The notes beneath the pieces are model-generated. The model was not told the DNA's origin. It made no database searches and saw only the letters and a list, made by a program, of their open reading frames with translations. A stretch of DNA of 64,000 nt from the NCBI GenBank assembly GCA_963811165.1, contig CAWEQH010000010.1, positions 544,001 to 608,000 of the forward strand, in the 5' to 3' direction. Of this stretch, positions 1 to 64,000 are shown piece by piece. Origin of the DNA: an uncultured Nitrospiraceae bacterium. Lineage in GTDB: Bacteria; Nitrospirota; Thermodesulfovibrionia; Thermodesulfovibrionales; UBA6898. The translations under genes and the position numbers were made by a program. The number at the start of each line of letters is the position of its first letter. The first letter of the stretch is position 1.

Positions 1-1
1 C

Positions 2-388
2 GACGCATACACTCACCGCATCGGGCGGACCGGCCGCGCTGCAAAAACCGGAGATGCCTTCACATTTATCACTTATGAAGACGAGGATATGGTGGCAAGC
101 ATCGAGCGTCTTCTTCGCGAAAAAGTGGAGCGACGCACTTTGGAGGGTTTTGATTACAAAAAGTCTGCGCCTGCGCGCGATGCCGAGTTTGCCCGGCCGC
201 CGCGTGAACCGCGGAACCGCCGCAAACCTGCTCAGGAAATCCGGAAGAGCGGCGCAGGGGAAGGCAAGAGCTCACAGGACCGGAAGCACGGAAGACCTGC
301 GGATATCGAAAACGGAAAAACGACTCAGAAAGCATCTCAACGTCGGGACGCGCACCGGAGTGCCTTTTCCAGACATATCTCAAACTAA
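2..388 (+). CDS. DEAD-box RNA helicase, C-terminal part (5' end outside window)
   Basis: Frame 2 from base 2 reads DAYTHRIGRTGRAAKTGDAFTF (helicase motif VI HRIGRTGR), followed by a basic low-complexity tail as in RhlE-type helicases. Confidence 0.9.
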   Translation, partial: DAYTHRIGRTGRAAKTGDAFTFITYEDEDMVASIERLLREKVERRTLEGFDYKKSAPARDAEFARPPREPRNRRKPAQEIRKSGAGEGKSSQDRKHGRPADIENGKTTQKASQRRDAHRSAFSRHISN

Positions 389-429
389 TAAATATTTTCC
401 AAAAGAAACCTAGCGGCAAGATTTCGCTA

Positions 430-855
430 ATGACAGGTAAGATTATGACAGACAGGATCACAGCCGGCGGAGATATCGACTCGTACTGCACGAAATGCAG
501 GCTCAATCTAGAGCACATAATAGTGGCGATGGTAGGGAATGCCGTTGTTAAGGTAAAGTGCAAGACCTGCGGCAGCATGCACAGGTTCAAAAACGCTCAG
601 GCAGCAAGGCCGGGAACTACCCGTAAGAAGAGTGCAGCATTGAAGCCTTTTGCCGGGACCAACGCCGTATGGGAAACCGCAATGGGGGCCGCATGCGGGC
701 CTGAACTTGACTATGATATGACGCGTTCATATCGCGCAGGCGACGTGATAGTGCATCCCGTCTTCGGGAAGGGCATTGTGCAGAAGACTTTTTTAAGGAA
801 GTGCTCCGTCCTTTTCAAAGACAAAGAGAGGTTGCTCCTCACTTCTAACACATAG
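430..855 (+). CDS. Conserved hypothetical protein with two CxxC pairs (zinc-ribbon-like)
   Basis: CTKC and CKTC motifs; C-terminal HPVFGKGIV small beta domain. Confidence 0.7.
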   Translation: MTGKIMTDRITAGGDIDSYCTKCRLNLEHIIVAMVGNAVVKVKCKTCGSMHRFKNAQAARPGTTRKKSAALKPFAGTNAVWETAMGAACGPELDYDMTRSYRAGDVIVHPVFGKGIVQKTFLRKCSVLFKDKERLLLTSNT

Positions 856-897
856 TCCGACGATGATTTACTCAGGCTTTCCGTTGTAGTATAGAAG

Positions 898-1596
898 GTG
901 GACATCAGAGAGCATTACATAACTTCCTTCTTCTTTCACATTATTGCGCTGTTGATTGCTGCCGCTTTTTCACAATCTCATTTAAAGGCACCTGATACGC
1001 TGACAGTCTCACTATCTGCAGGTCCTTTTGATCAATCGTCTGTAGCCAGTTCTGATAAAGTTAAAGAAACGCATGAGATTACTAAGCTGACGCAGCTGAT
1101 TTCAAACGACAATACTTTTGTGGACACGGACGAAACTCCCTTGCTAGAGAAAGTGACCGCAGCAGAAAAACCGGAGGAGATTTCTCCGCCCGAGAAGATT
1201 CCCGAGTCTCAGGAGCAGGCCGCTACGGGTATTTCTGGCACTTCGCAAGAAACGGTGTGGCTCGCACAGATCCACCATTCCTACTTAATGCAGACCCGCG
1301 TCTTTATGGACAACTTCTCGCAATCTATCCGGGAAGGCCTGCTCAAGGCGATAGAGAGCGACCTGGCCGGGGGCCTGCGTGAAGGGACTGCTGAAGTTAC
1401 CTTCTTCTTTAACGATGAAGGCGGGTTCGGTGAAGTCTGGGGCGCGACTAGTTCAGAAGTGCTGAAGTCGGCCTTAAATCGTCTCGACTGGCAGTCGGTC
1501 CCTCTGCCGGGCGCATACAGACTCAAGCTAAAGGGTCTCCATGTCAAAATAAGTATCGAAAAGGGTGAACCCTCTCTTTCCTTTACAGTGCTGTAG
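898..1596 (+). CDS. Membrane-anchored hypothetical protein (TonB/TolA-like architecture)
   Basis: N-terminal TM helix with SxxxH (SFFFHIIALL), E/P/K-rich linker, small C-terminal domain. Confidence 0.55.
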   Translation: MDIREHYITSFFFHIIALLIAAAFSQSHLKAPDTLTVSLSAGPFDQSSVASSDKVKETHEITKLTQLISNDNTFVDTDETPLLEKVTAAEKPEEISPPEKIPESQEQAATGISGTSQETVWLAQIHHSYLMQTRVFMDNFSQSIREGLLKAIESDLAGGLREGTAEVTFFFNDEGGFGEVWGATSSEVLKSALNRLDWQSVPLPGAYRLKLKGLHVKISIEKGEPSLSFTVL

Positions 1597-1826
1597 ACAG
1601 TAGCAGCCTCATTCTGCGGCCCTTGAACTATATCTTCCTTTTCTGGACCCCTTGCCTGCAACTCATATCGGTCTTTCCCCGTGTTATCCAGGATTATCAT
1701 CGGCATGAAAATCAGACAGTTTCTGATATGCTAAACAAACCAAATGGTTTATAATATAAATAAGGAATTGGAAATGAGTCATAAATCCTAAAGAAAGGGG
1801 AGAATATTCCCTGAAAGGAGATCACG

Positions 1827-2297
1827 ATGAGGAAATATGAAGGTAAATCCGGGGATATTTTAGATAAGATCGCAGGTTGGCAGTCCATTGAGACCGAAAA
1901 TATGGAGCAGACGAGCAAGGCCATTCCAAATGCAAAAAATCCTCTCATAAAGGCAATGTTGCAGGCGCTTAGGCTAGAAGCTGAAAAAAGTCGCGTCCTT
2001 CAGCAAATGATCGTCGATAGTATAAGAAAAGAGGCCGTTCATCTGAGTCCGGATGAACTCCAAAATCTCTCGGGCCATCTAAACAGGCATATGAAGGCCG
2101 AAGAAAAGGCCCTTACGATCGCAAAGGAGGCATTCAAAGAAAGCGAACTGGCAATTCCGCGCTATCTTCTTTCATATCTCATTGGTGATGTGAAGAAACA
2201 GAATGCCTTGCTCAGACATTTTGACGACGCGCTTAAGACCGCCTCGATACCGACTTCGGCCACATCGAAGACATTCGGTTCTTCCAGGGCCGCGTGA
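1827..2297 (+). CDS. Hypothetical all-helical protein (ferritin-like bundle candidate)
   Basis: SD AAGGAG upstream; two repeated helix-pair halves; followed by a terminator. Confidence 0.6.
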   Translation: MRKYEGKSGDILDKIAGWQSIETENMEQTSKAIPNAKNPLIKAMLQALRLEAEKSRVLQQMIVDSIRKEAVHLSPDELQNLSGHLNRHMKAEEKALTIAKEAFKESELAIPRYLLSYLIGDVKKQNALLRHFDDALKTASIPTSATSKTFGSSRAA

Positions 2298-2331
2298 AAG
2301 GTATTGTCTGCGGCGTTTCAGACTTGCATGC

Positions 2332-2363
2332 ATCCCGTCCCTCCCGTTGGGCGGGATTTTTTT
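2332..2363 (+). terminator. Rho-independent terminator
   Basis: ATCCCGTCC/GGGCGGGAT stem followed by a T-run, between convergent genes. Confidence 0.7.
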
Positions 2364-2386
2364 GATGCCAAGAGAAAGATGGTCGA

Positions 2387-3454
2387 TTAAGAATAAATCA
2401 GCTTTCTTTCCAGATCGGTAGAGCGGGAAATCCGTTTTGCCTCTTCAAGGGTTATGACCTCCTGCCTGCAAAGTTGAATCAAATGCTGGTCCAGGGTCTG
2501 CATATGGTATTCATCGCGTCCTTTTTCAACGTATTGTTCAATTTCATCGAGGTGCCCATCCCGAATACAGGCCTTGATCGTGGACGTCGCAGACATAATC
2601 TCCATGGCCGGAAGCACGATTTCGCCGCTTTTTCCCCTTACGAGCCTCAATGATATCGTTGCAACGAGGATCTCCGCAAGCCTGTGACGGACATTCTCCT
2701 GCACCTGCGACGGGAAATATCCAACGATGCGGCTGATGGTAGAAGCAGCGTTGTGGGTATGCAGAGTTGACAGGACAAGATGCCCGGTCTCTGCCGCCTT
2801 GATACAGGCGTCAATCGTTTCCAGGTCCCGCATCTCACCCACCATGATCACATCCGGATCCATGCGCATGGCCGTCTTCAGTGCCCCGCTGAAGCCGTCA
2901 GTATCGATACCAACTTCCCTCTGGATAATACAGCTCTTATTTGAATGAAAAATAAACTCGATCGGATCTTCTATGGTAATGACGCTATAATTGAAATTGT
3001 CGTTGATATGCCGGATCATCGAAGCCAGCGTAGTGGATTTACCGTTGCCGGTAGGACCGCAGACAAGGATAAGGCCGTTCGGGGCCTTCGTGATATTCCC
3101 CAATACAGTCGGGAGATTCAACTCCCCGAAAGTGCCGATATGGTGAGGTATTACGCGCATCACCAGACCGATATTGCCCCGTTGGCGAAAGATACTGACA
3201 CGAAAACGGCCGACATTTACCAGATTATAAGAGGTATCGAATTCCTTTAAGTCTTCCGGCAGTTTCCGGCTGTGTTGCTCCATGACCGTAGATGCGATGA
3301 ACTCGGTGTCCTTTTTTGTAAGGTTGTTGAGTTTTGAGCGAATCAGGTGGCCGCGGGCCCTGAATATCGGGGGATTGTCCACTTCAAAGTGAATATCAGA
3401 GACCTTTTTTTCAAAGGCGATTTCAAGAATTTGAGAAAAGGTAGCAGCGTCCAT
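2387..3454 (-). CDS. pilT: PilT/PilU-family type IV pilus retraction ATPase
   Basis: SDIH motif, Walker A GPTGNGKST, TIEDPIE, DPDVIMVGEMRD, AAETGHLVLSTLHT. Confidence 0.9.
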   Translation of the reverse strand: MDAATFSQILEIAFEKKVSDIHFEVDNPPIFRARGHLIRSKLNNLTKKDTEFIASTVMEQHSRKLPEDLKEFDTSYNLVNVGRFRVSIFRQRGNIGLVMRVIPHHIGTFGELNLPTVLGNITKAPNGLILVCGPTGNGKSTTLASMIRHINDNFNYSVITIEDPIEFIFHSNKSCIIQREVGIDTDGFSGALKTAMRMDPDVIMVGEMRDLETIDACIKAAETGHLVLSTLHTHNAASTISRIVGYFPSQVQENVRHRLAEILVATISLRLVRGKSGEIVLPAMEIMSATSTIKACIRDGHLDEIEQYVEKGRDEYHMQTLDQHLIQLCRQEVITLEEAKRISRSTDLERKLIYS

Positions 3455-3489
3455 GGTCGTTTCCCCCTTGAATTTTAGATGGCTTCATT

Positions 3490-5319
3490 TTATTTTGCAT
3501 GCAATTGCCTCTGTGACACCATAGTAAGCTTTTTGCGATAAAGCGCATTTTCCAAAACCAGGCCGGCCTCATTGGCAAGAATTTCCAGCCAATCAGTTTG
3601 CACCCGCATTGCCTCTTTCTCGCCGAAATCTCCATAGGTCAGGGCCACAGTCTTTCCGCGTCTCTTCATGGGAAGGAGGACGATCGTGGGACTCAGGGGC
3701 TCACCTATCGCCTCAAAAAGATCTTTTCTTAGTACCTCATCGTCACTCTCTCCAAAAAAAACTGCCCCCTTTTCCACCGCATCACGGAAAACAGACGACT
3801 TTGACAGCGCAAGTTTAAGCCGCGTTACCGAAGTCGCTCCCGCATTCCTGTCGGCATATACTCCTATGGCCTTTTCTCCGGTAAGCTCCGCCCCCTCAAC
3901 AATAAACGTAATGGACCGTTCAAATATCTCAGAAACGGACTGAAGAAGCGCCAGAGGCACTTCGGAAGGTTCATTAATGTCCCGAATAGCCAGGATACGA
4001 TCTTTGATTTTGCTCAGCCGACTTCCCGCCGAAACCGATTCCTGCTGCTCTTGAAAAAAGCCCTGGATATACGACTTGAGAGTTTCCAATAAATAAATCG
4101 TGTCGGGAATAAATGTTGCCTTTTGGCCTTCCCTTGACGGTTTGGGAAAAACCGCTCTGATGCCGTCACGAAAAGCCTGTAACGCGAAGGGGTAATCCGA
4201 TAAAGAGGTCATCTGGATTATGGAAACCTGAGGATATCGCTCTCTGATCTGCCGCCGCAGTCTCACGGTTTTTTCACGGGAACATATTCCCTCGTGAGTT
4301 TCAGGATCGTCAAAGACCAGGACAGGCAACACCTTTATTTTTAGACATTGCTCTATTATGCGATCAAGCTCTTCACCTCCCGCCACGGCAAATACAAGGA
4401 CATCTTGGGCTTTGCAGATAGTCATGACCGAGTGTTTGATAAGTTCATCCTCGCTAAAAAGTATGAGGCCTTTAGCCTCGCCATCCTGCCTTTGCGGCCC
4501 ATCATGGACCGTCCGGCCTATCGTAGCTTTTTCCAAAAAAAAGACAAACGCCTCCTGTTCTTCAGCTGAAAAACCCTCCAGCGTCTCCCTTATTTTTTGG
4601 CGGTGGATTTCTGCGGGGTCAAAGGTTTCATCATCAGGAAGAAACTCGGGCATTTTCCGCTCCATATGGTCGATATCGCCCAGACCCAGGTCATCCGCAG
4701 TAATGACCGGCCCATTTCCTCCGTCTTTCACTGTCCCCTCCGGCTGGACCACATCTGTAAATAACTCTTCATCCGACGTGACAATCTTGCCGGCATTGCG
4801 ATCACGCTCCTGTTCGTCATAAATGCGAAGGGCATCCATCAACAACATTTGGGCATCGAGATTTATTTCCTGTTCCATCTTGCTCAGAGGATAACTGCAC
4901 TCCGGAGACACAGCAATTGTTTCAGTATCAAGCGTAAAAGTCCCCTCCTTCCAGCCTATCATTTCAACCAATACTATTTCGATCAATTTTTTAAGCGCCC
5001 TGCCCGCTTGCTCGCGTCCAAGTTTGCCCAGTCCGATAAGGGTCGAAATCAGGGGCATGCGGTTTTTTCCGGCATTTTTTTGAATCTCTAAAGCCCGTTC
5101 GAGGTCTTCGATGGTTATCGCGTTCATCTTTACCAAAACAGTCCCGATTCGGATCTTGTTATTGAGGTGGCTTGCCCCGACGATATATCCATTACTGAAA
5201 ATAATCCGACTTTCGCCCTTGCTTCCCTTCACAGAGAACGTACCGGACTTCCGCGTCGTATTGACGAGCTGAATTATGTCAATTATATGTAGATGTTCTA
5301 ATTCTCCGGTAAGGGCCAT
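3490..5319 (-). CDS. DUF4388 (PATAN-like) protein with MshEN-like segment, degenerate receiver-like domain and GAF-like C-terminus
   Basis: MALTGELEHLHIIDIIQL..RKSGT N-terminus; RIGTVLVKMNAIT..ALEIQ; C-terminal VLLPM..ALTYGD..LVLENA. Confidence 0.75.
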   Translation of the reverse strand: MALTGELEHLHIIDIIQLVNTTRKSGTFSVKGSKGESRIIFSNGYIVGASHLNNKIRIGTVLVKMNAITIEDLERALEIQKNAGKNRMPLISTLIGLGKLGREQAGRALKKLIEIVLVEMIGWKEGTFTLDTETIAVSPECSYPLSKMEQEINLDAQMLLMDALRIYDEQERDRNAGKIVTSDEELFTDVVQPEGTVKDGGNGPVITADDLGLGDIDHMERKMPEFLPDDETFDPAEIHRQKIRETLEGFSAEEQEAFVFFLEKATIGRTVHDGPQRQDGEAKGLILFSEDELIKHSVMTICKAQDVLVFAVAGGEELDRIIEQCLKIKVLPVLVFDDPETHEGICSREKTVRLRRQIRERYPQVSIIQMTSLSDYPFALQAFRDGIRAVFPKPSREGQKATFIPDTIYLLETLKSYIQGFFQEQQESVSAGSRLSKIKDRILAIRDINEPSEVPLALLQSVSEIFERSITFIVEGAELTGEKAIGVYADRNAGATSVTRLKLALSKSSVFRDAVEKGAVFFGESDDEVLRKDLFEAIGEPLSPTIVLLPMKRRGKTVALTYGDFGEKEAMRVQTDWLEILANEAGLVLENALYRKKLTMVSQRQLHAK

Positions 5320-5435
5320 TGCTGCCTACGCTTTTTTTTGTATAGATGAAGAATACCATAAGAAATGCATGATCGTAAATATAAGAAGCGTATAAAAGAA
5401 TTCACCGTAAGTTTCTCAGCGCCAGGCCCCAAAAC

Positions 5436-5467
5436 AAAAAAAAGGCAGGATGCTCCTGCCTTTTTTT
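5436..5467. terminator. Bidirectional Rho-independent terminator
   Basis: A8-GGCAGGA-tgc-TCCTGCC-T7, downstream of metF. Confidence 0.85.
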
Positions 5468-5485
5468 GACCAAAGCCTGAACCCG

Positions 5486-6466
5486 TTATTCAGCGGGAAA
5501 AGCAGGTCTCGGATACAGCCCTGCCGCCTTCACAATACCCTCGATCGCAGTCTCCCACTCGATCGCCTGGATATGGACGCCCTTAATGCCCGGCGTCTCC
5601 AGGACCTGGTGGATAAGTTCGACGGTGAGCTTGAGCCCCTCCGCCTCCTGCAGTTCCTTGGCCTTTTTCTTGTCGTCTCCAGCAGCCGCTTTCGCCTTGT
5701 TCATCCTGTCGATGAGCGCCTTAGGAACAGAGACGCCGGCAACAGAGGAGTCCATATACTTGAGCATCATGGCGCTCTTGGGGACGATGATGCCCCCGAG
5801 AATGGCGGTACGTTCATGGAGGCCCATGTTCCGGATCTTCTCCATCTGGGACCTGAAGAGCTCGATATCATAGATACCCTGGGTCTGGATGAAATCTGCC
5901 CCGGCATTCACCTTTTTTAGAAGGTTCATGGGTCTGAAATCAATAGGGTCACCCATCGGGGTCCAGGATGCGCCCACGAAGAATTTCGGAGCTACTTCTA
6001 GCGGATCGCCGCCCTCCTGTTTGCCCTCGTCGCGCATCTTTTTCAGTATGCCTACAAGTTGGCAGGTGTCAACGTCGTAGACGTTCTTTGCGCCGGGATG
6101 TCCCTTGAGCCTTCCGGCCGCACTGAACTTCTGGTGGTCGCCAGCGAGACAGAGACAGTTTTTGAGTCCCAGGGCAGCGGCCCCGAGGAGGTCCGCCTGG
6201 ATGCCGATCCGGTTCCGATCACGGCAGGTCATCTGCATTACAGGCTCAAGCCCTTCTCTCAATGCCAATACCGCAGCCGCTATACTGGAGATGCGAACGA
6301 CCGCCGTCTGACAATCCGTAATATTAGCGGCGTCGCAGAAACCTTTCAAAATATTGGCCTTCTTAGTCACTTCCTGGCCGTCGGCAGACATGGGCGGTCC
6401 GAGTTCTGCAGTGACCGCAGGCTTGCCGCTCAGGATGACTCTTTCAAGATTGCTTCCGCTCTTCAT
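5486..6466 (-). CDS. metF: Methylenetetrahydrofolate reductase, catalytic subunit
   Basis: VTAELGPP, NITD, MQMTCRDRNR, GADFIQTQ, GVHIQAI motifs. Confidence 0.92.
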   Translation of the reverse strand: MKSGSNLERVILSGKPAVTAELGPPMSADGQEVTKKANILKGFCDAANITDCQTAVVRISSIAAAVLALREGLEPVMQMTCRDRNRIGIQADLLGAAALGLKNCLCLAGDHQKFSAAGRLKGHPGAKNVYDVDTCQLVGILKKMRDEGKQEGGDPLEVAPKFFVGASWTPMGDPIDFRPMNLLKKVNAGADFIQTQGIYDIELFRSQMEKIRNMGLHERTAILGGIIVPKSAMMLKYMDSSVAGVSVPKALIDRMNKAKAAAGDDKKKAKELQEAEGLKLTVELIHQVLETPGIKGVHIQAIEWETAIEGIVKAAGLYPRPAFPAE

Positions 6467-7182
6467 TATTTCTTCCCTCCCGCTGTCTCCGACTTCTGCG
6501 CTTCCTGCTCCTCGTATGCCCTGATATGCTCGAGCGATATCCTGCGAGGTCCGCCGTCGCGCGATGTAGACCAGTTACGCGGAGGCTGGATCTCCGCAAG
6601 TTTTTCCAAGTTGCCGAGTTTCTTCATCCGCTCCACGATCAGGTACCACGCGCAGTCCACGTCCTGGCTGACCTCGCATTTGCCCTTGTTAGTTCCACCG
6701 CATGGTCCGTTCATGAGCGTCTTGGAGCAGCGTGCAATGGGGCAGATGCCGCCGGTCAGATGAAGGATACAATTTCCGCAGCCCGCGCAAAGCTCAACAA
6801 AATTGCCCGGCGACTCTACCGCTCCATAAAATGAGGTATTGATGCCGGGATAGACCGGGACCGTCCCTGTTCGGTCGGAAAGGAAATTGACACCCACGCC
6901 GCATGCTGTTGAGAGGATGAGGTCATATTTCCGCAACTCATCCATGACCGGCTCGAAATATTCCGGCTCGCAATGCCGCACGACAGAAGTGAAATTCACT
7001 TCCATCTCCTTCCCTTCCTGCCCCGCCCGCATCCTAATAAGCGTCGCGATGGTCTCCGCCTCCTTTTCGCCGCCGGCATGGCATACCGCCACACAGGTAT
7101 TGCAGCCGAAGACCAGGACCCTTTTGAAATCCTTCACCATGTTCCAGATTTCATCCATAGGTTTTTGTGATCCAATTATCAT
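6466..7182 (-). CDS. metV: MetV, Fe-S/Zn small subunit of methylene-THF reductase
   Basis: GCNTCVAVC, ACGVGV, CAGCGNC..GGICPIARCSKTLMNGPCGG..CEV..CAW; coupled to metF. Confidence 0.9.
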   Translation of the reverse strand: MIIGSQKPMDEIWNMVKDFKRVLVFGCNTCVAVCHAGGEKEAETIATLIRMRAGQEGKEMEVNFTSVVRHCEPEYFEPVMDELRKYDLILSTACGVGVNFLSDRTGTVPVYPGINTSFYGAVESPGNFVELCAGCGNCILHLTGGICPIARCSKTLMNGPCGGTNKGKCEVSQDVDCAWYLIVERMKKLGNLEKLAEIQPPRNWSTSRDGGPRRISLEHIRAYEEQEAQKSETAGGKK

Positions 7183-7217
7183 AGTCCTTGCTCCTTTGTA
7201 TCGGTTTCTAAGAATAT

Positions 7218-9320
7218 TTACGGTTTTGCAGCCCTAAGCCCTATCTGTCTGACCCTGTCAGCGAAATCCGCACAGACCGAAGCATAAGAATTTCCGTTAC
7301 GCGAATCCGACGTCAACATCTCGATGCGGCCTGCTTCCATTCCGAGCATACCGACAAGTTGTTTTGTCCGTTCGACGCGGGCCGCGACGCGGTTCTCAAT
7401 ACCTTTATATTTACAGGCAACTCCGGAACAACGTATGACCGCCACGCCGTCCGCGCCGCATTCGAGGGCCCTAAGCAGGTCGTTTACGTCGATACGGCTC
7501 GTGCAATGTACCGGGACCTTACGCACATTCTCCGGCAGTTTGAAGCCGAGCACACCCACGTGGTGCGAACAGAGGAAAGCGACTATCGCCGGTTCCTGCC
7601 TTTTCGGATTGATGGCTCCCACAACCGAAGGCAGCGTATCGCGAAACTCTCTGACATCATAACTCACCATGCTGATCGCCTGTCCAGGGCATTCGGGCGC
7701 GCAAAGGCCACATGCCTGGCAGTACTCAGGCCGTATCTCTGAGACCGATGTGACGACCGGAGCGCCGTAGGGGCAGACCCTCTGACAGGTAAGACACGCC
7801 ATGCACTTCTTCGTATCTACGACTGCGCCGCCGCCGCAACCCCGGCACCGTCCAGCCTCTTTGAGCGCCTCTTCCTCATTATAGCTAAATTCAAAGGCTG
7901 CAAAAGAACTGCAGCGGGTCTCCGGCGGAAGATGATTGAGCTTCATCCGCGGCTCTTTATTGATCCTATCGATAACGTCTTCGGGCAGTGGTGATATCTT
8001 TTCCTTCTCATAGGTCGGGAGGTTCCCTTCGATCTTTTCTCCCTGCAGGTAGAGATGGATCGCCATGGCTGAACGATGACCGCTTGCAGCTGCCGCGATG
8101 GCCGATCCGGGCCCGGCCACTACCTCGCCCGAACAAAATACACCCTTGGCGCTGCTCATGTGGGTCTTCGGCTCCCAAACCACACGGCCCCGCTCATCCA
8201 CCTGGACCGGACTGTCTTTCAAGAATGAGACGTTAGCCATCTGCCCGATGGTAATGATTACCGTATCGGCCTCGATGAGCATTGTCTGGCTGTTATCGAA
8301 GACCGGATTAAACCGTCCGTTTGTGTCAAACACCTGTATTGCCTTAACCACATCGAGTCCTTTAACCTTGCCGCTTTCACGGCTTACCGCTTTAGGACCC
8401 CAACGATGGTGTATGGTAATGCCTTCTTCAACAGCCTCGTCCACTTCCCACTTCCACGCAGGCATCTCCTCTGCACTTTCAAGGCAGACCATCTCGACAT
8501 TTTTGGCGCCGAGTCGCCTTGCTGAACGGGCCACATCCATCGCCACATTACCACCGCCGATGACCAGCACCTTGTTTCCCAGCGCCGGTTTCCTGTCAAA
8601 AGCAACATCCTCAAGGAATGGTATCGCAAGCAGAACGCCTTGCCCCTCCACTCCGGGAATGTTCAGCGAACGACTCTGTGAAAGCCCAACCGCAAGAAGC
8701 ACCGCGTTATGTTTGCCGATGATTTCGTTAATGGTGATGTCCTTACCTATTTCGCAGCCCGTCCTCACTTCAATTCCCTTTGAAATGACATCATCGATAT
8801 CTTCCTGAAGAGTTTTCCGCGGCAGACGGTATGGCGGGATCGCTGAGGCGAGCATCCCTCCCAATACGGGATGTCTTTCATAGATCGTCACCTGGTAGCC
8901 AAGATCGGCGAGATCGTTCGCGGCCGTCAGCCCGGAGGGTCCCGAACCGATGATCCCTATACTCTTACCCTTCGTCTTTTCCACAAGTCTTCGCTTGTTC
9001 CTGCGGTATTCGGAGGCCTTCTCCAAAACAAACCGCTTAAGGGGACGTACTGCAAGTGGTTCATCCACCTGGCAGCGCCGGCAGGATTGCTCACACGGAT
9101 GATGACAGATCATCGAACATACTGAGGCGATCGGGTTTACCGACCGGATCACCTCAAAGGCCTCGTTGTAGCGCCCCTGGGCTATAAACCCAACGTAAGC
9201 CTGTACGTCCGTATTTACCGGGCATGCCGCCCGGCAGGGTGAGTACAGCCTTGAATTTTTCAGGGCTGCCACGCGCTCGAGATGCGTCCCTTTTTTCTCA
9301 ATAGCTGATTCAGCTGACAT
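7218..9320 (-). CDS. FAD/NAD(P)-dependent oxidoreductase: GltD/NfnB-like domain + 2x[4Fe-4S] + C-terminal MvhD/FlpD domain
   Basis: PCRAACP, CSMICHHPCEQSC, GSGPSG, GGGNVAMD, CMACLTCQRVCP, CQACGLCAPECP, then IVAFLC..VHCTSRID..GADGV..C..CKY (MvhD). Confidence 0.85.
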   Translation of the reverse strand: MSAESAIEKKGTHLERVAALKNSRLYSPCRAACPVNTDVQAYVGFIAQGRYNEAFEVIRSVNPIASVCSMICHHPCEQSCRRCQVDEPLAVRPLKRFVLEKASEYRRNKRRLVEKTKGKSIGIIGSGPSGLTAANDLADLGYQVTIYERHPVLGGMLASAIPPYRLPRKTLQEDIDDVISKGIEVRTGCEIGKDITINEIIGKHNAVLLAVGLSQSRSLNIPGVEGQGVLLAIPFLEDVAFDRKPALGNKVLVIGGGNVAMDVARSARRLGAKNVEMVCLESAEEMPAWKWEVDEAVEEGITIHHRWGPKAVSRESGKVKGLDVVKAIQVFDTNGRFNPVFDNSQTMLIEADTVIITIGQMANVSFLKDSPVQVDERGRVVWEPKTHMSSAKGVFCSGEVVAGPGSAIAAAASGHRSAMAIHLYLQGEKIEGNLPTYEKEKISPLPEDVIDRINKEPRMKLNHLPPETRCSSFAAFEFSYNEEEALKEAGRCRGCGGGAVVDTKKCMACLTCQRVCPYGAPVVTSVSEIRPEYCQACGLCAPECPGQAISMVSYDVREFRDTLPSVVGAINPKRQEPAIVAFLCSHHVGVLGFKLPENVRKVPVHCTSRIDVNDLLRALECGADGVAVIRCSGVACKYKGIENRVAARVERTKQLVGMLGMEAGRIEMLTSDSRNGNSYASVCADFADRVRQIGLRAAKP

Positions 9321-9596
9321 TGCTCGCTCCTCATCTATTATTTAGTATGTCATCGCTCATGCGATTGCTATTCAAAGCGTTCTTCTCATTATATTCACTT
9401 ATGCAGGTAAATGTAACATATACAGTCTTAATATATCCATAATTTTTTTTAATAATCTCCCTTCATTAAACGTGTCCGCCAATAGGAATTTCATGTTGCC
9501 ATTCCTTGGAAAAAAGTTATCCGGTATATTGATCTCTACCCTTCATTTTGTTCGTATTGCAAAGGGTAGAAAGTAAAAAATATCATTTACGCTTTC

Positions 9597-11525
9597 TTAA
9601 CCCGACGATTGCCGGATAGACTCCAGGGTCTCCCATCGCTCGTATGCTGCAGCGATCTCTTTTTCGATTTCTCCGACTCGTGCCTTGGCCTCCGGGACCC
9701 TGCTTCCGTCCTGCCGGTAGAAGTCCGGATCCGCAAGGCTTTCGTAAAGCCTCTCGCGCTCGGCTTCCAGGGATTCGATAAGAGCAGGCAGTATTTCCAC
9801 CTCTTTTTTCTCCTTGAATGTCAGGATACGCGGACGTTCACGCAGCGGTCCCGACTTTTCCGACTTCGCGGACTTTGCCGGCTTCCTTACCTTTTCCGCT
9901 TTCACCGGGACCAATCGGCTCCGCTGCATCAGCCAGTCGTCATACCCCCCCACATATTCAACGATTTTTCCCTCACCTTCAAACACGATTGTGCCCGTGA
10001 CAACATTATTGAGGAATTCCCGGTCGTGACTCACAAGGAGGACAGTGCCCTCATAGTCCATCAGCATCTCCTCAAGGAGTTCCAGTGTATCGGCATCGAG
10101 GTCGTTTGTAGGCTCGTCCATCACCAGCATATTTGACGGCTTTGTAAAGAGCTTTGCCAGAAGCGCCCTGTTTCTTTCACCGCCTGAGAGGACCTTTACC
10201 GGCAGGCGGGCGCGTTCCGAGGAAAAAAGGAAATCTTCGAGATAACCGATTATATGCCTTGTCCTGCCGTTGACTGTCACACTCTCATGTCCCTCGCCCA
10301 CATTGCAGACCACCGATTTGTCGTCATCGAGCTGTGCGCGATGCTGGTCGAAATAGGCGATTTCGAGACGGGTCCCCATGCGCACCGATCCTCTGTCGGG
10401 CTCGATAAGACCGAGCAGGATATTGAGCAGTGTGGTCTTGCCGGAACCGTTTGCGCCGATGATGCCGATCTTGTCTCCGCGCATGATGACCGTGGAGAAA
10501 TCACGGACCAAATGACGGCCCTCGTAGGCGCATCCTATCCCCTTTGCCTCCAGCACCAGCCTGCCCGACCTCTCGGCCTCATTCATCCTCATCGTGGCGG
10601 ACCCTGCCTGTTCACGCCGCGCAAGACGTTCTCTCCTCAGTTCCTTCAGCGCTCTTACCCTTCCTTCGTTACGACTGCGCCTGGCCTTGATCCCCTGCCG
10701 GATCCACACCTCCTCCTGGGCGAGCTTTTTGTCAAAGAGAGCATTATGCGTGACCTCGGCATCGAGTTCGGCTTCTCTTTTCTTCAGGTACGTCTTATAA
10801 TCCCCCGGCCAGTCGCTCACACGGCCGCGGTCGAGCTCGACAATGCGTGTTGCCAGGGTCTGGAGAAATCTGCGGTCATGAGTGATAAAGAGTATTGCCC
10901 CGGAGAATTCGAGGAGAAATTCTTCAAGCCAACCTATCGATTCAATGTCCAGATGGTTCGTCGGTTCATCGAGGAGCAAGAGGTCCGGTTCGTTCACAAG
11001 CGCCCGCGCAAGCAGGACCCTCCTTTTGTAACCGCCGGAGAGTTCCGCCGCAGGTGCGTCGGCTTCCAGTTTGAGCCTGGAAAGGACCGTCTCAACCCGC
11101 TGTTGTACCTGCCAGCCGCCTGAGGACTCGATCAAATGCTGAATCCGTTCAAGCTCGCCGATTGCGGCAGTGTCGTCTCCGCGGCCCAGCCGGCTGCTCA
11201 CTGAATGGTATTTTGAAAGTAGTTCAACCATGCCGGCAAGCCCGCCCGACACAACCTCGAAGACGGTTCCCGCAAGGTCCCGGGGGACCTCCTGTTCAAG
11301 AGAGGCGATCCTCACCCCACGCTCAATAATGACTTCTCCGGTATCGGGGAAGATTTCGCCGGCCACGATCTTTAAAAGGGTGGACTTCCCGACGCCGTTT
11401 CTTCCGACCAGACAAACCCTCTCCCCCCGCTCTATCTGCAGGTTCACTCCATCGAGCAGATCCGGCCCGCCAAACGCAAGCCTCACCGCCTGTAAGCTCA
11501 GCAATGCCACATCTCGCCTCGACAT
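9597..11525 (-). CDS. uup: ABC-F family ATPase Uup
   Basis: Two ABC domains (GRNGVGKST, GANGSGKTT), WIRQGIKARRSRNEGR linker, C-terminal coiled-coil LTFKEKKE..YERWETLE. Confidence 0.9.
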   Translation of the reverse strand: MSRRDVALLSLQAVRLAFGGPDLLDGVNLQIERGERVCLVGRNGVGKSTLLKIVAGEIFPDTGEVIIERGVRIASLEQEVPRDLAGTVFEVVSGGLAGMVELLSKYHSVSSRLGRGDDTAAIGELERIQHLIESSGGWQVQQRVETVLSRLKLEADAPAAELSGGYKRRVLLARALVNEPDLLLLDEPTNHLDIESIGWLEEFLLEFSGAILFITHDRRFLQTLATRIVELDRGRVSDWPGDYKTYLKKREAELDAEVTHNALFDKKLAQEEVWIRQGIKARRSRNEGRVRALKELRRERLARREQAGSATMRMNEAERSGRLVLEAKGIGCAYEGRHLVRDFSTVIMRGDKIGIIGANGSGKTTLLNILLGLIEPDRGSVRMGTRLEIAYFDQHRAQLDDDKSVVCNVGEGHESVTVNGRTRHIIGYLEDFLFSSERARLPVKVLSGGERNRALLAKLFTKPSNMLVMDEPTNDLDADTLELLEEMLMDYEGTVLLVSHDREFLNNVVTGTIVFEGEGKIVEYVGGYDDWLMQRSRLVPVKAEKVRKPAKSAKSEKSGPLRERPRILTFKEKKEVEILPALIESLEAERERLYESLADPDFYRQDGSRVPEAKARVGEIEKEIAAAYERWETLESIRQSSG

Positions 11526-11662
11526 ATCTTTTTCACTATTGTGCGCCTATGAATTATTGCACTTCTCTTTGCCTGTAATGACGGGATGCGTACCGTAGTG
11601 GACACAGTTTCCTGTCCATCACTCTTCCTCATTGTGTCACCCGGGACTTCCCGAATTTCGGC

Positions 11663-12316
11663 CTATCCAAGTTCTTTGCCCTTTTCACAAAAGACCATGT
11701 TGATCCCAATCATCTCTTCTTTGATCCTTTTATAGTCAATGCCGAAGGAGTTCTCAAGCGCCAATGCGATGCCGGAATATCGGCCGAACACCTCACCTAT
11801 GTTTGAAACCGTATATTGATGCCTGAAGTCCTTACACAGGATATGGGCCCTGTCCGTTTCGATAAAGGGTGTACGCTGAAGCGCCCTTTCAACCTCCATG
11901 GCTATTTCCTTTTTGAGAGCCGGGGTATCTTCACCACTGACGCGCCTCTTGAAAAGTAGTCCGACAGATAAGTTCTCCAGATCGAGACATTCATAGAAAT
12001 TCGCACAGTTGCTACAGCAGTATCTGAGCTCGCCTTTCATCGCCTCAATCAGATACGTCTCGAGCACCTCCCTGAAAACGTCATCCTCCCCCGGACTTGC
12101 CATCGCCAGTAGCTTTTCAACAAACTCCTCGCCGTCTTCAATAACTGCTTTAGGGGTCTCTTCCACTCTTTTTGCGTTTTCCGAACCGATGATACTGTTT
12201 GCAAGCAGAGCGTAATAGCGCAGTTCCACCGGGTAGAGGTCCAGTCTCTTTTTGAATTCCCTTTCATTGAGTTCGCACAAGACTGCATATGTAGAATATG
12301 TTTTTTTATCTTCCAT
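11663..12316 (-). CDS. Hypothetical protein with a Cys cluster
   Basis: 217-aa ORF with YCCSNCANFYEC. Confidence 0.6.
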   Translation of the reverse strand: MEDKKTYSTYAVLCELNEREFKKRLDLYPVELRYYALLANSIIGSENAKRVEETPKAVIEDGEEFVEKLLAMASPGEDDVFREVLETYLIEAMKGELRYCCSNCANFYECLDLENLSVGLLFKRRVSGEDTPALKKEIAMEVERALQRTPFIETDRAHILCKDFRHQYTVSNIGEVFGRYSGIALALENSFGIDYKRIKEEMIGINMVFCEKGKELG

Positions 12317-12531
12317 TTCTGTCCTTTTTGTCAGTTGCCGGATTACGGTGACGGTCTTTAATTATAACCGCTGAGACAGGGTTTAATCATACGTCTTGCC
12401 GGACAGACCGGACCTAAATCCTTAATTATAATTATTTCTTAACTTAATTTAATTAGGCTTTTCCAAGCACTTATGGCAAAATGAGGTCAACCTAAATATG
12501 CAGCCAAATATTTTCGCCAGGGGAGGCAAGA

Positions 12532-13410
12532 ATGAAAGCGGCAAGGCTTCTAGTAGTGAATAAATATCTCACATTTTCAGTTTTCTTACTCACTTTTATG
12601 TCACTCACCATAGCCCAATTCTCCCACGCCGCCGATGATATCGTCGACAAAAATCACGTCTCCTGTGTGTCCTGTCATAGAGTACCGGCCTCGGGCATTT
12701 CTGATGCTAATCTTTTCCCTGAGGGGTTAGATCCCTCATCGATATGTCTTGACTGCCATCATTACAGCGATAACCATCATCCCGTAAACTTTACGCCCGG
12801 AAAGGTCTTCAACAATTCCCGGGGGGAGAACTTCCCTCTTTTTGACGGAGAGGTCAGATGCCTGACGTGTCATCAGGTTCACGGAGGACGGGGACTTACA
12901 GGGACCCCGAAGCTCCTGCGCGGGGGGCCCTATCAATACAGAACCGAGATCTGTTTCTTCTGCCACGATAAAGATCTCAATACGAAAATAAGTCCGCATC
13001 GCATGATCAATGACCGGGGCGAGACGATTCATGTCAATGGAGAGCCGGTCTGTCTGATGTGTCATGCAGCAGTACCGGACCAGACAACCTATCCGGTACG
13101 GGTGACATTTAAGGCTGATGTGGCTTTTCTTTGCTGGCGATGTCACCCCCCAATGGGCAACGGCGATTTTTTTAAAGGACATTTTCTCGTCAAGCCGAAA
13201 AAAAAGACACTCGACTACATGAGAAAAAAGGAGGAAGAAAATGCGGTAAGTTTTCCACTTCTGAACAGGGACAGGATTACCTGCTCGACATGTCATAATC
13301 CGCATCAAAAGGGGGTCATTTCCTATGGTCCGGCCCAGGCCGGGGCAGACGCCCCTACAAGGCTCCGTATGTCGAGTGGAATCCTCTGTTTCGGATGCCA
13401 TAACATGTAG
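12532..13410 (+). CDS. Periplasmic multiheme cytochrome c (8 CxxCH)
   Basis: Signal peptide; CVSCH, CLDCH, CLTCH, CFFCH, CLMCH, CWRCH, CSTCH, CFGCH. Confidence 0.9.
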   Translation: MKAARLLVVNKYLTFSVFLLTFMSLTIAQFSHAADDIVDKNHVSCVSCHRVPASGISDANLFPEGLDPSSICLDCHHYSDNHHPVNFTPGKVFNNSRGENFPLFDGEVRCLTCHQVHGGRGLTGTPKLLRGGPYQYRTEICFFCHDKDLNTKISPHRMINDRGETIHVNGEPVCLMCHAAVPDQTTYPVRVTFKADVAFLCWRCHPPMGNGDFFKGHFLVKPKKKTLDYMRKKEEENAVSFPLLNRDRITCSTCHNPHQKGVISYGPAQAGADAPTRLRMSSGILCFGCHNM

Positions 13411-13470
13411 GCAAAAAGGGAAGTCATATCAATGGAAGCGTTAATTACCTATCATCAGGAGTGTTCGATT

Positions 13471-13968
13471 ATGAAAAAACTTTCGATCATATCTGCAGCG
13501 TCTTTAATTTTTATCTCCTTCACTTTTGGGGCCGGTACCTTTGCTGCCGAAGATTCCCAAGGATGGACTTCGCTCCGTAAGGATGTCTATATCAACATGA
13601 AGAGCATTGCCTTTACATGCGGCAGTACGGTAAGCCTCTGGGTAAAGATAGTTCCCGAAGAGGATAGTGATGCCGTCTTGGTTGAAGCGAGAGAACAATT
13701 GATGAAAAAAGGAAGGGACGACAAGGCCCTTGCCTACTTGTATTCCGGTTTCCTGACGGAAATAGACTGTTCAAAGAACAGCCACCGGGAATTAATTACG
13801 ATCCTTTACGATGCAAACAAGAACATCATTCACTCGGAGGACCACCCTCAGGCCTCTTGGGTAACCATATCTCCGGGAAGCAGTTTTCACCTCGTGCAGA
13901 AGGCCGTGTGCGAAAAGTCACTACCGATTGCCTCTCATAAATCTGAAGCAAGAGAGGACAGGCTGTGA
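13471..13968 (+). CDS. Exported protein, surface-adhesin E-like family
   Basis: Signal peptide MKKLSII..; YINMKSI..VSLWVK..EIDC..YD..W..ISPGS..AVC pattern. Confidence 0.6.
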   Translation: MKKLSIISAASLIFISFTFGAGTFAAEDSQGWTSLRKDVYINMKSIAFTCGSTVSLWVKIVPEEDSDAVLVEAREQLMKKGRDDKALAYLYSGFLTEIDCSKNSHRELITILYDANKNIIHSEDHPQASWVTISPGSSFHLVQKAVCEKSLPIASHKSEAREDRL

Positions 13969-14095
13969 ACCCGGCGCCCGCACGACACCTTGCAGGCTTA
14001 CGGTTTTGAGAGACATTTCAGGTCGCTAAGATGTTCCTTTTTCTTTTCCGTGAGGTAGAATAATATGAGGTAGAATAGATATAAGGAAGTGTGAC

Positions 14096-14302
14096 ATGAC
14101 GAAACACCAAAGACAATCGCCAAAAAATGTATCTCGGGAAAGGGAAAAAGTCCCTGAAAAAAAGGCTGAAGCAGGCAGTTTGGAAAGCTGCAGATGTAAG
14201 GAAGTGGCAAAGAAGACGCCCCGTGAAATGCTCAGTCTCATGATCGATGACCTGACTTTTTGGAAGAAACAAAAGGACAAGAAATCCGGGAATAGCGGCT
14301 GA
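14096..14302 (+). CDS. Small hypothetical protein
   Basis: 68 aa with purine-rich SD upstream; SCRCKE..MLSLMIDDLTFWKK. Confidence 0.45.
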   Translation: MTKHQRQSPKNVSREREKVPEKKAEAGSLESCRCKEVAKKTPREMLSLMIDDLTFWKKQKDKKSGNSG

Positions 14303-14457
14303 CCCCTGATAGTTGCCGGGGAGCCCGGAGAATGCACAGTGTAGATACCACTTTGTCTTCTCGTTATTCGTCCGTGTCAAGGTTAAGTAGGACCATCCCA
14401 TTTCCTCTATTCGTCCTGCCTTTTTTCTGCAGGTGCTGCCTTACGGTATAATAATGG

Positions 14458-15454
14458 ATGCGTAAGGTCGTATTGATCGCATCGGTGCTTCTTCTATTGT
14501 TTTCTGCAGCGCTTTGCGCGGCATCCGACAAAACCTATTCAAATCCCGTCCTGGTCGACACCTATCACATCAGCCGGCCAGAAACCAGCACGATACATCG
14601 GTACGCTTGGGATAGGCGATCCCGACGTCGTTTTGTACAAAGATAAGTATTATCTCTACCCAACAGGGGACAACCACAGCTACCATGTCTATATATCCGA
14701 CGATCTAGTCCACTGGTCCAGGGGGCCGAAAGTGTTTCAGAGCAAGGAAAACGGTGTATGGGCGCCTAATGTCTTCTTCAACCGCGATGACGATATGTTA
14801 TATCTCTACTACACGGCAAACGGCAAGATTGGCGTTGCTGAAGCCGACCGGCCCGCCGGGGAGTTCAAAGACCTGGGGATTCTGCTCAGCGGTGCGATAG
14901 ATGCGCACATGTTCCGCGACGACGACGGCTCATATTTCCTCTACTATGCCAGGTACCCGAACTTCGGGATATTTGTCCAGCCTATGGCTACCCCTATTCG
15001 GAAGAAGGGGGACCCCATTCAAGTCATCTCCCCTTCCGAGGCATGGGAAATAACAAATGTGCCGGTTACCGAGGCGCCATGGCTACTCAAACACCGGGGC
15101 GTCTATTACCTCCTTTACTCCGGGGGCAGTGCGAATACGGAGCATTACGCCATCGGGTACGCAACGGCACAAAACCCCTTAGGTCCTTTTATCAAGTATC
15201 CCGGTAATCCTATCATTCGAGAGGGAGGCGGCGTCCTCGGGCCTGGGCATGGGAGTGTAACGAGGGATCGGGAGGGGAAACTCTGGCTGGTCTATCACCA
15301 GCAGAGGGATAAGACACCGGGCTGGAACAGGGTAATCTGCATCGACCCCCTCTGGTTCGACGAGAAAGGTGTCCTCCATGGAAAAGCCACACGGGCGACG
15401 CCACGGCCCGCTCCTGTGACGGCGGAGAAAACCGGGGGAGCGGCACGGAAATAG
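14458..15454 (+). pseudogene. Glycoside hydrolase family 43, frameshifted near 14580-14600
   Basis: Signal peptide + TYSNPVL in frame 1; GIGDPDVVLYKDKYYLY, WAP, AIDAHMFRDDDG, TEAPW, GPGH in frame 2. Confidence 0.8.
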
Positions 15455-15841
15455 ATCGGACTCCTCAACTTTTCTCACTTGCTCATGTTTAAAGGTGTAC
15501 TTCCTGGAATTCGCAATAGTTTCCACACTTAATAACTCTTTCTTTCTCCTTACTAACCAGCATATTCGGAGAGTAGCAACGATCTACACCTCCCTTCCCA
15601 CTCCTCGTCTTGAAGAATCTGAAGTTAGTGTCACTTTCTTCCAATAGTCCCCGGCTAAGGTCAGGTTAAGAACCTTGAAGGTTCAGGTTGGATAGCATAA
15701 GCACCCGAAAAATTGTTCTCCTATACTTCACAAACCCGACGGAAAGGAACACACTTCAGGTTCTTTCGGCAATCGTTGCCGTTGCGCAACGTCAAACGCC
15801 TGCTGTTCAACCCCGTTCCGCGTCCTTTATCCCAGCGAGTG

Positions 15842-18800
15842 CTACCGTATGATTATGTTCTCTATCGTCACACATCCTGTGCCGCTTCCAGGTCCGCCGA
15901 TGGTCATCATGCCGATTATCGTCGTCAACGCTGCATTAGAGGAATAAAAGCAGTCGAACCCGCCTTTCAGGGTGACGTTCTTGATCTGGTCAAAGGAAAG
16001 GTCGCCGCTGAACGTCATTGACATCGGCTCTATATAGTTTCCATCAGATGCAGCGTTGTAGGCGTTCTGTATCGTGGCCCTCGGCGACCACGTGGAAGGA
16101 GGAGTTCCAAACCGGACAGGGTAACTTCCGGACCCGCAGTTTGCGGTAATGTAATCGATCTTGGTGATGCTCCCGGGGCCCCCCGGCCCTGTAGCTGTAA
16201 GCTTCACCGAGTATGTGCCGGGGAACAAATACCTATGATTTGGATTCTGTACTGCACTTGTGGTTCCATCACCAAAGTCCCATGACCATGCTGTCGGACT
16301 GTTTGAGGAGATGTCTGCAAAGACCACCCAGCGTGGAGCGAGGCCGCTCCGGTAGGTCCCCGAGAAATCCACGATGGAATTGAACAGGGCGCTGCAGTAC
16401 TTGTCAGCATCCATCGTCACCAGGCCGTTTGTGTCGCAGGCTCCTTCCCACCCGGCAAACTGGGAACCCGGGTCGGCGGTGGCGGTAAGCGTCACCGGAT
16501 CACCGTGAGTGAATAGTCCCTGACACGAGGTGCCGCAGTCGATAACGGATGGAGAGCTTGTCACCCCGCCTGTTCCGCTGCCTTCTCTGAAAACATCAAG
16601 GAGATATTGCGTATACGTCGCGAAACACTGCAGTGCCGGCGTAACTGCCGTATTGCTGGTTATGGCGAAGGAAGATACGTCTGCAACGGAAGTGTTCTGA
16701 GTAGAGAATGACGGCGATGATACGGACGCGTTGGTGCTTTGCGGAGTCGCGTTTGATGTACCTATGGCTGCGCATCCGGTGATGCCCCCTTCCGCATCAA
16801 GTTTCAGCACCCAGACATCGCCGTTCCCTGCGCCAAAGGAGCTGGTATATCCTGCCACGATGTAGCCGCCGTCTGCCGTCTGCTGTATCGACTTGGCCTC
16901 TTCATCGCCGGAGCCGCCGTAGGTCTTCTGCCAGGCAACGGACCCGTCCCCGTTGAGCTTCAGCACCCAGGCATCTTCATTCCCGGCCCCAAAGGAGCTG
17001 GTATAACCCGCTACAATGTAGCCGCCGTCTGCCGTCTGCTGTATCGAGGATACAAAATCCTCGCCCGGGCCGCCATAGGCTTTTTGCCAGAGGACTGAGC
17101 CGGATGCATTGAGCTTCAGCACCCATGCATCTCTGCTCCCCGGGTTGAAGGAGTCGCTATAGCCTGCCGCGATGTATCCCCCATCACCCGTCTGCTGGAT
17201 CGATACAACCGCATCGATCTCCGGGCCGCCGTAGGTCTTCTGCCAAAGGACTGTACCGGACGAATTGAGCTTCAGCAACCACGCATCAGTGTTCCCTGAA
17301 CCGGATGCATCGGCGTAGCCTGCCACAATGTATCCACCGTCGCCAGTCTGCCGGACCGAGGTGGCGTAATCAGTGCCTGGCCCGCCATAGGCCTTCTGCC
17401 AGGCAACCGTGCCGTCTGAGTTGAGCTTCAGCACCCACGCATCCCCATCTGCTCCACCTGCCACAATGTATCCCCCGTCTGCGGTCTGCTGGACCGAGGA
17501 AGCATAATTACTCCCTGAGCCTCCGTAGGTCTTCTGCCAGGCAACCGTGCCGTCTGTATTGAGCTTTAACACCCACACATCGCTTCCGCCTGCGCCGAAG
17601 GAATTGGTCCAGCCTGCCACGATGTAGCCCCCATCCGATGTCTGCTCGATCGCGGTGGCCACATCAGTGCCGGTGCCCCCGTATGTCTTCTGCCAGGCAA
17701 CCGCGCCGTCTGTGTTGAGCTTCAACACCCACGCATCGTTGTTCCCTGCGCCGAAGAAATTCGTAGAGCCTGCAGCGACATACCCCCCATCCGATGTCTG
17801 CTGGACCGCGGCAGCGTACTCAATGCCTGAACCGCCGTAGGTCCTCTGCCATTTCAGGGCATAAGGAAGAGGGAGATGGGGATAGAAGCAACTCTTTGTG
17901 GCGGCAAAGGTGGCGTCTGCCGATGCAGCACTCGAGGCCACAGGCGTTACCGTGGTTGAGAAAACGGTTGCCGTCGTGTCCACAGCCAGCAAAAGGGGAT
18001 TGGCAACGGTAGCCGACGAGACCATTATTTGGGGAATGTTACAAGAACCAAGTATGTTGCCCTCAAGATCGAGCTTCAGCACCCACGCATCCGTGTTGCC
18101 CGAAATGACGGAATCGGTATACCCTGCCACAATGTAGCCCCCGTCTGCTGTCTGCCGGATCGAGGAGGCGTACTCATCATGACCCACGTTACCGTAGGTC
18201 TTCTGCCAGGCAACAGAACCGTCTGCATTGAGTTTCAGCACCCAGGCATCATAGCCTGAGCCTGTGCCAAAAGAATACGTCCGGCCTGCCACGATGTAGC
18301 CGCCGTCTGCTGTCTGCTGGACTGCGAAGGCTTGATCCGCACTCGAGCCGCCGTAGGCCTTCTGCCAGGCAACCGTGCCGTCTGCGTTGAGCTTCAACAC
18401 CAGCGCATCATGACTCCCTGCGCCAAATGAGGAATCGGTATAGCCTGCCACAATATAGCCGCCGTCTGCTGTTTGCTGGACTGCGAAGGCTTGATCAGCA
18501 CTCGAGCCGCCGTAGGTCCTCTCCCATGCAACAGTGCCGTCTGCATTGAGCTTCAGCACCCAGACATCATAGCCCACGCCCGTGTCAGACGAATCGGCAT
18601 AGCCTGCCACGATGTAGCCGCCATCCGTAGTCTGCTGGACCGAGTTGGCCCTATCATACCCTGAGTCGCCGTAGGTCTTTTGCCAGGCAACAGAACCGTC
18701 TGCGTTAAGCTTCAGCACCCAGGCGTCGTCGTTCCCTGCGCCAGAGGAAGCGGTAGAGCCTGCCACGATGTAGCCGCCGTCCGCTGTCTGCTGGATCGAG

Positions 18801-19225
18801 AAGGCGTAATCAGCGCCTGAGCCGCCGTAGGTCTTCTGCCAGGCAACCGTGCCGTCTGCATTGAGCTTCACCACCCAGACGTCATGATTCCCTGCGCCGG
18901 CTGAATCGGTAGAGCCTGCCACGATGTAACCGCCGTCAGCCGTCTGCTGGATCGAGTTGGCCGTGTCGGTGCCTGAGCCGCCATAGGTCTTCTGCCAGGC
19001 AACCGTGCCGTCTTTGTTGAGCTTCACCACCCACGCATCCCAGTCCGGCCCGCCAAAGGAATTGGTATAGCCGGCCACGATGAAGCCGCCGTCTGCAGTC
19101 TGCTGGATCGAATTGGCGTAATCAGCGCCTGAGCCGTTGAGAGGCAGGGCCCATTGGTCGGCACTGGCAATTTTCACCAAAAATAGGATGCCAATTACTA
19201 CTAAGAAAGTCACCTTCTTGTTCAT
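15842..19225 (-). CDS. Large secreted/surface protein: 2x7 beta-propeller repeats, InlB-B-like repeat, PKD domain and C-terminal domain
   Basis: Signal peptide; 14 WQKTYGG..SIQQTADGGYIVAG..DAWVLKL repeats; GSGTGGVTSSP..DCG..VTLTATA..FAGWEGAC; WSWDFGDG..NP.H.Y..PGTYSVKLT. Confidence 0.9.
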   Translation of the reverse strand: MNKKVTFLVVIGILFLVKIASADQWALPLNGSGADYANSIQQTADGGFIVAGYTNSFGGPDWDAWVVKLNKDGTVAWQKTYGGSGTDTANSIQQTADGGYIVAGSTDSAGAGNHDVWVVKLNADGTVAWQKTYGGSGADYAFSIQQTADGGYIVAGSTASSGAGNDDAWVLKLNADGSVAWQKTYGDSGYDRANSVQQTTDGGYIVAGYADSSDTGVGYDVWVLKLNADGTVAWERTYGGSSADQAFAVQQTADGGYIVAGYTDSSFGAGSHDALVLKLNADGTVAWQKAYGGSSADQAFAVQQTADGGYIVAGRTYSFGTGSGYDAWVLKLNADGSVAWQKTYGNVGHDEYASSIRQTADGGYIVAGYTDSVISGNTDAWVLKLDLEGNILGSCNIPQIMVSSATVANPLLLAVDTTATVFSTTVTPVASSAASADATFAATKSCFYPHLPLPYALKWQRTYGGSGIEYAAAVQQTSDGGYVAAGSTNFFGAGNNDAWVLKLNTDGAVAWQKTYGGTGTDVATAIEQTSDGGYIVAGWTNSFGAGGSDVWVLKLNTDGTVAWQKTYGGSGSNYASSVQQTADGGYIVAGGADGDAWVLKLNSDGTVAWQKAYGGPGTDYATSVRQTGDGGYIVAGYADASGSGNTDAWLLKLNSSGTVLWQKTYGGPEIDAVVSIQQTGDGGYIAAGYSDSFNPGSRDAWVLKLNASGSVLWQKAYGGPGEDFVSSIQQTADGGYIVAGYTSSFGAGNEDAWVLKLNGDGSVAWQKTYGGSGDEEAKSIQQTADGGYIVAGYTSSFGAGNGDVWVLKLDAEGGITGCAAIGTSNATPQSTNASVSSPSFSTQNTSVADVSSFAITSNTAVTPALQCFATYTQYLLDVFREGSGTGGVTSSPSVIDCGTSCQGLFTHGDPVTLTATADPGSQFAGWEGACDTNGLVTMDADKYCSALFNSIVDFSGTYRSGLAPRWVVFADISSNSPTAWSWDFGDGTTSAVQNPNHRYLFPGTYSVKLTATGPGGPGSITKIDYITANCGSGSYPVRFGTPPSTWSPRATIQNAYNAASDGNYIEPMSMTFSGDLSFDQIKNVTLKGGFDCFYSSNAALTTIIGMMTIGGPGSGTGCVTIENIIIR

Positions 19226-19809
19226 TGCAGCCCTCCTGTCGGCTTGAGACAGTTAACAGAACCTCCCACCCCTTGCCTCATGAGATGCAGCACGCCCGAT
19301 ACCTAATTCATTATCCCTCTATTGACGATTCAGTGCAATATTAGCAAAAACAGGAGGTACTGCTGCTCCATCCCTCGGCGGACCAGGGCAATGGTAAAAA
19401 AATGACAAAAGGCATCTCAAGGCAACGCAGGGGTTGCGATGTATCGGTCTTCCGTAATGCCCGGGATTGATGAAGTATTCCTTCGGGATTCGACACCTAC
19501 TTCGACGCTTCGCGGCGTCAATCGATCGATGTACGTCTTAGGCGTCTCGGAAACAGTATGTCCTGAAGTCTTCGACTCATGTTGACCGAGCAGAGTCACG
19601 ACTCGTGGCTGAACTTCTCTTCCCTAGGTTTCTTTCGATGTTGTTTTATTTCGACTGTAATCTTGATAGAGTTTCGGTTTATTGAAAGAATCAGTTGGTC
19701 GGCGTACCTCCTCAAAAACTCTTCGCAGTGAAAGGGTATCGGTTATCAGATACTACTGCCGAACTGATATTTCATGCTTATTTACAATTCTGATATTGCT
19801 AAAACTCTG

Positions 19810-20403
19810 TCAGACATCCGACTCCTTGCTCCCGATAAGAAAAGAGTGATAAGGGAGCACGGAATATTTAGCGATCTTTGAAAAACCGGCGCTTCGCATA
19901 TGGGACTCGATCATCTCTTCGGTGACCCTGATTTCAGTGGGCGGACCTTCCGGGGTCCATTCCTTCTTCCAGTCGATGACCATCACCTTGCCCCCTTTTT
20001 TCAAGAGCCTTCGCGATTCCTTCAAAACCCTTTGCGGATCATCAAGCTCATGGTGCAGGTTGATCATATAGACCAGGTCGGCTGTATCGTCGGGGAGAAG
20101 GAGAAAGTTCTCCTCTGTTTTCGTCGGGATTACGACCCCTTTCGATTCTGCGGGCAGGTTCTCATTCATCCAGGAAATCATCGCGTCTGAGATATCACAG
20201 GCGTAGACCCTTCCATTTTTCATTTTCCTGCTGAATATGAGGGCAAACAGACCGGTTCCGGCGCCAACGTCTATCAGGACGGAAGGATCCGGCAGGGCTA
20301 CCTTTTCCCAGATAATGTCCGGATTCAGGTATTCCAGTCTCCTCGGGTCATTTAGCTTGGCAAGTTTCTTCGGATCGAATTTTTTATCGGCGTTCACAAT
20401 CAC
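19810..20403 (-). CDS. Class I SAM-dependent methyltransferase
   Basis: IDVGAGTG motif I, VYACDIS, LHHE, LKKGG..IDW..GPP. Confidence 0.85.
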   Translation of the reverse strand: MIVNADKKFDPKKLAKLNDPRRLEYLNPDIIWEKVALPDPSVLIDVGAGTGLFALIFSRKMKNGRVYACDISDAMISWMNENLPAESKGVVIPTKTEENFLLLPDDTADLVYMINLHHELDDPQRVLKESRRLLKKGGKVMVIDWKKEWTPEGPPTEIRVTEEMIESHMRSAGFSKIAKYSVLPYHSFLIGSKESDV

Positions 20404-20519
20404 TCCCGGAAATTATTATAGACAGAGTTTACCAGTAAATAAGAGGACTAACAAACTCTTTTGTCGTCCCTCAGGATAATCCTTATCGGTGGCTTTATCA
20501 ACGGCTTCTAACTCATTGC

Positions 20520-22205
20520 TTATCCCCTCGACAAATGCCTGTATTTGATCCTGTGGGGCTGGTCTGCCTCGGCGCCCAGGCGGGCCTTTCTGTCGGCCTC
20601 GTATTCGGAATAATTTCCGTCAAACCAGACCACTTTACTGTCACCTTCAAATGCAAGGATGTGGGTAGCGATACGGTCCAGGAACCAGCGGTCATGGCTG
20701 ATGATCACGGCGCAGCCGGCAAAATTCTCTAATGCCTCCTCCAGAGCACGCATGGTGTTAACGTCCAGGTCGTTGGTCGGTTCGTCAAGAAGCAAGACAT
20801 TGGCCTCTTCCTTGAGCATGCGCGCAAGATGGACACGGTTCCTTTCTCCTCCTGAGAGCATCGAGACCTTTTTTTGCTGGTCCGACCCGGAGAAATTGAA
20901 GCGTGCCACATAGGCACGGGAATTGATCTGTCTTTTCCCCAGCTGAATGGCATCCTCACCGCCGGAGACGACCTCCCATATGCTCTTGTTTTGGTCGAGG
21001 TCATCGCGGCTTTGATCGACATAGGCCAGCCTGACGGTTTCTCCGATCCCGAAGGTGCCTGAATCAGGCCTTTCCTGTCCCGTAATCATCCTGAAAAGAG
21101 TGGTCTTTCCGGCCCCGTTGGGCCCGATTACCCCCACAATCCCGCCAGGAGGAAGGGAGAAGGTCATCCCTTCGACAAGGATGTTATCGCCGTATGCCTT
21201 AGACACGTTGTCCGCATCGATAACGACGCTGCCCAGCCTGGGGCCGGGAGGGATGTAGATTTCAAGTTCCTTTGACCTTTTGTCGATATCCTGACTGAGC
21301 AGTGCCTCATAAGAATTTATGCGCGCCTTCGCTTTTGCGTGGCGGCCCTTTGGGGACATCTGTATCCATTCGAGTTCGCGCTGCAGGGTCTTTTGTCTTT
21401 CGCTTTCAGCCTTCTCCTCCTGCTTGAGACGGTTTTTCTTCTGTTCGAGCCATGATGAATAATTCCCCTTCCATGGTATCCCTTCACCCCTGTCGAGCTC
21501 TAAAATCCAGCCGGCAACGTTGTCGAGGAAATAGCGGTCATGCGTGACAGCGATAACGGTGCCGGAATAGCCCTGAAGGTGGTGCTCCAGCCAGGCTACG
21601 GTCTCGGCGTCGAGATGGTTGGTAGGTTCGTCAAGGAGAAGGATGTCCGGCTTCTGAAGAAGCAGTCTGCAAAGCGCCACCCTGCGTCTTTCGCCGCCGG
21701 AGAGGATCTTTACAGGTGTGTCCGCTGAAGGACAGCGCAGGGCATCCATCGCCATCTCGAGCCGTGAATCAAGGTCCCATGCATCAAGGGCATCGAGCTT
21801 CTCCTGCACCTTTCCCTGACGCTCGATAAGTTTGTTCATTTCATCGTCCGACATGGGTTCGCTGAATTTTTCGTTTATCAGGTTATATTCTTTAAGGGCA
21901 TCGACAGTCTCCTGTACGCCCTCTTCCACTACCTCCCGCACCGTCTTATCGCTGTCCAGTTCCGGTTCCTGTTCCAGAAACCCTACGGTGTTGCCCGGAG
22001 AAAGAACTGTCTCACCGTTGAACTCCTTGTCCCTTCCCGCAAGGATGCGCAGAAGAGAGCTTTTCCCCGATCCGTTGAGACCGAGAACGCCTATCTTCGC
22101 CCCATAGAAATAAGAGAGATAGATATCCTTTAAAACCGGCTTTTTGTCGTAATATTTGCTTACTCCGACCATGGAGTAAATGACCTTGTCGGGTTCATTG
22201 CTCAT
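20520..22205 (-). CDS. ettA: Energy-dependent translational throttle ABC-F protein EttA
   Basis: [55 protein letters not shown]-terminus. Confidence 0.95.
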
Positions 22206-22239
22206 CGTATTTCAAATCCTTTTTTACACCTTTCAATAA

Positions 22240-22878
22240 TTAATCCGGCATCCGGCCGATTATCGTCTCTCCGGCTTTTACCGTGTCCCCGAGTTTGATC
22301 CGCACCTGAACGCTGCCGGGGATATACAGATCGACCCTGGAGCTGAACTTTATGATGCCGTATCGTTCCCCGCGTTTCAGGGTTTCGCCTTCCCTCTTCC
22401 TGCATACCGCCCTCCGGGCCAGAAACCCGGCCACCTGCCTCACAAGCAAATCTCCATATTGGGTTTCGAGGACCATTTCGATGTTCTCGTTACAGACGGA
22501 GGCCTCATCTTTGTACGCAGCGCAGAACCGCCCTTCGTTATGTTTCACTGTCTTCACCCTCCCGTCGCAGGGCGAGCGGTTTACATGCACGTTCATAGGG
22601 GACATAAAAATGCTGATCTCTTTTGCCTCGCTGTGAAGATACTTCGCCTCGTGCACATCCCTTATCAAAATGACCCTGCCGTCTGCAGGCGACACGAACA
22701 CACCCTTGTCGTCAGGGACATCCCGATCAGGGTCGCGGAAGAAGTGGAACATAAAGAGGGTGATAACGAGGGGCGGCACCGCATAGAACCCGCCCCCAAA
22801 AGAAGCGGCGGCAATCGTGACGAGCCCGAAAAAAATAATAAACGGATACCCTTCAGGAGCGAATTTCATACCAAACAC
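22240..22878 (-). CDS. psd: Phosphatidylserine decarboxylase proenzyme
   Basis: FFRDPDR, SPADG, SIFMSPMNVHVNRSP, IKFSSRVD. Confidence 0.9.
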   Translation of the reverse strand: MFGMKFAPEGYPFIIFFGLVTIAAASFGGGFYAVPPLVITLFMFHFFRDPDRDVPDDKGVFVSPADGRVILIRDVHEAKYLHSEAKEISIFMSPMNVHVNRSPCDGRVKTVKHNEGRFCAAYKDEASVCNENIEMVLETQYGDLLVRQVAGFLARRAVCRKREGETLKRGERYGIIKFSSRVDLYIPGSVQVRIKLGDTVKAGETIIGRMPD

Positions 22879-23094
22879 CCGGATCCCTCAGAGCAGTGGA
22901 TTCACATTTAAATAAATCTCTCGCCACGACAGGCATAGAAGAAGGCGATAAATTTTTATGCGACACCTTATAAGAAAAAGTCTGAGGGAATGAACGCATC
23001 GCAGCCATTTCGTGATGCAATGCGCTCTTCACCTAACAACAATCAGTCGATCATAAAAATTCTGAGACGCCTTCTTCTGTGCACACAGCATATC

Positions 23095-24126
<1,032 letters not shown>

Positions 24127-24247
24127 TTAATAAAATTTAACGGGTATGAGACGAGGTTTTATTATATTACAAACGGACGGATTTTTCTATTTGCCCTGCT
24201 GGCAGCTGCTAAAAATGGGGTGCTTCTTTCTGCTATAGTAAATAAGC

Positions 24248-25336
24248 ATGAGTAAAGTAATCGTCGGAATGAGCGGCGGGGTCGATTCGAGTGTCACCGC
24301 ATACCTCCTTAAGAAGGAGGGGTTCGAGGTCGAAGGGGTCAGTTTTATCCTCTGGGAAGCGAGAAACAGATCTCACTTTACCGCCTGCTGTTCACTGGAG
24401 GCGACCGACGGCGCATCAAAGACGGCCGACAGCATCGGCATACCTCACTCGTCAATAGACGTGCGGGGGGCGTTCGTTGAAAAGGTAATCGAGCCGTTTG
24501 TTCAGGCATATGCCAGCGGCTTGACTCCGAATCCCTGCATCCTTTGCAACTGGCACATCAAGTTTCCGTATCTTTTAGAAGAGGCAAAAAAAAGAGGTGC
24601 GGAATATATCGCGACCGGTCATTACGCAAAGGTAGAGAAACAAACTCTTGCCGGGTATCATAATGAAAGGGTCTCCCTGAAAAAAGGCGTCGATCCTAAA
24701 AAAGACCAGTCCTATGTCCTCTACGCCTTAAGACCCGATGAACTGGAAAGACTTGTCCTTCCTTTGGGTAATCTCAAAAAGACCGAAGTCAAAGAGATAG
24801 CCCGTTCCCTGCAATTGCCTGCGGCCGAAAGACCCGAGAGCCAGGAGATATGTTTTATTGCCGACAATAATTATTCCGGGTTCATAGAAAACCTGTCGCC
24901 CGCCGCATGCAGACCCGGTCCTATCGTAGACAAAACAGGCAGGGAGATCGGCACCCATAAGGGGATATGCCGCTATACCATAGGGCAGAGAAAGGGGTTG
25001 GGACTGTCTTCTTTGGAGCCTTATTACGTTACAGATATTGATACGGTAAATAATATTGTCCGTGTCGGCTCACAGGAAGATGCGATGATGAAGGAAATCG
25101 CAGTCGATCATATCAACTGGCTGGTTTCCCCGCCAGCACATTCTTTCCGGGCCACGGCGAAGGTACGTTCGATGATGCCGGCAAGACCGGCTGTCATCGA
25201 AGTCGTCGGCAGGCAGGCCAGGGTTTTGTTCGATGAGCAGCAGTGGGCGCCCGCACCGGGACAGAGCGCGGTCTTTTATCTGGAAGATATCGTAATCGGA
25301 GGCGGTGTCATCGTCGACCCCCATAAACCAGCATAA
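24248..25336 (+). CDS. mnmA: tRNA 2-thiouridylase MnmA
   Basis: MSGGVDSS, TPNPCILCN, ATGHYA, KDQSY, ESQEICF, YTIGQRKG, APGQSAV. Confidence 0.96.
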   Translation: MSKVIVGMSGGVDSSVTAYLLKKEGFEVEGVSFILWEARNRSHFTACCSLEATDGASKTADSIGIPHSSIDVRGAFVEKVIEPFVQAYASGLTPNPCILCNWHIKFPYLLEEAKKRGAEYIATGHYAKVEKQTLAGYHNERVSLKKGVDPKKDQSYVLYALRPDELERLVLPLGNLKKTEVKEIARSLQLPAAERPESQEICFIADNNYSGFIENLSPAACRPGPIVDKTGREIGTHKGICRYTIGQRKGLGLSSLEPYYVTDIDTVNNIVRVGSQEDAMMKEIAVDHINWLVSPPAHSFRATAKVRSMMPARPAVIEVVGRQARVLFDEQQWAPAPGQSAVFYLEDIVIGGGVIVDPHKPA

Positions 25337-26204
25337 GTGCGTTTCTTGCCGTCGACACCTTCGCAGGCGTGACACCCAAATAATCCCCGTCCACCTGAAT
25401 ATGGGCGTTCCCCTTCACCTCAATCTCCGATGCCCTGAGATACGCCACATCTTTATAGGTAAGATGTTTCCCCCTGATTACCCCGGCGGCATATCTGAAC
25501 AGGTCGAGGCGGCTGCCGCCTTTAAACAGACAGACGAATAGCGAAGGGTCGAGGAGGCTTGCATCCGGTGCCACCTTGAAATGTCCGCCGTACTTGGCTG
25601 CCTTGCTGATGACCGCGGAATAACCGGAATACTCCTTACCATCTATGATGAAGGAGAGCCTCTCCGGGGAATATCCCAGAATATTTTGCATCCCGCTTAT
25701 GATATATGCGGCCTTTCCGGACAGTTTTTTTATGGAAGTACTCACATCATAGACTGTCTTGCCGTCAAGTCCTATGCCGGCCATCAAACAAAAGTATCTC
25801 GCTGCAAGCTCTTTCCCGCTGCCGGTTTCCACAAGCCCGAGAGACACCCTTCTGGGAACTGATGTCAACGCAACTTCGAGCGAGCCGCAGATATCCTCGG
25901 GGATGTCGAGTTCCTTCGCCAGCACATTCGTTGTACCCATAGGGAGCACCGAGAGGGGCGTATCGGACCATACGATACCGTTGATCACCTCATTGATCGT
26001 TCCGTCGCCCCCTGCTGCGATAAGAAGGCGGGGTTTTCTTTTGAGGGCATCGGCTGCAAGGCACCTGGCATGACCGCGTGTCTCGGTACGAAGTACTTCC
26101 ACAACAAAGCCCCTTTTCTCAAGAAAGGAAGTCGCTTGAGCGATCTTTTTATCCGACGCGGCCCTCGCCGCGGGATTATATATGACAATTACCGATGATT
26201 TCAT
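25308..26204 (-). CDS. Diacylglycerol kinase (YegS/BmrU) family lipid kinase
   Basis: IYNPAA, AGGDGTINEV, PMGTTNV, QVDGD. Confidence 0.9.
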   Translation of the reverse strand: MKSSVIVIYNPAARAASDKKIAQATSFLEKRGFVVEVLRTETRGHARCLAADALKRKPRLLIAAGGDGTINEVINGIVWSDTPLSVLPMGTTNVLAKELDIPEDICGSLEVALTSVPRRVSLGLVETGSGKELAARYFCLMAGIGLDGKTVYDVSTSIKKLSGKAAYIISGMQNILGYSPERLSFIIDGKEYSGYSAVISKAAKYGGHFKVAPDASLLDPSLFVCLFKGGSRLDLFRYAAGVIRGKHLTYKDVAYLRASEIEVKGNAHIQVDGDYLGVTPAKVSTARNALMLVYGGRR

Positions 26205-26994
26205 CTATCGGAAAGACACCCAGGCATTGCGATACCTCATCGATGAGCACAGTCTTTTTTTCGAGAAAAGATATCACCCTCTCCCGCACTGCGTTGTCCC
26301 TCACAAAAAAGACCCGCCCGCCCCGCCTGTCTCCCTTTCTCTTTATATGAGACACTCTCACATAGCCGAATTTTCGCGATGAAACATAGCCGGTTGTGTA
26401 ATCAGGATCGTCTGAAACACAGAGCTCTGCGATTACCTCTTTGCAGCAGGCGACCTTAGACGCAAGGACCAGGGCCTCCCTGACTGTTTCAGAGTCAATC
26501 CCTTCTCTCTTAAGTTCATGACTGAGAATACTTATTGCGCCGCGGTCGATGCCGAGTTTCGATGCGCGGACACCCCTGTTCCTGTCCGGCTCGATCCTTC
26601 TTCCCGACACGGCGGTTATTAAAGAGGCCCCACGCATAGTCTTTTCGCCGTAGACCACTTTTAGTGCCGTCTTTATCGCAGTCTCCGTGACTCCAGCCGA
26701 GAAAAGCAAATTTCGTATGTGACGCTGCGCCGCCTGTGTGGACCTGCATATGACCGTCTTTAGAGGAAGGGACCGTATTTTCTTCGGCGTAGTTGTGATC
26801 CTCTCTATCTTGATCTCGATCCGGTCAGGCCTCCCGCGGGGATGGGTCAGCGCCCTTCTGACATACCCGTCGACAACTTCGCCGATCGACCCACGTTCGT
26901 AGATCCCCTCGGCACCTGATATGTGCAAGTCCGAGGATTTATTCCGCCCCTTTTTTTTTGCCCCTCTGGACGCCCTCATCCGTACACTAACCAT
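26176..26994 (-). CDS. bioW: 6-carboxyhexanoate-CoA ligase (pimeloyl-CoA synthetase)
   Basis: SVRMRAS, HISGAE, EALVLASKV, AELCVSDDPDYTTGYV, GGRVFF; downstream of bioB. Confidence 0.9.
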   Translation of the reverse strand: MVSVRMRASRGAKKKGRNKSSDLHISGAEGIYERGSIGEVVDGYVRRALTHPRGRPDRIEIKIERITTTPKKIRSLPLKTVICRSTQAAQRHIRNLLFSAGVTETAIKTALKVVYGEKTMRGASLITAVSGRRIEPDRNRGVRASKLGIDRGAISILSHELKREGIDSETVREALVLASKVACCKEVIAELCVSDDPDYTTGYVSSRKFGYVRVSHIKRKGDRRGGRVFFVRDNAVRERVISFLEKKTVLIDEVSQCLGVFPIDEIIGNCHI

Positions 26995-27016
26995 CCATAG
27001 TCTCCATAAATGCCTC

Positions 27017-27991
27017 CTATGCGCGGCTTCGGGATATCTCAAACCCAAGCTGTTCGATCAGTCTCATGTCATCCTCGAAACTTCTCCCTGTCGTCGTCAG
27101 GTAATTCCCCGATAGAATACCGTCTGCACCGGCCATGAAAATAAATGAATTAAGCTCGCCAAGGGTCTGCAGGCGCCCTCCGCATATCCGTATCTCCTTC
27201 CCCGGAAGAAGGAACCTGAATAGGCTGACTATTCTCAGCGCCTCGACCGGTCCAAGCTGACTCCTTGATCCGAGCCTCGTCCCCCTGACAGGAATCAGAA
27301 AATTAATAGGGACCGAATCCGGGCCGATCTCCCTCAACGCCATTCCCATGTCGATCCTGTCCTGCCACGTCTCTCCGAGACCGAAGATTCCTCCACAGCA
27401 CAGGGAAAGCCCGATTGACTTCACGGCAGCGATGGTCTTTAACTTCTCCCGGTAGGAATGGGTAGTGCATATCGCCGGAAAGAATCTTTCGGATGTCTCC
27501 AGGTTATGGTGAAAACGATTCAGACCGGCCTCTTTCAAAAAAAGCAATTCCTCCTCCGCCAGAAGCCCAAGGGTCGCGCACGACAGAAGTCCCAGTCCCG
27601 TGACCTCGGAAATCATGCCCGCAATCTTGCGTATCTCTGCGCCCGTAACCTTCCGGCCGCTTGTCACAATACAGAAGCGTTTCGCACCTCCCCGTTTTGC
27701 CTCCGCCGCCTTGTTAAGGACGGCCTTTTTGTCGGCCAGGGGAAAGACCGGAGAGTCAGAGGAACTCATGGAGGATTGCGCACAGTAGGCGCAATCCTCG
27801 GGACAGGCCCCTGACTTTGCACTTACAATGGCGCAGACATCGATAACGTTTCCGCGAAAGCGTGTCCTGATCCTGCTTGCAGCGGCGAACAGATCAAACA
27901 CACCAGCACCGGAAATAGAGGAGATATATGCCGCTTCTTCACGCGACAGTTCGCCGCCGGATACGATTTTATCTTCAAGCCGGTTGATCAT
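27017..27991 (-). CDS. bioB: Biotin synthase
   Basis: CPEDCAYCAQS, HHNLETS, CCGGIFGLGE, VPINFLIP, GNYLTT. Confidence 0.95.
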   Translation of the reverse strand: MINRLEDKIVSGGELSREEAAYISSISGAGVFDLFAAASRIRTRFRGNVIDVCAIVSAKSGACPEDCAYCAQSSMSSSDSPVFPLADKKAVLNKAAEAKRGGAKRFCIVTSGRKVTGAEIRKIAGMISEVTGLGLLSCATLGLLAEEELLFLKEAGLNRFHHNLETSERFFPAICTTHSYREKLKTIAAVKSIGLSLCCGGIFGLGETWQDRIDMGMALREIGPDSVPINFLIPVRGTRLGSRSQLGPVEALRIVSLFRFLLPGKEIRICGGRLQTLGELNSFIFMAGADGILSGNYLTTTGRSFEDDMRLIEQLGFEISRSRA

Positions 27992-28040
27992 AGTCGATAT
28001 TTTTTCAGAAGGCCGGGGCAATGTCAACAAACAATGGGCG

Positions 28041-28724
28041 CTAGGAGCGGCCCTTGGACTTTATCGTCTTTATCAATTCTTCCCTGCTGATGACCCCTTT
28101 TGAGACAAGGAGATCGATGAGACCCTCGATGACGGCCTTTTGAGAAATATCGGTTCTCGGTTTTGACGCTTCCCGCCCAGACCCCGTCTCAGGCGCAACG
28201 ACTTTTCCTTCGCTTCCCTCCACGCTATACAAGGTGCCAAACTCCTCCAATCTCTCTTTTGCCATGCGAAAACTGGGTTCTGGAGACTTTCCTTCATAAT
28301 ATATACCTATCGCCCTCGTGATATCCGAATCGAGGGCAAGCAGGGGTTTGACCCTCACCCCGAGGCTGAAACCGATATCATCTATGGTCTTCAGGTCAGT
28401 CGGATCAGCGATGGCCACCAGGAGTGTTTTTCCTTCCATCCCCACGGGACATATCCCGAATTTCTTCGCGACATCCCTTCCCACCATCTTCAGCACTTCA
28501 TCTGAAGGCCTTTGCATACTGTCGAGGGAAATTGCGGAAAGCCCATACTGTTTTTCTATCACCGTAAGCATGTCCTTTTCAGAAACAAATCCTTTTTTTA
28601 TCATAATGGAGCCGACTCTTCCGCCCCACTCCGCTTGCTCCGAAAGTGCGGTCCTGAGCTGAAATTCATCGATAAGTCCTACTTCCAACAGGAGTTCGCC
28701 GAGTCTCTTATTTTCTTTTTTCAT
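28041..28724 (-). CDS. Stand-alone MshEN/GspE-N domain protein
   Basis: RLGELLLEVGLIDEFQLRTALSEQ..RVGSIMIKKGFVSE; no ATPase domain. Confidence 0.8.
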   Translation of the reverse strand: MKKENKRLGELLLEVGLIDEFQLRTALSEQAEWGGRVGSIMIKKGFVSEKDMLTVIEKQYGLSAISLDSMQRPSDEVLKMVGRDVAKKFGICPVGMEGKTLLVAIADPTDLKTIDDIGFSLGVRVKPLLALDSDITRAIGIYYEGKSPEPSFRMAKERLEEFGTLYSVEGSEGKVVAPETGSGREASKPRTDISQKAVIEGLIDLLVSKGVISREELIKTIKSKGRS

Positions 28725-28765
28725 CTTCTCATCACCCGGCCACGGCCGCCTTCGGCTCAGGGTGG

Positions 28766-29044
28766 CTAATATTTTATCTCGAAGCCCTTCTCGTGCCCTG
28801 AATACACTTCCCAGATCACCTCAATATCGATGATATGAGAACCCGGCGGGCCCACCCTGCAATGCTCTATGGCCTGTTCGATCAACGCTCTATCGCCTTC
28901 GAAAACCGCTTCGACACTGCCGTCGTAAAGGTTTTTCACCCACCCGCCAAGATCCAGCTTGACCGCAATATTTCTCGTAAAGGCCCTATAAAAAACTCCC
29001 TGAACCCTGCCCTTTATAAAGAGATGTGCACGAGCAGCATCCAC
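28766..29044 (-). CDS. acyP: Acylphosphatase
   Basis: GRVQGVFYR, GWVKN..DGSVE, GPP. Confidence 0.92.
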   Translation of the reverse strand: MDAARAHLFIKGRVQGVFYRAFTRNIAVKLDLGGWVKNLYDGSVEAVFEGDRALIEQAIEHCRVGPPGSHIIDIEVIWEVYSGHEKGFEIKY

Positions 29045-29045
29045 T

Positions 29046-29879
29046 TTACTTCACGATCTTCATGCTAATGTCGGCAGCGGCGGCCGAATGGGTCAGTGCC
29101 CCTACTGATATCAGGTCCACGCCCGTTTCCGCCACCTCCCTGACGTTTGCAAGGCTTATGTTACCGGAGGCCTCGGTCGTCACCTTTCCCCGCGCGTACA
29201 AAACAGCCTCGGTCATGTCTCCAACCGACATATTATCGAGCATGACGATGTCGGCCCCCGCCTCGATGGCCTCCTGGAGCTCCTTGAGGTTCTCGACCTC
29301 GACCTCGATCCGCGCAAGATGGTGTCCGGACTTTGCACGGGCAATGGCGTCTGTGATACTGCCTACCTCTTCTATGTGATTGTCTTTAATGAGTATGCCG
29401 TCATAGAGTCCGAAACGGTGATTGGTCCCTCCCCCTACCCTTACCGCGTATTTTTCCATGAACCTCTGGCAAGGGGTCGTTTTACGCGTGTCGAGAATCC
29501 TGGCCTTAGTTCCCCTCACGGCATCAACGAACTGACTTGCGAGTGTTGCAATGCCCGAAAGTCTCTGAAGGATGTTGAGGCTCACCCTTTCTCCTGCAAG
29601 CAAGACCCTCGTCTTGCCGGCCACCTCTGCAAGTACGTCGCCTCTTGAAACCTTGGCACCCTCGTTGTAGAAAATACTGAAAGAGACAGAGGAATCGAGG
29701 ATCCGGAAGACTTCGTTCGCAAAGGGCATGCCCGCAAGAACGAAATTCCCCTTGGCTATGTACAAGGCCTTCGCCTCATTTGCCTCGGGCACCAAAAGAT
29801 TAGTGGTAATATCGCCGTGCCCTATGTCCTCTTCTATCGCGTGCTTGATCAGCTCGATAACATTTGAAGGGATGTCCAT
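29046..29879 (-). CDS. nadC: Nicotinate-nucleotide pyrophosphorylase
   Basis: ED..GDITT, LSGIAT, DTRKTTP, NHRFGL.DGILIKDNH, MLDN, EASG. Confidence 0.96.
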   Translation of the reverse strand: MDIPSNVIELIKHAIEEDIGHGDITTNLLVPEANEAKALYIAKGNFVLAGMPFANEVFRILDSSVSFSIFYNEGAKVSRGDVLAEVAGKTRVLLAGERVSLNILQRLSGIATLASQFVDAVRGTKARILDTRKTTPCQRFMEKYAVRVGGGTNHRFGLYDGILIKDNHIEEVGSITDAIARAKSGHHLARIEVEVENLKELQEAIEAGADIVMLDNMSVGDMTEAVLYARGKVTTEASGNISLANVREVAETGVDLISVGALTHSAAAADISMKIVK

Positions 29880-29880
29880 G

Positions 29881-30363
29881 CTACTTTCTTCTTAGAAGAG
29901 ACAGGAGCCCCCATATGCCCCCGACGACTGCGCTCACGGCGACGGCAGATTTCCAATCGAGGAGTGTCGTGAGTTCTCCGTCGACCTTGTTCGCAAGAAC
30001 AATCAGCGCAGCGCTCTTGTCCGCCTTCACGCTCCCGGCCGCAACCAGGCCGGCCGCGCTTCGGTTGAGGGTCGTTTGATATCGCGATAAAGAGAGAGGT
30101 GCGCAGGAAAAATTGACCGTCGTGTTGTTTCCGACGGTCACCGTGCTGACACACTGGTTAAAGGCGACGTCCTCCCCGTGGACCAGCACGGCCGCGCATT
30201 GGGTCGCCTCGATCTTCTCGCCGTCCACACTCAGGGCGCCTACCTGCTGCATCTCGACATGGCCTCCCTCGACATTCCTGACGGTGCTCTGATTTATATT
30301 GATGAATTCGCCTTCGATAATCCCGAGCTCTTTTTCCCGGAGATCCTTCTCCTCTTTTTCCAT
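29881..30363 (-). CDS. Hypothetical protein with short beta repeats and C-terminal TM helix
   Basis: Coupled between valS and nadC; hydrophobic C-terminus ending RRK. Confidence 0.65.
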   Translation of the reverse strand: MEKEEKDLREKELGIIEGEFININQSTVRNVEGGHVEMQQVGALSVDGEKIEATQCAAVLVHGEDVAFNQCVSTVTVGNNTTVNFSCAPLSLSRYQTTLNRSAAGLVAAGSVKADKSAALIVLANKVDGELTTLLDWKSAVAVSAVVGGIWGLLSLLRRK

Positions 30364-33035
30364 TACGCTTTCCCCCCTACTTCGTAGAGTTTCTTAATAT
30401 TTTCCTGGATCCTGTCTTTTTTCCTTAAGCACTCTTCGTACTTTTCTTTCTCTTTCGCGATGATATCCTTCGGCGCCCTCCCAAGGAAATCTTCGTTGAG
30501 CAGTTTCTTATTCAGGAAGGCTATACTCTCCTCCACCTTCGCCCCGTCTTTCCTCAGTCTATCAATTTCGAGGTCCACGTTCAAGAGTCCCTCGAGAGGG
30601 ACATATACCTCGACGAAATCTCTGACGGCCGCTGCAGCCCCGCTGGGCTTCCTCACCTCGCCCCCTACCTCGATTATATCGGCCCTTGCGAGCTTGTTCA
30701 GATAAGCCAGATTCCTGTTCAACACCTCCGCCGCCTTCCCTGACTGGGTCTTGATGTGGGCCCTTAGCTCAAGCGAAGGGGACAGGTTCAGTTCCCCGCG
30801 TATCGTTCTGATGCCGGTAACCGTCTCCATAAGAATCGCCATCTCGGCCTCGGCGCCCGCATCCCTCTGGAGCGAACGGGGAAAGCCTGCGACTACGATA
30901 CTTTTGTGCGGCTTCTGTTGCTCACCACCGCTGATCGCGACATGCTGCCAGATCTCCTCCGTGACGTAGGGCATAAAGGGATGCAGAAGTCTCAGGGTCT
31001 TGTCCAGGACATAAAGAAGACATTTCTTCACCCGCCGTTTATCGCCGGAGTCGTCATAGAGGGCCGGCTTGACCATCTCGATATACCAATCGCAGAGTTC
31101 GCGCCATATAAACTGGTAGATACTGTTTGCCGCATCATTGAACCTGAATTCTTCAAGCGAAGCGTTGACTTCTTCCGCCGTTGCGGCAAGCCTGCTCAGG
31201 ATCCATCTGCTGCCGATATCAAGGTCTTCGAATGACATTTTTTCCGGCGCTTCCTCATCTCCGGCGTTAAGGAGTATAAAGCGGGAGGCGTTCCAGAGTT
31301 TGTTGACAAAATGCCGGTAACCCTCCACACGCTCCTCGGCGAACTTCACGTCGCGCCCTTGGGCGGCGAACGCAGCCAGGGTAAAACGGAAGGCGTCGGT
31401 GCCATATTTTTCCATCATGATAAGCGGGTCGATAACATTCCCTTTTGATTTGGACATCTTTTGCCCTGATGCGTCCCTCACTAACGCGTGAATATGGACG
31501 TCTCTAAAGGGTACATCCTTCATAAATTTGAGACCCATCATTATCATGCGGGCGACCCAGAAAAATATTATATCGAACCCCGTCACAAGCGCCGAAGTCG
31601 GATAGTACTTCCTAAGTTCAGGGGTCTCCGCCGGCCAGCCGAGGGTCGAGAAGGGCCAAAGCGCCGATGAAAACCAGGTATCCAGGACATCCTCGTCCTG
31701 CCGCAATTCACCGCTGCACTTTGTGCACTTCGAAGGGGCCTGCCGGGACACGATCACCTCTGCGCAGTCATCGCAATACCAGGCAGGTATGCGGTGCCCC
31801 CACCATATCTGTCTCGATATGCACCAGTCGTTTATATTTTCCATCCACGAAAAATAGGTATTCTCCCAGGTCTTAGGCGTTATTCTGATACTGCCGTCTC
31901 TGACGGCTTCCATCGCCGCGGCGGCCAGAGGCCCGACCTTCACATACCACTGGAGTGCGGAGAGCGGTTCGATAACGGTCTTACACCGGTAGCACTGGCT
32001 GATGGCATGGAGATAGGTATTTTGCTTCGCAATAAGGTCTTGGGCCTTTAGATCATTCAATACCGCTTTCCTGGCTTCATACCTGTCGAGACCTGCGTAT
32101 TTCGACCCTGCATCAGCCGTCATCTTGCCGTCGGGTCCGATCACCGTGATAAAGTCGAGTTGCGGGTTTTGTCTCTTTGCGATCGCTTCGTCATTGAAGT
32201 CATGCGCGGGTGTCACTTTGACCGCACCCGTTCCGAACTCGGTGTCCACTGCCATGTCGGCAACAATCGGGATCTTTCTGTCGGTAAGGGGCAGCAAGAC
32301 CTTTTTCCCGATCATTTCCGCATAACGGGTGTCTTCCGGGTTCACCGCGACCGCGGTATCCCCCAACATTGTCTCGGGGCGGGTCGTGGCGACAATTATA
32401 TGCCCGCTGCCGTCCTCAAAGGGATATCTGATAAATGTGAGCTTGCCCTCGAAATCCTCATGCTCCACCTCGATGTCCGAAAGTGCGGTCTGGCACCGCG
32501 GGCACCAATTGATCAACCTCTTGTCGCGGTAGATAAGTCCCTGTTCATAAAGACTTACAAAGACCTCCCCCACCGCCTCGGACAGGCCCGAGTCGAGGGT
32601 AAATCGTTCCCTAGTCCAATCGCAGGAAGCACCGAGCCTCTTGAGCTGATGGATGATCCTCCCGCCGTATTCGGCCTTCCATTTCCAGACACGTTCGATA
32701 AAAGGGTCCCTGCCAAGCTGATGTCTGTCGACTTTCTCGGCAGCCAGCTGGCGCTCGACCACATTTTGGGTAGCGATACCCGCATGGTCCATGCCGGGGA
32801 CCCAAAGCGCATCAAAACCCGACATCCTCTTCCATCGAATCAATATGTCCTGGAGGGTCGTGTTAAGGGCATGGCCCATATGAAGCGAACCGGTAACGTT
32901 GGGCGGAGGGATAACGATCGAATAGGGCTCCTTGTCGGACGACGGGTCAGCAACAAAAAAACTCCCTGCGGTCCAATACTCGTACCACTTTTCCTCGACG
33001 CCTTCTGGATTATAACTTTTATTTAATTCTGCCAT
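30363..33035 (-). CDS. valS: Valine-tRNA ligase
   Basis: PPPNVTGSLHMGH, DWCISRQIWWGH, KMSKS. Confidence 0.98.
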   Translation of the reverse strand: MAELNKSYNPEGVEEKWYEYWTAGSFFVADPSSDKEPYSIVIPPPNVTGSLHMGHALNTTLQDILIRWKRMSGFDALWVPGMDHAGIATQNVVERQLAAEKVDRHQLGRDPFIERVWKWKAEYGGRIIHQLKRLGASCDWTRERFTLDSGLSEAVGEVFVSLYEQGLIYRDKRLINWCPRCQTALSDIEVEHEDFEGKLTFIRYPFEDGSGHIIVATTRPETMLGDTAVAVNPEDTRYAEMIGKKVLLPLTDRKIPIVADMAVDTEFGTGAVKVTPAHDFNDEAIAKRQNPQLDFITVIGPDGKMTADAGSKYAGLDRYEARKAVLNDLKAQDLIAKQNTYLHAISQCYRCKTVIEPLSALQWYVKVGPLAAAAMEAVRDGSIRITPKTWENTYFSWMENINDWCISRQIWWGHRIPAWYCDDCAEVIVSRQAPSKCTKCSGELRQDEDVLDTWFSSALWPFSTLGWPAETPELRKYYPTSALVTGFDIIFFWVARMIMMGLKFMKDVPFRDVHIHALVRDASGQKMSKSKGNVIDPLIMMEKYGTDAFRFTLAAFAAQGRDVKFAEERVEGYRHFVNKLWNASRFILLNAGDEEAPEKMSFEDLDIGSRWILSRLAATAEEVNASLEEFRFNDAANSIYQFIWRELCDWYIEMVKPALYDDSGDKRRVKKCLLYVLDKTLRLLHPFMPYVTEEIWQHVAISGGEQQKPHKSIVVAGFPRSLQRDAGAEAEMAILMETVTGIRTIRGELNLSPSLELRAHIKTQSGKAAEVLNRNLAYLNKLARADIIEVGGEVRKPSGAAAAVRDFVEVYVPLEGLLNVDLEIDRLRKDGAKVEESIAFLNKKLLNEDFLGRAPKDIIAKEKEKYEECLRKKDRIQENIKKLYEVGGKA

Positions 33036-33097
33036 AACAAAGAAAGACGGGGAATCGGCACCGCCTTTTCCCCGCCCTCACATTAAGGAATTTATCT

Positions 33098-34096
33098 TTA
33101 TAACTCGGATTTTATTCTTTCAATCTCTTTCAAAATCATCGTGCTGGCAAGATCAGGTACGGTTTCCCAGATAACTTTTTCAACCTCTTTCGTCAGAGAT
33201 GCCATAGAGTTCTTCAGGCTCTCCCGGAGCATCTTTTCGACAAGTTCGGGAGCGATTTCCCAAAGGACCTTATCTATCGAATCTCTAAGAGAAGGCATCA
33301 GGGCGGCAAAAAGCGATTCCTTTATATCAAGGGACGCAAGAGAAGCCAACACCTTTTCCTGTATCGTCTTTTCGAATATGGCAATCAGTTCATCTTTTGA
33401 GGGCATCGAGATCTGAGGAACAACCTGAGGCATGACGGTCTCCGTGCGGAGTTGGGGGGCGATGACCGGTTCGATAACTGCTTTTTGGACGCCGATCTCT
33501 TCGCCGGGTAATTCGAACTCGGCCACTGTTGCAGACAGTTCTTCCTCCGCAAAGGCCTCCTCGGCCAACTCCCCGGAAACAGCAGGAACTTCCTCCATGG
33601 CCCAGAGGTCTTCTTCCAGTCCTGCAATATTCACACCCTCTTTTTCACCTATTTCCTCCGCCTCTTCGGCAATTTCGAACACTTCCTCGCCCTCATCGGC
33701 AACACTCGCCTCCCGGCTGTCCGCGGCAACCATAGTCAACACCGCATTGATCTTGCTTATAAGTTCCTGCGACTCAAACGGTTTTATAACGGAATCATCA
33801 GCGCCGACCGTCCGTAAAAGTTCCTCGTCTATCGGCTCGAATGCGCCGGCGAGCAAAATTACCGGTATGCCTGAGGTCTTGGGGTTTTGCTTGATTTTCT
33901 CGCAAAGCTGATAGCCATTGATCTTCGGCATCTCGATATCGGCAAGGACGATCTCCGGTCTGAAGCTATCCATAGCATTAAGGGCATCCTCACCATTGCT
34001 TACAGACTTGATCTCAAAATCTTCTTCAGCGAGAACAAGCTCTACTACCTTCTGAATCGTGATGCTGTCGTCCGCAAGCAAAAGCCTATGAGCCAT
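33098..34096 (-). CDS. RomR-like response regulator (receiver + acidic linker + C-terminal helical motif)
   Basis: LLADDSITIQKVV receiver; C-terminal EKVIWETVPDLA..KEIERIK; lies directly upstream of valS. Confidence 0.8.
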   Translation of the reverse strand: MAHRLLLADDSITIQKVVELVLAEEDFEIKSVSNGEDALNAMDSFRPEIVLADIEMPKINGYQLCEKIKQNPKTSGIPVILLAGAFEPIDEELLRTVGADDSVIKPFESQELISKINAVLTMVAADSREASVADEGEEVFEIAEEAEEIGEKEGVNIAGLEEDLWAMEEVPAVSGELAEEAFAEEELSATVAEFELPGEEIGVQKAVIEPVIAPQLRTETVMPQVVPQISMPSKDELIAIFEKTIQEKVLASLASLDIKESLFAALMPSLRDSIDKVLWEIAPELVEKMLRESLKNSMASLTKEVEKVIWETVPDLASTMILKEIERIKSEL

Positions 34097-34209
34097 CCTA
34101 CACCTCTTAAAGGTATTTCAAGAATTTTATTGTTATGTGCTGAAAAAGTCAAGACTTTTTCGTATGCGGTGCGTCCGGCTGAGCACCCGGCTCAGCATGA
34201 AGAGACGCC

Positions 34210-34413
34210 TCAGCCGCCCCCGCCAAATCCACCAGATGGGCCCGGGGAAGAAAAGCCGGCATCAGCGCTTGAGCAACAGAAAGAAGACATGAGCTTTTTC
34301 ACCTCTGTGGAAGAGCATTTCGGACAATCCGTATCTTTTTCCGTAGAGCTCACCTTCTGAAGAAGCGAGAATCTTTCTCCGCAGGATTTGCAGATGTATT
34401 CATAAATAGGCAT
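34210..34413 (-). CDS. FmdB-family zinc ribbon protein
   Basis: MPIYEYICKSCG..CPKCSS. Confidence 0.9.
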   Translation of the reverse strand: MPIYEYICKSCGERFSLLQKVSSTEKDTDCPKCSSTEVKKLMSSFCCSSADAGFSSPGPSGGFGGGG

Positions 34414-34628
34414 ATGCCACCTCCCGAAAGTTTCTACTGTTACTCAATATTTTAATGATCCGACCTGCTTCAAGTCAATGAGTGTTAACCGCCTCTTCAG
34501 ATTAATAGTCTCCCCTCACCCCTCTTTGCCGAAGAGGAGAAAAGATATCTCCAGTTCACGTACAGTAATTGAAGGATACGTTGACATACGATTTACATCC
34601 CTTTTAATTTTGATATACTTTAGCTGAC

Positions 34629-35642
34629 ATGAAGGAGGCCATGATATATGAAAGGCTGAAAGGCGGCGATGTCAGATGCCACCTGTGCGGCCACAACTGC
34701 CTTATCAAGGAAGACCAAAGAGGGATATGCGCAGTACGGGAGAACCGCGAGGGAACTCTGTACAGCCTCGTGTACGGTAAGGTTATCTCGATGAACATCG
34801 ACCCTGTCGAAAAGAAGCCCCTTTTTCATTTCCTCCCTTCTTCAAGCTCTCTGTCCATAGCCACCGTGGGATGTAATTTTCGCTGCAAACACTGCCAAAA
34901 CTACGAGATATCACAATTTCCCAGGGAACGGAAATTTTCGATTCCGGGTAAAGACGTTTCCGTTGAGGACATTGTAGACACTGCTCAACAGAACCATTGC
35001 AAAAGCATATCCTATACCTATACGGAGCCTACTATCTTTTTTGAATTCGCCTACGACTGCTCACGGACAGCCCGGGAAAAGGGGATCATGAACGTCTTTG
35101 TGAGTAACGGATACACCGGGCCTGAGGCGGCCCGACTCATCGCCCCTTATCTGAGTGCAAATAACATCGACCTAAAGGGAAGCGACAAATTCTACAGGGA
35201 GATTTGCGGTGCAAGGCTCGGGCCGGTAAAAGAGACTATCAGGCTTATGAAAGAACTGGGCGTTTGGGTTGAAGTGACGACACTTATCATACCGGACCTA
35301 AATGATTCAGAAAAAGACCTGACGGACATAGCCGAGTTCATCTGTTCCGTCGACCCTGCCATCCCCTGGCACGTAAGTCAGTTCTACCCGACATACCAGC
35401 TTCTCGACAAACCCCGCACTCCGATAGAAAAGCTGAGACTGGCAAAAGAAATCGGACAGAAATCAGGACTCAAGTTTATCTATGAGGGCAATGTCCCCGG
35501 CGGAGGAGGAGAAAATACCTCCTGTCCTGTCTGTGCGGAGGTACTGATCACGAGGTTCGGGTACAGGGTCACCGAAAACAAGATCAAAGAGAACAAATGC
35601 CCTAAGTGCGGAAGCCTGATCGAGGGAGTCTGGGCCGTTTAA
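34629..35642 (+). CDS. amrS: AmmeMemoRadiSam radical SAM enzyme
   Basis: DPVEKKPLFHF, GCNFRCKHCQN, YTYTEP, NIDLKG, VEVTTL. Confidence 0.9.
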   Translation: MKEAMIYERLKGGDVRCHLCGHNCLIKEDQRGICAVRENREGTLYSLVYGKVISMNIDPVEKKPLFHFLPSSSSLSIATVGCNFRCKHCQNYEISQFPRERKFSIPGKDVSVEDIVDTAQQNHCKSISYTYTEPTIFFEFAYDCSRTAREKGIMNVFVSNGYTGPEAARLIAPYLSANNIDLKGSDKFYREICGARLGPVKETIRLMKELGVWVEVTTLIIPDLNDSEKDLTDIAEFICSVDPAIPWHVSQFYPTYQLLDKPRTPIEKLRLAKEIGQKSGLKFIYEGNVPGGGGENTSCPVCAEVLITRFGYRVTENKIKENKCPKCGSLIEGVWAV

Positions 35643-36010
35643 GCTTCGGAGTTGCCGCCTTCCAAGATCATCGCTATCTCCTCCTGCAGCACTTTGTAGT
35701 TAAGGGGCTTCCCCAGAAACATATTCGCCCCCGCCTCGATAAACAGCATGCCGACATCCATTGCGCTCATCGCGATCACGGGAAGGAGGGCCCACCTCTT
35801 CCTGACTTGCCTGACAAATTCGATCCCGTCCATCCCGGGCATCTGATAGTCAACGATTATGAGACTATATATTTCTTCTTCAAGGCGAAGTAACGCACCC
35901 ATGCCGTTATCGGCGCAGTTTACCGAGTAGCCGTTTATCTCGCAAACCTCCGCCAGCATTTCTCTAATACCGGCTTCGTCATCTACTATAAGGATTCTCC
36001 CCGTCCCCAT
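35639..36010 (-). CDS. Single-domain response regulator
   Basis: ILIVDDE, VDYQMPGMDG, KP. Confidence 0.88.
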   Translation of the reverse strand: MGTGRILIVDDEAGIREMLAEVCEINGYSVNCADNGMGALLRLEEEIYSLIIVDYQMPGMDGIEFVRQVRKRWALLPVIAMSAMDVGMLFIEAGANMFLGKPLNYKVLQEEIAMILEGGNSEA

Positions 36011-36120
36011 AACAAAAATAATATACTACCCTTAGTTGTGTTTGTCAACCCATGCACTACTTTAGGTTTATAGACTTTTGACCCGCCGCCAAGCAAAATG
36101 AAAGGCAATAATTGACCACG

Positions 36121-36486
36121 ATGAAAACGCCGAAACTTAAACAATATATCGGGCAGGTAATCAGGGATGCGCGTCTCTCCTCCGGCATGTCCCAGATGCG
36201 GCTTGCGGAAAAAATCGGCATCTCCTACCAACAGGTGCAGAAGTATGAAAGGGGAACAAGCGAGCTGACGCTTACGAGACTTCATCAGATGGCGGAAGCC
36301 CTCCAAATTCCGATCAGCTCATTTTTGCATAGCGACAATCTCGTCGTTTCGGAAGTGAGGGCCGTTTATGGGAAATTAAGCGGCGACGAAGAGACCCTCT
36401 TAAGACTGTTCAGAAAAATCAAAGGCGATAAAGCGAAAAAAATCGCACTTTCAATAATTAAGGCCATTGGGGAACAGGGGAGCTGA
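36121..36486 (+). CDS. XRE-family HTH transcriptional regulator
   Basis: GMSQMRLAEKIGISYQQVQKYERG. Confidence 0.9.
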   Translation: MKTPKLKQYIGQVIRDARLSSGMSQMRLAEKIGISYQQVQKYERGTSELTLTRLHQMAEALQIPISSFLHSDNLVVSEVRAVYGKLSGDEETLLRLFRKIKGDKAKKIALSIIKAIGEQGS

Positions 36487-36539
36487 TCGGATACGTTTCC
36501 TCCCGAAAGTGGCCAATACGTTCCGAAAGGTTGAACCCT

Positions 36540-37016
36540 TCACCCTGCAGACTTTAGTACCATAATTACTGCATCTTCGGAAGGGGAAACATAATAATTT
36601 TTCCTTGTTCCCAAGACCTCAAAACCGAATTTAGCGTACATTTTTTTTGCAGGTCCGTTTGAGTCCCTCACTTCAAGAAAGATAAACCTGCAGCCCTCCT
36701 CTTTAAGGCGCTCAATTGCCAGGGAAACAAGCGTTGACGCTATGCCGAGCATTCTGTATTGGGGATGTACGGCCACATCCAGGACATGTCCTTCATCGAT
36801 TATCCAGCCAAAACATATGTAGCCCACGACTCTCCCGCCCTTTTTCGCAACCTTCAGCGATGACCTCGGGTTCTTCAACTCGTTGAAAAAAGAGGTCTCG
36901 GACCATGGTGTGGTGAACGATACTCTCTCTATTTCAATGACAGCCGGAAGATCGCCCGGCTTCATGTCTTCAATACTAATATCCTCCCCGATACGGTTCA
37001 GGCCTTCTCCGACCAT
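36540..37016 (-). CDS. rimI: Ribosomal protein S18 alanine N-acetyltransferase
   Basis: SFTTPWS, AVHPQYR..GIA, LEVR.SN..A..MY..FGF..RKNYY..EDA; start uncertain. Confidence 0.9.
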   Translation of the reverse strand: MVGEGLNRIGEDISIEDMKPGDLPAVIEIERVSFTTPWSETSFFNELKNPRSSLKVAKKGGRVVGYICFGWIIDEGHVLDVAVHPQYRMLGIASTLVSLAIERLKEEGCRFIFLEVRDSNGPAKKMYAKFGFEVLGTRKNYYVSPSEDAVIMVLKSAG

Positions 37017-37690
37017 TTCACCTCTGCCTCGGATTTTCTTATGTAATAGGGTACCTGATCTGAGGCATCCGCATAATCCCCTTTTTCCGCCTTCTTAAGG
37101 CCGAGCATCGCCACATTTGCAGGCGAAGGCACCATCGTCTGGGGAGAACCCATCAGTGCCCTTTCCCTCATGATATCAGCGATCTTCATTGCATAGAGCG
37201 GGACCCCTTCACCGGCAAACAAGACAACACCCTCAAGCGACCTAAGCAGGTCCTCCGGTTTTATCGATGTCTCGGGGACCAAACGGCGAAACCCGCCATT
37301 TTCCCATTTAAAGACCGCCGTATAGACCTCGCCCTTTCTCGCGTCGAGCATAAGGCATACCGGATACGGGCAGTATTGGAAATTCCATGCAAAAGCCTCA
37401 AGCGTAGGCACGGTCACGATTTCTTTTCCAGTGGCGTACGAGAGTCCCTTGACCGTGCTTAGCCCTATCCTGAGACCGGTAAATGAACCGGGGCCTATCG
37501 CGACCGCAAAGGCATCGATGCCGTCCAGGTCAAGTTCGGACTGTTTTAAAAGGTTGTCGATGGCCGTCATAAGCCTCTCGGAATGCGTGGTCTTCACATT
37601 AAGCCTCGTCTCTGCGACAAGCCCCTTCTCACTGTCAACCACCGCTACACCGCCGAGCATCGTTGACGTTTCTACCGCAAGCACTCTCAT
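36998..37690 (-). CDS. tsaB: t6A biosynthesis protein TsaB
   Basis: LAVETST, HSERL, GPGSFTGLRIG, DARKGEVY, PYYIRKSEAE. Confidence 0.95.
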   Translation of the reverse strand: MRVLAVETSTMLGGVAVVDSEKGLVAETRLNVKTTHSERLMTAIDNLLKQSELDLDGIDAFAVAIGPGSFTGLRIGLSTVKGLSYATGKEIVTVPTLEAFAWNFQYCPYPVCLMLDARKGEVYTAVFKWENGGFRRLVPETSIKPEDLLRSLEGVVLFAGEGVPLYAMKIADIMRERALMGSPQTMVPSPANVAMLGLKKAEKGDYADASDQVPYYIRKSEAEVKWSEKA

Positions 37691-37721
37691 ACTATAGCTA
37701 TTATAGCCGAACCGGCAGGCA

Positions 37722-38948
37722 TCAGGCGCGTTTTCCCGCTCCAATTTCCTTTGTTCCCAGGTGTCCTTTCGCAAATATCGCAGAAGCAAGAATGCATATT
37801 AGACCGCCCACCATCACCGCATTGGCTGTTCCGATCATGTGCGCGGCAACACCCATTAATGAATTTCCTACGGGTACAAACCCCAGGAAGACGAACGAAT
37901 ACACACTCATCACCCTTCCCCTCAGTTCATCCGGCACCGAGACCTGGATAAAACTGTTAGCCGCGGCAAGATAACTGACCATTCCCCAGCCGCCAACCAT
38001 TATCACCACTATGGATATCCAAAAAATCCTCGTAAAGGAAAAAACAAAAAGCGCGGTTGAAAAGAGAAGCGCAGCGATCGACATGAACCTTGTTTTATTT
38101 TCAATGTTTCCCATCACCGCAATGCCCAAGGCCGCAGTAAGAGCGCCTATCCCCGAAGCGCCGACAAGAAAGCCGAGCCCTTTCGCGCCCCTATGGAAAA
38201 CCTCAACGGCAAAGACAGGCAGCAGGTTAATATAAGGAAGCCCGACTATGCTGAAAATCGCGATGAGGACCATCGCGCGTTTGATCTCTTTCTTACTCCT
38301 GATAAAAGCTATGCCCTTCATAAAATCGCTGACGACCCCCTCCGAACTCCCCAGTATCTCTCCCCGTGCGTCCATTTTAGAGAGGGCGAAGATCACTGCG
38401 ACAAAGCTCGCGGCGTTGATGAAAAAGCAGGCAGGCAGGCCGAAGTATTCAATCGACAGACCGGCGATCATCGGCCCTATTATCCGCGCGCCGTTGAAGG
38501 CGGCGGAATTCAGCCCTATCGCGTTTACGACATGGCCCCTCCCCACCATCTCGATCAGAAAAGATTGTCTCGTCGGCACATCGACCGCGTTGATCGTACC
38601 CAGAAATGCGGCAAGAAGGGCCACCTCCCATACCTTGATGGCACCCATGCTGGTAAGTATGCCAAGAAGAAGTGCAGGGATTATCGAAAGCGCCTGGGTC
38701 ACCAATAGCAGGTTGCGTTTGGGGAACCTGTCGGCGATCATTCCGCCGATAAGCGTAAAAAGAAGGATTGGAAACGCCGCCGAGGCCGCCACTATCCCCA
38801 AATACAAAGGAGACTTTGTCAGACTGTAGACAAGCCATCCCTGGGCGACAGACTGCATCCAGGTCCCGGATAGCGAGATCAGCTGCCCGAACCAAAAGAG
38901 CCTGAAGTCCCTGTAGCTTAACGCGGAAAACCTTCCCACATTCGACAT
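37722..38948 (-). CDS. MFS transporter
   Basis: FRLFWFGQLISLSGTWMQ, GGMIADR, about 12 hydrophobic segments. Confidence 0.92.
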   Translation of the reverse strand: MSNVGRFSALSYRDFRLFWFGQLISLSGTWMQSVAQGWLVYSLTKSPLYLGIVAASAAFPILLFTLIGGMIADRFPKRNLLLVTQALSIIPALLLGILTSMGAIKVWEVALLAAFLGTINAVDVPTRQSFLIEMVGRGHVVNAIGLNSAAFNGARIIGPMIAGLSIEYFGLPACFFINAASFVAVIFALSKMDARGEILGSSEGVVSDFMKGIAFIRSKKEIKRAMVLIAIFSIVGLPYINLLPVFAVEVFHRGAKGLGFLVGASGIGALTAALGIAVMGNIENKTRFMSIAALLFSTALFVFSFTRIFWISIVVIMVGGWGMVSYLAAANSFIQVSVPDELRGRVMSVYSFVFLGFVPVGNSLMGVAAHMIGTANAVMVGGLICILASAIFAKGHLGTKEIGAGKRA

Positions 38949-39211
38949 GATGATATTGTAACCCAAAATCAGGACGCAGTCCGCCCACTTTCAGACCGGC
39001 GCCATTATAAAAAACAGGGGACTCCCCTTTCGAAAAAGGCCCGGCGCAATGGCAGTCATTACCCGGTGATGCCGTTTTTTTTCCATCCTTTTGAAAAAAA
39101 AGACCTGCGACATTTATAATGGGGAGGACGCTCCGCACGGGCGGGTCCGCGGTAGTCACCTTCCCGGAGAAGATTGCGAGGCTTACAAAATTATATCCTA
39201 AAGGAGTTATT

Positions 39212-39619
39212 ATGACAGATCTGATAAAACCGTCGCTGAACTTTACCATAATCTGCGACGACGTGCGGCAGGAGATGGGCGGAAAATTAAGCCTCATGGG
39301 ACTTTTTGAAAACATATACGCCGAGAAATTCCCTGCGGTCCACCCGAGGGTCGCGATAATTTCCGAATGGGCGGGCGGCAAGGGAGAATTTGGTATTCGA
39401 ATGCGTATCCTCACCCCCGACGGAAAGACGGTGATCAGGGAAACGCATTCAAAGATGTCCCTAAACGGCGTCAATTACAGACACCGGGACGTCTCTGTCC
39501 ACCTGAATGTGGAACTCCAGACCCCCGGCACTTACTGGGTCGAGAATTATCTCGATGACGAGCTGATAAACTCCATACCGCTCAACGTCGTACAAGTCAA
39601 GGGTCAGCAGGTCCATTAA
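39212..39619 (+). CDS. DUF6941-like hypothetical protein
   Basis: ICDDVRQE..GKLSLMGLF..PGTYWVE; SD AAGGAG. Confidence 0.65.
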   Translation: MTDLIKPSLNFTIICDDVRQEMGGKLSLMGLFENIYAEKFPAVHPRVAIISEWAGGKGEFGIRMRILTPDGKTVIRETHSKMSLNGVNYRHRDVSVHLNVELQTPGTYWVENYLDDELINSIPLNVVQVKGQQVH

Positions 39620-39990
39620 TGGACATCTTTTCGAAGATCGCGGAGCAGAGGATCAGGGAGGCGATCGAAAACGGTGAGTTTGAAGACCTTGAAAATGCAG
39701 GCAGACCGATCGCCTTCGAGGACGAGACCTGGATACCTGAAGACCTCAGGACCGCTTACAGGGTGCTGAAGAATGCCGGCTGTATTCCGCAAGAGCTCCA
39801 GTTGAGAAAAGAGGTCCTGAGTCTTCGGGACCTCATACACACCATAGACGACGATAGCGAACGGTTGAGGAAGATCAGGGAACTCAATTTCAAGCTGATA
39901 AAACTGGGTGAGATTCGAAAGGGTCCGTTGAACATCGAGCGCTTCCCGGAGTATGAAAAGAAGATATTCGAGAAGTTGACGGAATCGTAA
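39619..39990 (+). CDS. DUF1992 domain protein
   Basis: IAEQRIREAIENGEFEDL..G.P..PEDLR.AYRVLKNAG..P.EL. Confidence 0.85.
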   Translation: MDIFSKIAEQRIREAIENGEFEDLENAGRPIAFEDETWIPEDLRTAYRVLKNAGCIPQELQLRKEVLSLRDLIHTIDDDSERLRKIRELNFKLIKLGEIRKGPLNIERFPEYEKKIFEKLTES

Positions 39991-40095
39991 TCACCAGCGA
40001 CCATTCCTACAAGCACGCATCATTTTTCAAGTGTGGTGAGAGAGTTTATACATAAAAAGAGTCGGTCATCTTTGCCCGAGTGTTCGCACGAAAAG

Positions 40096-40125
40096 TTGTC
40101 AATGTCGGATCGCTTGAATTATAAT
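40096..40125 (+). promoter_or_regulatory. Sigma70 promoter, presumed original tRNA-Ser promoter
   Basis: TTGTCA-N18-TATAAT, 10 nt before the tRNA 5' fragment. Confidence 0.7.
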
Positions 40126-40134
40126 GAGAGTCCG

Positions 40135-40156
40135 CGGAGAGGTGCCAGAGCGGTTG
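40135..40156 (+). repeat. attL-like direct repeat: displaced 5' end of tRNA-Ser(CGA)
   Basis: CGGAGAGGTGCCAGAGCGGTTG is identical to 57272-57293. Confidence 0.92.
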
Positions 40157-40733
40157 GCGCAATTTGGGACTTTGCAAAGGCTTGAAAATACCTTAAAAAG
40201 CCTTGCCAGACAAGGATTCACAGGTTATCTTAGTTATTTATAGATAGATATATTTCTACCACTTTTGATGTAACATTTTCACGTTTTTTTCACGGTGGCG
40301 ATTATGGTGTAGGCGATATCTGAAATTGACCTGAAAATGATACGGCCCAGGCCCACTCCAATTTGTCGGCATTTTCCACAACATTCTTGCCAACTTTCAG
40401 GAGAAGCGTCGGGTTCGCCCCGAAATACGCACGGAGATGTACTTCCTCCGCACAAATTTCGATTTGCTGAAACTATTTCTTTCCGTTCAAACTCCGTAAA
40501 ATAGAGGGGGCTCAGCGGACGAGAAGTACTCCCTAAAATTCGCGCCGACAGCCTCTTCTCTAAATTGACAACTTTCAATCCGAAAGAATCGGGCCGGATT
40601 GGATTATGTTTATTCAGAAAGTGGAAGTACCGTTTTTTTTCGACGCCTTAGCTCAGTCTGAATATTTAAGACCGTTCCAAAAATCTCTTTTTTCTAAGGT
40701 TCTGCTTTTTTTCTTAAAAGCGATTTGCATGCA

Positions 40734-42149
40734 TTATCCTGTTTCCTCGCTGACATCACCGGCGGAACCTTCTCCGTCGCTTTGGGCGGACTTACCCTTT
40801 GAGGTGAGATAGAACAGCACGGCCAGTCCGATCATCCCCGAGACGGTGGATCCTGTCAGTATCCCCAGTTTGGCATGATCAAGCAGCAAGGGCTCTCTGA
40901 ATGAGAGGCCGCTGATGAACAGCGACATGGTGAATCCTATTCCCCCCAGGATACTCACGCCAAAGATTTGGGGCCAAGAAACACCACGAGGCAGAGAAGC
41001 GCATCCGGTTCTCACAAAGAGATAAGAAAAGGCGCTGATCCCGATCGGCTTTCCGATGAGCAGGCCGGCGGCGATTCCGAGTGTCAGCGGCGACAGCAGT
41101 GTTTGTGAGAGATTCAGATCGACTATCGTCAGGCCCATATTCGCGAGGGCGAACAATGGGACTACAAGAAAAGCGACCCACGGGTGAAGGGCGTGCTCAA
41201 GCCGCTGCAAGGGGGTCTCCACATGGTGACAGGCGAGCTCGATCGAGTGGACTGAACTCAAATGTTTGGCGTCCTGGAGAATTGAAGGTCCGCATCCCCC
41301 TGGGGGGCAGGAGAACTCGCCCAGATGCTTGCTCACATTCCGGAGAAACTTGTCGGTATCGTACCTTCCTTTAGCCGGTATGAAGAGAGCGACCAAGACG
41401 CCTGCAATCGTTGCGTGGAGCCCCGATCCAAGTACAGCAACCCATAGGCAAGCACCGAGAATAGCATAGATAAGGGTAACACGTATCCAGAGAAGGTTTG
41501 CGACGGCAAGGAGCAGTAAGATGAGAAGAGAAATGAAGAGGTAATGCAGGGAAATCCCGCTGGAATAAAATAGTGCGATCACAATGACGGCTCCAAGGTC
41601 GTCCGCTATGGCGAGCGCAGAAAGGAATACGCGCAGACCGAGAGGAACGCGTTTCCCGAGTATAAATAGCGCGCCGAGGGCAAAGGCAATATCGGTTGCC
41701 ATTGGGATACCCCATCCCTGGCTCGTCGGCAACCCTCTGTTGATGACTGCATATATCGCTGCCGGGAGGAGCATACCGCCGAGAGCCGCGCCGACTGGCA
41801 ATAGGGCCTTTTTCACGGATGAAAGTTCGCCAACGAGGATTTCCCGCTTTATCTCGAGGCCCATGGCAAAGAAGAAGACCGCCATGAGGCCCTCATCGAT
41901 CCACTGCCGGAGGGTCCGGGTGATCGAGGAGTCCCCTATGGAGAAAGAGAGCTGTGTCTCCCAGAACCGATGGTAGGTGTGACCGAAAGGAGAATTAATC
42001 CAGGCAAGGGCAAGGAGGGTCGCCCCGATCAGGAGGATGCTGCTCGATGCTTCATTCCCGAAAAAAATCAGGAAAGGACGAACTAACTCCAAAGCGATTT
42101 TGTCAGGAGACGTCGCATAATGTTTTATCTTCTCGAATAGATTCTTCAT
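40734..42149 (-). CDS. nhaA: Na+/H+ antiporter NhaA
   Basis: GLEIKRE, GWGIPMATDIAF, LAIADDLGA, SGLHAT, LFALAN, GIGFTMSLFI. Confidence 0.95.
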   Translation of the reverse strand: MKNLFEKIKHYATSPDKIALELVRPFLIFFGNEASSSILLIGATLLALAWINSPFGHTYHRFWETQLSFSIGDSSITRTLRQWIDEGLMAVFFFAMGLEIKREILVGELSSVKKALLPVGAALGGMLLPAAIYAVINRGLPTSQGWGIPMATDIAFALGALFILGKRVPLGLRVFLSALAIADDLGAVIVIALFYSSGISLHYLFISLLILLLLAVANLLWIRVTLIYAILGACLWVAVLGSGLHATIAGVLVALFIPAKGRYDTDKFLRNVSKHLGEFSCPPGGCGPSILQDAKHLSSVHSIELACHHVETPLQRLEHALHPWVAFLVVPLFALANMGLTIVDLNLSQTLLSPLTLGIAAGLLIGKPIGISAFSYLFVRTGCASLPRGVSWPQIFGVSILGGIGFTMSLFISGLSFREPLLLDHAKLGILTGSTVSGMIGLAVLFYLTSKGKSAQSDGEGSAGDVSEETG

Positions 42150-42619
42150 TAGTACGCCCTTACCCTGCTCTTCCCTCTAAACTCACCTCGGCGTGGGACG
42201 AATTCCTGGCAAAAATTATATCTGTCGATTGTATAACCGTCTTTCATGAGGGGAAGTCCTCAATAATTTTTGGAATTGGCATCAACTTTTTCACTTCAAT
42301 TCACTTCAAATGGAAAGAACTTTTCCATCACGAAACGCCCTGATTCATAATAGCGTATAATTCGATGACTTTATAGGAGATTACGTAATGGCGTCAACTT
42401 CATTTTAGATTAATATCCATCAATCTGAGTCATGTGCTTTTTCAGCCTAAATTGTCGTTTTTGCTGTGATTCCGTTGATATATGGGCAAAATTGATATTA
42501 TAACTGCTACTGTCCAAATCCCCTCGAAGGCCTGCGCATTGTACCTTATGCTTGTGAGGTGTGGGAAGCTTATCGGCCTTTCGCAGGTGTCTAAAGATCA
42601 ATAGAAATCTCATCAATTT

Positions 42620-42636
42620 TTTACGAAATCTTTATA
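42620..42636 (+). promoter_or_regulatory. Putative KdpE-binding site
   Basis: TTTAcgaaatcTTTAta is a TTTA-N7-TTTA direct repeat like the E. coli kdpFABC site, upstream of the K+ gene run. Confidence 0.5.
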
Positions 42637-42701
42637 CTGCCGGGCCCCTTATTTAGACCTATTTTATTCGCTTTAGTGATACCCTGAAAACATGGAGGCA
42701 G

Positions 42702-42806
42702 ATGAAAATGGATGGCTTATATTTTTTTGTGGTTATTTGGTGTTTGACTGTGGTCATTGGATGTTTGACTCTCACCGGATTGATGGTGAAGTACTTGAAC
42801 GCATAA
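42702..42806 (+). CDS. Small hydrophobic membrane peptide (32-34 aa)
   Basis: GGAGG SD; MKMDGLYFFVVIWCLTVVIGCLTLTGLMVKYLNA. Confidence 0.45.
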   Translation: MKMDGLYFFVVIWCLTVVIGCLTLTGLMVKYLNA

Positions 42807-42815
42807 ATAACGGAA

Positions 42816-43361
42816 ATGAATAAAATGATTCACTCACAATCTTTGCAGTTACTTTGCAGTGGAGATGGCTCATCTCAAACAGCCGTTTTGGAAATTCCGT
42901 TAATTGATGCGCAGGCCTTGGATGCCAGGGGAAATCATTTTGTGGTAATCCCTGTCGCGGAGGTGAACAAGGTGTCGATGAACGCAATTAGTTATGCAAA
43001 AGTTCTTAACGGCGAAATTGTTGCGGTCCACATACTTCTTAAGCCTTCAGACAGGGTAGGGCTCGAATGCATGTGGAAAATGCAGAATATGGATATTCCC
43101 CTTATTATTCTTGAATCTCCATACGGTTCTCTGATTGGGCCGCTCATGGCATATGTGGACGAAATACATCGTTGCAATAAGGAGAGTGTCGTCACTATCG
43201 TATTGCCGGTGCTTATCGGCCTGAAACGCCGGCATCGTTTTTTGCATAACCAAACAGCTCGTTTAATTGAAAGGGCTTTTCAGTCTAAGGCAGGAGTGGT
43301 GACCGTACGCGTTCCGTTTTCTTTAACAGATGCTTCTTCTAAACAAAGTTGTGTTCTTTAA
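42816..43361 (+). CDS. Stand-alone C-terminal cytosolic domain of a KimA/YdaO-type APC transporter
   Basis: VVIPV..VNK...AISYAK.L..IVAVH..W..IPL.ILESPY.SL..PL..YVD..VTIVLP..LHNQTA..VV..VPF; no TM domain. Confidence 0.75.
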   Translation: MNKMIHSQSLQLLCSGDGSSQTAVLEIPLIDAQALDARGNHFVVIPVAEVNKVSMNAISYAKVLNGEIVAVHILLKPSDRVGLECMWKMQNMDIPLIILESPYGSLIGPLMAYVDEIHRCNKESVVTIVLPVLIGLKRRHRFLHNQTARLIERAFQSKAGVVTVRVPFSLTDASSKQSCVL

Positions 43362-43438
43362 CACAATGAGAGACGATTTTGATAACTCCCATGATGATCG
43401 TAAAAAATGAATAAGTATTTTCGCAAAGGAGGTGCGTT

Positions 43439-43519
43439 ATGGACATTGTCTATATCGGTATAGTGGTCGCGTTATTTATCCTCAGCCTGCTCTTCGTGAA
43501 ACTGGCTGAGAAAGTATAG
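43439..43519 (+). CDS. Small membrane peptide upstream of kdpF (26 aa)
   Basis: AAGGAGGT SD; MDIVYIGIVVALFILSLLFVKLAEKV. Confidence 0.7.
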   Translation: MDIVYIGIVVALFILSLLFVKLAEKV

Positions 43520-43542
43520 GAGAAAAACTTAGGAGGAAAACT

Positions 43543-43635
43543 ATGGAACTGTTCTACTGGATCGGCGGTATTGTAGCGTTCGGTCTTCTCGTGTATCTTT
43601 TTGTGGCTTTACTAAAGCCGGAGGTGTTGTCATGA
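43543..43635 (+). CDS. kdpF: K+-transporting ATPase subunit F
   Basis: [38 protein letters not shown] (YL..AL..PE); ATGA overlap with kdpA. Confidence 0.88.
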
Positions 43636-45434
43636 CAGGGAATGACATATTCCAAATTGTCCTATATTTTGGCGTCCTGCTGCTTCTTGCGAAGCCGCTG
43701 GGCGGTTATATGGCGAGGGTTTACGAAAACCGGCCATGCGGTCTTGACCGGGTGTTTGGGCCGGTGGAGCGTATTTTTTACAGGCTTTGCGGCATCAGGC
43801 CAGAAGAGGAAATGGACTGGAAACAATATACGATCGCCGTGCTTGTATTCAGCGTGGCCGGATTCGTCGCGGTATATATGTTGCAGCGCATGCAAGGCAT
43901 ATTGCCGCTAAATCCTCAGAAGTTCCCGGCTGTATCGCCTGATTCGTCTTTCAATACGGCTGTAAGCTTCATAACTAATACGAACTGGCAGGGGTACGGC
44001 GGTGAATCGACGATGAGCTACCTTTCACAGATGGTTGGGCTCGGGGTCCAGAATTTTCTTTCTGCGGCGGCGGGCATGGCTGTTTTAGTGGCGCTGATCC
44101 GTGGGTTCAGCCGACATTCTTCAAAGACGATCGGCAACTTCTGGGTCGATCTCACCCGCACGACTCTGTACATCTTGATGCCTCTTGCGCTGATCTATTC
44201 TCTGCTTCTCGTTTCTCAGGGCGTGGTGCAGACCTTCAGCGAATATAAGAATGTGGCCCTTACGCAGACTATCACCTATGATAATCCGAAGCTCGATGCC
44301 CAGGGCAATCCGATCAAGGACGAAAAGGGAACTCCGGTGACGGAGAAAGCTCAGATGAAGGAGCAGGTCATACCCCTTGGCCCTGCCGCTTCACAGATTG
44401 CGATCAAACAGCTCGGCACGAACGGCGGCGGTTTTTTCAATGTGAATTCCGCACATCCCTTCGAAAACCCGACTCCGTTTTCAAATTTTCTTGAGGTATT
44501 GGCGATCCTGCTGATACCGGCGGCACTCTGCATCACATTCGGGAAGATGGTCGGCGACAGGCGACAGGGCCGGGCTCTGCTGGCCGCGATGACGATCGTT
44601 CTCGTCGTTCTGATGACGGTGTGCGTATGGACCGAACGACAGGGCAATCCGCATTTCGCCTCGCTTGGCATTGATCAAACGGCAGGCACATTGCAGCCTG
44701 GCGGAAACATGGAGGGCAAGGAGGCGCGATTTGGGATAGTAAATTCCGCGATCTGGGCGTCCGCCACTACCGCCGCATCGAACGGTTCTGTGAATGCCAT
44801 GCATGATTCCTTCACCCCGATAGGCGGTCTTATCCCGATGTGGCTGATGATGTTGGGAGAGGTCATATTCGGAGGCGTCGGCTCCGGTCTTTACGGTATG
44901 CTGATATTCGCTATCCTCACCGTATTCATCGCCGGCCTGATGGTCGGCCGAACACCGGAATATCTGGGCAAAAAGATCGAGATGTTCGAGATGAAGATGA
45001 CCATTCTTCTGATGCTGATTATCAATGCCCTTGTCAAGGTCGGAACGGCGGTTGCTGTTTCTATGAAGGCCGGGGTTGCGGGCATCGCCAATCCCGGGCC
45101 GCACGGTTTTTCTGAGATACTGTATGCCTTTACGTCGGCCTCGAACAACAACGGCAGTGCTTTTGCGGGTTTGAGCGCCAATACTGTTTTCTATAATACG
45201 GCCCTCGGCATCGTGATGTTCATCGGCCGCTTTTGGGCTATAATTCCCGTGCTGGCAATCGCCGGCTCTCTGGCGAAAAAGAAAAAGGTGCCGGTCGGAT
45301 TAGGGACTCTGCCGACCCATACCCCTTTGTTCGTGACCTTTTTGATTGGTGTCATCCTGATCGTCGGAGCTTTGTCGTTCGTGCCTGGCCTGGCGCTCGG
45401 ACCGATAGCCGAACAGTTGATGTCCGGCAGATAA
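43632..45434 (+). CDS. kdpA: K+-transporting ATPase subunit A
   Basis: [35 protein letters not shown]. Confidence 0.97.
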
Positions 45435-45458
45435 CAAAATACGGATTGTGAGGAAATT

Positions 45459-47531
45459 ATGACCAGAAAAACTAATAAAAGATCTCTTTTTGAACCGACA
45501 ATTGTACGTCGGGCCTTGTGGGATTCGGTCAGGAAACTGAATCCGGTACATCAGATAAAGAACCCGGTGATGTTCGTGGTGGAGGTGGGCAGCGTTCTCA
45601 CGACCCTCCTTTTCTTCCGCGCACTTACCGGCAAAGGTGAGGCGTCTCCGGGCTTCATACTTCTGATTTCGATCTGGCTCTGGGTAACAGTGCTCTTTGC
45701 TAACTTTGCCGAGGCGATGGCGGAAGGCAGGGGTAAGGCCCAGGCTGAATCATTGCGTAAGACGCGAAGCGACGTCACAGCAAAACGCCTTGCCAAGGAG
45801 GACCGGAATTCCGAAATCACCAAAGTGTCTTCTGCCCAGCTCAAGAAAGGCGATATCGTGCTTGTAGAGGCCGGCGATACGATTCCTATGGACGGCGAGG
45901 TGATCGATGGCGTTGCCTCGGTGAATGAAAGCGCTATTACTGGCGAGAGCGCTCCTGTGATCAGGGAAAGCGGCGGAGACTTCAGTTCCGTGACCGGCGG
46001 CACGAAGGTGCTGTCCGACTGGATTGTGGTGAGAATCACCGTAAATCCCGGTGAGACGTTCCTCGATAGGATGATTGCCATGGTTGAAGGCTCAAAGCGG
46101 CAGAAGACGCCGAATGAGATCGCCCTGGACATACTGCTTGCAGGTCTGACGATCATCTTTCTGCTGGTGACCGTGACCTTGCTTCCATTTTCGATCTTCA
46201 GCGTTCAGGCGGCAGGCCAGGGAAGCCCTGTCACCATAACCGTGCTTGTCTCGCTTCTGGTCTGCCTGATCCCGACCACAATCGGCGGACTTCTTTCGGC
46301 TATCGGCATCGCAGGTATGGACCGGATGATCCAGGCCAATGTGATCGCCATGTCCGGCCGTGCGGTGGAAGCGGCAGGAGATGTTGACGTGCTGCTTCTC
46401 GACAAGACCGGGACGATTACACTCGGCGACCGACAGGCCACCGCGTTTTTTCCCGTTGCGGGAGTAGATGCGCGAGCCCTCGCCGATGCGGCCCAGCTTG
46501 CGTCCTTAGCAGACGAAACTCCTGAAGGGAGAAGCGTCGTTATTCTGGCAAAAGAAAAATACGGGATTCGCGAAAGGGACATCCATTCCCTCGGCGCGGA
46601 ATTTGTTCCTTTCACTGCACAGACAAGGATGAGCGGCGTAAATCTCAACGGTCGTCAGATCCGCAAAGGCGCGGCGGACGCGGTCGAAAAATATGTCCAG
46701 TCACAGGGAGGAACGTTTCCGTCTGATATCCGCGCAATCGTCGACGATATCGCAAAACAAGGTTCAACACCGCTCGTCGTGGCCGAAGGACAGAAAGTGC
46801 TCGGTGTTATTCAGCTGAAAGATATTGTCAAGGGCGGAATTAAAGAGAGATTCGCTGAGTTGCGGAATATGGGGATCAAGACGATCATGATCACCGGAGA
46901 CAACCCGCTCACTGCCTCGGCGATTGCTGCCGAAGCCGGGGTCGATGATTTTTTGGCGGAGGCAACGCCCGAGGCCAAACTGAAGCTCATCCGTGAGCAC
47001 CAGGCTGGAGGTAGACTCGTGGCCATGACCGGAGACGGCACAAACGACGCGCCGGCGCTGGCACAGGCCGATGTGGCCGTTGCGATGAACACGGGCACTC
47101 AGGCAGCAAAAGAGGCGGGCAATCTCGTTGACCTCGACTCCAACCCAACGAAGCTGATAGAGATCGTGGAGATCGGAAAGCAGCTACTGATGACGCGCGG
47201 CACGCTCACGACCTTCAGCATCGCAAACGACGTGGCGAAATATTTCGCGATCCTGCCGGCGGCGTTTCTTTCGATCTATCCGGCGCTTGGTGCGCTTAAC
47301 ATTATGCACCTGGCCACGCCGCAGAGCGCAGTGCTTTCAGCCGTGATCTTTAACGCGCTGATTATAATTTTTCTGATCCCGTTGGCGCTTCGCGGTGTGA
47401 AATATCGGCCTCTCGGCGCGCATGTGGTCTTACGCAATAACGCCCTGATTTATGGGGTCGGCGGGCTGGTTGTTCCGTTTATCGGCATCAAGCTGATCGA
47501 CATGCTCATAACAGCCCTGCATATAGTATGA
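45459..47531 (+). CDS. kdpB: K+-transporting ATPase subunit B
   Basis: [26 protein letters not shown]. Confidence 0.98.
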
Positions 47532-47544
47532 AACGGAGGAAATC

Positions 47545-48123
47545 ATGATAAGAATGATTCGCAACACACTCATGTCTCTGTTACTCTTCACAGTTATCAC
47601 CGGGTTTATTTACCCCCTGGCGGTGACAGGCCTGGCCCAAGTGATATTTCCTGGCCAGGCAAACGGGAGCATCATAACGAAGAACGGCAAGCCCGTGGGC
47701 TCCGAACTGCTTGGACAGCAGTTCGAAGACCCGAAATATTTCTGGGGAAGGCTTTCCGCGACAACCCCCTATCCCTATAACGGAGGTTCGTCATCCGGCT
47801 CTAATCTCGGCCCGAACAACCCTGACCTTATGAAGGCCGTGCAAGCAAGGATTCAGGCCCTGCGCGAGGCTGATCCGGGCAATACAACGAAGATACCGGT
47901 TGACCTGGCTACTGCCTCAGGCAGCGGACTTGATCCCCACATCAGCCCTGTGGCTGCTGCGTATCAGGTGCAAAGGATCGCAAAGCTTCGCGGCGTCGAT
48001 GAGGCAAAAGTCAGCGCATTAGTGGCTGCCAATACCGAAGGCCGGCAGTTCGGGTTTCTGGGCGAGCCTGTGGTGAATGTGCTCAAACTGAATCTGGCAC
48101 TTGATGACCTCGGTCAGAAGTGA
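47545..48123 (+). CDS. kdpC: K+-transporting ATPase subunit C
   Basis: [36 protein letters not shown]. Confidence 0.97.
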
Positions 48124-48126
48124 GAG

Positions 48127-48540
48127 GTGAAAATACTGAAGGGCAAACCTATGACAAAAGACAGAATTGAAAAAATAATTGCATTTCTGCTCTTGGTGGC
48201 TATCAGCGCGCCCTTGACTGCGTTTGCCGTAGACTATCCGGTCCAGCTTTATCATCGGGAGGTGAGGCACGACAAGTTTGTCAAAGGCGACACAGTGTAC
48301 ATGTTTCATAGCGGCACTGAAGACGTAAAGAAGACCATTCACGTTAACGATACGCTCGCTGTTTATCGGGTGTCCCCGACTTGCGAAGTAGCGCCAATTG
48401 GAATAGTCAAGATAGTCTCCTTTGTCGGAGAAACATATATCAAGGGAGAGGTCTTTGCCGGCGAGATTAAGCCTGATGATATAGCGAAAAAGGATAATGT
48501 TTCGTGTCTTATCATCTCGGCAGGTGTATGTGAACATTAA
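48127..48540 (+). CDS. Exported hypothetical beta-rich protein directly after kdpC
   Basis: Signal peptide ..LLVAISAPLTAFA; begins 3 nt after the kdpC stop (alternative ATG at 48151). Confidence 0.65.
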   Translation: MKILKGKPMTKDRIEKIIAFLLLVAISAPLTAFAVDYPVQLYHREVRHDKFVKGDTVYMFHSGTEDVKKTIHVNDTLAVYRVSPTCEVAPIGIVKIVSFVGETYIKGEVFAGEIKPDDIAKKDNVSCLIISAGVCEH

Positions 48541-48739
48541 TCTGATAATGAAGCATTGGCGGTGCGGGGTGCCGTCGTCATGCCCCACACAGTCGGCGAA
48601 AAGTTTGGACACCGCGGGGCAATTGCCCTGCAGGTCACGGTCAACTGCCGTTAGATGGAGACCATAATTATTAATTCTAATTCAAAAAAGGGGCTTTTCA
48701 GCTTTCTCAGGAGGCCCCCTTTTAAAAAAGGATGGAGCA

Positions 48740-48961
48740 ATGGAATCCCTTAAACAAAAATTAAAGGAAATTGAGAAAGACGAAATCATTCACGCGCTAA
48801 AAGAATGTAACTGCGTGAGGACCAGAGCCGCCAGAAGGCTGGGCATTACTGCAAGGATGATCGGATACAAGATCAAGAAATACGGCTTAAGGATAAAGGA
48901 GGTGGGCTCTGTCGAGGATGGCGACGCAGAGCAACACGGACACCAGGAATACATGGGATAG
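48740..48961 (+). CDS. Stand-alone Fis-type HTH protein, copy 1
   Basis: EKDEIIHALKECNCVRTRAARRLGITARMIGYKIKKYGL, like the C-terminal HTH of sigma54 activators. Confidence 0.75.
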   Translation: MESLKQKLKEIEKDEIIHALKECNCVRTRAARRLGITARMIGYKIKKYGLRIKEVGSVEDGDAEQHGHQEYMG

Positions 48962-49009
48962 AGAGAAGTGGTTTTCCAACCACAAACTCAGAAAGAAAAA
49001 AGGAGCATC

Positions 49010-49321
49010 ATGAAACTAATAGAAGCAGTGATAAGGCCTTTAAATTTGGAAGAGGTGGAAACAGCCCTTAAAGAAATGGGAGTGGAGGAAATAGGGGTTG
49101 AGGAAATATTGGTTAGCCGACTCTCAAGTAACGGCTTCGGGAAAGGGGTGTTGTACCGTGGGGCGGAGTATGTGGCAGACTTCATGACAAAAATGAAAGT
49201 CGAGATTATCGTTGAGGATGGTCTTGTGGACAAGGTTGTCGGAACAATCCGCAAGATTGCCAGGACGGACCGGAAGGAAGATTGCCGGATATTTATCCTC
49301 CCTCTCGTTGAAGCATTTTAG
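49010..49321 (+). CDS. Divergent P-II family (GlnB/GlnK-like) protein
   Basis: MKLIEAVIRP..L..V..AL, GFG, YRGAEY..DF..K.KVEI.V; altered B-loop, C-loop missing. Confidence 0.8.
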   Translation: MKLIEAVIRPLNLEEVETALKEMGVEEIGVEEILVSRLSSNGFGKGVLYRGAEYVADFMTKMKVEIIVEDGLVDKVVGTIRKIARTDRKEDCRIFILPLVEAF

Positions 49322-49421
49322 GCATGCACTCTCTTAGCCGCGGGGCAGTAGAAGAGCTCTAGTTAAGAGCCGAGCGTTGCATACGCTCGCATCAGCACGT
49401 GCATAACCCTGGAGAGAATAA

Positions 49422-49622
49422 ATGGTAACACTAAAAGATAGACTGAAGGATGTGGAGAAACAGGAGATAATAAGCGCCCTCAAAGAATGTAACTACGTGA
49501 GAGCCAGAGCCGCGAGAATGCTGGGCATTACTGAAAGGATGATCTGTTACAAGATCAAAAAATATGGCTTAAAGATAAAGGAGGTGGGCTCAGTCGAGGA
49601 TAACGGAGCAGAGGAACGCTGA
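49422..49622 (+). CDS. Stand-alone Fis-type HTH protein, copy 2
   Basis: EKQEIISALKECNYVRARAARMLGITERMICYKIKKYGL; close paralog of 48740-48961. Confidence 0.75.
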   Translation: MVTLKDRLKDVEKQEIISALKECNYVRARAARMLGITERMICYKIKKYGLKIKEVGSVEDNGAEER

Positions 49623-49676
49623 CAGCAGAAATGGCAATACAGGCTTTATTTTTTTGAAATGAAAAAGGAGGAGACG

Positions 49677-50831
49677 ATGAAAAAGATTATTTTTGGAATC
49701 GCTTTTGCGATTCTGATGACATTCACAGTAGCTGGAGGGGTATGGGCCGACGAAGCGAAGCCGGCGGACACTACTGCTGCAAAGCCGGCAGGCACAAGCC
49801 TGGACGACATCAAGAACATGCTCGGCCTGAGCATTTATCTTCAGGGCGGATACAATTATAATTTTACCAACCCCGATTCGCAGGAAAACAGACTCAGGGT
49901 CTTCGACCATAAGGCGAACAACTTTACCCTCGACCTGGCTCAGATTGTTTTCAACAAGGATGCCGCTGTCGGGGGTGTCGGCTACAGGCTGAAACTCTCG
50001 GCCGGCGAGACGGCGAAGTTCATTCACGCTGCCGGTCTCGGCAATACCGGTGATGCGTTTGACCTGACAGAGGCGTATATCGCCTATGTCGCTCCGCTGG
50101 GCAAAGGCCTCAAGTTTCAGTTAGGGAAGTTCGCCACTTTTACCGGTGCGGAGGTGATCGAGGCAAGGGACAACATGAACTACTCGCGCGGCCTCCTTTT
50201 CAACTGGGCTATACCCTTTACCCATACCGGCCTTATGATCGGCTATCCGTTTAGCGACAAGGTGAGCGCGAATTTCTATGTGGTCAACGGCTGGGACAAC
50301 TTCAGCGAAGATACCGGCAGCAGCAAGACCCTCGGGCTGAATTTCAACTGGACCCCTGCAGAACAGTTTTCGCTTGCGGTGAACTTTCTGAACGGCCGGG
50401 AGGTCATTGCCGGCGGAAGCGATGTGCGCACGAACAGGTTCCTTTCGGATACGGTGATCACGATAAAACCGATGAAGAACCTCACCTTTGTGATAAACCC
50501 CGACTGGGCGTCGCAGACCGGTGCAGCGTCCGACGGCTCAAGGGCAGAATGGTATGGAGTGGCGGGATATGTGAAATATGACTTCAGCGATATGATCAGC
50601 GGAACAGTCAGGGCCGAATACTTCGACGACAAGGACGGCTTCAGGACAGGCATCGCGCAGAAGGCGAAAGAGGTAACCTTTACGCCTGAGTTCAGGGTTG
50701 CGAAGAACCTCATCGTGAGGCCGGAATACCGTCACGACTGGTCCGACATGAACGCATTCGATTCAGAACATGGCACGTTTGACAAGAAAAGCCAGGATAC
50801 CATTGCGCTCGGCGTGATGTATACGTGGTAA
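49677..50831 (+). CDS. Outer-membrane beta-barrel porin (OmpL-like/DUF1597-type)
   Basis: Signal peptide; GKF.T..GAEVIE...N.NYSR..IPFTHTG..NGWD; terminal aromatic YTW. Confidence 0.85.
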   Translation: MKKIIFGIAFAILMTFTVAGGVWADEAKPADTTAAKPAGTSLDDIKNMLGLSIYLQGGYNYNFTNPDSQENRLRVFDHKANNFTLDLAQIVFNKDAAVGGVGYRLKLSAGETAKFIHAAGLGNTGDAFDLTEAYIAYVAPLGKGLKFQLGKFATFTGAEVIEARDNMNYSRGLLFNWAIPFTHTGLMIGYPFSDKVSANFYVVNGWDNFSEDTGSSKTLGLNFNWTPAEQFSLAVNFLNGREVIAGGSDVRTNRFLSDTVITIKPMKNLTFVINPDWASQTGAASDGSRAEWYGVAGYVKYDFSDMISGTVRAEYFDDKDGFRTGIAQKAKEVTFTPEFRVAKNLIVRPEYRHDWSDMNAFDSEHGTFDKKSQDTIALGVMYTW

Positions 50832-51050
50832 TTGTTTCAAACAAGGAATAAGAAAGTAAAAGAGAAAGTTCTTGAGTCTCTTTGCGATTTTGTGGTTTTA
50901 CTATCGGCAAGCCTTTTGTTTGCCGAGGAACAGGTGTGGACTAACCCTCCTTCTCAGGCTGGACAGGATGCGCCCTGTTCAGCCTGCACCTGCAGCTTTT
51001 GACGACAAAGAGGAACGGACAATGAAAGAATGGAAAGGAGAAGGGTCACC

Positions 51051-51320
51051 ATGGGACTCACCCAGGCTCAAATAGAAAGAATAACATCGCTGGCGAGATC
51101 CTACGGGGCGAACCGGCTCATACTTTTCGGCAGTGCCGTCGAAGATCCGGAAAGGGCACGCGATATTGACCTGGCATTTGACGGGGTTCAGGGATGGAAG
51201 CTTTTTGAATTGGCAGCTAAAATCGAAGAAGAGCTGCATATGCCCCTGGATCTGGTACCGTTAAATCCTCCCTCACGGTTTACAAAGCATATTGAAGGCA
51301 ATTGCAAGGTGTTGTTATGA
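51051..51320 (+). CDS. Minimal nucleotidyltransferase (MNT) antitoxin
   Basis: LILFGS..RDIDLA..DLV. Confidence 0.85.
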   Translation: MGLTQAQIERITSLARSYGANRLILFGSAVEDPERARDIDLAFDGVQGWKLFELAAKIEEELHMPLDLVPLNPPSRFTKHIEGNCKVLL

Positions 51321-51775
51321 TAGCCGATGACCTCAAGGCCGAAATCGATATTGGCATAGAATCGATTGAAACCGCACTGGAAAAGCTTGCCGCTTTGTAC
51401 GTTGATGTGGGAACACGCAGACCTACCGTCCGGGAGAAGACCGCTGCCGCGACTTTCTTGGCCCAGTTCTATGGTGGCATAGAAAACATCCTTAAGCGCA
51501 TCAGTTTATTCCATAACATGCCTATTCCGACCGGCAAGACTTGGCAAATGGACTTATTTAAACGATTTTGCATTCCTTCTTACCGCTCGCTTCCAGAGTT
51601 GATTGATGAATTTCTTGCATCAGGTTTGTCTCCCTACCGCAGGTTCAGACACGTTTTTCACCATAGTTACAGCTTTGAGTTGGAGTGGGAAAGGATGAAA
51701 GAGGGCATAGAAAGGGCCCCTCATCTATTTGTTTGTTTTAAAGAGACGGTGTTGAAGTATGCACAAGACTTATAA
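51317..51775 (+). CDS. HEPN (HepT-like) ribonuclease toxin
   Basis: FYGGIENILKRI, RFRHVFHHSY (R-X4-H); ATGA overlap with MNT. Confidence 0.85.
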   Translation: MIADDLKAEIDIGIESIETALEKLAALYVDVGTRRPTVREKTAAATFLAQFYGGIENILKRISLFHNMPIPTGKTWQMDLFKRFCIPSYRSLPELIDEFLASGLSPYRRFRHVFHHSYSFELEWERMKEGIERAPHLFVCFKETVLKYAQDL

Positions 51776-51854
51776 AGAGACATAGCAGAGATGGCAAGAA
51801 ATAAAGTTGGGCGACTATTGAGCTTCGATCCCTTTACTAAAAAAAAGTACGACA

Positions 51855-51885
51855 GTGAAACTCCCCGCTTACAAAGCGGGGTATT
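51855..51885. repeat. Short GC-rich palindrome (REP/IS200-end-like or terminator)
   Basis: gtgaaactCCCCGCTT-aca-AAGCGGGGtatt. Confidence 0.4.
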
Positions 51886-52066
51886 CTGCAGGAATTTCAT
51901 AAAAAACTTACCTTTTTATAAATCTTTTCGGAGCCATTAATAGTGGAAGAACGACGTCATGAACGTGATCTGATTCTTGATCTCATATCGGTGAATATCC
52001 TTATTTGCTTAAGATCGAGGAGAAAGCTTGAAACGAAACATTTTACCCGAATGGTAAAAGAATGGC

Positions 52067-52771
52067 ATGTTACATGATAACGGACTAATTCTGTTGATCG
52101 AAGATGAGCCGCAGATTCGGCGCTTTCTTCGCGTTACCTTGCCAGCCCACGGTTATCGGTTAATTGAGTCTGACACAGGAGAAGAGGGACTGCAGCGGGC
52201 GACAAACCGCAATCCCGATATCGTCCTTCTCGATCTTGGGTTATCAGATATGGACGGGATCGAGGTGACGAAAAGGTTTCGCGAGTGGAGTGAGGTGCCG
52301 ATCATAGTCATTTCGGCGCGGGAGCAGGAAGAGGACAAGATCAAAGCGCTTGATGCGGGTGCTGACGACTATCTCACCATACCATTTGGAGCCGGAGAAC
52401 TGCTCGCTCGAATACGAGTAGCCCTCCGCCACAGGGCCATACTCCAGTCAGGACAAAAAAAAGCTGAATTCACTCTGGGTGACCTCAGGGTGGATCTTGC
52501 AAACAAACAGGTATTTCTGAAGAATGGGGAGATTCATTTGACACCCACAGAATATCGGCTCTTGCTAGTTTTGATTAAAAACGCCGGCAAAGTTGTACCC
52601 CATATTCAGTTTCTGGAGGAAGTGTGGGGGCCATCTTGTGCTGGTCGGACTGAGTTCGTTCGTGTATACATGGCGGGACTTCGGCACAAGCTCGAGGAAG
52701 ACCCTGCGCACCCAAAGTTTTTGATAACCGAACCGGGTATTGGCTACAAGCTGAAGTTGGTGTTGATGTAG
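52067..52771 (+). CDS. kdpE: KdpE-like OmpR-family response regulator (orphan, conserved Lys lost)
   Basis: IEDEPQIRRFL, LDLGL, REWSEVPIIVISAR..EEDKIKALDAGADDYL, LRHKLEEDPAHP..ITEPGIGY. Confidence 0.85.
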   Translation: MLHDNGLILLIEDEPQIRRFLRVTLPAHGYRLIESDTGEEGLQRATNRNPDIVLLDLGLSDMDGIEVTKRFREWSEVPIIVISAREQEEDKIKALDAGADDYLTIPFGAGELLARIRVALRHRAILQSGQKKAEFTLGDLRVDLANKQVFLKNGEIHLTPTEYRLLLVLIKNAGKVVPHIQFLEEVWGPSCAGRTEFVRVYMAGLRHKLEEDPAHPKFLITEPGIGYKLKLVLM

Positions 52772-53321
52772 CACATGTTTAGTTGATTATAGTAAACGAT
52801 GTTAATCTGAAGGACCAGAAGACGTGCATGGTTAAGTCGCAGGTCAGCGCTTGCTCGATGATGAGAACATGGAGGGAAACAAACATTCGGGGTTAACCCT
52901 TCATTCCGTAATCGTGACCCATCGGCCAACATGCAAAAACAAGACTTGTGGCTGTAAGTAAGATTTTGAAATCGTACCCGCTGGCGTTTCTTTCTGGATG
53001 TACATCGCAAATTTCATCTCAATGCAGGTATGCATGTTTGTATGAGCTATCGTGTGTCAGCTAAAAGCAAGCCGGTGAGAGTTAGCCGGGTGGAACAGAC
53101 AAAGGGACGGTGCATGGTACGAGGAAAAACGTGGACGCTGGCCTTGTTAACTGCTGCGGTCTGTTCCCTTGCCACCCCTGGCAATCTAACGCTGGAATAG
53201 GTGGCCGGATTCGCCGGAATCTCCAGCAATTACTGAGAGTCAGACCATCCAGGAGAAAAGTGTCTCTAAAAGAAATGTTTTTGAGACAAATAGCACATGG
53301 AGGTTAAGTCAAAAGGTGTTA

Positions 53322-53594
53322 TTACTGACGAAAAAGGTCTGAATGGCTTCCGGTCCTCTCAAAGTAAATTGTATCTCCTGCTACTCGATAGATCAAAACC
53401 CAATCAGGTTCTATGTGGCAATCCCGTGAGTCTTTAAACTCCCCTGTTAAAGGGTGGTCATTGTGCTTCGGGTCAAGTGACTCCTGCTTTTGGAGCTTCC
53501 GCATGATTTTGCGGAGTTTCTCAATTTCCTTATGCCGCTTTTGCATCCTTTTGTAGTCTCTCTCAAATTTGGTAGTAGTTTGGATTTTGAGCAC
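53322..53594 (-). CDS. yafQ: YafQ-family mRNA interferase toxin
   Basis: DHPLTG...RDCHIEPDWVLIY..RTGSHSDLF. Confidence 0.92.
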   Translation of the reverse strand: MLKIQTTTKFERDYKRMQKRHKEIEKLRKIMRKLQKQESLDPKHNDHPLTGEFKDSRDCHIEPDWVLIYRVAGDTIYFERTGSHSDLFRQ

Positions 53595-53854
53595 TACTTC
53601 CCCATTTTATCGAAGAACTCATCAAGGTTATTGTGGGAATGCATTTCTTTCCCCTGGCGAGACTTCCGAAGCGTTTCCGCTGTCTCTTTATTCGGCAGCT
53701 CGACATTGAAGGGAAGCCCCCTTCTCAAAATAACCTGTCTGTAGAAAAGGGTGATCGCTTCTGTGCTGGACAATCCCAGCTTTTTTAAAATACCCTCCGC
53801 TCCTTCCTTTAAGACCGGCTCTACTCTTGCCCTTATAGTTTCTGTCTTCGCCAT
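53594..53854 (-). CDS. dinJ: RelB/DinJ-family antitoxin
   Basis: KTETIRARV..K..AE.IL..LGLS...AI.LF..Q....GLPF..PN.ET. Confidence 0.9.
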   Translation of the reverse strand: MAKTETIRARVEPVLKEGAEGILKKLGLSSTEAITLFYRQVILRRGLPFNVELPNKETAETLRKSRQGKEMHSHNNLDEFFDKMGK

Positions 53855-54155
53855 GCCTATTATCTCCTTTCTTGTTCTATTGTACCCCATATGAGGAGCA
53901 AAATAAAAATTATTTTACGTGCACTTTCTGTACTCCTCATTAAGAGCCCTTGCCCTCGAAGGGAAAGCCGTTCGGTTAAAGGCGGGGCCTTCTTCTTTGA
54001 CAGCATCTCACACACCTCGGACATCTCACTAAGCGTGTTGAATGCCTATAGAAACTGTTTAAAAAGTACCACCCCAAGAAAGTAGAAAGCGAGAAGTCAC
54101 TGGAAAGGAATTTCCGGAGACTTTAAAAAAACGAATAGATCTCTGCCACTGAGTT

Positions 54156-54236
54156 TTAACTTGCCTCCGCGATCTGTATTTCTTCATCACTGAGCCTGTA
54201 GAGCTCATAGACAAGTGTATCAATCTTCCTCCTGAT
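54156..54236 (-). pseudogene. C-terminal fragment of a type IIG-like restriction-modification protein
   Basis: Reads IRRKIDTLVYELYRLSDEEIQIAEAS*, matching the ID.LVYELY.L..EEI..E tail of such enzymes. Confidence 0.6.
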
Positions 54237-54290
54237 AATGACACACCTACTCTCATAATAAGTTCGATCTTTATCAGTTACGGATTCCCT

Positions 54291-55144
54291 CTTTTGACGA
54301 TTGCTCCCACAGGCGCAACCAGTCTTCTCCGGGGGAACATCTCCTCGGGGGTCTAGCCGATCCTTTACCTGACAGTGCAGCGTGAGATCAGGGAGACCGA
54401 CGACAAAAAGAGGAAGGTAATTATAGACGACTACGCCTACAGGGTATGGAAGAGCGCAAACGGCAAGGGGAAGGAACCTGAAGTGCTCATCTCCTCACAG
54501 ATACCCGCCAAAGGCCATATCGACATTATGGCTGCCTTCCAGGAATTCTTCGACGCGTCGATCTCGAAAACGATTGTCTTTGACCCCAACACGAGCTTCG
54601 AGGACTTCAGGGACACCTACCTCTACGCCTATGAAAAAGGACTCAAGGGGTGCACGGTTTACCGCGACTCCGGAAAACTCGGCGCCGTGGTAAAGGCCAA
54701 AGACGACGGCTACATCAAGCCGATGGAACTGCCCGGAGAGAGGGTAAAGCGCGCCATCCATGTGGAGATCCCCAACGAGGGCGCGTACGAGGTAGAGGTA
54801 AACGTCGTTGATAACAAGCCTCGCGAGGTCTGGCTGCACGCCCCTGTGGAGCAGAGCGCCGCCGCGCTGATCGAGGCCGTCGTCCGGCTGTCGAGCATCA
54901 TGCTGCGCTGCAACATCAACCCCAGGGACGTCATGAAGCAGCTGAGAAAAGCGAACATGAGTTACGGGAGTGTCAGTAATCCTCTGGCATACATCGAAAG
55001 AGCGCTTCTTAGGGTGATGGGGGCCGTCGGCGTTAAGGATGCTCAGGTGAGCGCGGCATCGAGGTGCCCTTATGCGGAGGAGTGGTCGTCATGGAGGAGA
55101 GTTGCCTGAAGTGTTCCTCCTGCGACTGGAATAAGTGCAGTTGA
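54291..55144 (+). pseudogene. nrdJ: Class II (B12-dependent) ribonucleotide reductase, C-terminal remnant
   Basis: LLTIAPTG.TSLL.GNISSGV*P (TAG at 54354 replaces E), QEFFDASISKT, GLKGCTVYRD; frameshifted terminal zinc ribbon CGG..EESCLKCSSCDWNKCS*. Confidence 0.85.
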
Positions 55145-55301
55145 CAGTGTGAAGACGAGAAGGTATTGGCCGAGGCGACCTGGTACTGCCAAGCTCGCCT
55201 CGGCGTTGCACCCAGAACGCGGCGGGACAACCCATCACAAAGAAGGTTTTGACAAGTGACGTATAAAGAAGTATTCTATATACGTACAAAGGAGGTGCGG
55301 A

Positions 55302-55550
55302 ATGCATACGAAACTTACACTTCGTCTGGACGAGAGACTGATCGAAAAAACCAAGAAAATCGCCAAGGCCCGTAATTTGAGCCTGTCGGAAATGGTTGCC
55401 GGCTTCTTTAAGTCTATTACAGGCAGCTATGGAGAAGAGGATATCTCATCACCCGTTTTGTCCGAGATATCAGGGATTTTGACTGGCAAGCATGGCGCCA
55501 AGACCCTGCGCGGCACATACAAACGGCATATTGAGGAGAAATACCTTTGA
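55302..55550 (+). CDS. DUF6364-like RHH antitoxin
   Basis: TKLTLRLDE.LIE..K..A....SLS.MV..F; ends EEKYL. Confidence 0.8.
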   Translation: MHTKLTLRLDERLIEKTKKIAKARNLSLSEMVAGFFKSITGSYGEEDISSPVLSEISGILTGKHGAKTLRGTYKRHIEEKYL

Positions 55551-55960
55551 AATCAGCTCTCTGCGACGTCAACTTTTTCCTCGACATCTTCCTGAAGCGT
55601 ACGCCCTTTTATTCCCCTGCCGCCAAGCTCTTCGCTAAAATGGAAAGAGGGGAAGTGAAAGGGTATATATGCTCGTTGACCTTTCCAATTCTGTTTTATC
55701 TGCTTTCGAAAGAGATTGGGCGTGTGCAGGCCGCAAAAACCCTTGAGAAGATCAGAATTGTTTTTAGAGTGGCTGCTGTTGATGAAAAGGTTATCGACTT
55801 GTCCCTTGCTTCCGATTTTCAGGACTTTGAAGACGCAGTGCAATACTATGCCGCCATGCAGGCGGGCGTGGTCTGCCTGATCTCGCGCGATAGGGGCGAC
55901 TTTACCGACAAAAGAATTCCCGTGTTGACCCCTGAGGAGTTCCTCGCTATTAAGAGCTGA
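55547..55960 (+). CDS. PIN-domain toxin
   Basis: DVN..LD, DFEDAVQY, SRD..DF, PEEFL. Confidence 0.88.
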   Translation: MKSALCDVNFFLDIFLKRTPFYSPAAKLFAKMERGEVKGYICSLTFPILFYLLSKEIGRVQAAKTLEKIRIVFRVAAVDEKVIDLSLASDFQDFEDAVQYYAAMQAGVVCLISRDRGDFTDKRIPVLTPEEFLAIKS

Positions 55961-56034
55961 AAGGGATCGGCGCTGTTTTAAGATGAGATTGTGAGAGAAG
56001 ATAGATTAAAATGGACGTATAACAGGAGGCGCAA

Positions 56035-56172
56035 ATGATCTCACAGAAAGCCGACTCCAGCCACCATAAGCCTGTGCCGACCATGACGGAATGGGCGATG
56101 ATAGTGTTCGTGATGTTTGCCGGAGTCGGGGCGATTTATTATCTGAGGAGACAAAAAAGAGCCCGAGGATAA
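56035..56172 (+). CDS. 45-aa ORF made almost entirely of an IPTL-CTERM-type sorting signal
   Basis: AGGAGG SD; MISQKADSSHHKPVPTMTEWAMIVFVMFAGVGAIYYLRRQKRARG. Confidence 0.6.
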   Translation: MISQKADSSHHKPVPTMTEWAMIVFVMFAGVGAIYYLRRQKRARG

Positions 56173-57031
56173 ACAAACTTTATAAAATAATCTCTTCAGG
56201 GCTGGGAATAGGACTCGCCCTTTTTTCCCGCGGTGCGCCTAATTATTTCTTTTTTTCGTCGAAAGTCCATAATACATTTCCGGTGAAACCACAATAAACT
56301 TTCTGCTCTTTGTTATGGCTGCTTTATGATGGAAGAGCCACTATGTTCGCGTTGATTTCAGGAGGCAATTTCGTTGGCAGTGGAGCTTCTTCTTTCGTCT
56401 TGATTACGACATGAAGTCTGTTCATAGGAGTTGGAACGTTTGGACCTGATTTTGTGAATGTCTCAAAGTCCTGGTAGGAAGGAGTGTCGGTGCCTTCCGA
56501 CATTCTCAGCAGGTTGCGGGGTAAAGCCTTACAGACTTTTCCAAGGATTGTATAATTGCAGTCTAAGATATAAAAGCGTGTGCCAAGAAAATTGCCAGAG
56601 GATTTTGAAGGAAACGATCTCTCACATTTGTGCCATTCTTCTCAGTTCAACGAAAGAACGGGACAACTCCTATGTAAAATTTGAGAGGTGGTTCGAAGTT
56701 GATTAATCAATCAATTTTCAATTACGGCAGTCCAAGCATCTCCTTTCAGACCGTAGCCTTCGAAGATTGCCCGCCGCCTGTCTCGAGTTCCAAAAAAGGT
56801 GTGTCCGTCCGGGACCGAGCCCCGATCTCGCTCGATCAGGTTTAGAGCGCGTGACGGAATCGTCCCTTACTGGTTATCCTTTAGTAATTCAAGTAATAAG
56901 CTTGCCCCTCGCCCCACCCGATTTGGATACACTATTCCTCGCCGGTCCTGAGGTCCGCATTTTTCGGGTAGATATTCTGGACACCTGAACGCCAGGATCA
57001 CGGCAAAGGAGTGAGAAATCAGACCCGATTG

Positions 57032-57293
57032 TCACGTTTTCTTCACGTTAGTAAGGTTGTTAATACATAAGGGCCGTGATTCATAATAACCAATTACACG
57101 GAGGTGCCAGAGTGGTATTTCACGTTTTGTTCACGTTGGTGAGGTTGTTAATACATAAGTCCTTGATTTATAATAACCAATTGCACAGAGGTGCCAGAGC
57201 GGTATTTTCACGTTTTTTTCACGTTGGCGAGGTTGTCAATACGTAAGCCTTTAATTTATAATAACAATTCACGGAGAGGTGCCAGAGCGGTTG
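57032..57293 (+). repeat. Three tandem ~88-bp units (paired TCACGTT sites + IHF-like site/promoter + tRNA 5' fragment)
   Basis: Units 57032-57119, 57120-57207 and 57208-57293 align along their whole length; each ends in GAGGTGCCAGAG(C/T)GGT. Confidence 0.95.
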
Positions 57294-57362
57294 AATGGGA
57301 CGGTCTCGAAAATCGTTGTGGGGGCAACCCCACCCAGGGTTCGAATCCCTGCCTCTCCGCCA
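57273..57362 (+). tRNA. tRNA-Ser(CGA)
   Basis: Acceptor stem GGAGAGG/CCTCTCC, anticodon loop CT-CGA-AA, long variable arm, GGTTCGAATCC T-loop, encoded CCA. Confidence 0.97.
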
Positions 57363-57470
57363 GTCCTCAGCCGGCTCCCCGCAAATATGACAACCCGTAA
57401 TCAAAGACTCCTTTTTTGAGGCGTGCTTCATATTTCAGCGGCCGACAGCAAGAAGAATGCTGTGAGATTA

Positions 57471-57499
57471 TTGACAACGCGACAGTGTTGCATTAAGAT
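57471..57499 (+). promoter_or_regulatory. Sigma70 promoter overlapping a putative Zur box
   Basis: TTGACA-N17-TAAGAT; imperfect palindrome ACGCGAC-agt-GTTGCAT resembles the ATGCAAC-N3-GTTGCAT deltaproteobacterial Zur motif. Confidence 0.65.
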
Positions 57500-57505
57500 A
57501 CTGTA

Positions 57506-57940
57506 ATGCATGATAAGGAAAAAATCCTGCAGACATTAAAGGGCGGTGGACACCGCATTACCAAAGCCCGCTCTGCAATAATCGATTTATTGCTGCACGC
57601 CAAACAGCCCTTATCCTCCCCGGGCATCTGCACCGCGCTTAACGGTGAGGGTCTTACCTGTAACCGTGCGACGGTGTATCGCGAATTGATCTTTCTTGCT
57701 TCACATAATGTAGTTCGCCGGGTACTCTTTGCCGGGAAGGCCACCCATTACGAAATCAATTCCGGTCACCACCACCACCTTGTCTGCATAAAGTGCAACT
57801 CCGTGAAAGATGTGCTCCTGGGGAAACATTTGGAAAATCACGAGAGGCGTATTTATGAAAAGGAAAGATTCAAGGTATTTTCTCATTCCCTCGAATTTTA
57901 CGGGGTCTGTAATGCGTGCAGCGGGAAGCAGGGAATATGA
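57506..57940 (+). CDS. zur: Fur-family regulator, probably Zur
   Basis: RITKAR, RATVYR, HHHHLVC.KC, FYGVCNAC; heads znuCBA. Confidence 0.85.
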   Translation: MHDKEKILQTLKGGGHRITKARSAIIDLLLHAKQPLSSPGICTALNGEGLTCNRATVYRELIFLASHNVVRRVLFAGKATHYEINSGHHHHLVCIKCNSVKDVLLGKHLENHERRIYEKERFKVFSHSLEFYGVCNACSGKQGI

Positions 57941-58698
57941 ACAGTGCAGCTCCTATCGTATCCGTAAGAAATCTGTACTTCAGCTATGGGCCGGTCGAGG
58001 TGCTCTCCGATGTAGGGTTTGACATTGAAAAGGGTGACTATATCGGTCTGGCCGGACCCAATGGGGCGGGCAAAACAACGCTGGTCAAAACGGTTCTCGG
58101 ACTATCGGAAAAATTCAGGGGGAATATAAAACTGTTCGGTCGGGACCTGAAATCTTTTCACGCCTGGGGACGCATCGGATATCTTTCTCAGAGAGTGACC
58201 GCTTTCAATCCGCTTTTTCCCGCGGCCGTAAAAGAAGTGGTCGGGTTGGGATTGCTGTCTCAAAAGGAATTTCCAAGAAGATTTACCCAAACAGACGGCG
58301 CTAAAATCAGACAGTCGCTTGCGTTAATGGGAATCTCCGATCTCGAAGATAAGCCGGTCAGCGATCTTTCCGGTGGTCAGCAACAGAGGGTTTTCCTCGC
58401 CAGGGCACTGGTTTCCAATCCCGAACTTCTCATCCTTGATGAACCCGGCACCGCCCTGGACCCGCAATCACGAGAAGATTTTTTCGAGTTTATAAAAAAA
58501 CTCAACCGCGACAAGGGGATCACGATTATACTGATCACCCATGACACCGCCCAAATCGGCCAGTATGCAAATAAGCTCCTCTACATGGATAAGAAGGTCG
58601 TCTTCTATGGAAGTTTTTCAGACTTCTGCCGGTCGACCGAAATGCACCAATACTTCGGCCATTTTTCCCAACACTTAATTTGCCATCAGCACCAGTGA
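57937..58698 (+). CDS. znuC: Zn/Mn ABC transporter ATPase
   Basis: [22 protein letters not shown]; His-rich end. Confidence 0.88.
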   Translation: MNSAAPIVSVRNLYFSYGPVEVLSDVGFDIEKGDYIGLAGPNGAGKTTLVKTVLGLSEKFRGNIKLFGRDLKSFHAWGRIGYLSQRVTAFNPLFPAAVKEVVGLGLLSQKEFPRRFTQTDGAKIRQSLALMGISDLEDKPVSDLSGGQQQRVFLARALVSNPELLILDEPGTALDPQSREDFFEFIKKLNRDKGITIILITHDTAQIGQYANKLLYMDKKVVFYGSFSDFCRSTEMHQYFGHFSQHLICHQHQ

Positions 58699-58699
58699 T

Positions 58700-59509
58700 A
58701 TGAGCCTACTTCATTATCTTAGCTATACATTTATCCAGAGGGCTTATCTGGCCGGCTCGTTCATAGCGGTGCTATGTGCGATGCTCGGACTGTTTCTGGT
58801 CCTGAGAAAATTATCTTTGATCGGCGACGGCCTTTCCCATGTGAGTTTCGGCGCTATTGCACTTGGCCTATTTTTAGGTCTTTATCCTTTCTATGTTGCC
58901 GTTCCCTTGGTTCTGATCGCATCGTATTTCATCCTAAAGCTGACTGAAAAGGCGAAGATGTACGGCGACGCTGCCATAGGCGTCGTCTCGTCTCTGAGTA
59001 TTGCAGGCGGTGTCATCCTGGCCAGCCTGTCAAAGGGTTTTAATGCTGATCTGTTCAGTTATTTGTTCGGCAATATTCTTTCTATCAGCAAACAGGAAGT
59101 GTACTTATCGCTGGGGATGTCTCTGGCAGTGTTAGTGGTCATTGTCTTGCTCTATAACGATTTATTTTCGGCCACCTTTGATGAGGAATACGCCAGGATT
59201 ACCGGCATTCAAACCGAACGCCTGCATCTCATACTGACCTCTCTGACCGCTGTTACGGTAGTGCTTGCGGTGAAAGTGGTAGGCATTATGCTGGTGTCGG
59301 CCCTTCTCATATTGCCGGCTGTTACCGCCTTACAGATTGCCAAGGGATTTAAGGCCGCGATGTTGATCGCAATTTCGGTTTCGGTTATTTCCGTCCTGAT
59401 AGGGATTACCACGTCATTTTTTTTGGATCTGCCGGCCGGTGCAACCATAGTCATGATCAATGTGATGCTATTTATCGTCACTTTGGCAATTAAGAAATTT
59501 TTTTTATGA
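58700..59509 (+). CDS. znuB: Zn/Mn ABC transporter permease
   Basis: SLIGDGLSHV, YLFGNIL, VVGIMLVSALLILP. Confidence 0.88.
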   Translation: MSLLHYLSYTFIQRAYLAGSFIAVLCAMLGLFLVLRKLSLIGDGLSHVSFGAIALGLFLGLYPFYVAVPLVLIASYFILKLTEKAKMYGDAAIGVVSSLSIAGGVILASLSKGFNADLFSYLFGNILSISKQEVYLSLGMSLAVLVVIVLLYNDLFSATFDEEYARITGIQTERLHLILTSLTAVTVVLAVKVVGIMLVSALLILPAVTALQIAKGFKAAMLIAISVSVISVLIGITTSFFLDLPAGATIVMINVMLFIVTLAIKKFFL

Positions 59510-60522
59510 GTTCTGCCACGTCAATAATGCAGACGAAATTAACTAAAAGTAATAAATTGTGCAACAAAAAAGTTATGAAAACTAAACCGGCTGTGAGGGT
59601 TTTAATCGTTGTTGTATGTGTAATCGGCGTCTTGGTCGCATCCAGTTCCTGCAGGCCTGTCGGCAAATCAACCGGTGACGGATATTATAAAGTAAGGGTT
59701 ATCACGACGCTTTTTCCCCTGTACGATATGGCCAAAAATATCGGAGCAGAGAAAGCGGAAGTGTCTTTGCTCCTGCCTCCTGGTGTGGAGCCCCATTCGT
59801 TCGAACCAACGCCCGGAGATATTGTAAAAATCAACGAAGCCGATGTTTTCGTCTATACCGGAAAATTCATGGAGCCGTGGGCGGAAGGGATCATAAAGGG
59901 GGTTGTAAGCAAGGATCTTATCGTGGTGGATGCCAGCCGCGGTACGAAAATGATTCCCGGGGTGTTTCATGACGAAGACGAGGCGGCAGGATCGCCGGAC
60001 CCGCACATATGGCTGGACTTTGACAACGCCAAAATCATGCTCGGAAACATCTTAAAGGCCTTTCAGACAAAAGACAGCGCCGACAAGGGCTTTTATGAAC
60101 GGACGGCCAACGCCTACCTGGGCACATTGACTGAACTGGATTCTGCATATAAGTCCGCCCTGGCCTCATGCAAAAAGAAAGAAATCATCTACGCCGGGCA
60201 CTATGCCTTCGGTTATCTGGCGAATCGTTACGGCATCAAATATCTCGCCGCTCAAGGCGTATCACCTGACGCCGAGCCCACAGCCAAAGACTTAGGCATG
60301 CTGGTAGAACAAATCAAGAAAGACAAGGTCAAATATATTTATTATGAGGAATTGACCAGCCCCAAGATTGCGGAAACCATTGCAGGTGAAACTCACGCCA
60401 AACTGCTGCTGCTTAACGCGGCCCATAATTTGACCAGGGACCAGTTTGAAAGGGGCATCTCTTTCTTCGAGATACTCAGGAACGACCTCGACAACCTGAA
60501 GATCGGACTTGAATGCCGCTAG
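59506..60522 (+). CDS. znuA: Zn/Mn ABC transporter substrate-binding protein
   Basis: EPHSFEP, DPHIWLD, HYAFGYLA; start uncertain. Confidence 0.88.
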   Translation: MSSATSIMQTKLTKSNKLCNKKVMKTKPAVRVLIVVVCVIGVLVASSSCRPVGKSTGDGYYKVRVITTLFPLYDMAKNIGAEKAEVSLLLPPGVEPHSFEPTPGDIVKINEADVFVYTGKFMEPWAEGIIKGVVSKDLIVVDASRGTKMIPGVFHDEDEAAGSPDPHIWLDFDNAKIMLGNILKAFQTKDSADKGFYERTANAYLGTLTELDSAYKSALASCKKKEIIYAGHYAFGYLANRYGIKYLAAQGVSPDAEPTAKDLGMLVEQIKKDKVKYIYYEELTSPKIAETIAGETHAKLLLLNAAHNLTRDQFERGISFFEILRNDLDNLKIGLECR

Positions 60523-60550
60523 GCGCCTGGAGAGTCTTACCAACGCTGAA

Positions 60551-61012
60551 TCATCTGCGGTCCTGAAAAAACCTCTTGAGCAGCGAGGCGCATTCGTCCT
60601 CGAACAGACCCGACATAACCTCAACCTGATGGTTCAATCTGGCGTCGCCCAAAATCCCATAGAGACTATCGACCCCTCCGGCCTTCGGGTCCCTGCACCC
60701 ATATACCAGTCTCGTTATCCTTGCATTCACGATCGCTCCGGCACACATGATGCAAGGCTCCTTCGTGACGTACAGCGTTGTGCCCGATAGTCTCCAGCTG
60801 TCGGAATCCTTCGTGCCCGACCTAAGGGCAAGGATTTCCGCATGCGCCGAGGGGTCCTTCATACATTCCCTGAGGTTATGCGCGCGGTGAATCACTTTCC
60901 CCTCTTTAACGAGTACCGCACCTACAGGGACCTCGCCTTTTTCGAAGGCCACCTGCGCCTCCCTAAGGGCCATCCTCATAAAATTCAGATCTTCATCGAG
61001 TCCACTTCTCAT
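60551..61012 (-). CDS. tadA: tRNA adenosine(34) deaminase
   Basis: GEVPVGAV, DPSAHAE, EPC.MC.GA, RLNH. Confidence 0.95.
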   Translation of the reverse strand: MRSGLDEDLNFMRMALREAQVAFEKGEVPVGAVLVKEGKVIHRAHNLRECMKDPSAHAEILALRSGTKDSDSWRLSGTTLYVTKEPCIMCAGAIVNARITRLVYGCRDPKAGGVDSLYGILGDARLNHQVEVMSGLFEDECASLLKRFFQDRR

Positions 61013-61137
61013 CAGCAGGGAATTATACCATTTTTTATGCGTGCCCAAAGGGATAGATACCCGGTAAAAATAACGGTTGAGAACTGCGCCCGGATAGAGG
61101 ACAATTGAACCATACCATTTTACGGGGGATTTCACTT

Positions 61138-61518
61138 ATGACGCTTAAGTACTTATTTTTCGGCCAGTACCTTCATAAGAAAGGGCTCATAACCATTGAA
61201 CAGATCTTTCAGGCAAGGATGCTGCAGAAGAAAACCAACCTGAAGATCGGAGAACTTGCCGTAAATAAGGGCTGGCTCACCGCCGATGACATCGAAAAAA
61301 TCCTCATCGTTCAGGAAGAGACCTTAGAGAAATTCGGAGAGGTAGCAGTCAAGACCGGTCATCTGAGTGAAACACAAGTCGAAGATCTCCTTGCAGACCA
61401 AAAGGAAAAATACGTTTCTTTTGGGGAAGCGCTCGTCGAACTCGGCCTTATTACCGAAAAGCTGCTTATCGAGAACATAAAGGAATTCAACACCTTGCGG
61501 GCAAAAAATTTCATCTAG
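61138..61518 (+). CDS. Small protein made of four tandem MshEN-like repeats
   Basis: FFGQYL..KGLIT, KIGELAV.KGWLT, KFGEVAV..GHLS, SFGEALV.LGLIT. Confidence 0.75.
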   Translation: MTLKYLFFGQYLHKKGLITIEQIFQARMLQKKTNLKIGELAVNKGWLTADDIEKILIVQEETLEKFGEVAVKTGHLSETQVEDLLADQKEKYVSFGEALVELGLITEKLLIENIKEFNTLRAKNFI

Positions 61519-61526
61519 GCGGATTA

Positions 61527-62498
61527 TTATCTGACAAAAAATAATGTTTTTGCAGCGAAAAGAACATCACTGACCTCTACGGCATTTAGACAACGGACGT
61601 CCGAACACTGTCGACGGTCCCTGTCGGAGCAAGGAACGCATGGATAATCCGGCATAACAATCTTCACATGCCTTCCCACAGGCCCCCAAATCTTCGGGTC
61701 GGTAGGGCCGAAGACCGCTATCGTCGGCGTTCCAAGCACCGAAGCCAGATGCGTGATCCCTGAATCATTGCCTATATGAAGGGACGATGCCTTCAGGAGC
61801 GTAGCGATATACGAAACCGGCCTGCCCTCGATAATCACGGCATCCAAGTTATTGGCGGAAATGAACCGATCGGTCGTTTCGTGCAGTTCACGGCCTTCGG
61901 CAGGGCCGAGTATGCAGTAAAAATAAAACCTCTTTTCCTTATCAAGCAATTTCATCAATTCCAGAAACTTCTCTAAAGGCCAGCACTTCTTTTTTCCGCC
62001 ACTTCCCGGGTGGATTGTTATGACCGGCTTTTCACCATGAACACCCGAAAGAAAGGGACTTGCCTTAAGAAGCGGCATTTCTTTTCCATACGTCCCTGAT
62101 TGCGTTAGTTGTTTCATCTGTGAAGCCGATACATGCATCACCCGACCGACCGGCGCGGCTGTCGAGATAAAAAAACATTCCCGGATATGTTTCCCGAGAT
62201 TTTCCGCAAAAACCTCATCCGTCTTCTTCATGAAGATAAAGGCGTTACTGAATTTTTCGAGAAAGTCCGCAGCCCGGGGCGATACAGGACCACTGACGAA
62301 GAAATCGGCGAAGAGTCCATGATCGATGGAGGATACTTCATCGGCCAACCGGTTTTCAATGAGGATATCGGCTATGTCCGTCCTCGATATGAGATGAAGG
62401 TAGGCTGCCCTTCCGCCCGCTTTGAGAGCCTTGAGGACAGGCAGCGACAGAATGAGGTCGCCGAGTGCACCCTGGTGCCAAACGAGGGAACGTGTCAT
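61527..62498 (-). CDS. Glycosyltransferase family 9 (heptosyltransferase-like)
   Basis: GALGD, HPGSG..KCWP, GNDSGITHLA..GTPTIAVFGPT. Confidence 0.9.
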   Translation of the reverse strand: MTRSLVWHQGALGDLILSLPVLKALKAGGRAAYLHLISRTDIADILIENRLADEVSSIDHGLFADFFVSGPVSPRAADFLEKFSNAFIFMKKTDEVFAENLGKHIRECFFISTAAPVGRVMHVSASQMKQLTQSGTYGKEMPLLKASPFLSGVHGEKPVITIHPGSGGKKKCWPLEKFLELMKLLDKEKRFYFYCILGPAEGRELHETTDRFISANNLDAVIIEGRPVSYIATLLKASSLHIGNDSGITHLASVLGTPTIAVFGPTDPKIWGPVGRHVKIVMPDYPCVPCSDRDRRQCSDVRCLNAVEVSDVLFAAKTLFFVR

Positions 62499-62530
62499 GG
62501 CGGGCTGTTCCTTTAGGCCGGACAAAAAAA

Positions 62531-63517
62531 TTATAGTATTTCGAGCATCCTGTCGAGGGCCCTCTTCGCAGGAACTCTGATATGCTCCGGGACCTTGACT
62601 AAGTAAGTATTTTCCTGAAAAGCCCTCAGGACACTCTTTAAGGTAGTTTTTTTCATGTTAGGACATATCATGTCCTTCCTGATAGGATAAAACAATTTTT
62701 CAGGGTTTTCCTTCCTCAACCTGTGCATAAGCCCTATCTCGGTCCCAACGATAAATTCACCCGCGGGGGAAGCCTTCGCGAACCTGAGCATCCCGGAGGT
62801 ACTTGTGACATGGTCCGCTTTTTCAAGAACTTCTATCCGGCATTCGGGATGTGCCATGATAAGCGCCTTGGGATATGCGGCCCTGGCCATATCCACGTCG
62901 TTCGGAGTTACCCTTTCGTGCACATTACAGTAGCCGTCCCATGCGATCACCCTCTTTTTCGTGTTTTTTTGCGCCCATACCGAAAGGTTCTTGTCCGGTA
63001 TGCAGATGACCTCGTCGCCGGGAAGGGACTCCACCACCCTGACGACGTTTGCAGACGTGCAGCATATATCGCTTTCGGCCTTTATGTCGGCGGTAGTATT
63101 TACGTAGGCTACGACCGGGACGCCCGGATATTTCTTTTTTATGTCCCGCAGGGAAAATTCCGGAGGATACACGTAGGGAGGCGGGTTGTCAAAACCCGGG
63201 AAGCCCTTTCTCACAGGCCTCGGCGAATCCACATGGATCATGTCCGCCATGGGACAGAGCGCAGCACGCTCCGGCAGCAGCACCACCTTGTCCGGTGATA
63301 GGATGGAAGCGCTTTCTGCCATGAAGTTGACCCCGCAAAAAACGATCATGCCGCAGTCGATCGTCGCCGCCGTTTTAGAAAGCTCCAGCGAATCGCCGAC
63401 AAAATCGGCAATGTCCTGCACCTCTTCCCTCTGGTAATTATGCGCGAGGATGATCGCGCGTTTCTCTTCCTTTAGCTTCAGAATCTGTTCCTGAAGAGCC
63501 GACATATCCGGAGACAT
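62531..63517 (-). CDS. nadA: Quinolinate synthase
   Basis: LAHNYQ, GDSL, CPMA, YVNT, CCTSAN, C.VH, AHPEC, CPNMK. Confidence 0.96.
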   Translation of the reverse strand: MSPDMSALQEQILKLKEEKRAIILAHNYQREEVQDIADFVGDSLELSKTAATIDCGMIVFCGVNFMAESASILSPDKVVLLPERAALCPMADMIHVDSPRPVRKGFPGFDNPPPYVYPPEFSLRDIKKKYPGVPVVAYVNTTADIKAESDICCTSANVVRVVESLPGDEVICIPDKNLSVWAQKNTKKRVIAWDGYCNVHERVTPNDVDMARAAYPKALIMAHPECRIEVLEKADHVTSTSGMLRFAKASPAGEFIVGTEIGLMHRLRKENPEKLFYPIRKDMICPNMKKTTLKSVLRAFQENTYLVKVPEHIRVPAKRALDRMLEIL

Positions 63518-64000
63518 CAAAATCTGGCTTTGCCTGTTTTCGTAAAGGATGAATTTGTGAAAAGGACGGTACCGTCGTCGAGGACGACTTTATAGATCCG
63601 TACCGGTTCGGGGACCGCGCTCGCCTGTTTAGTGGAGTCCGAAAAACTATAGCTGCCTTTCCCCTTGAAAAGAGAAATAATCTTTTTCACGTACTGCCTC
63701 GTCTCGGAGATCGGCGGGACGTTGCCGTATTTCTCGACGGTCTTTGGCCCGGCATTATATGCGGCAAGTGCGAGGGTGAGGTCCCCGTTAAACTTTTCGA
63801 GCAGCTGTTTGAGATATTTTGTGCCACCCTCGATGTTTTCTTCGGGGTTAAAGGGGTTTACCACGTTCATGTCATACGCAGTGGAAGGCATAAGCTGCAT
63901 AAGTCCCATTGCGCCCTTCTTCGATACGGCGCGGTGGTTCCCGTTAGACTCCGTCTTGATTACCGCATGGATCAGGTCCGGTTCGATCTCGTACTTCGCG
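63517..64000 (-). CDS. Lytic transglycosylase (SLT domain), 5' end outside window
   Basis: AVIKTES..AVS.KGAMGLMQLMP, LALAAYNAG, ETRQYV. Confidence 0.92.
   Translation of the reverse strand, partial: AKYEIEPDLIHAVIKTESNGNHRAVSKKGAMGLMQLMPSTAYDMNVVNPFNPEENIEGGTKYLKQLLEKFNGDLTLALAAYNAGPKTVEKYGNVPPISETRQYVKKIISLFKGKGSYSFSDSTKQASAVPEPVRIYKVVLDDGTVLFTNSSFTKTGKARF

Follow-up and report, generated by a model that had tools for sequence, protein, structure and literature searches.

A 17.1-kb island in the 5' end of a tRNA-Ser(CGA) gene of a Nitrospirota bacterium, probably the immobile remnant of a tyrosine-integrase element

Results

The DNA analysed here, a stretch of 64,000 nucleotides referred to as the window, comes from a 3.66-Mb genome assembled in 10 contigs from an uncultured Nitrospirota bacterium. 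It contains a single tRNA gene, tRNA-Ser(CGA) (ARAGORN; Rfam RF00005, 52.2 bits), and within the front end of this gene 17,137 bp (17.1 kb) are enclosed between two 22-nt direct repeats (Table 1). The repeat, CGGAGAGGTGCCAGAGCGGTTG, is present in exactly two copies, both on the plus strand and without a mismatch, and spans positions -1 to +21 of the tRNA gene; no further match was found when up to two mismatches were allowed, and 0/100 shuffles gave any match. A fragment comprising tRNA positions 1-21 (40136-40156) consequently lies upstream of the intact gene and in the same orientation. Both copies are located 10 nt downstream of a sigma-70-like sequence, TTGTCA-18-TATAAT (11/12), with differing spacers. 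The preliminary description of this DNA had reported the repeat at both places, an intact tRNA on the right with the 5' end as the displaced piece, and a common promoter geometry with different spacers, all of which is borne out. tRNA-Ser(CGA) is the only tRNA of this genome for which a 5' fragment exists, as all other tRNA fragments (Arg, Leu, Pro, Ser(TGA), SeC and Leu(TAA)) are 3'-sided or internal.

Table 1. Features of the island and its flanks (positions within the window)
Feature	Position	Strand	Basis
Left flank, DUF1992 / DJC28_CD gene	39619..39990	+	Pfam PF09350, E 2.4e-22
Native host tRNA promoter (predicted), now stranded, TTGTCA-18-TATAAT	40096..40125	+	11/12; orthologous to tRNA upstream regions of G002, G003, G004, G005
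Displaced 5' fragment of tRNA-Ser(CGA), putative attL core, left repeat copy	40135..40156	+	22-nt match
P' spacer of element	40157..40277	+	Homologous to left end of G212 element
P' arm repeat pair TTCACG-N5-TTCACG, predicted integrase arm-type site	40278..40294	+	Position and geometry as P' repeats of G212, G264, G044
99-aa ORF without family, may not be a gene	40279..40578	-	Pfam: none at E <= 1
NhaA Na+/H+ antiporter	40734..42149	-	PF06965, E 1.6e-146
orf181, kdpA, kdpB, kdpC, orf137	42816..48540	+	Pfam KdpA, E1-E2 ATPase, KdpC
HTH_8 protein, P-II-like protein, BBP2 (OmpL-like) porin	48740..50831	+	Pfam
Nucleotidyltransferase / HepT-like toxin-antitoxin pair	51030..51775	+	PF18765, PF20797
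OmpR-family response regulator (KdpE-like), no adjoining sensor kinase	52067..52771	+	Pfam
YafQ / RelB toxin-antitoxin pair	53322..53890	-	Pfam; 94% DNA identity to G002:C9
Truncated ribonucleotide reductase (last ~55 barrel residues and TSCPD domain only)	54375..55109	+	Pfam
DUF6364 / PIN toxin-antitoxin pair	55302..55960	+	Pfam
1.07 kb without recognisable gene, where siblings have xis and int	55961..57027	.	
Unit 1: degenerate repeat pair, weak promoter, degenerate 5' core	57028..57115	+	
Unit 2: repeat pair, TTGTTA-18-TATAAT, 5' core with 2 mismatches	57116..57203	+	
Unit 3: P arm pair (57207-57223), element promoter TTGTCA-18-TATAAT (predicted, 57233-57262), fused to intact tRNA	57204..57272 (57293 incl. 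5' core)	+	Homologous to G212 attR
Intact tRNA-Ser(CGA); first 21 nt plus -1 = right repeat copy, 57272-57293	57273..57362	+	
Right flank: Fur-family (Zur-like) regulator, znuC, znuB, znuA	57506..60522	+	Pfam

The enclosed genes show different affinities. The kdp cluster is the second one of the genome, being 87% identical to the other (C8:550762-555373) and 89% to one of the congener G002 (G002:C53), and the KdpE-like regulator shares 67-69% DNA identity with the regulators at these C8 and G002 kdp loci. The nhaA gene is only 63-68% identical at the DNA level to nhaA of relatives, and the truncated ribonucleotide reductase is 86-90% identical to sequences of G003, G004 and G022.

The DUF1992 gene adjoins tRNA-Ser(CGA) in G001-G005, G009, G013, G020 and other relatives. 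G002 has the gene order MFS, DUF6941, DUF1992, a 230-nt spacer, tRNA-Ser(CGA) and znuCBA, and the order in G001 is the same, so that the two congeners with matching flank order (2/2) both have an empty site with DUF1992, the native promoter, tRNA-Ser and znuCBA; both belong to other species, the identity of their flank proteins to those of the window being 75-89%. Close relatives were where the preliminary description had suggested looking for such a site, and the arrangement it had considered as the opposite outcome, an ancestral nhaA-kdp block at this position, is absent from G002 and G001. When aligned with G002, the window agrees at the left junction up to tRNA position 21 and at the right from position 1 onward. 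The 21-mer is single-copy in all congeners that have it (5/5).

The two promoters are of different kinds. The left one shows ~91% identity to G002 over -45 to -1 (counted from the alignment) and 74% over 70 nt to the native promoters of congeners. The right one is 68% identical over 70 nt to the attR promoter of an integrase-bearing element in G212, a genome of the same order, where shuffled sequences reached 59% at most. By this comparison the left predicted promoter is native to the genus and the right one is that of the element; given the match to G212, the element brings in a predicted promoter of its own, as had been proposed before.

Elements at the same position of tRNA-Ser(CGA) were found in other genomes of the order, and this sibling set is defined here as the type of G044, G212, G264 and G268. 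In G044, G212 and G264 the tRNA is preceded, at a distance of 49-121 nt, by a tyrosine integrase gene of the same orientation. G044 has the native promoter and the 21-nt fragment on one contig; another contig carries the tRNA, preceded at a distance of 49 nt by the gene of a 351-aa integrase (PF00589, E 1.1e-38) and, before that, by an HTH_17 Xis-like gene. In G212 a second core copy is followed by a P' region homologous to that of the window, a single contig of G264 holds the tRNA together with two 5' fragments, and from G268 only attR was found. In the sibling integrases an N-terminal part of ~60 residues, which matches Arm-DNA-bind_2 weakly (E 0.0016, short of the cut-off), is followed by a SAM-like domain for core binding and the catalytic domain. 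In a midpoint-rooted tree the four integrases co-oriented with Ser(CGA) form one clade (support 99/97). The orientation label changes only twice over 27 labelled rows of the integrase tree, which none of 500 shuffles equalled, and among the best 30 homologues 14 show the front-end layout, their distribution following the tree.

Both att halves of the window are homologous to the G212 element, and remain above shuffles even without the tRNA part. On the left, blastn gives 74% over 163 nt (L151), and the P' spacer without the tRNA part is 68% identical (shuffle maximum 56%); on the right the match to G212 attR is 79% over 157 nt including the tRNA. The P' spacer also contains a hairpin (40201-40215) which is a terminator-like site on the minus strand. 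In all attL junctions available (5/5: window, G044, G212 and both G264 fragments) tRNA identity ends after position 21 (...GGTTG).

These observations bear on the reading that no site-specific integration took place at all and that the arrangement reflects an assembly chimera at a tRNA-like sequence or a chance duplication by homologous or illegitimate recombination. The sequence does stem from an uncultured-organism assembly of 10 contigs, and a kdp cluster with an 87% identical second locus might mislead assemblers. That copy, however, lies deep inside the island and away from its ends, a 22-nt repeat is too short for assembly joins, the same junction nucleotide (after TTG, position 21) recurs independently in G044, in G212 and twice in G264, and the window DNA next to the junctions is homologous to G212 on both sides. 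We therefore regard this reading as hardly credible and return to integration.

Each element has its own pair of direct repeats with an 11-nt period on both att arms, just upstream of the element promoter and beyond the displaced core, although the P' pair of G044 has a 10-nt period. Relative to tRNA +1, the start of the P pair lies 64-68 nt upstream and that of the P' pair 142-152 nt downstream; counted from the displaced core, the distance of the P' pair is ~110-150 nt. In the window the pair is TTCACG-N5-TTCACG, and the 27-nt stretch containing it on the left (40275-40301) agrees with unit 3 on the right (57204-57230) in 26/27 positions. The motif occurs at four places in the 3.66-Mb genome, all of them at the island ends (reversed-pattern control: 0), and the element-specific pairs are confined to att ends genome-wide (window 4/4, G264 3/3, G212 2/2). 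The middle island of G264 has mismatched arms, ACTGTAG on the P arm and TTCCTACG on the P' arm, so matching of the arm pairs is not universal.

We predict that the TTCACG-N5-TTCACG pairs are arm-type integrase sites. Operators for a transcription factor controlling the tRNA promoters, e.g. the KdpE-like OmpR-family regulator encoded on the island (52067-52771), would be a different explanation. As six-base direct repeats with a T-rich spacer of 5 nt, located 9 nt upstream of a -35 box, they would have the geometry of sites of the OmpR/PhoB family. Yet the left-end pair is located 142 nt downstream of the displaced core with no promoter-like match after it, the pairs of G212 and G264 are likewise restricted, genome-wide, to the two att arms, that of G212 even lying within the end of the integrase coding region, and the motif is missing from both kdp promoter regions of the genome, which makes operators very improbable.

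The right end of the island consists of three tandem 88-bp units, each with a repeat pair, a promoter and a 5' core. Divergence among the units is 7-15%, as against identical 22-nt repeats and arms that agree in 26/27 positions. These units and the match between 40275-40301 and 57204-57230 had been overlooked in the initial inspection. Such a triplicated module is unique to the island of the window among the elements compared, and of the G212 int gene the units retain only a stretch homologous to its last ~35 nt. A local triplication of the arm-promoter-core module seems more likely than scars of serial integration, because tRNA identity at the unit junctions stops at GGT, 2 nt before the TTG of the five genuine attL junctions (5/5).

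The lack of an integrase ORF inside the island, reported earlier, holds. There was no PF00589 match in C10:584-601 kb, tblastn with 13 integrases of the same genome and those of G044 and G212 revealed no integrase remnant in the island (best E 0.17), and no excisionase or remnant of one was found there. In the stretch 55961..57027, where ORFs of at least 30 aa were listed and three scanned against Pfam, nothing exceeded the family cut-offs. No integrase gene of the Ser(CGA) clade, which in the siblings stops 49-121 nt short of the tRNA, exists in the window or elsewhere in the genome, and none of the contigs assembled from public runs contained the joint expected after excision. Since the window has no integrase gene, the assignment of the element depends on the homology of the att sites and on the siblings.

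Since no integrase or remnant lies inside and no member of the clade occurs in the genome, the island is likely immobile. The preliminary description had left it either immobilised or mobilised in trans, which fits, immobilisation being the likelier of the two. Mobility in trans, by an integrase from elsewhere in the genome or from a co-resident element, would parallel integrase-less mobilisable islands and would agree with att halves that look intact (core 22/22, arm repeats 26/27) and with the 20 PF00589 matches of the genome. The closest of these, C1:6139-7248, is however only 38-40% identical to the sibling integrases and outside the Ser(CGA) clade, as the midpoint-rooted tree places it together with L144 on the side remote from that clade; it adjoins a convergent tRNA-Arg(CCT) and is of the classical 3' type. 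Arm motifs moreover vary between the siblings, suggesting that each integrase reads its own repeats, and a cognate Xis was not found, save for a 52-residue stretch of 42% identity next to the C1 integrase. Mobility in trans is therefore considered improbable.

Discussion

Our favoured explanation, to which we assign a probability of roughly 0.85, is that the 17,137 bp were inserted within the first 21 bases of tRNA-Ser(CGA) and represent the decayed, immobile remnant of a tyrosine-integrase element. The circular attP would have comprised the 3' end of the integrase gene, an arm pair, the promoter, tRNA positions 1-21, a spacer of ~120 nt and the other arm pair. Recombination of this circle with the acceptor/D-arm segment of the tRNA would have restored a complete tRNA gene downstream of the promoter supplied by the element. 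The predicted host promoter would since have faced into the island, in antisense direction to nhaA, where it might give rise to an RNA containing the tRNA 5' fragment, as the preliminary description had proposed. Loss of int and xis from the 1.07-kb non-coding stretch beside attR would have come later.

Classical heterobivalent tyrosine integrases of the lambda type have arm-type sites and usually target the 3' end of tRNA genes. The siblings resemble them in their three-part integrase and in short repeats on both attP arms, ~65 and ~145 nt from the core, but the polarity of the target is reversed and the arm repeats are predicted ones.

Islands with a reversed target orientation, for which Zhao and Williams (2002) are reportedly cited, are not new. 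The rarity implied by the preliminary description was overrated, as 5'-sided islands with a replaced promoter are already documented. Islander lists 159 of 3919 islands with a 5' tDNA fragment under this heading (PMC4383910). Like the island described here, they are bracketed by an intact tRNA and a co-oriented displaced 5' fragment, lie upstream of the gene and place element DNA in front of the regenerated gene. Islander demands an integrase inside, so its algorithm would reject the island of the window, which is without one. Its attachment classes, as far as given in the available part of that report, are anticodon-centred or at the T-stem/junction only, with no acceptor/D-arm class (PMC4383910), whereas the crossover in the window falls within the first 21 nt and outside these classes.

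In Klebsiella pneumoniae, islands at the 5' end of tRNA-Arg (arg2) have been assigned to a 'D-loop' sublocation (bioRxiv 10.1101/2020.11.02.365908). There, too, the island is upstream of the tRNA and a distinct integrase clade is responsible, but the host is a gammaproteobacterium, the target tRNA-Arg and the integrases are present, as opposed to Nitrospirota, tRNA-Ser and no integrase here. A built-in promoter, arm repeats or tandem promoter modules are not mentioned in the accessible portion of that account.

The archaeal pTN3-like integrases use the tRNA 5' half as attB, with expression of the rebuilt tRNA from an element promoter, and a similar situation is rarely encountered in bacteria according to a review (PMC8371274). 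The 5' target and an element promoter (here predicted) are shared features. The pTN3-type integrases are 'suicidal', however, in that int spans attP and is split on integration, the tRNA using the integrase promoter (PMC8371274), whereas the siblings keep int intact, its end lying 49-121 nt ahead of the tRNA and a separate predicted sigma-70-like promoter occupying the gap. Islands displacing the 5' end of a tRNA are uncommon yet documented.

Conclusion

The island is a comparatively validated, clean case of the minority polarity in tRNA-gene integration, in a little-studied phylum. The second kdp/nhaA ion-transport block of the genome is cargo acquired by horizontal transfer. Front-end elements need what ordinary ones do not, namely a promoter inside attP. 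For annotation, island finders that require an integrase miss such decayed members. The sibling set provides matched att sites and integrases for studying the recognition of arm-type sites and of a D-arm core, and such pairs could broaden the choice for genome engineering.

A wider reading, tentative and on balance rather doubtful, combines front-end integrase subfamilies across the order with tRNA promoters borne on attP and a selected triplication. The subfamilies would target the acceptor/D-arm ends of Ser-CGA, Thr-CGT, several Arg, Leu-TAG/TAA and Gly-CCC tRNAs, the tRNA promoter would lie in attP, downstream of the integrase stop codon and ahead of the core, and the triplicated module would supply extra arm sites or tandem tRNA promoters instead of being a scar. 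If true, the front-end subfamilies would mirror the classical tRNA-targeting integrases and amount to a fourth 'sublocation' class.

Results

Insertion at the 5' end of tRNA-Ser(CGA)

An exact search of the window recovered the 22-mer CGGAGAGGTGCCAGAGCGGTTG in exactly two copies, both on the plus strand. No third copy was found in the window at up to two mismatches, and 100 shuffles gave 0 matches. The only tRNA of the window, tRNA-Ser(CGA), was identified by ARAGORN with Rfam in agreement, and at gathering thresholds Rfam reported nothing else within 39500-58000. The repeat spans tRNA positions -1 to +21, which makes the left copy a displaced piece of the tRNA 5' end. Each copy follows at a distance of 10 nt a promoter match which agrees with TTGACA-N18-TATAAT in 11/12 positions, and the two spacers are unrelated. 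The preliminary description had already proposed the repeat pair, the intact tRNA at the right end with a displaced 5' end and the equal promoter geometry with differing spacers, all of which are borne out by these searches.

Coordinates and content of the island, its ends and its flanks
Feature	Window position	Content
Left flank genes		MFS transporter, DUF6941, DUF1992/DJC28_CD
Left promoter match	40096-40125	TTGTCA-18-TATAAT
Left 22-mer copy	40135-40156	displaced tRNA 5' fragment
Hairpin in spacer	40215-40201	terminator-like, minus strand
Left-end stretch, 27 nt	40275-40301	TTCACG hexamer pair
Island, left part		nhaA (minus strand), then orf181, kdpA, kdpB, kdpC, orf137
kdp block	42930-48550	
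Island, middle		HTH_8 protein, P-II-like protein, BBP2 porin
Direct repeat, 212 nt	48739-48950 / 49421-49632	HTH_8 gene region
Island, next		nucleotidyltransferase/HepT pair, OmpR-type regulator, YafQ/RelB pair
Island, right part		ribonucleotide reductase truncated to the final ~55 residues of the barrel + TSCPD, DUF6364/PIN pair
Island, right end	55961-57027	1.07 kb without recognisable gene
Unit 1	57028-57115	TTCACG hexamer pair 11 nt apart, -35/-10 pair, degenerate tRNA 5' core
Unit 2	57116-57203	TTCACG hexamer pair 11 nt apart, -35/-10 pair, degenerate tRNA 5' core
Unit 3	57204-57293	TTCACG hexamer pair 11 nt apart, -35/-10 pair, tRNA 5' core
Right promoter match	57233-57262	TTGTCA-18-TATAAT
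Right 22-mer copy	57272-57293	tRNA -1 to +21
tRNA-Ser(CGA)	57273-57362	intact
Fur-family (Zur-like) gene	57506-57940	between tRNA and znuC
Right flank genes		Fur-family regulator, znuCBA

The congener G002 has the order MFS, DUF6941, DUF1992, 230 nt, tRNA-Ser(CGA), znuCBA, and a second congener, G001, shows the same order with a spacer of 535 nt, so that in both DUF1992 is followed by the tRNA without the island. When both window junctions were aligned with the empty site, the left junction tracked G002 across the promoter to tRNA position 21 and diverged thereafter, while the right junction tracked it from tRNA position 1 to past the gene; the inserted length is 17,137 bp. The -35 box, spacer and -10 context of the left promoter are common to the upstream regions of four relatives (G002, G003, G004 and G005), and identity to G002 is ~91% over -45 to -1 as counted in this alignment and 74% over 70 nt in a separate comparison; by its sequence this promoter is that of the genus. 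The 21-mer is single-copy in all five congeners possessing it. Because the congeners show an empty site, a genus-type left promoter and a single 21-mer, nhaA-kdp is not the ancestral arrangement at this position, an alternative which the preliminary description had named together with the absence of an empty-site allele. The island was inserted at the tRNA 5' end and left the native promoter stranded, and element DNA with a promoter-like site now lies upstream of tRNA-Ser(CGA).

The best public DNA runs share at most 0.31 of the words. Among the contigs of four public runs, none joined 40156 to 57293 and no listed piece lay across either junction. One run (X3) contains a 17.9-kb metagenome contig that is 98.5% identical over the left flank (window 39000-39985); the match ends at the end of DUF1992 and is followed by ~800 nt unlike the window. 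The insertion site may thus be occupied differently in a very close relative.

In six further genomes (G003, G004, G005, G009, G013 and G020; loci L027-L032) tRNA-Ser(CGA) is convergent with DUF1992, with 17-25 nt separating the 3' ends, and the interval from MFS to DUF6941 holds a zinc ABC transporter of another kind (~35% identical). Relative to these loci, the tRNA and its native promoter lie inverted in the genome of the window as well as in G001 and G002, and znuCBA comes next. The two groups within the genus are separated by a local inversion or replacement at DUF1992/tRNA-Ser(CGA). The Fur-family gene of the window is missing between tRNA and znuC in G002 (120 nt) and G001 (~39 nt); the operator-like sequence upstream is shared and persists in G002.

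The host promoter now faces into the island, antisense to orf99 and nhaA, and no plus-strand terminator is predicted downstream of it in the island. The minus-strand hairpin of the spacer is kept in G212, one of the genomes with sibling elements, as judged by reading the sequences. The fold of the predicted host-promoter transcript (40132-40300) has a stability like that of shuffles (z = -0.38). The alignment had also given the impression that the island DNA directly after the displaced core is tRNA-like; this was rejected as chance because in local alignment 911/3000 shuffles and 636/1199 other window pieces scored equally well.

Gene content and origin of the cargo

The absence of an integrase ORF from the island, suggested earlier from the sequence alone, was confirmed: a genome-wide scan with the PF00589 tyrosine-integrase profile gave no match inside the island stretch, no recombinase families were found among 26 ORFs scanned against Pfam, and a tblastn search for remnants, using 13 integrases from elsewhere in this genome together with two sibling integrases, gave a best E of 0.17.

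The kdp block is 87% identical to a second kdp locus of the same genome (C8:550762-555373) and 89% to a contig of G002 (C53); it is a xenologous duplicate that comes from a near relative. The nhaA gene reaches only 63-68% identity to genes of relatives. For the YafQ/RelB pair, identity to G002:C9 is 94%, and for the reductase fragment it is 86-90% to genes in G003, G004 and G022. The island is a mosaic. When metagenomes were searched with NhaA, two close contigs (87-90%) were returned that end within nhaA, which are uninformative on the junction because they extend towards kdp, away from the left island end (attL).

Comparison of the two kdp clusters (C8:550762-559971, L034, and window 42930-52771) showed ~2.7 kb from orf137 to the response regulator in the C8 copy, room for a KdpD-size gene, whereas the island copy has HTH_8, P-II, porin and the HepT pair in place of that interval and no sensor kinase. 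Through the direct repeat of 212 nt, the HTH_8 gene region is present on both sides of the P-II-like gene in copies of 80% identity, the second of which contains stop codons in the frame tried. In the non-coding ends, short pieces of 56074-56226 and 40414-40585 match scattered sites in other genomes of the family at 75-92% (G016, G040, G002, G024), and small repeat elements may account for them. A further match of a 51-nt piece (window 40540-40590) lies at C10:871944-871994, on the contig of which the window forms positions 544001-608000, ~250 nt from a tRNA-Ser-like 3' fragment (C10:871680-871734).

Sibling elements with integrases

Two copies of the 21-mer were present in just two of 54 family genomes, that of the window and G044. 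One contig of G044 carries a native-type promoter, like that of G015 from the same genus, with the 21 nt, beyond which the DNA is foreign. A second contig carries a Xis-like gene (HTH_17), a tyrosine integrase of 351 aa and, after 49 nt, the complete tRNA-Ser(CGA). Searched in 301 genomes of the order, this integrase found a match at E <= 1e-50 in 107. At the best 30 loci, a co-oriented tRNA was located 53-165 nt downstream of the integrase (from tblastn hit ends) in 14 cases (Ser-CGA x4, Thr-CGT x2, Arg-CCT x2, Arg-CCG, Arg-ACG, Leu-TAG x2, Leu-TAA and Gly-CCC), 12 integrases were convergent with the tRNA as in the classical 3' type, and four had no tRNA nearby.

The four Ser-CGA integrases form a clade in a maximum-likelihood tree (support 99/97). 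With the 4 rows without tRNA left out, the orientation label changes 2 times over 27 labelled rows, which was matched by 0/500 label shuffles. A displaced 5' core is present in three of the four Ser-CGA genomes (G044, G212, G264), G264 having two displaced copies on the tRNA's contig as a tandem array, while G268 has the tRNA copy only. Siblings with integrases occupy the same tRNA site.

The array of G264 (L149, C4:512326-550265) consists of two 5'-type islands of 10.6 kb and 27 kb in tandem at tRNA-Ser(CGA). Beyond both displaced cores the DNA is nearly identical for more than 200 nt, but the P-arm motif at the middle junction is not the one found elsewhere (ACTGTAG pair); this combination suggests that the two elements exchanged ends. 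In the window's genome, a 164-aa C-terminal integrase fragment (C8:610360-610969) shares 55-56% identity with the integrases of G044 and G212. It stops ~35 nt before a tRNA-Leu(TAG) of the same orientation, a layout also seen at the three Leu-type loci L146-L148, and probably represents a further 5'-type element in decay; a displaced 5' fragment of tRNA-Leu(TAG) was not found.

Architecture of the attachment sites

All four siblings have a direct-repeat pair of 11-nt period between integrase stop and -35 box. The P-arm motifs are ACAATTTTATG in G044, TATCAC[A/G] in G212, GTGACA in G268, TTCCTACG in G264 and TTCACG in the window. On the P' side, the element's own motif recurs after the displaced core in G212 and in both G264 fragments, and G044 has a TTGACC pair of 10-nt period. 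Genome-wide, the G264 motif occurs 3 times, always at att ends, and the G212 motif twice, once per end. The spacing is conserved, with 64-68 nt from the start of the P pair to tRNA +1 and 142-152 nt from there to the start of the P' pair. Repeats that vary between elements and match across the arms of one element would have the look expected of arm-type integrase sites.

By blastn, the window matches G212 at 79% over 157 nt (attR, the right end) and 74% over 163 nt (attL); without the tRNA part 68% and 68% remain, compared with shuffle maxima of 59% and 56%. The two ends are homologous to the two att halves of G212. In G212 the integrase reading frame continues through the P repeats, and the window units align to it from ~34 nt before the int stop codon with a similar frame. 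With the right end homologous to the G212 attR and unit 3 only 49-61% identical to the congeners' tRNA upstream regions, the idea that the tRNA promoter is borne by the element holds, as a predicted promoter.

Three tandem units

The tandem units and the left-end hexamer pair are features absent from the preliminary description. The left-end stretch is 26/27 identical to unit 3, and its pair sits 142 nt past the start of the displaced fragment. At up to one mismatch, TTCACGTTTTNTTCACG occurs genome-wide in only four places, the three units and the left arm (reversed-pattern control: 0). Tandem units were found in 0/4 siblings. Scanning metagenomes for the full repeat pair with -35 box gave 0 matches. 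The sole match of a genome-collection scan for TTCACG, -35 box and core, G013, was not accepted as a second island; its upstream region holds ordinary-looking ORFs and one TTCACG only.

The units diverge from each other by 7-15%, and the left arm is 96% identical to unit 3 and 78% to unit 1. Unit junctions read …GCGGT/AT+repeat, their tRNA identity ending 2 nt before the …GGTTG of 5/5 real attL junctions, and the ~120-nt P' spacer is missing from between the units. Serial integration was considered as the origin of the units. Its models require either that the units repeat every ~207 nt or that they lie on the left side of the island body, and neither is seen; followed by arm-by-arm deletion, it would retain the P' spacer and match the left arm to unit 1. 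Because the junctions stop 2 nt short, the P' spacer is missing and the left arm matches unit 3 best, a local triplication predating, or independent of, integration is favoured, with the divergence of 7-15% leaving room for doubt.

Discussion

By our analysis, the island is most likely a decayed, integrase-less member of an element family targeting the 5' end of tRNA-Ser(CGA). Integration would have been carried out by a heterobivalent tyrosine integrase with the crossover within -1 to +21, int and xis would have been lost thereafter, and the island is presumably immobile at present. The closest integrase of the genome (C1:6139-7248; 38-40% identical) lies beside a convergent tRNA-Arg(CCT) and outside the Ser clade.

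This kind of feature is already known, but uncommon. The Islander report gives a 5' tDNA fragment for 159/3919 islands (PMC4383910), which like the present island are bracketed by the tRNA gene and that fragment. A Klebsiella preprint describes islands likewise located at a tRNA 5' end, that of arg2, with a separate integrase clade and a site spanning 5' acceptor strand, D stem and D loop (10.1101/2020.11.02.365908), and Zhao & Williams 2002 are cited for 5'-distal recombination (PMC6563490). According to passages of a review, rebuilt bacterial tRNA genes retain the original promoter with very few exceptions, while archaeal pTN3-like integrases use the 5' half and the promoter of the integrase drives the tRNA, an arrangement 'seldomly encountered in bacteria' (PMC8371274). 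The island shares with these elements the use of the tRNA 5' side and an element-borne promoter, which is a predicted one here. In a limited literature search, neither this Nitrospirota integrase clade nor a triplicated promoter module was found to be described. What the analysis adds is the set of siblings, the conserved attP plan with its built-in, predicted promoter and the odd triplicated module.
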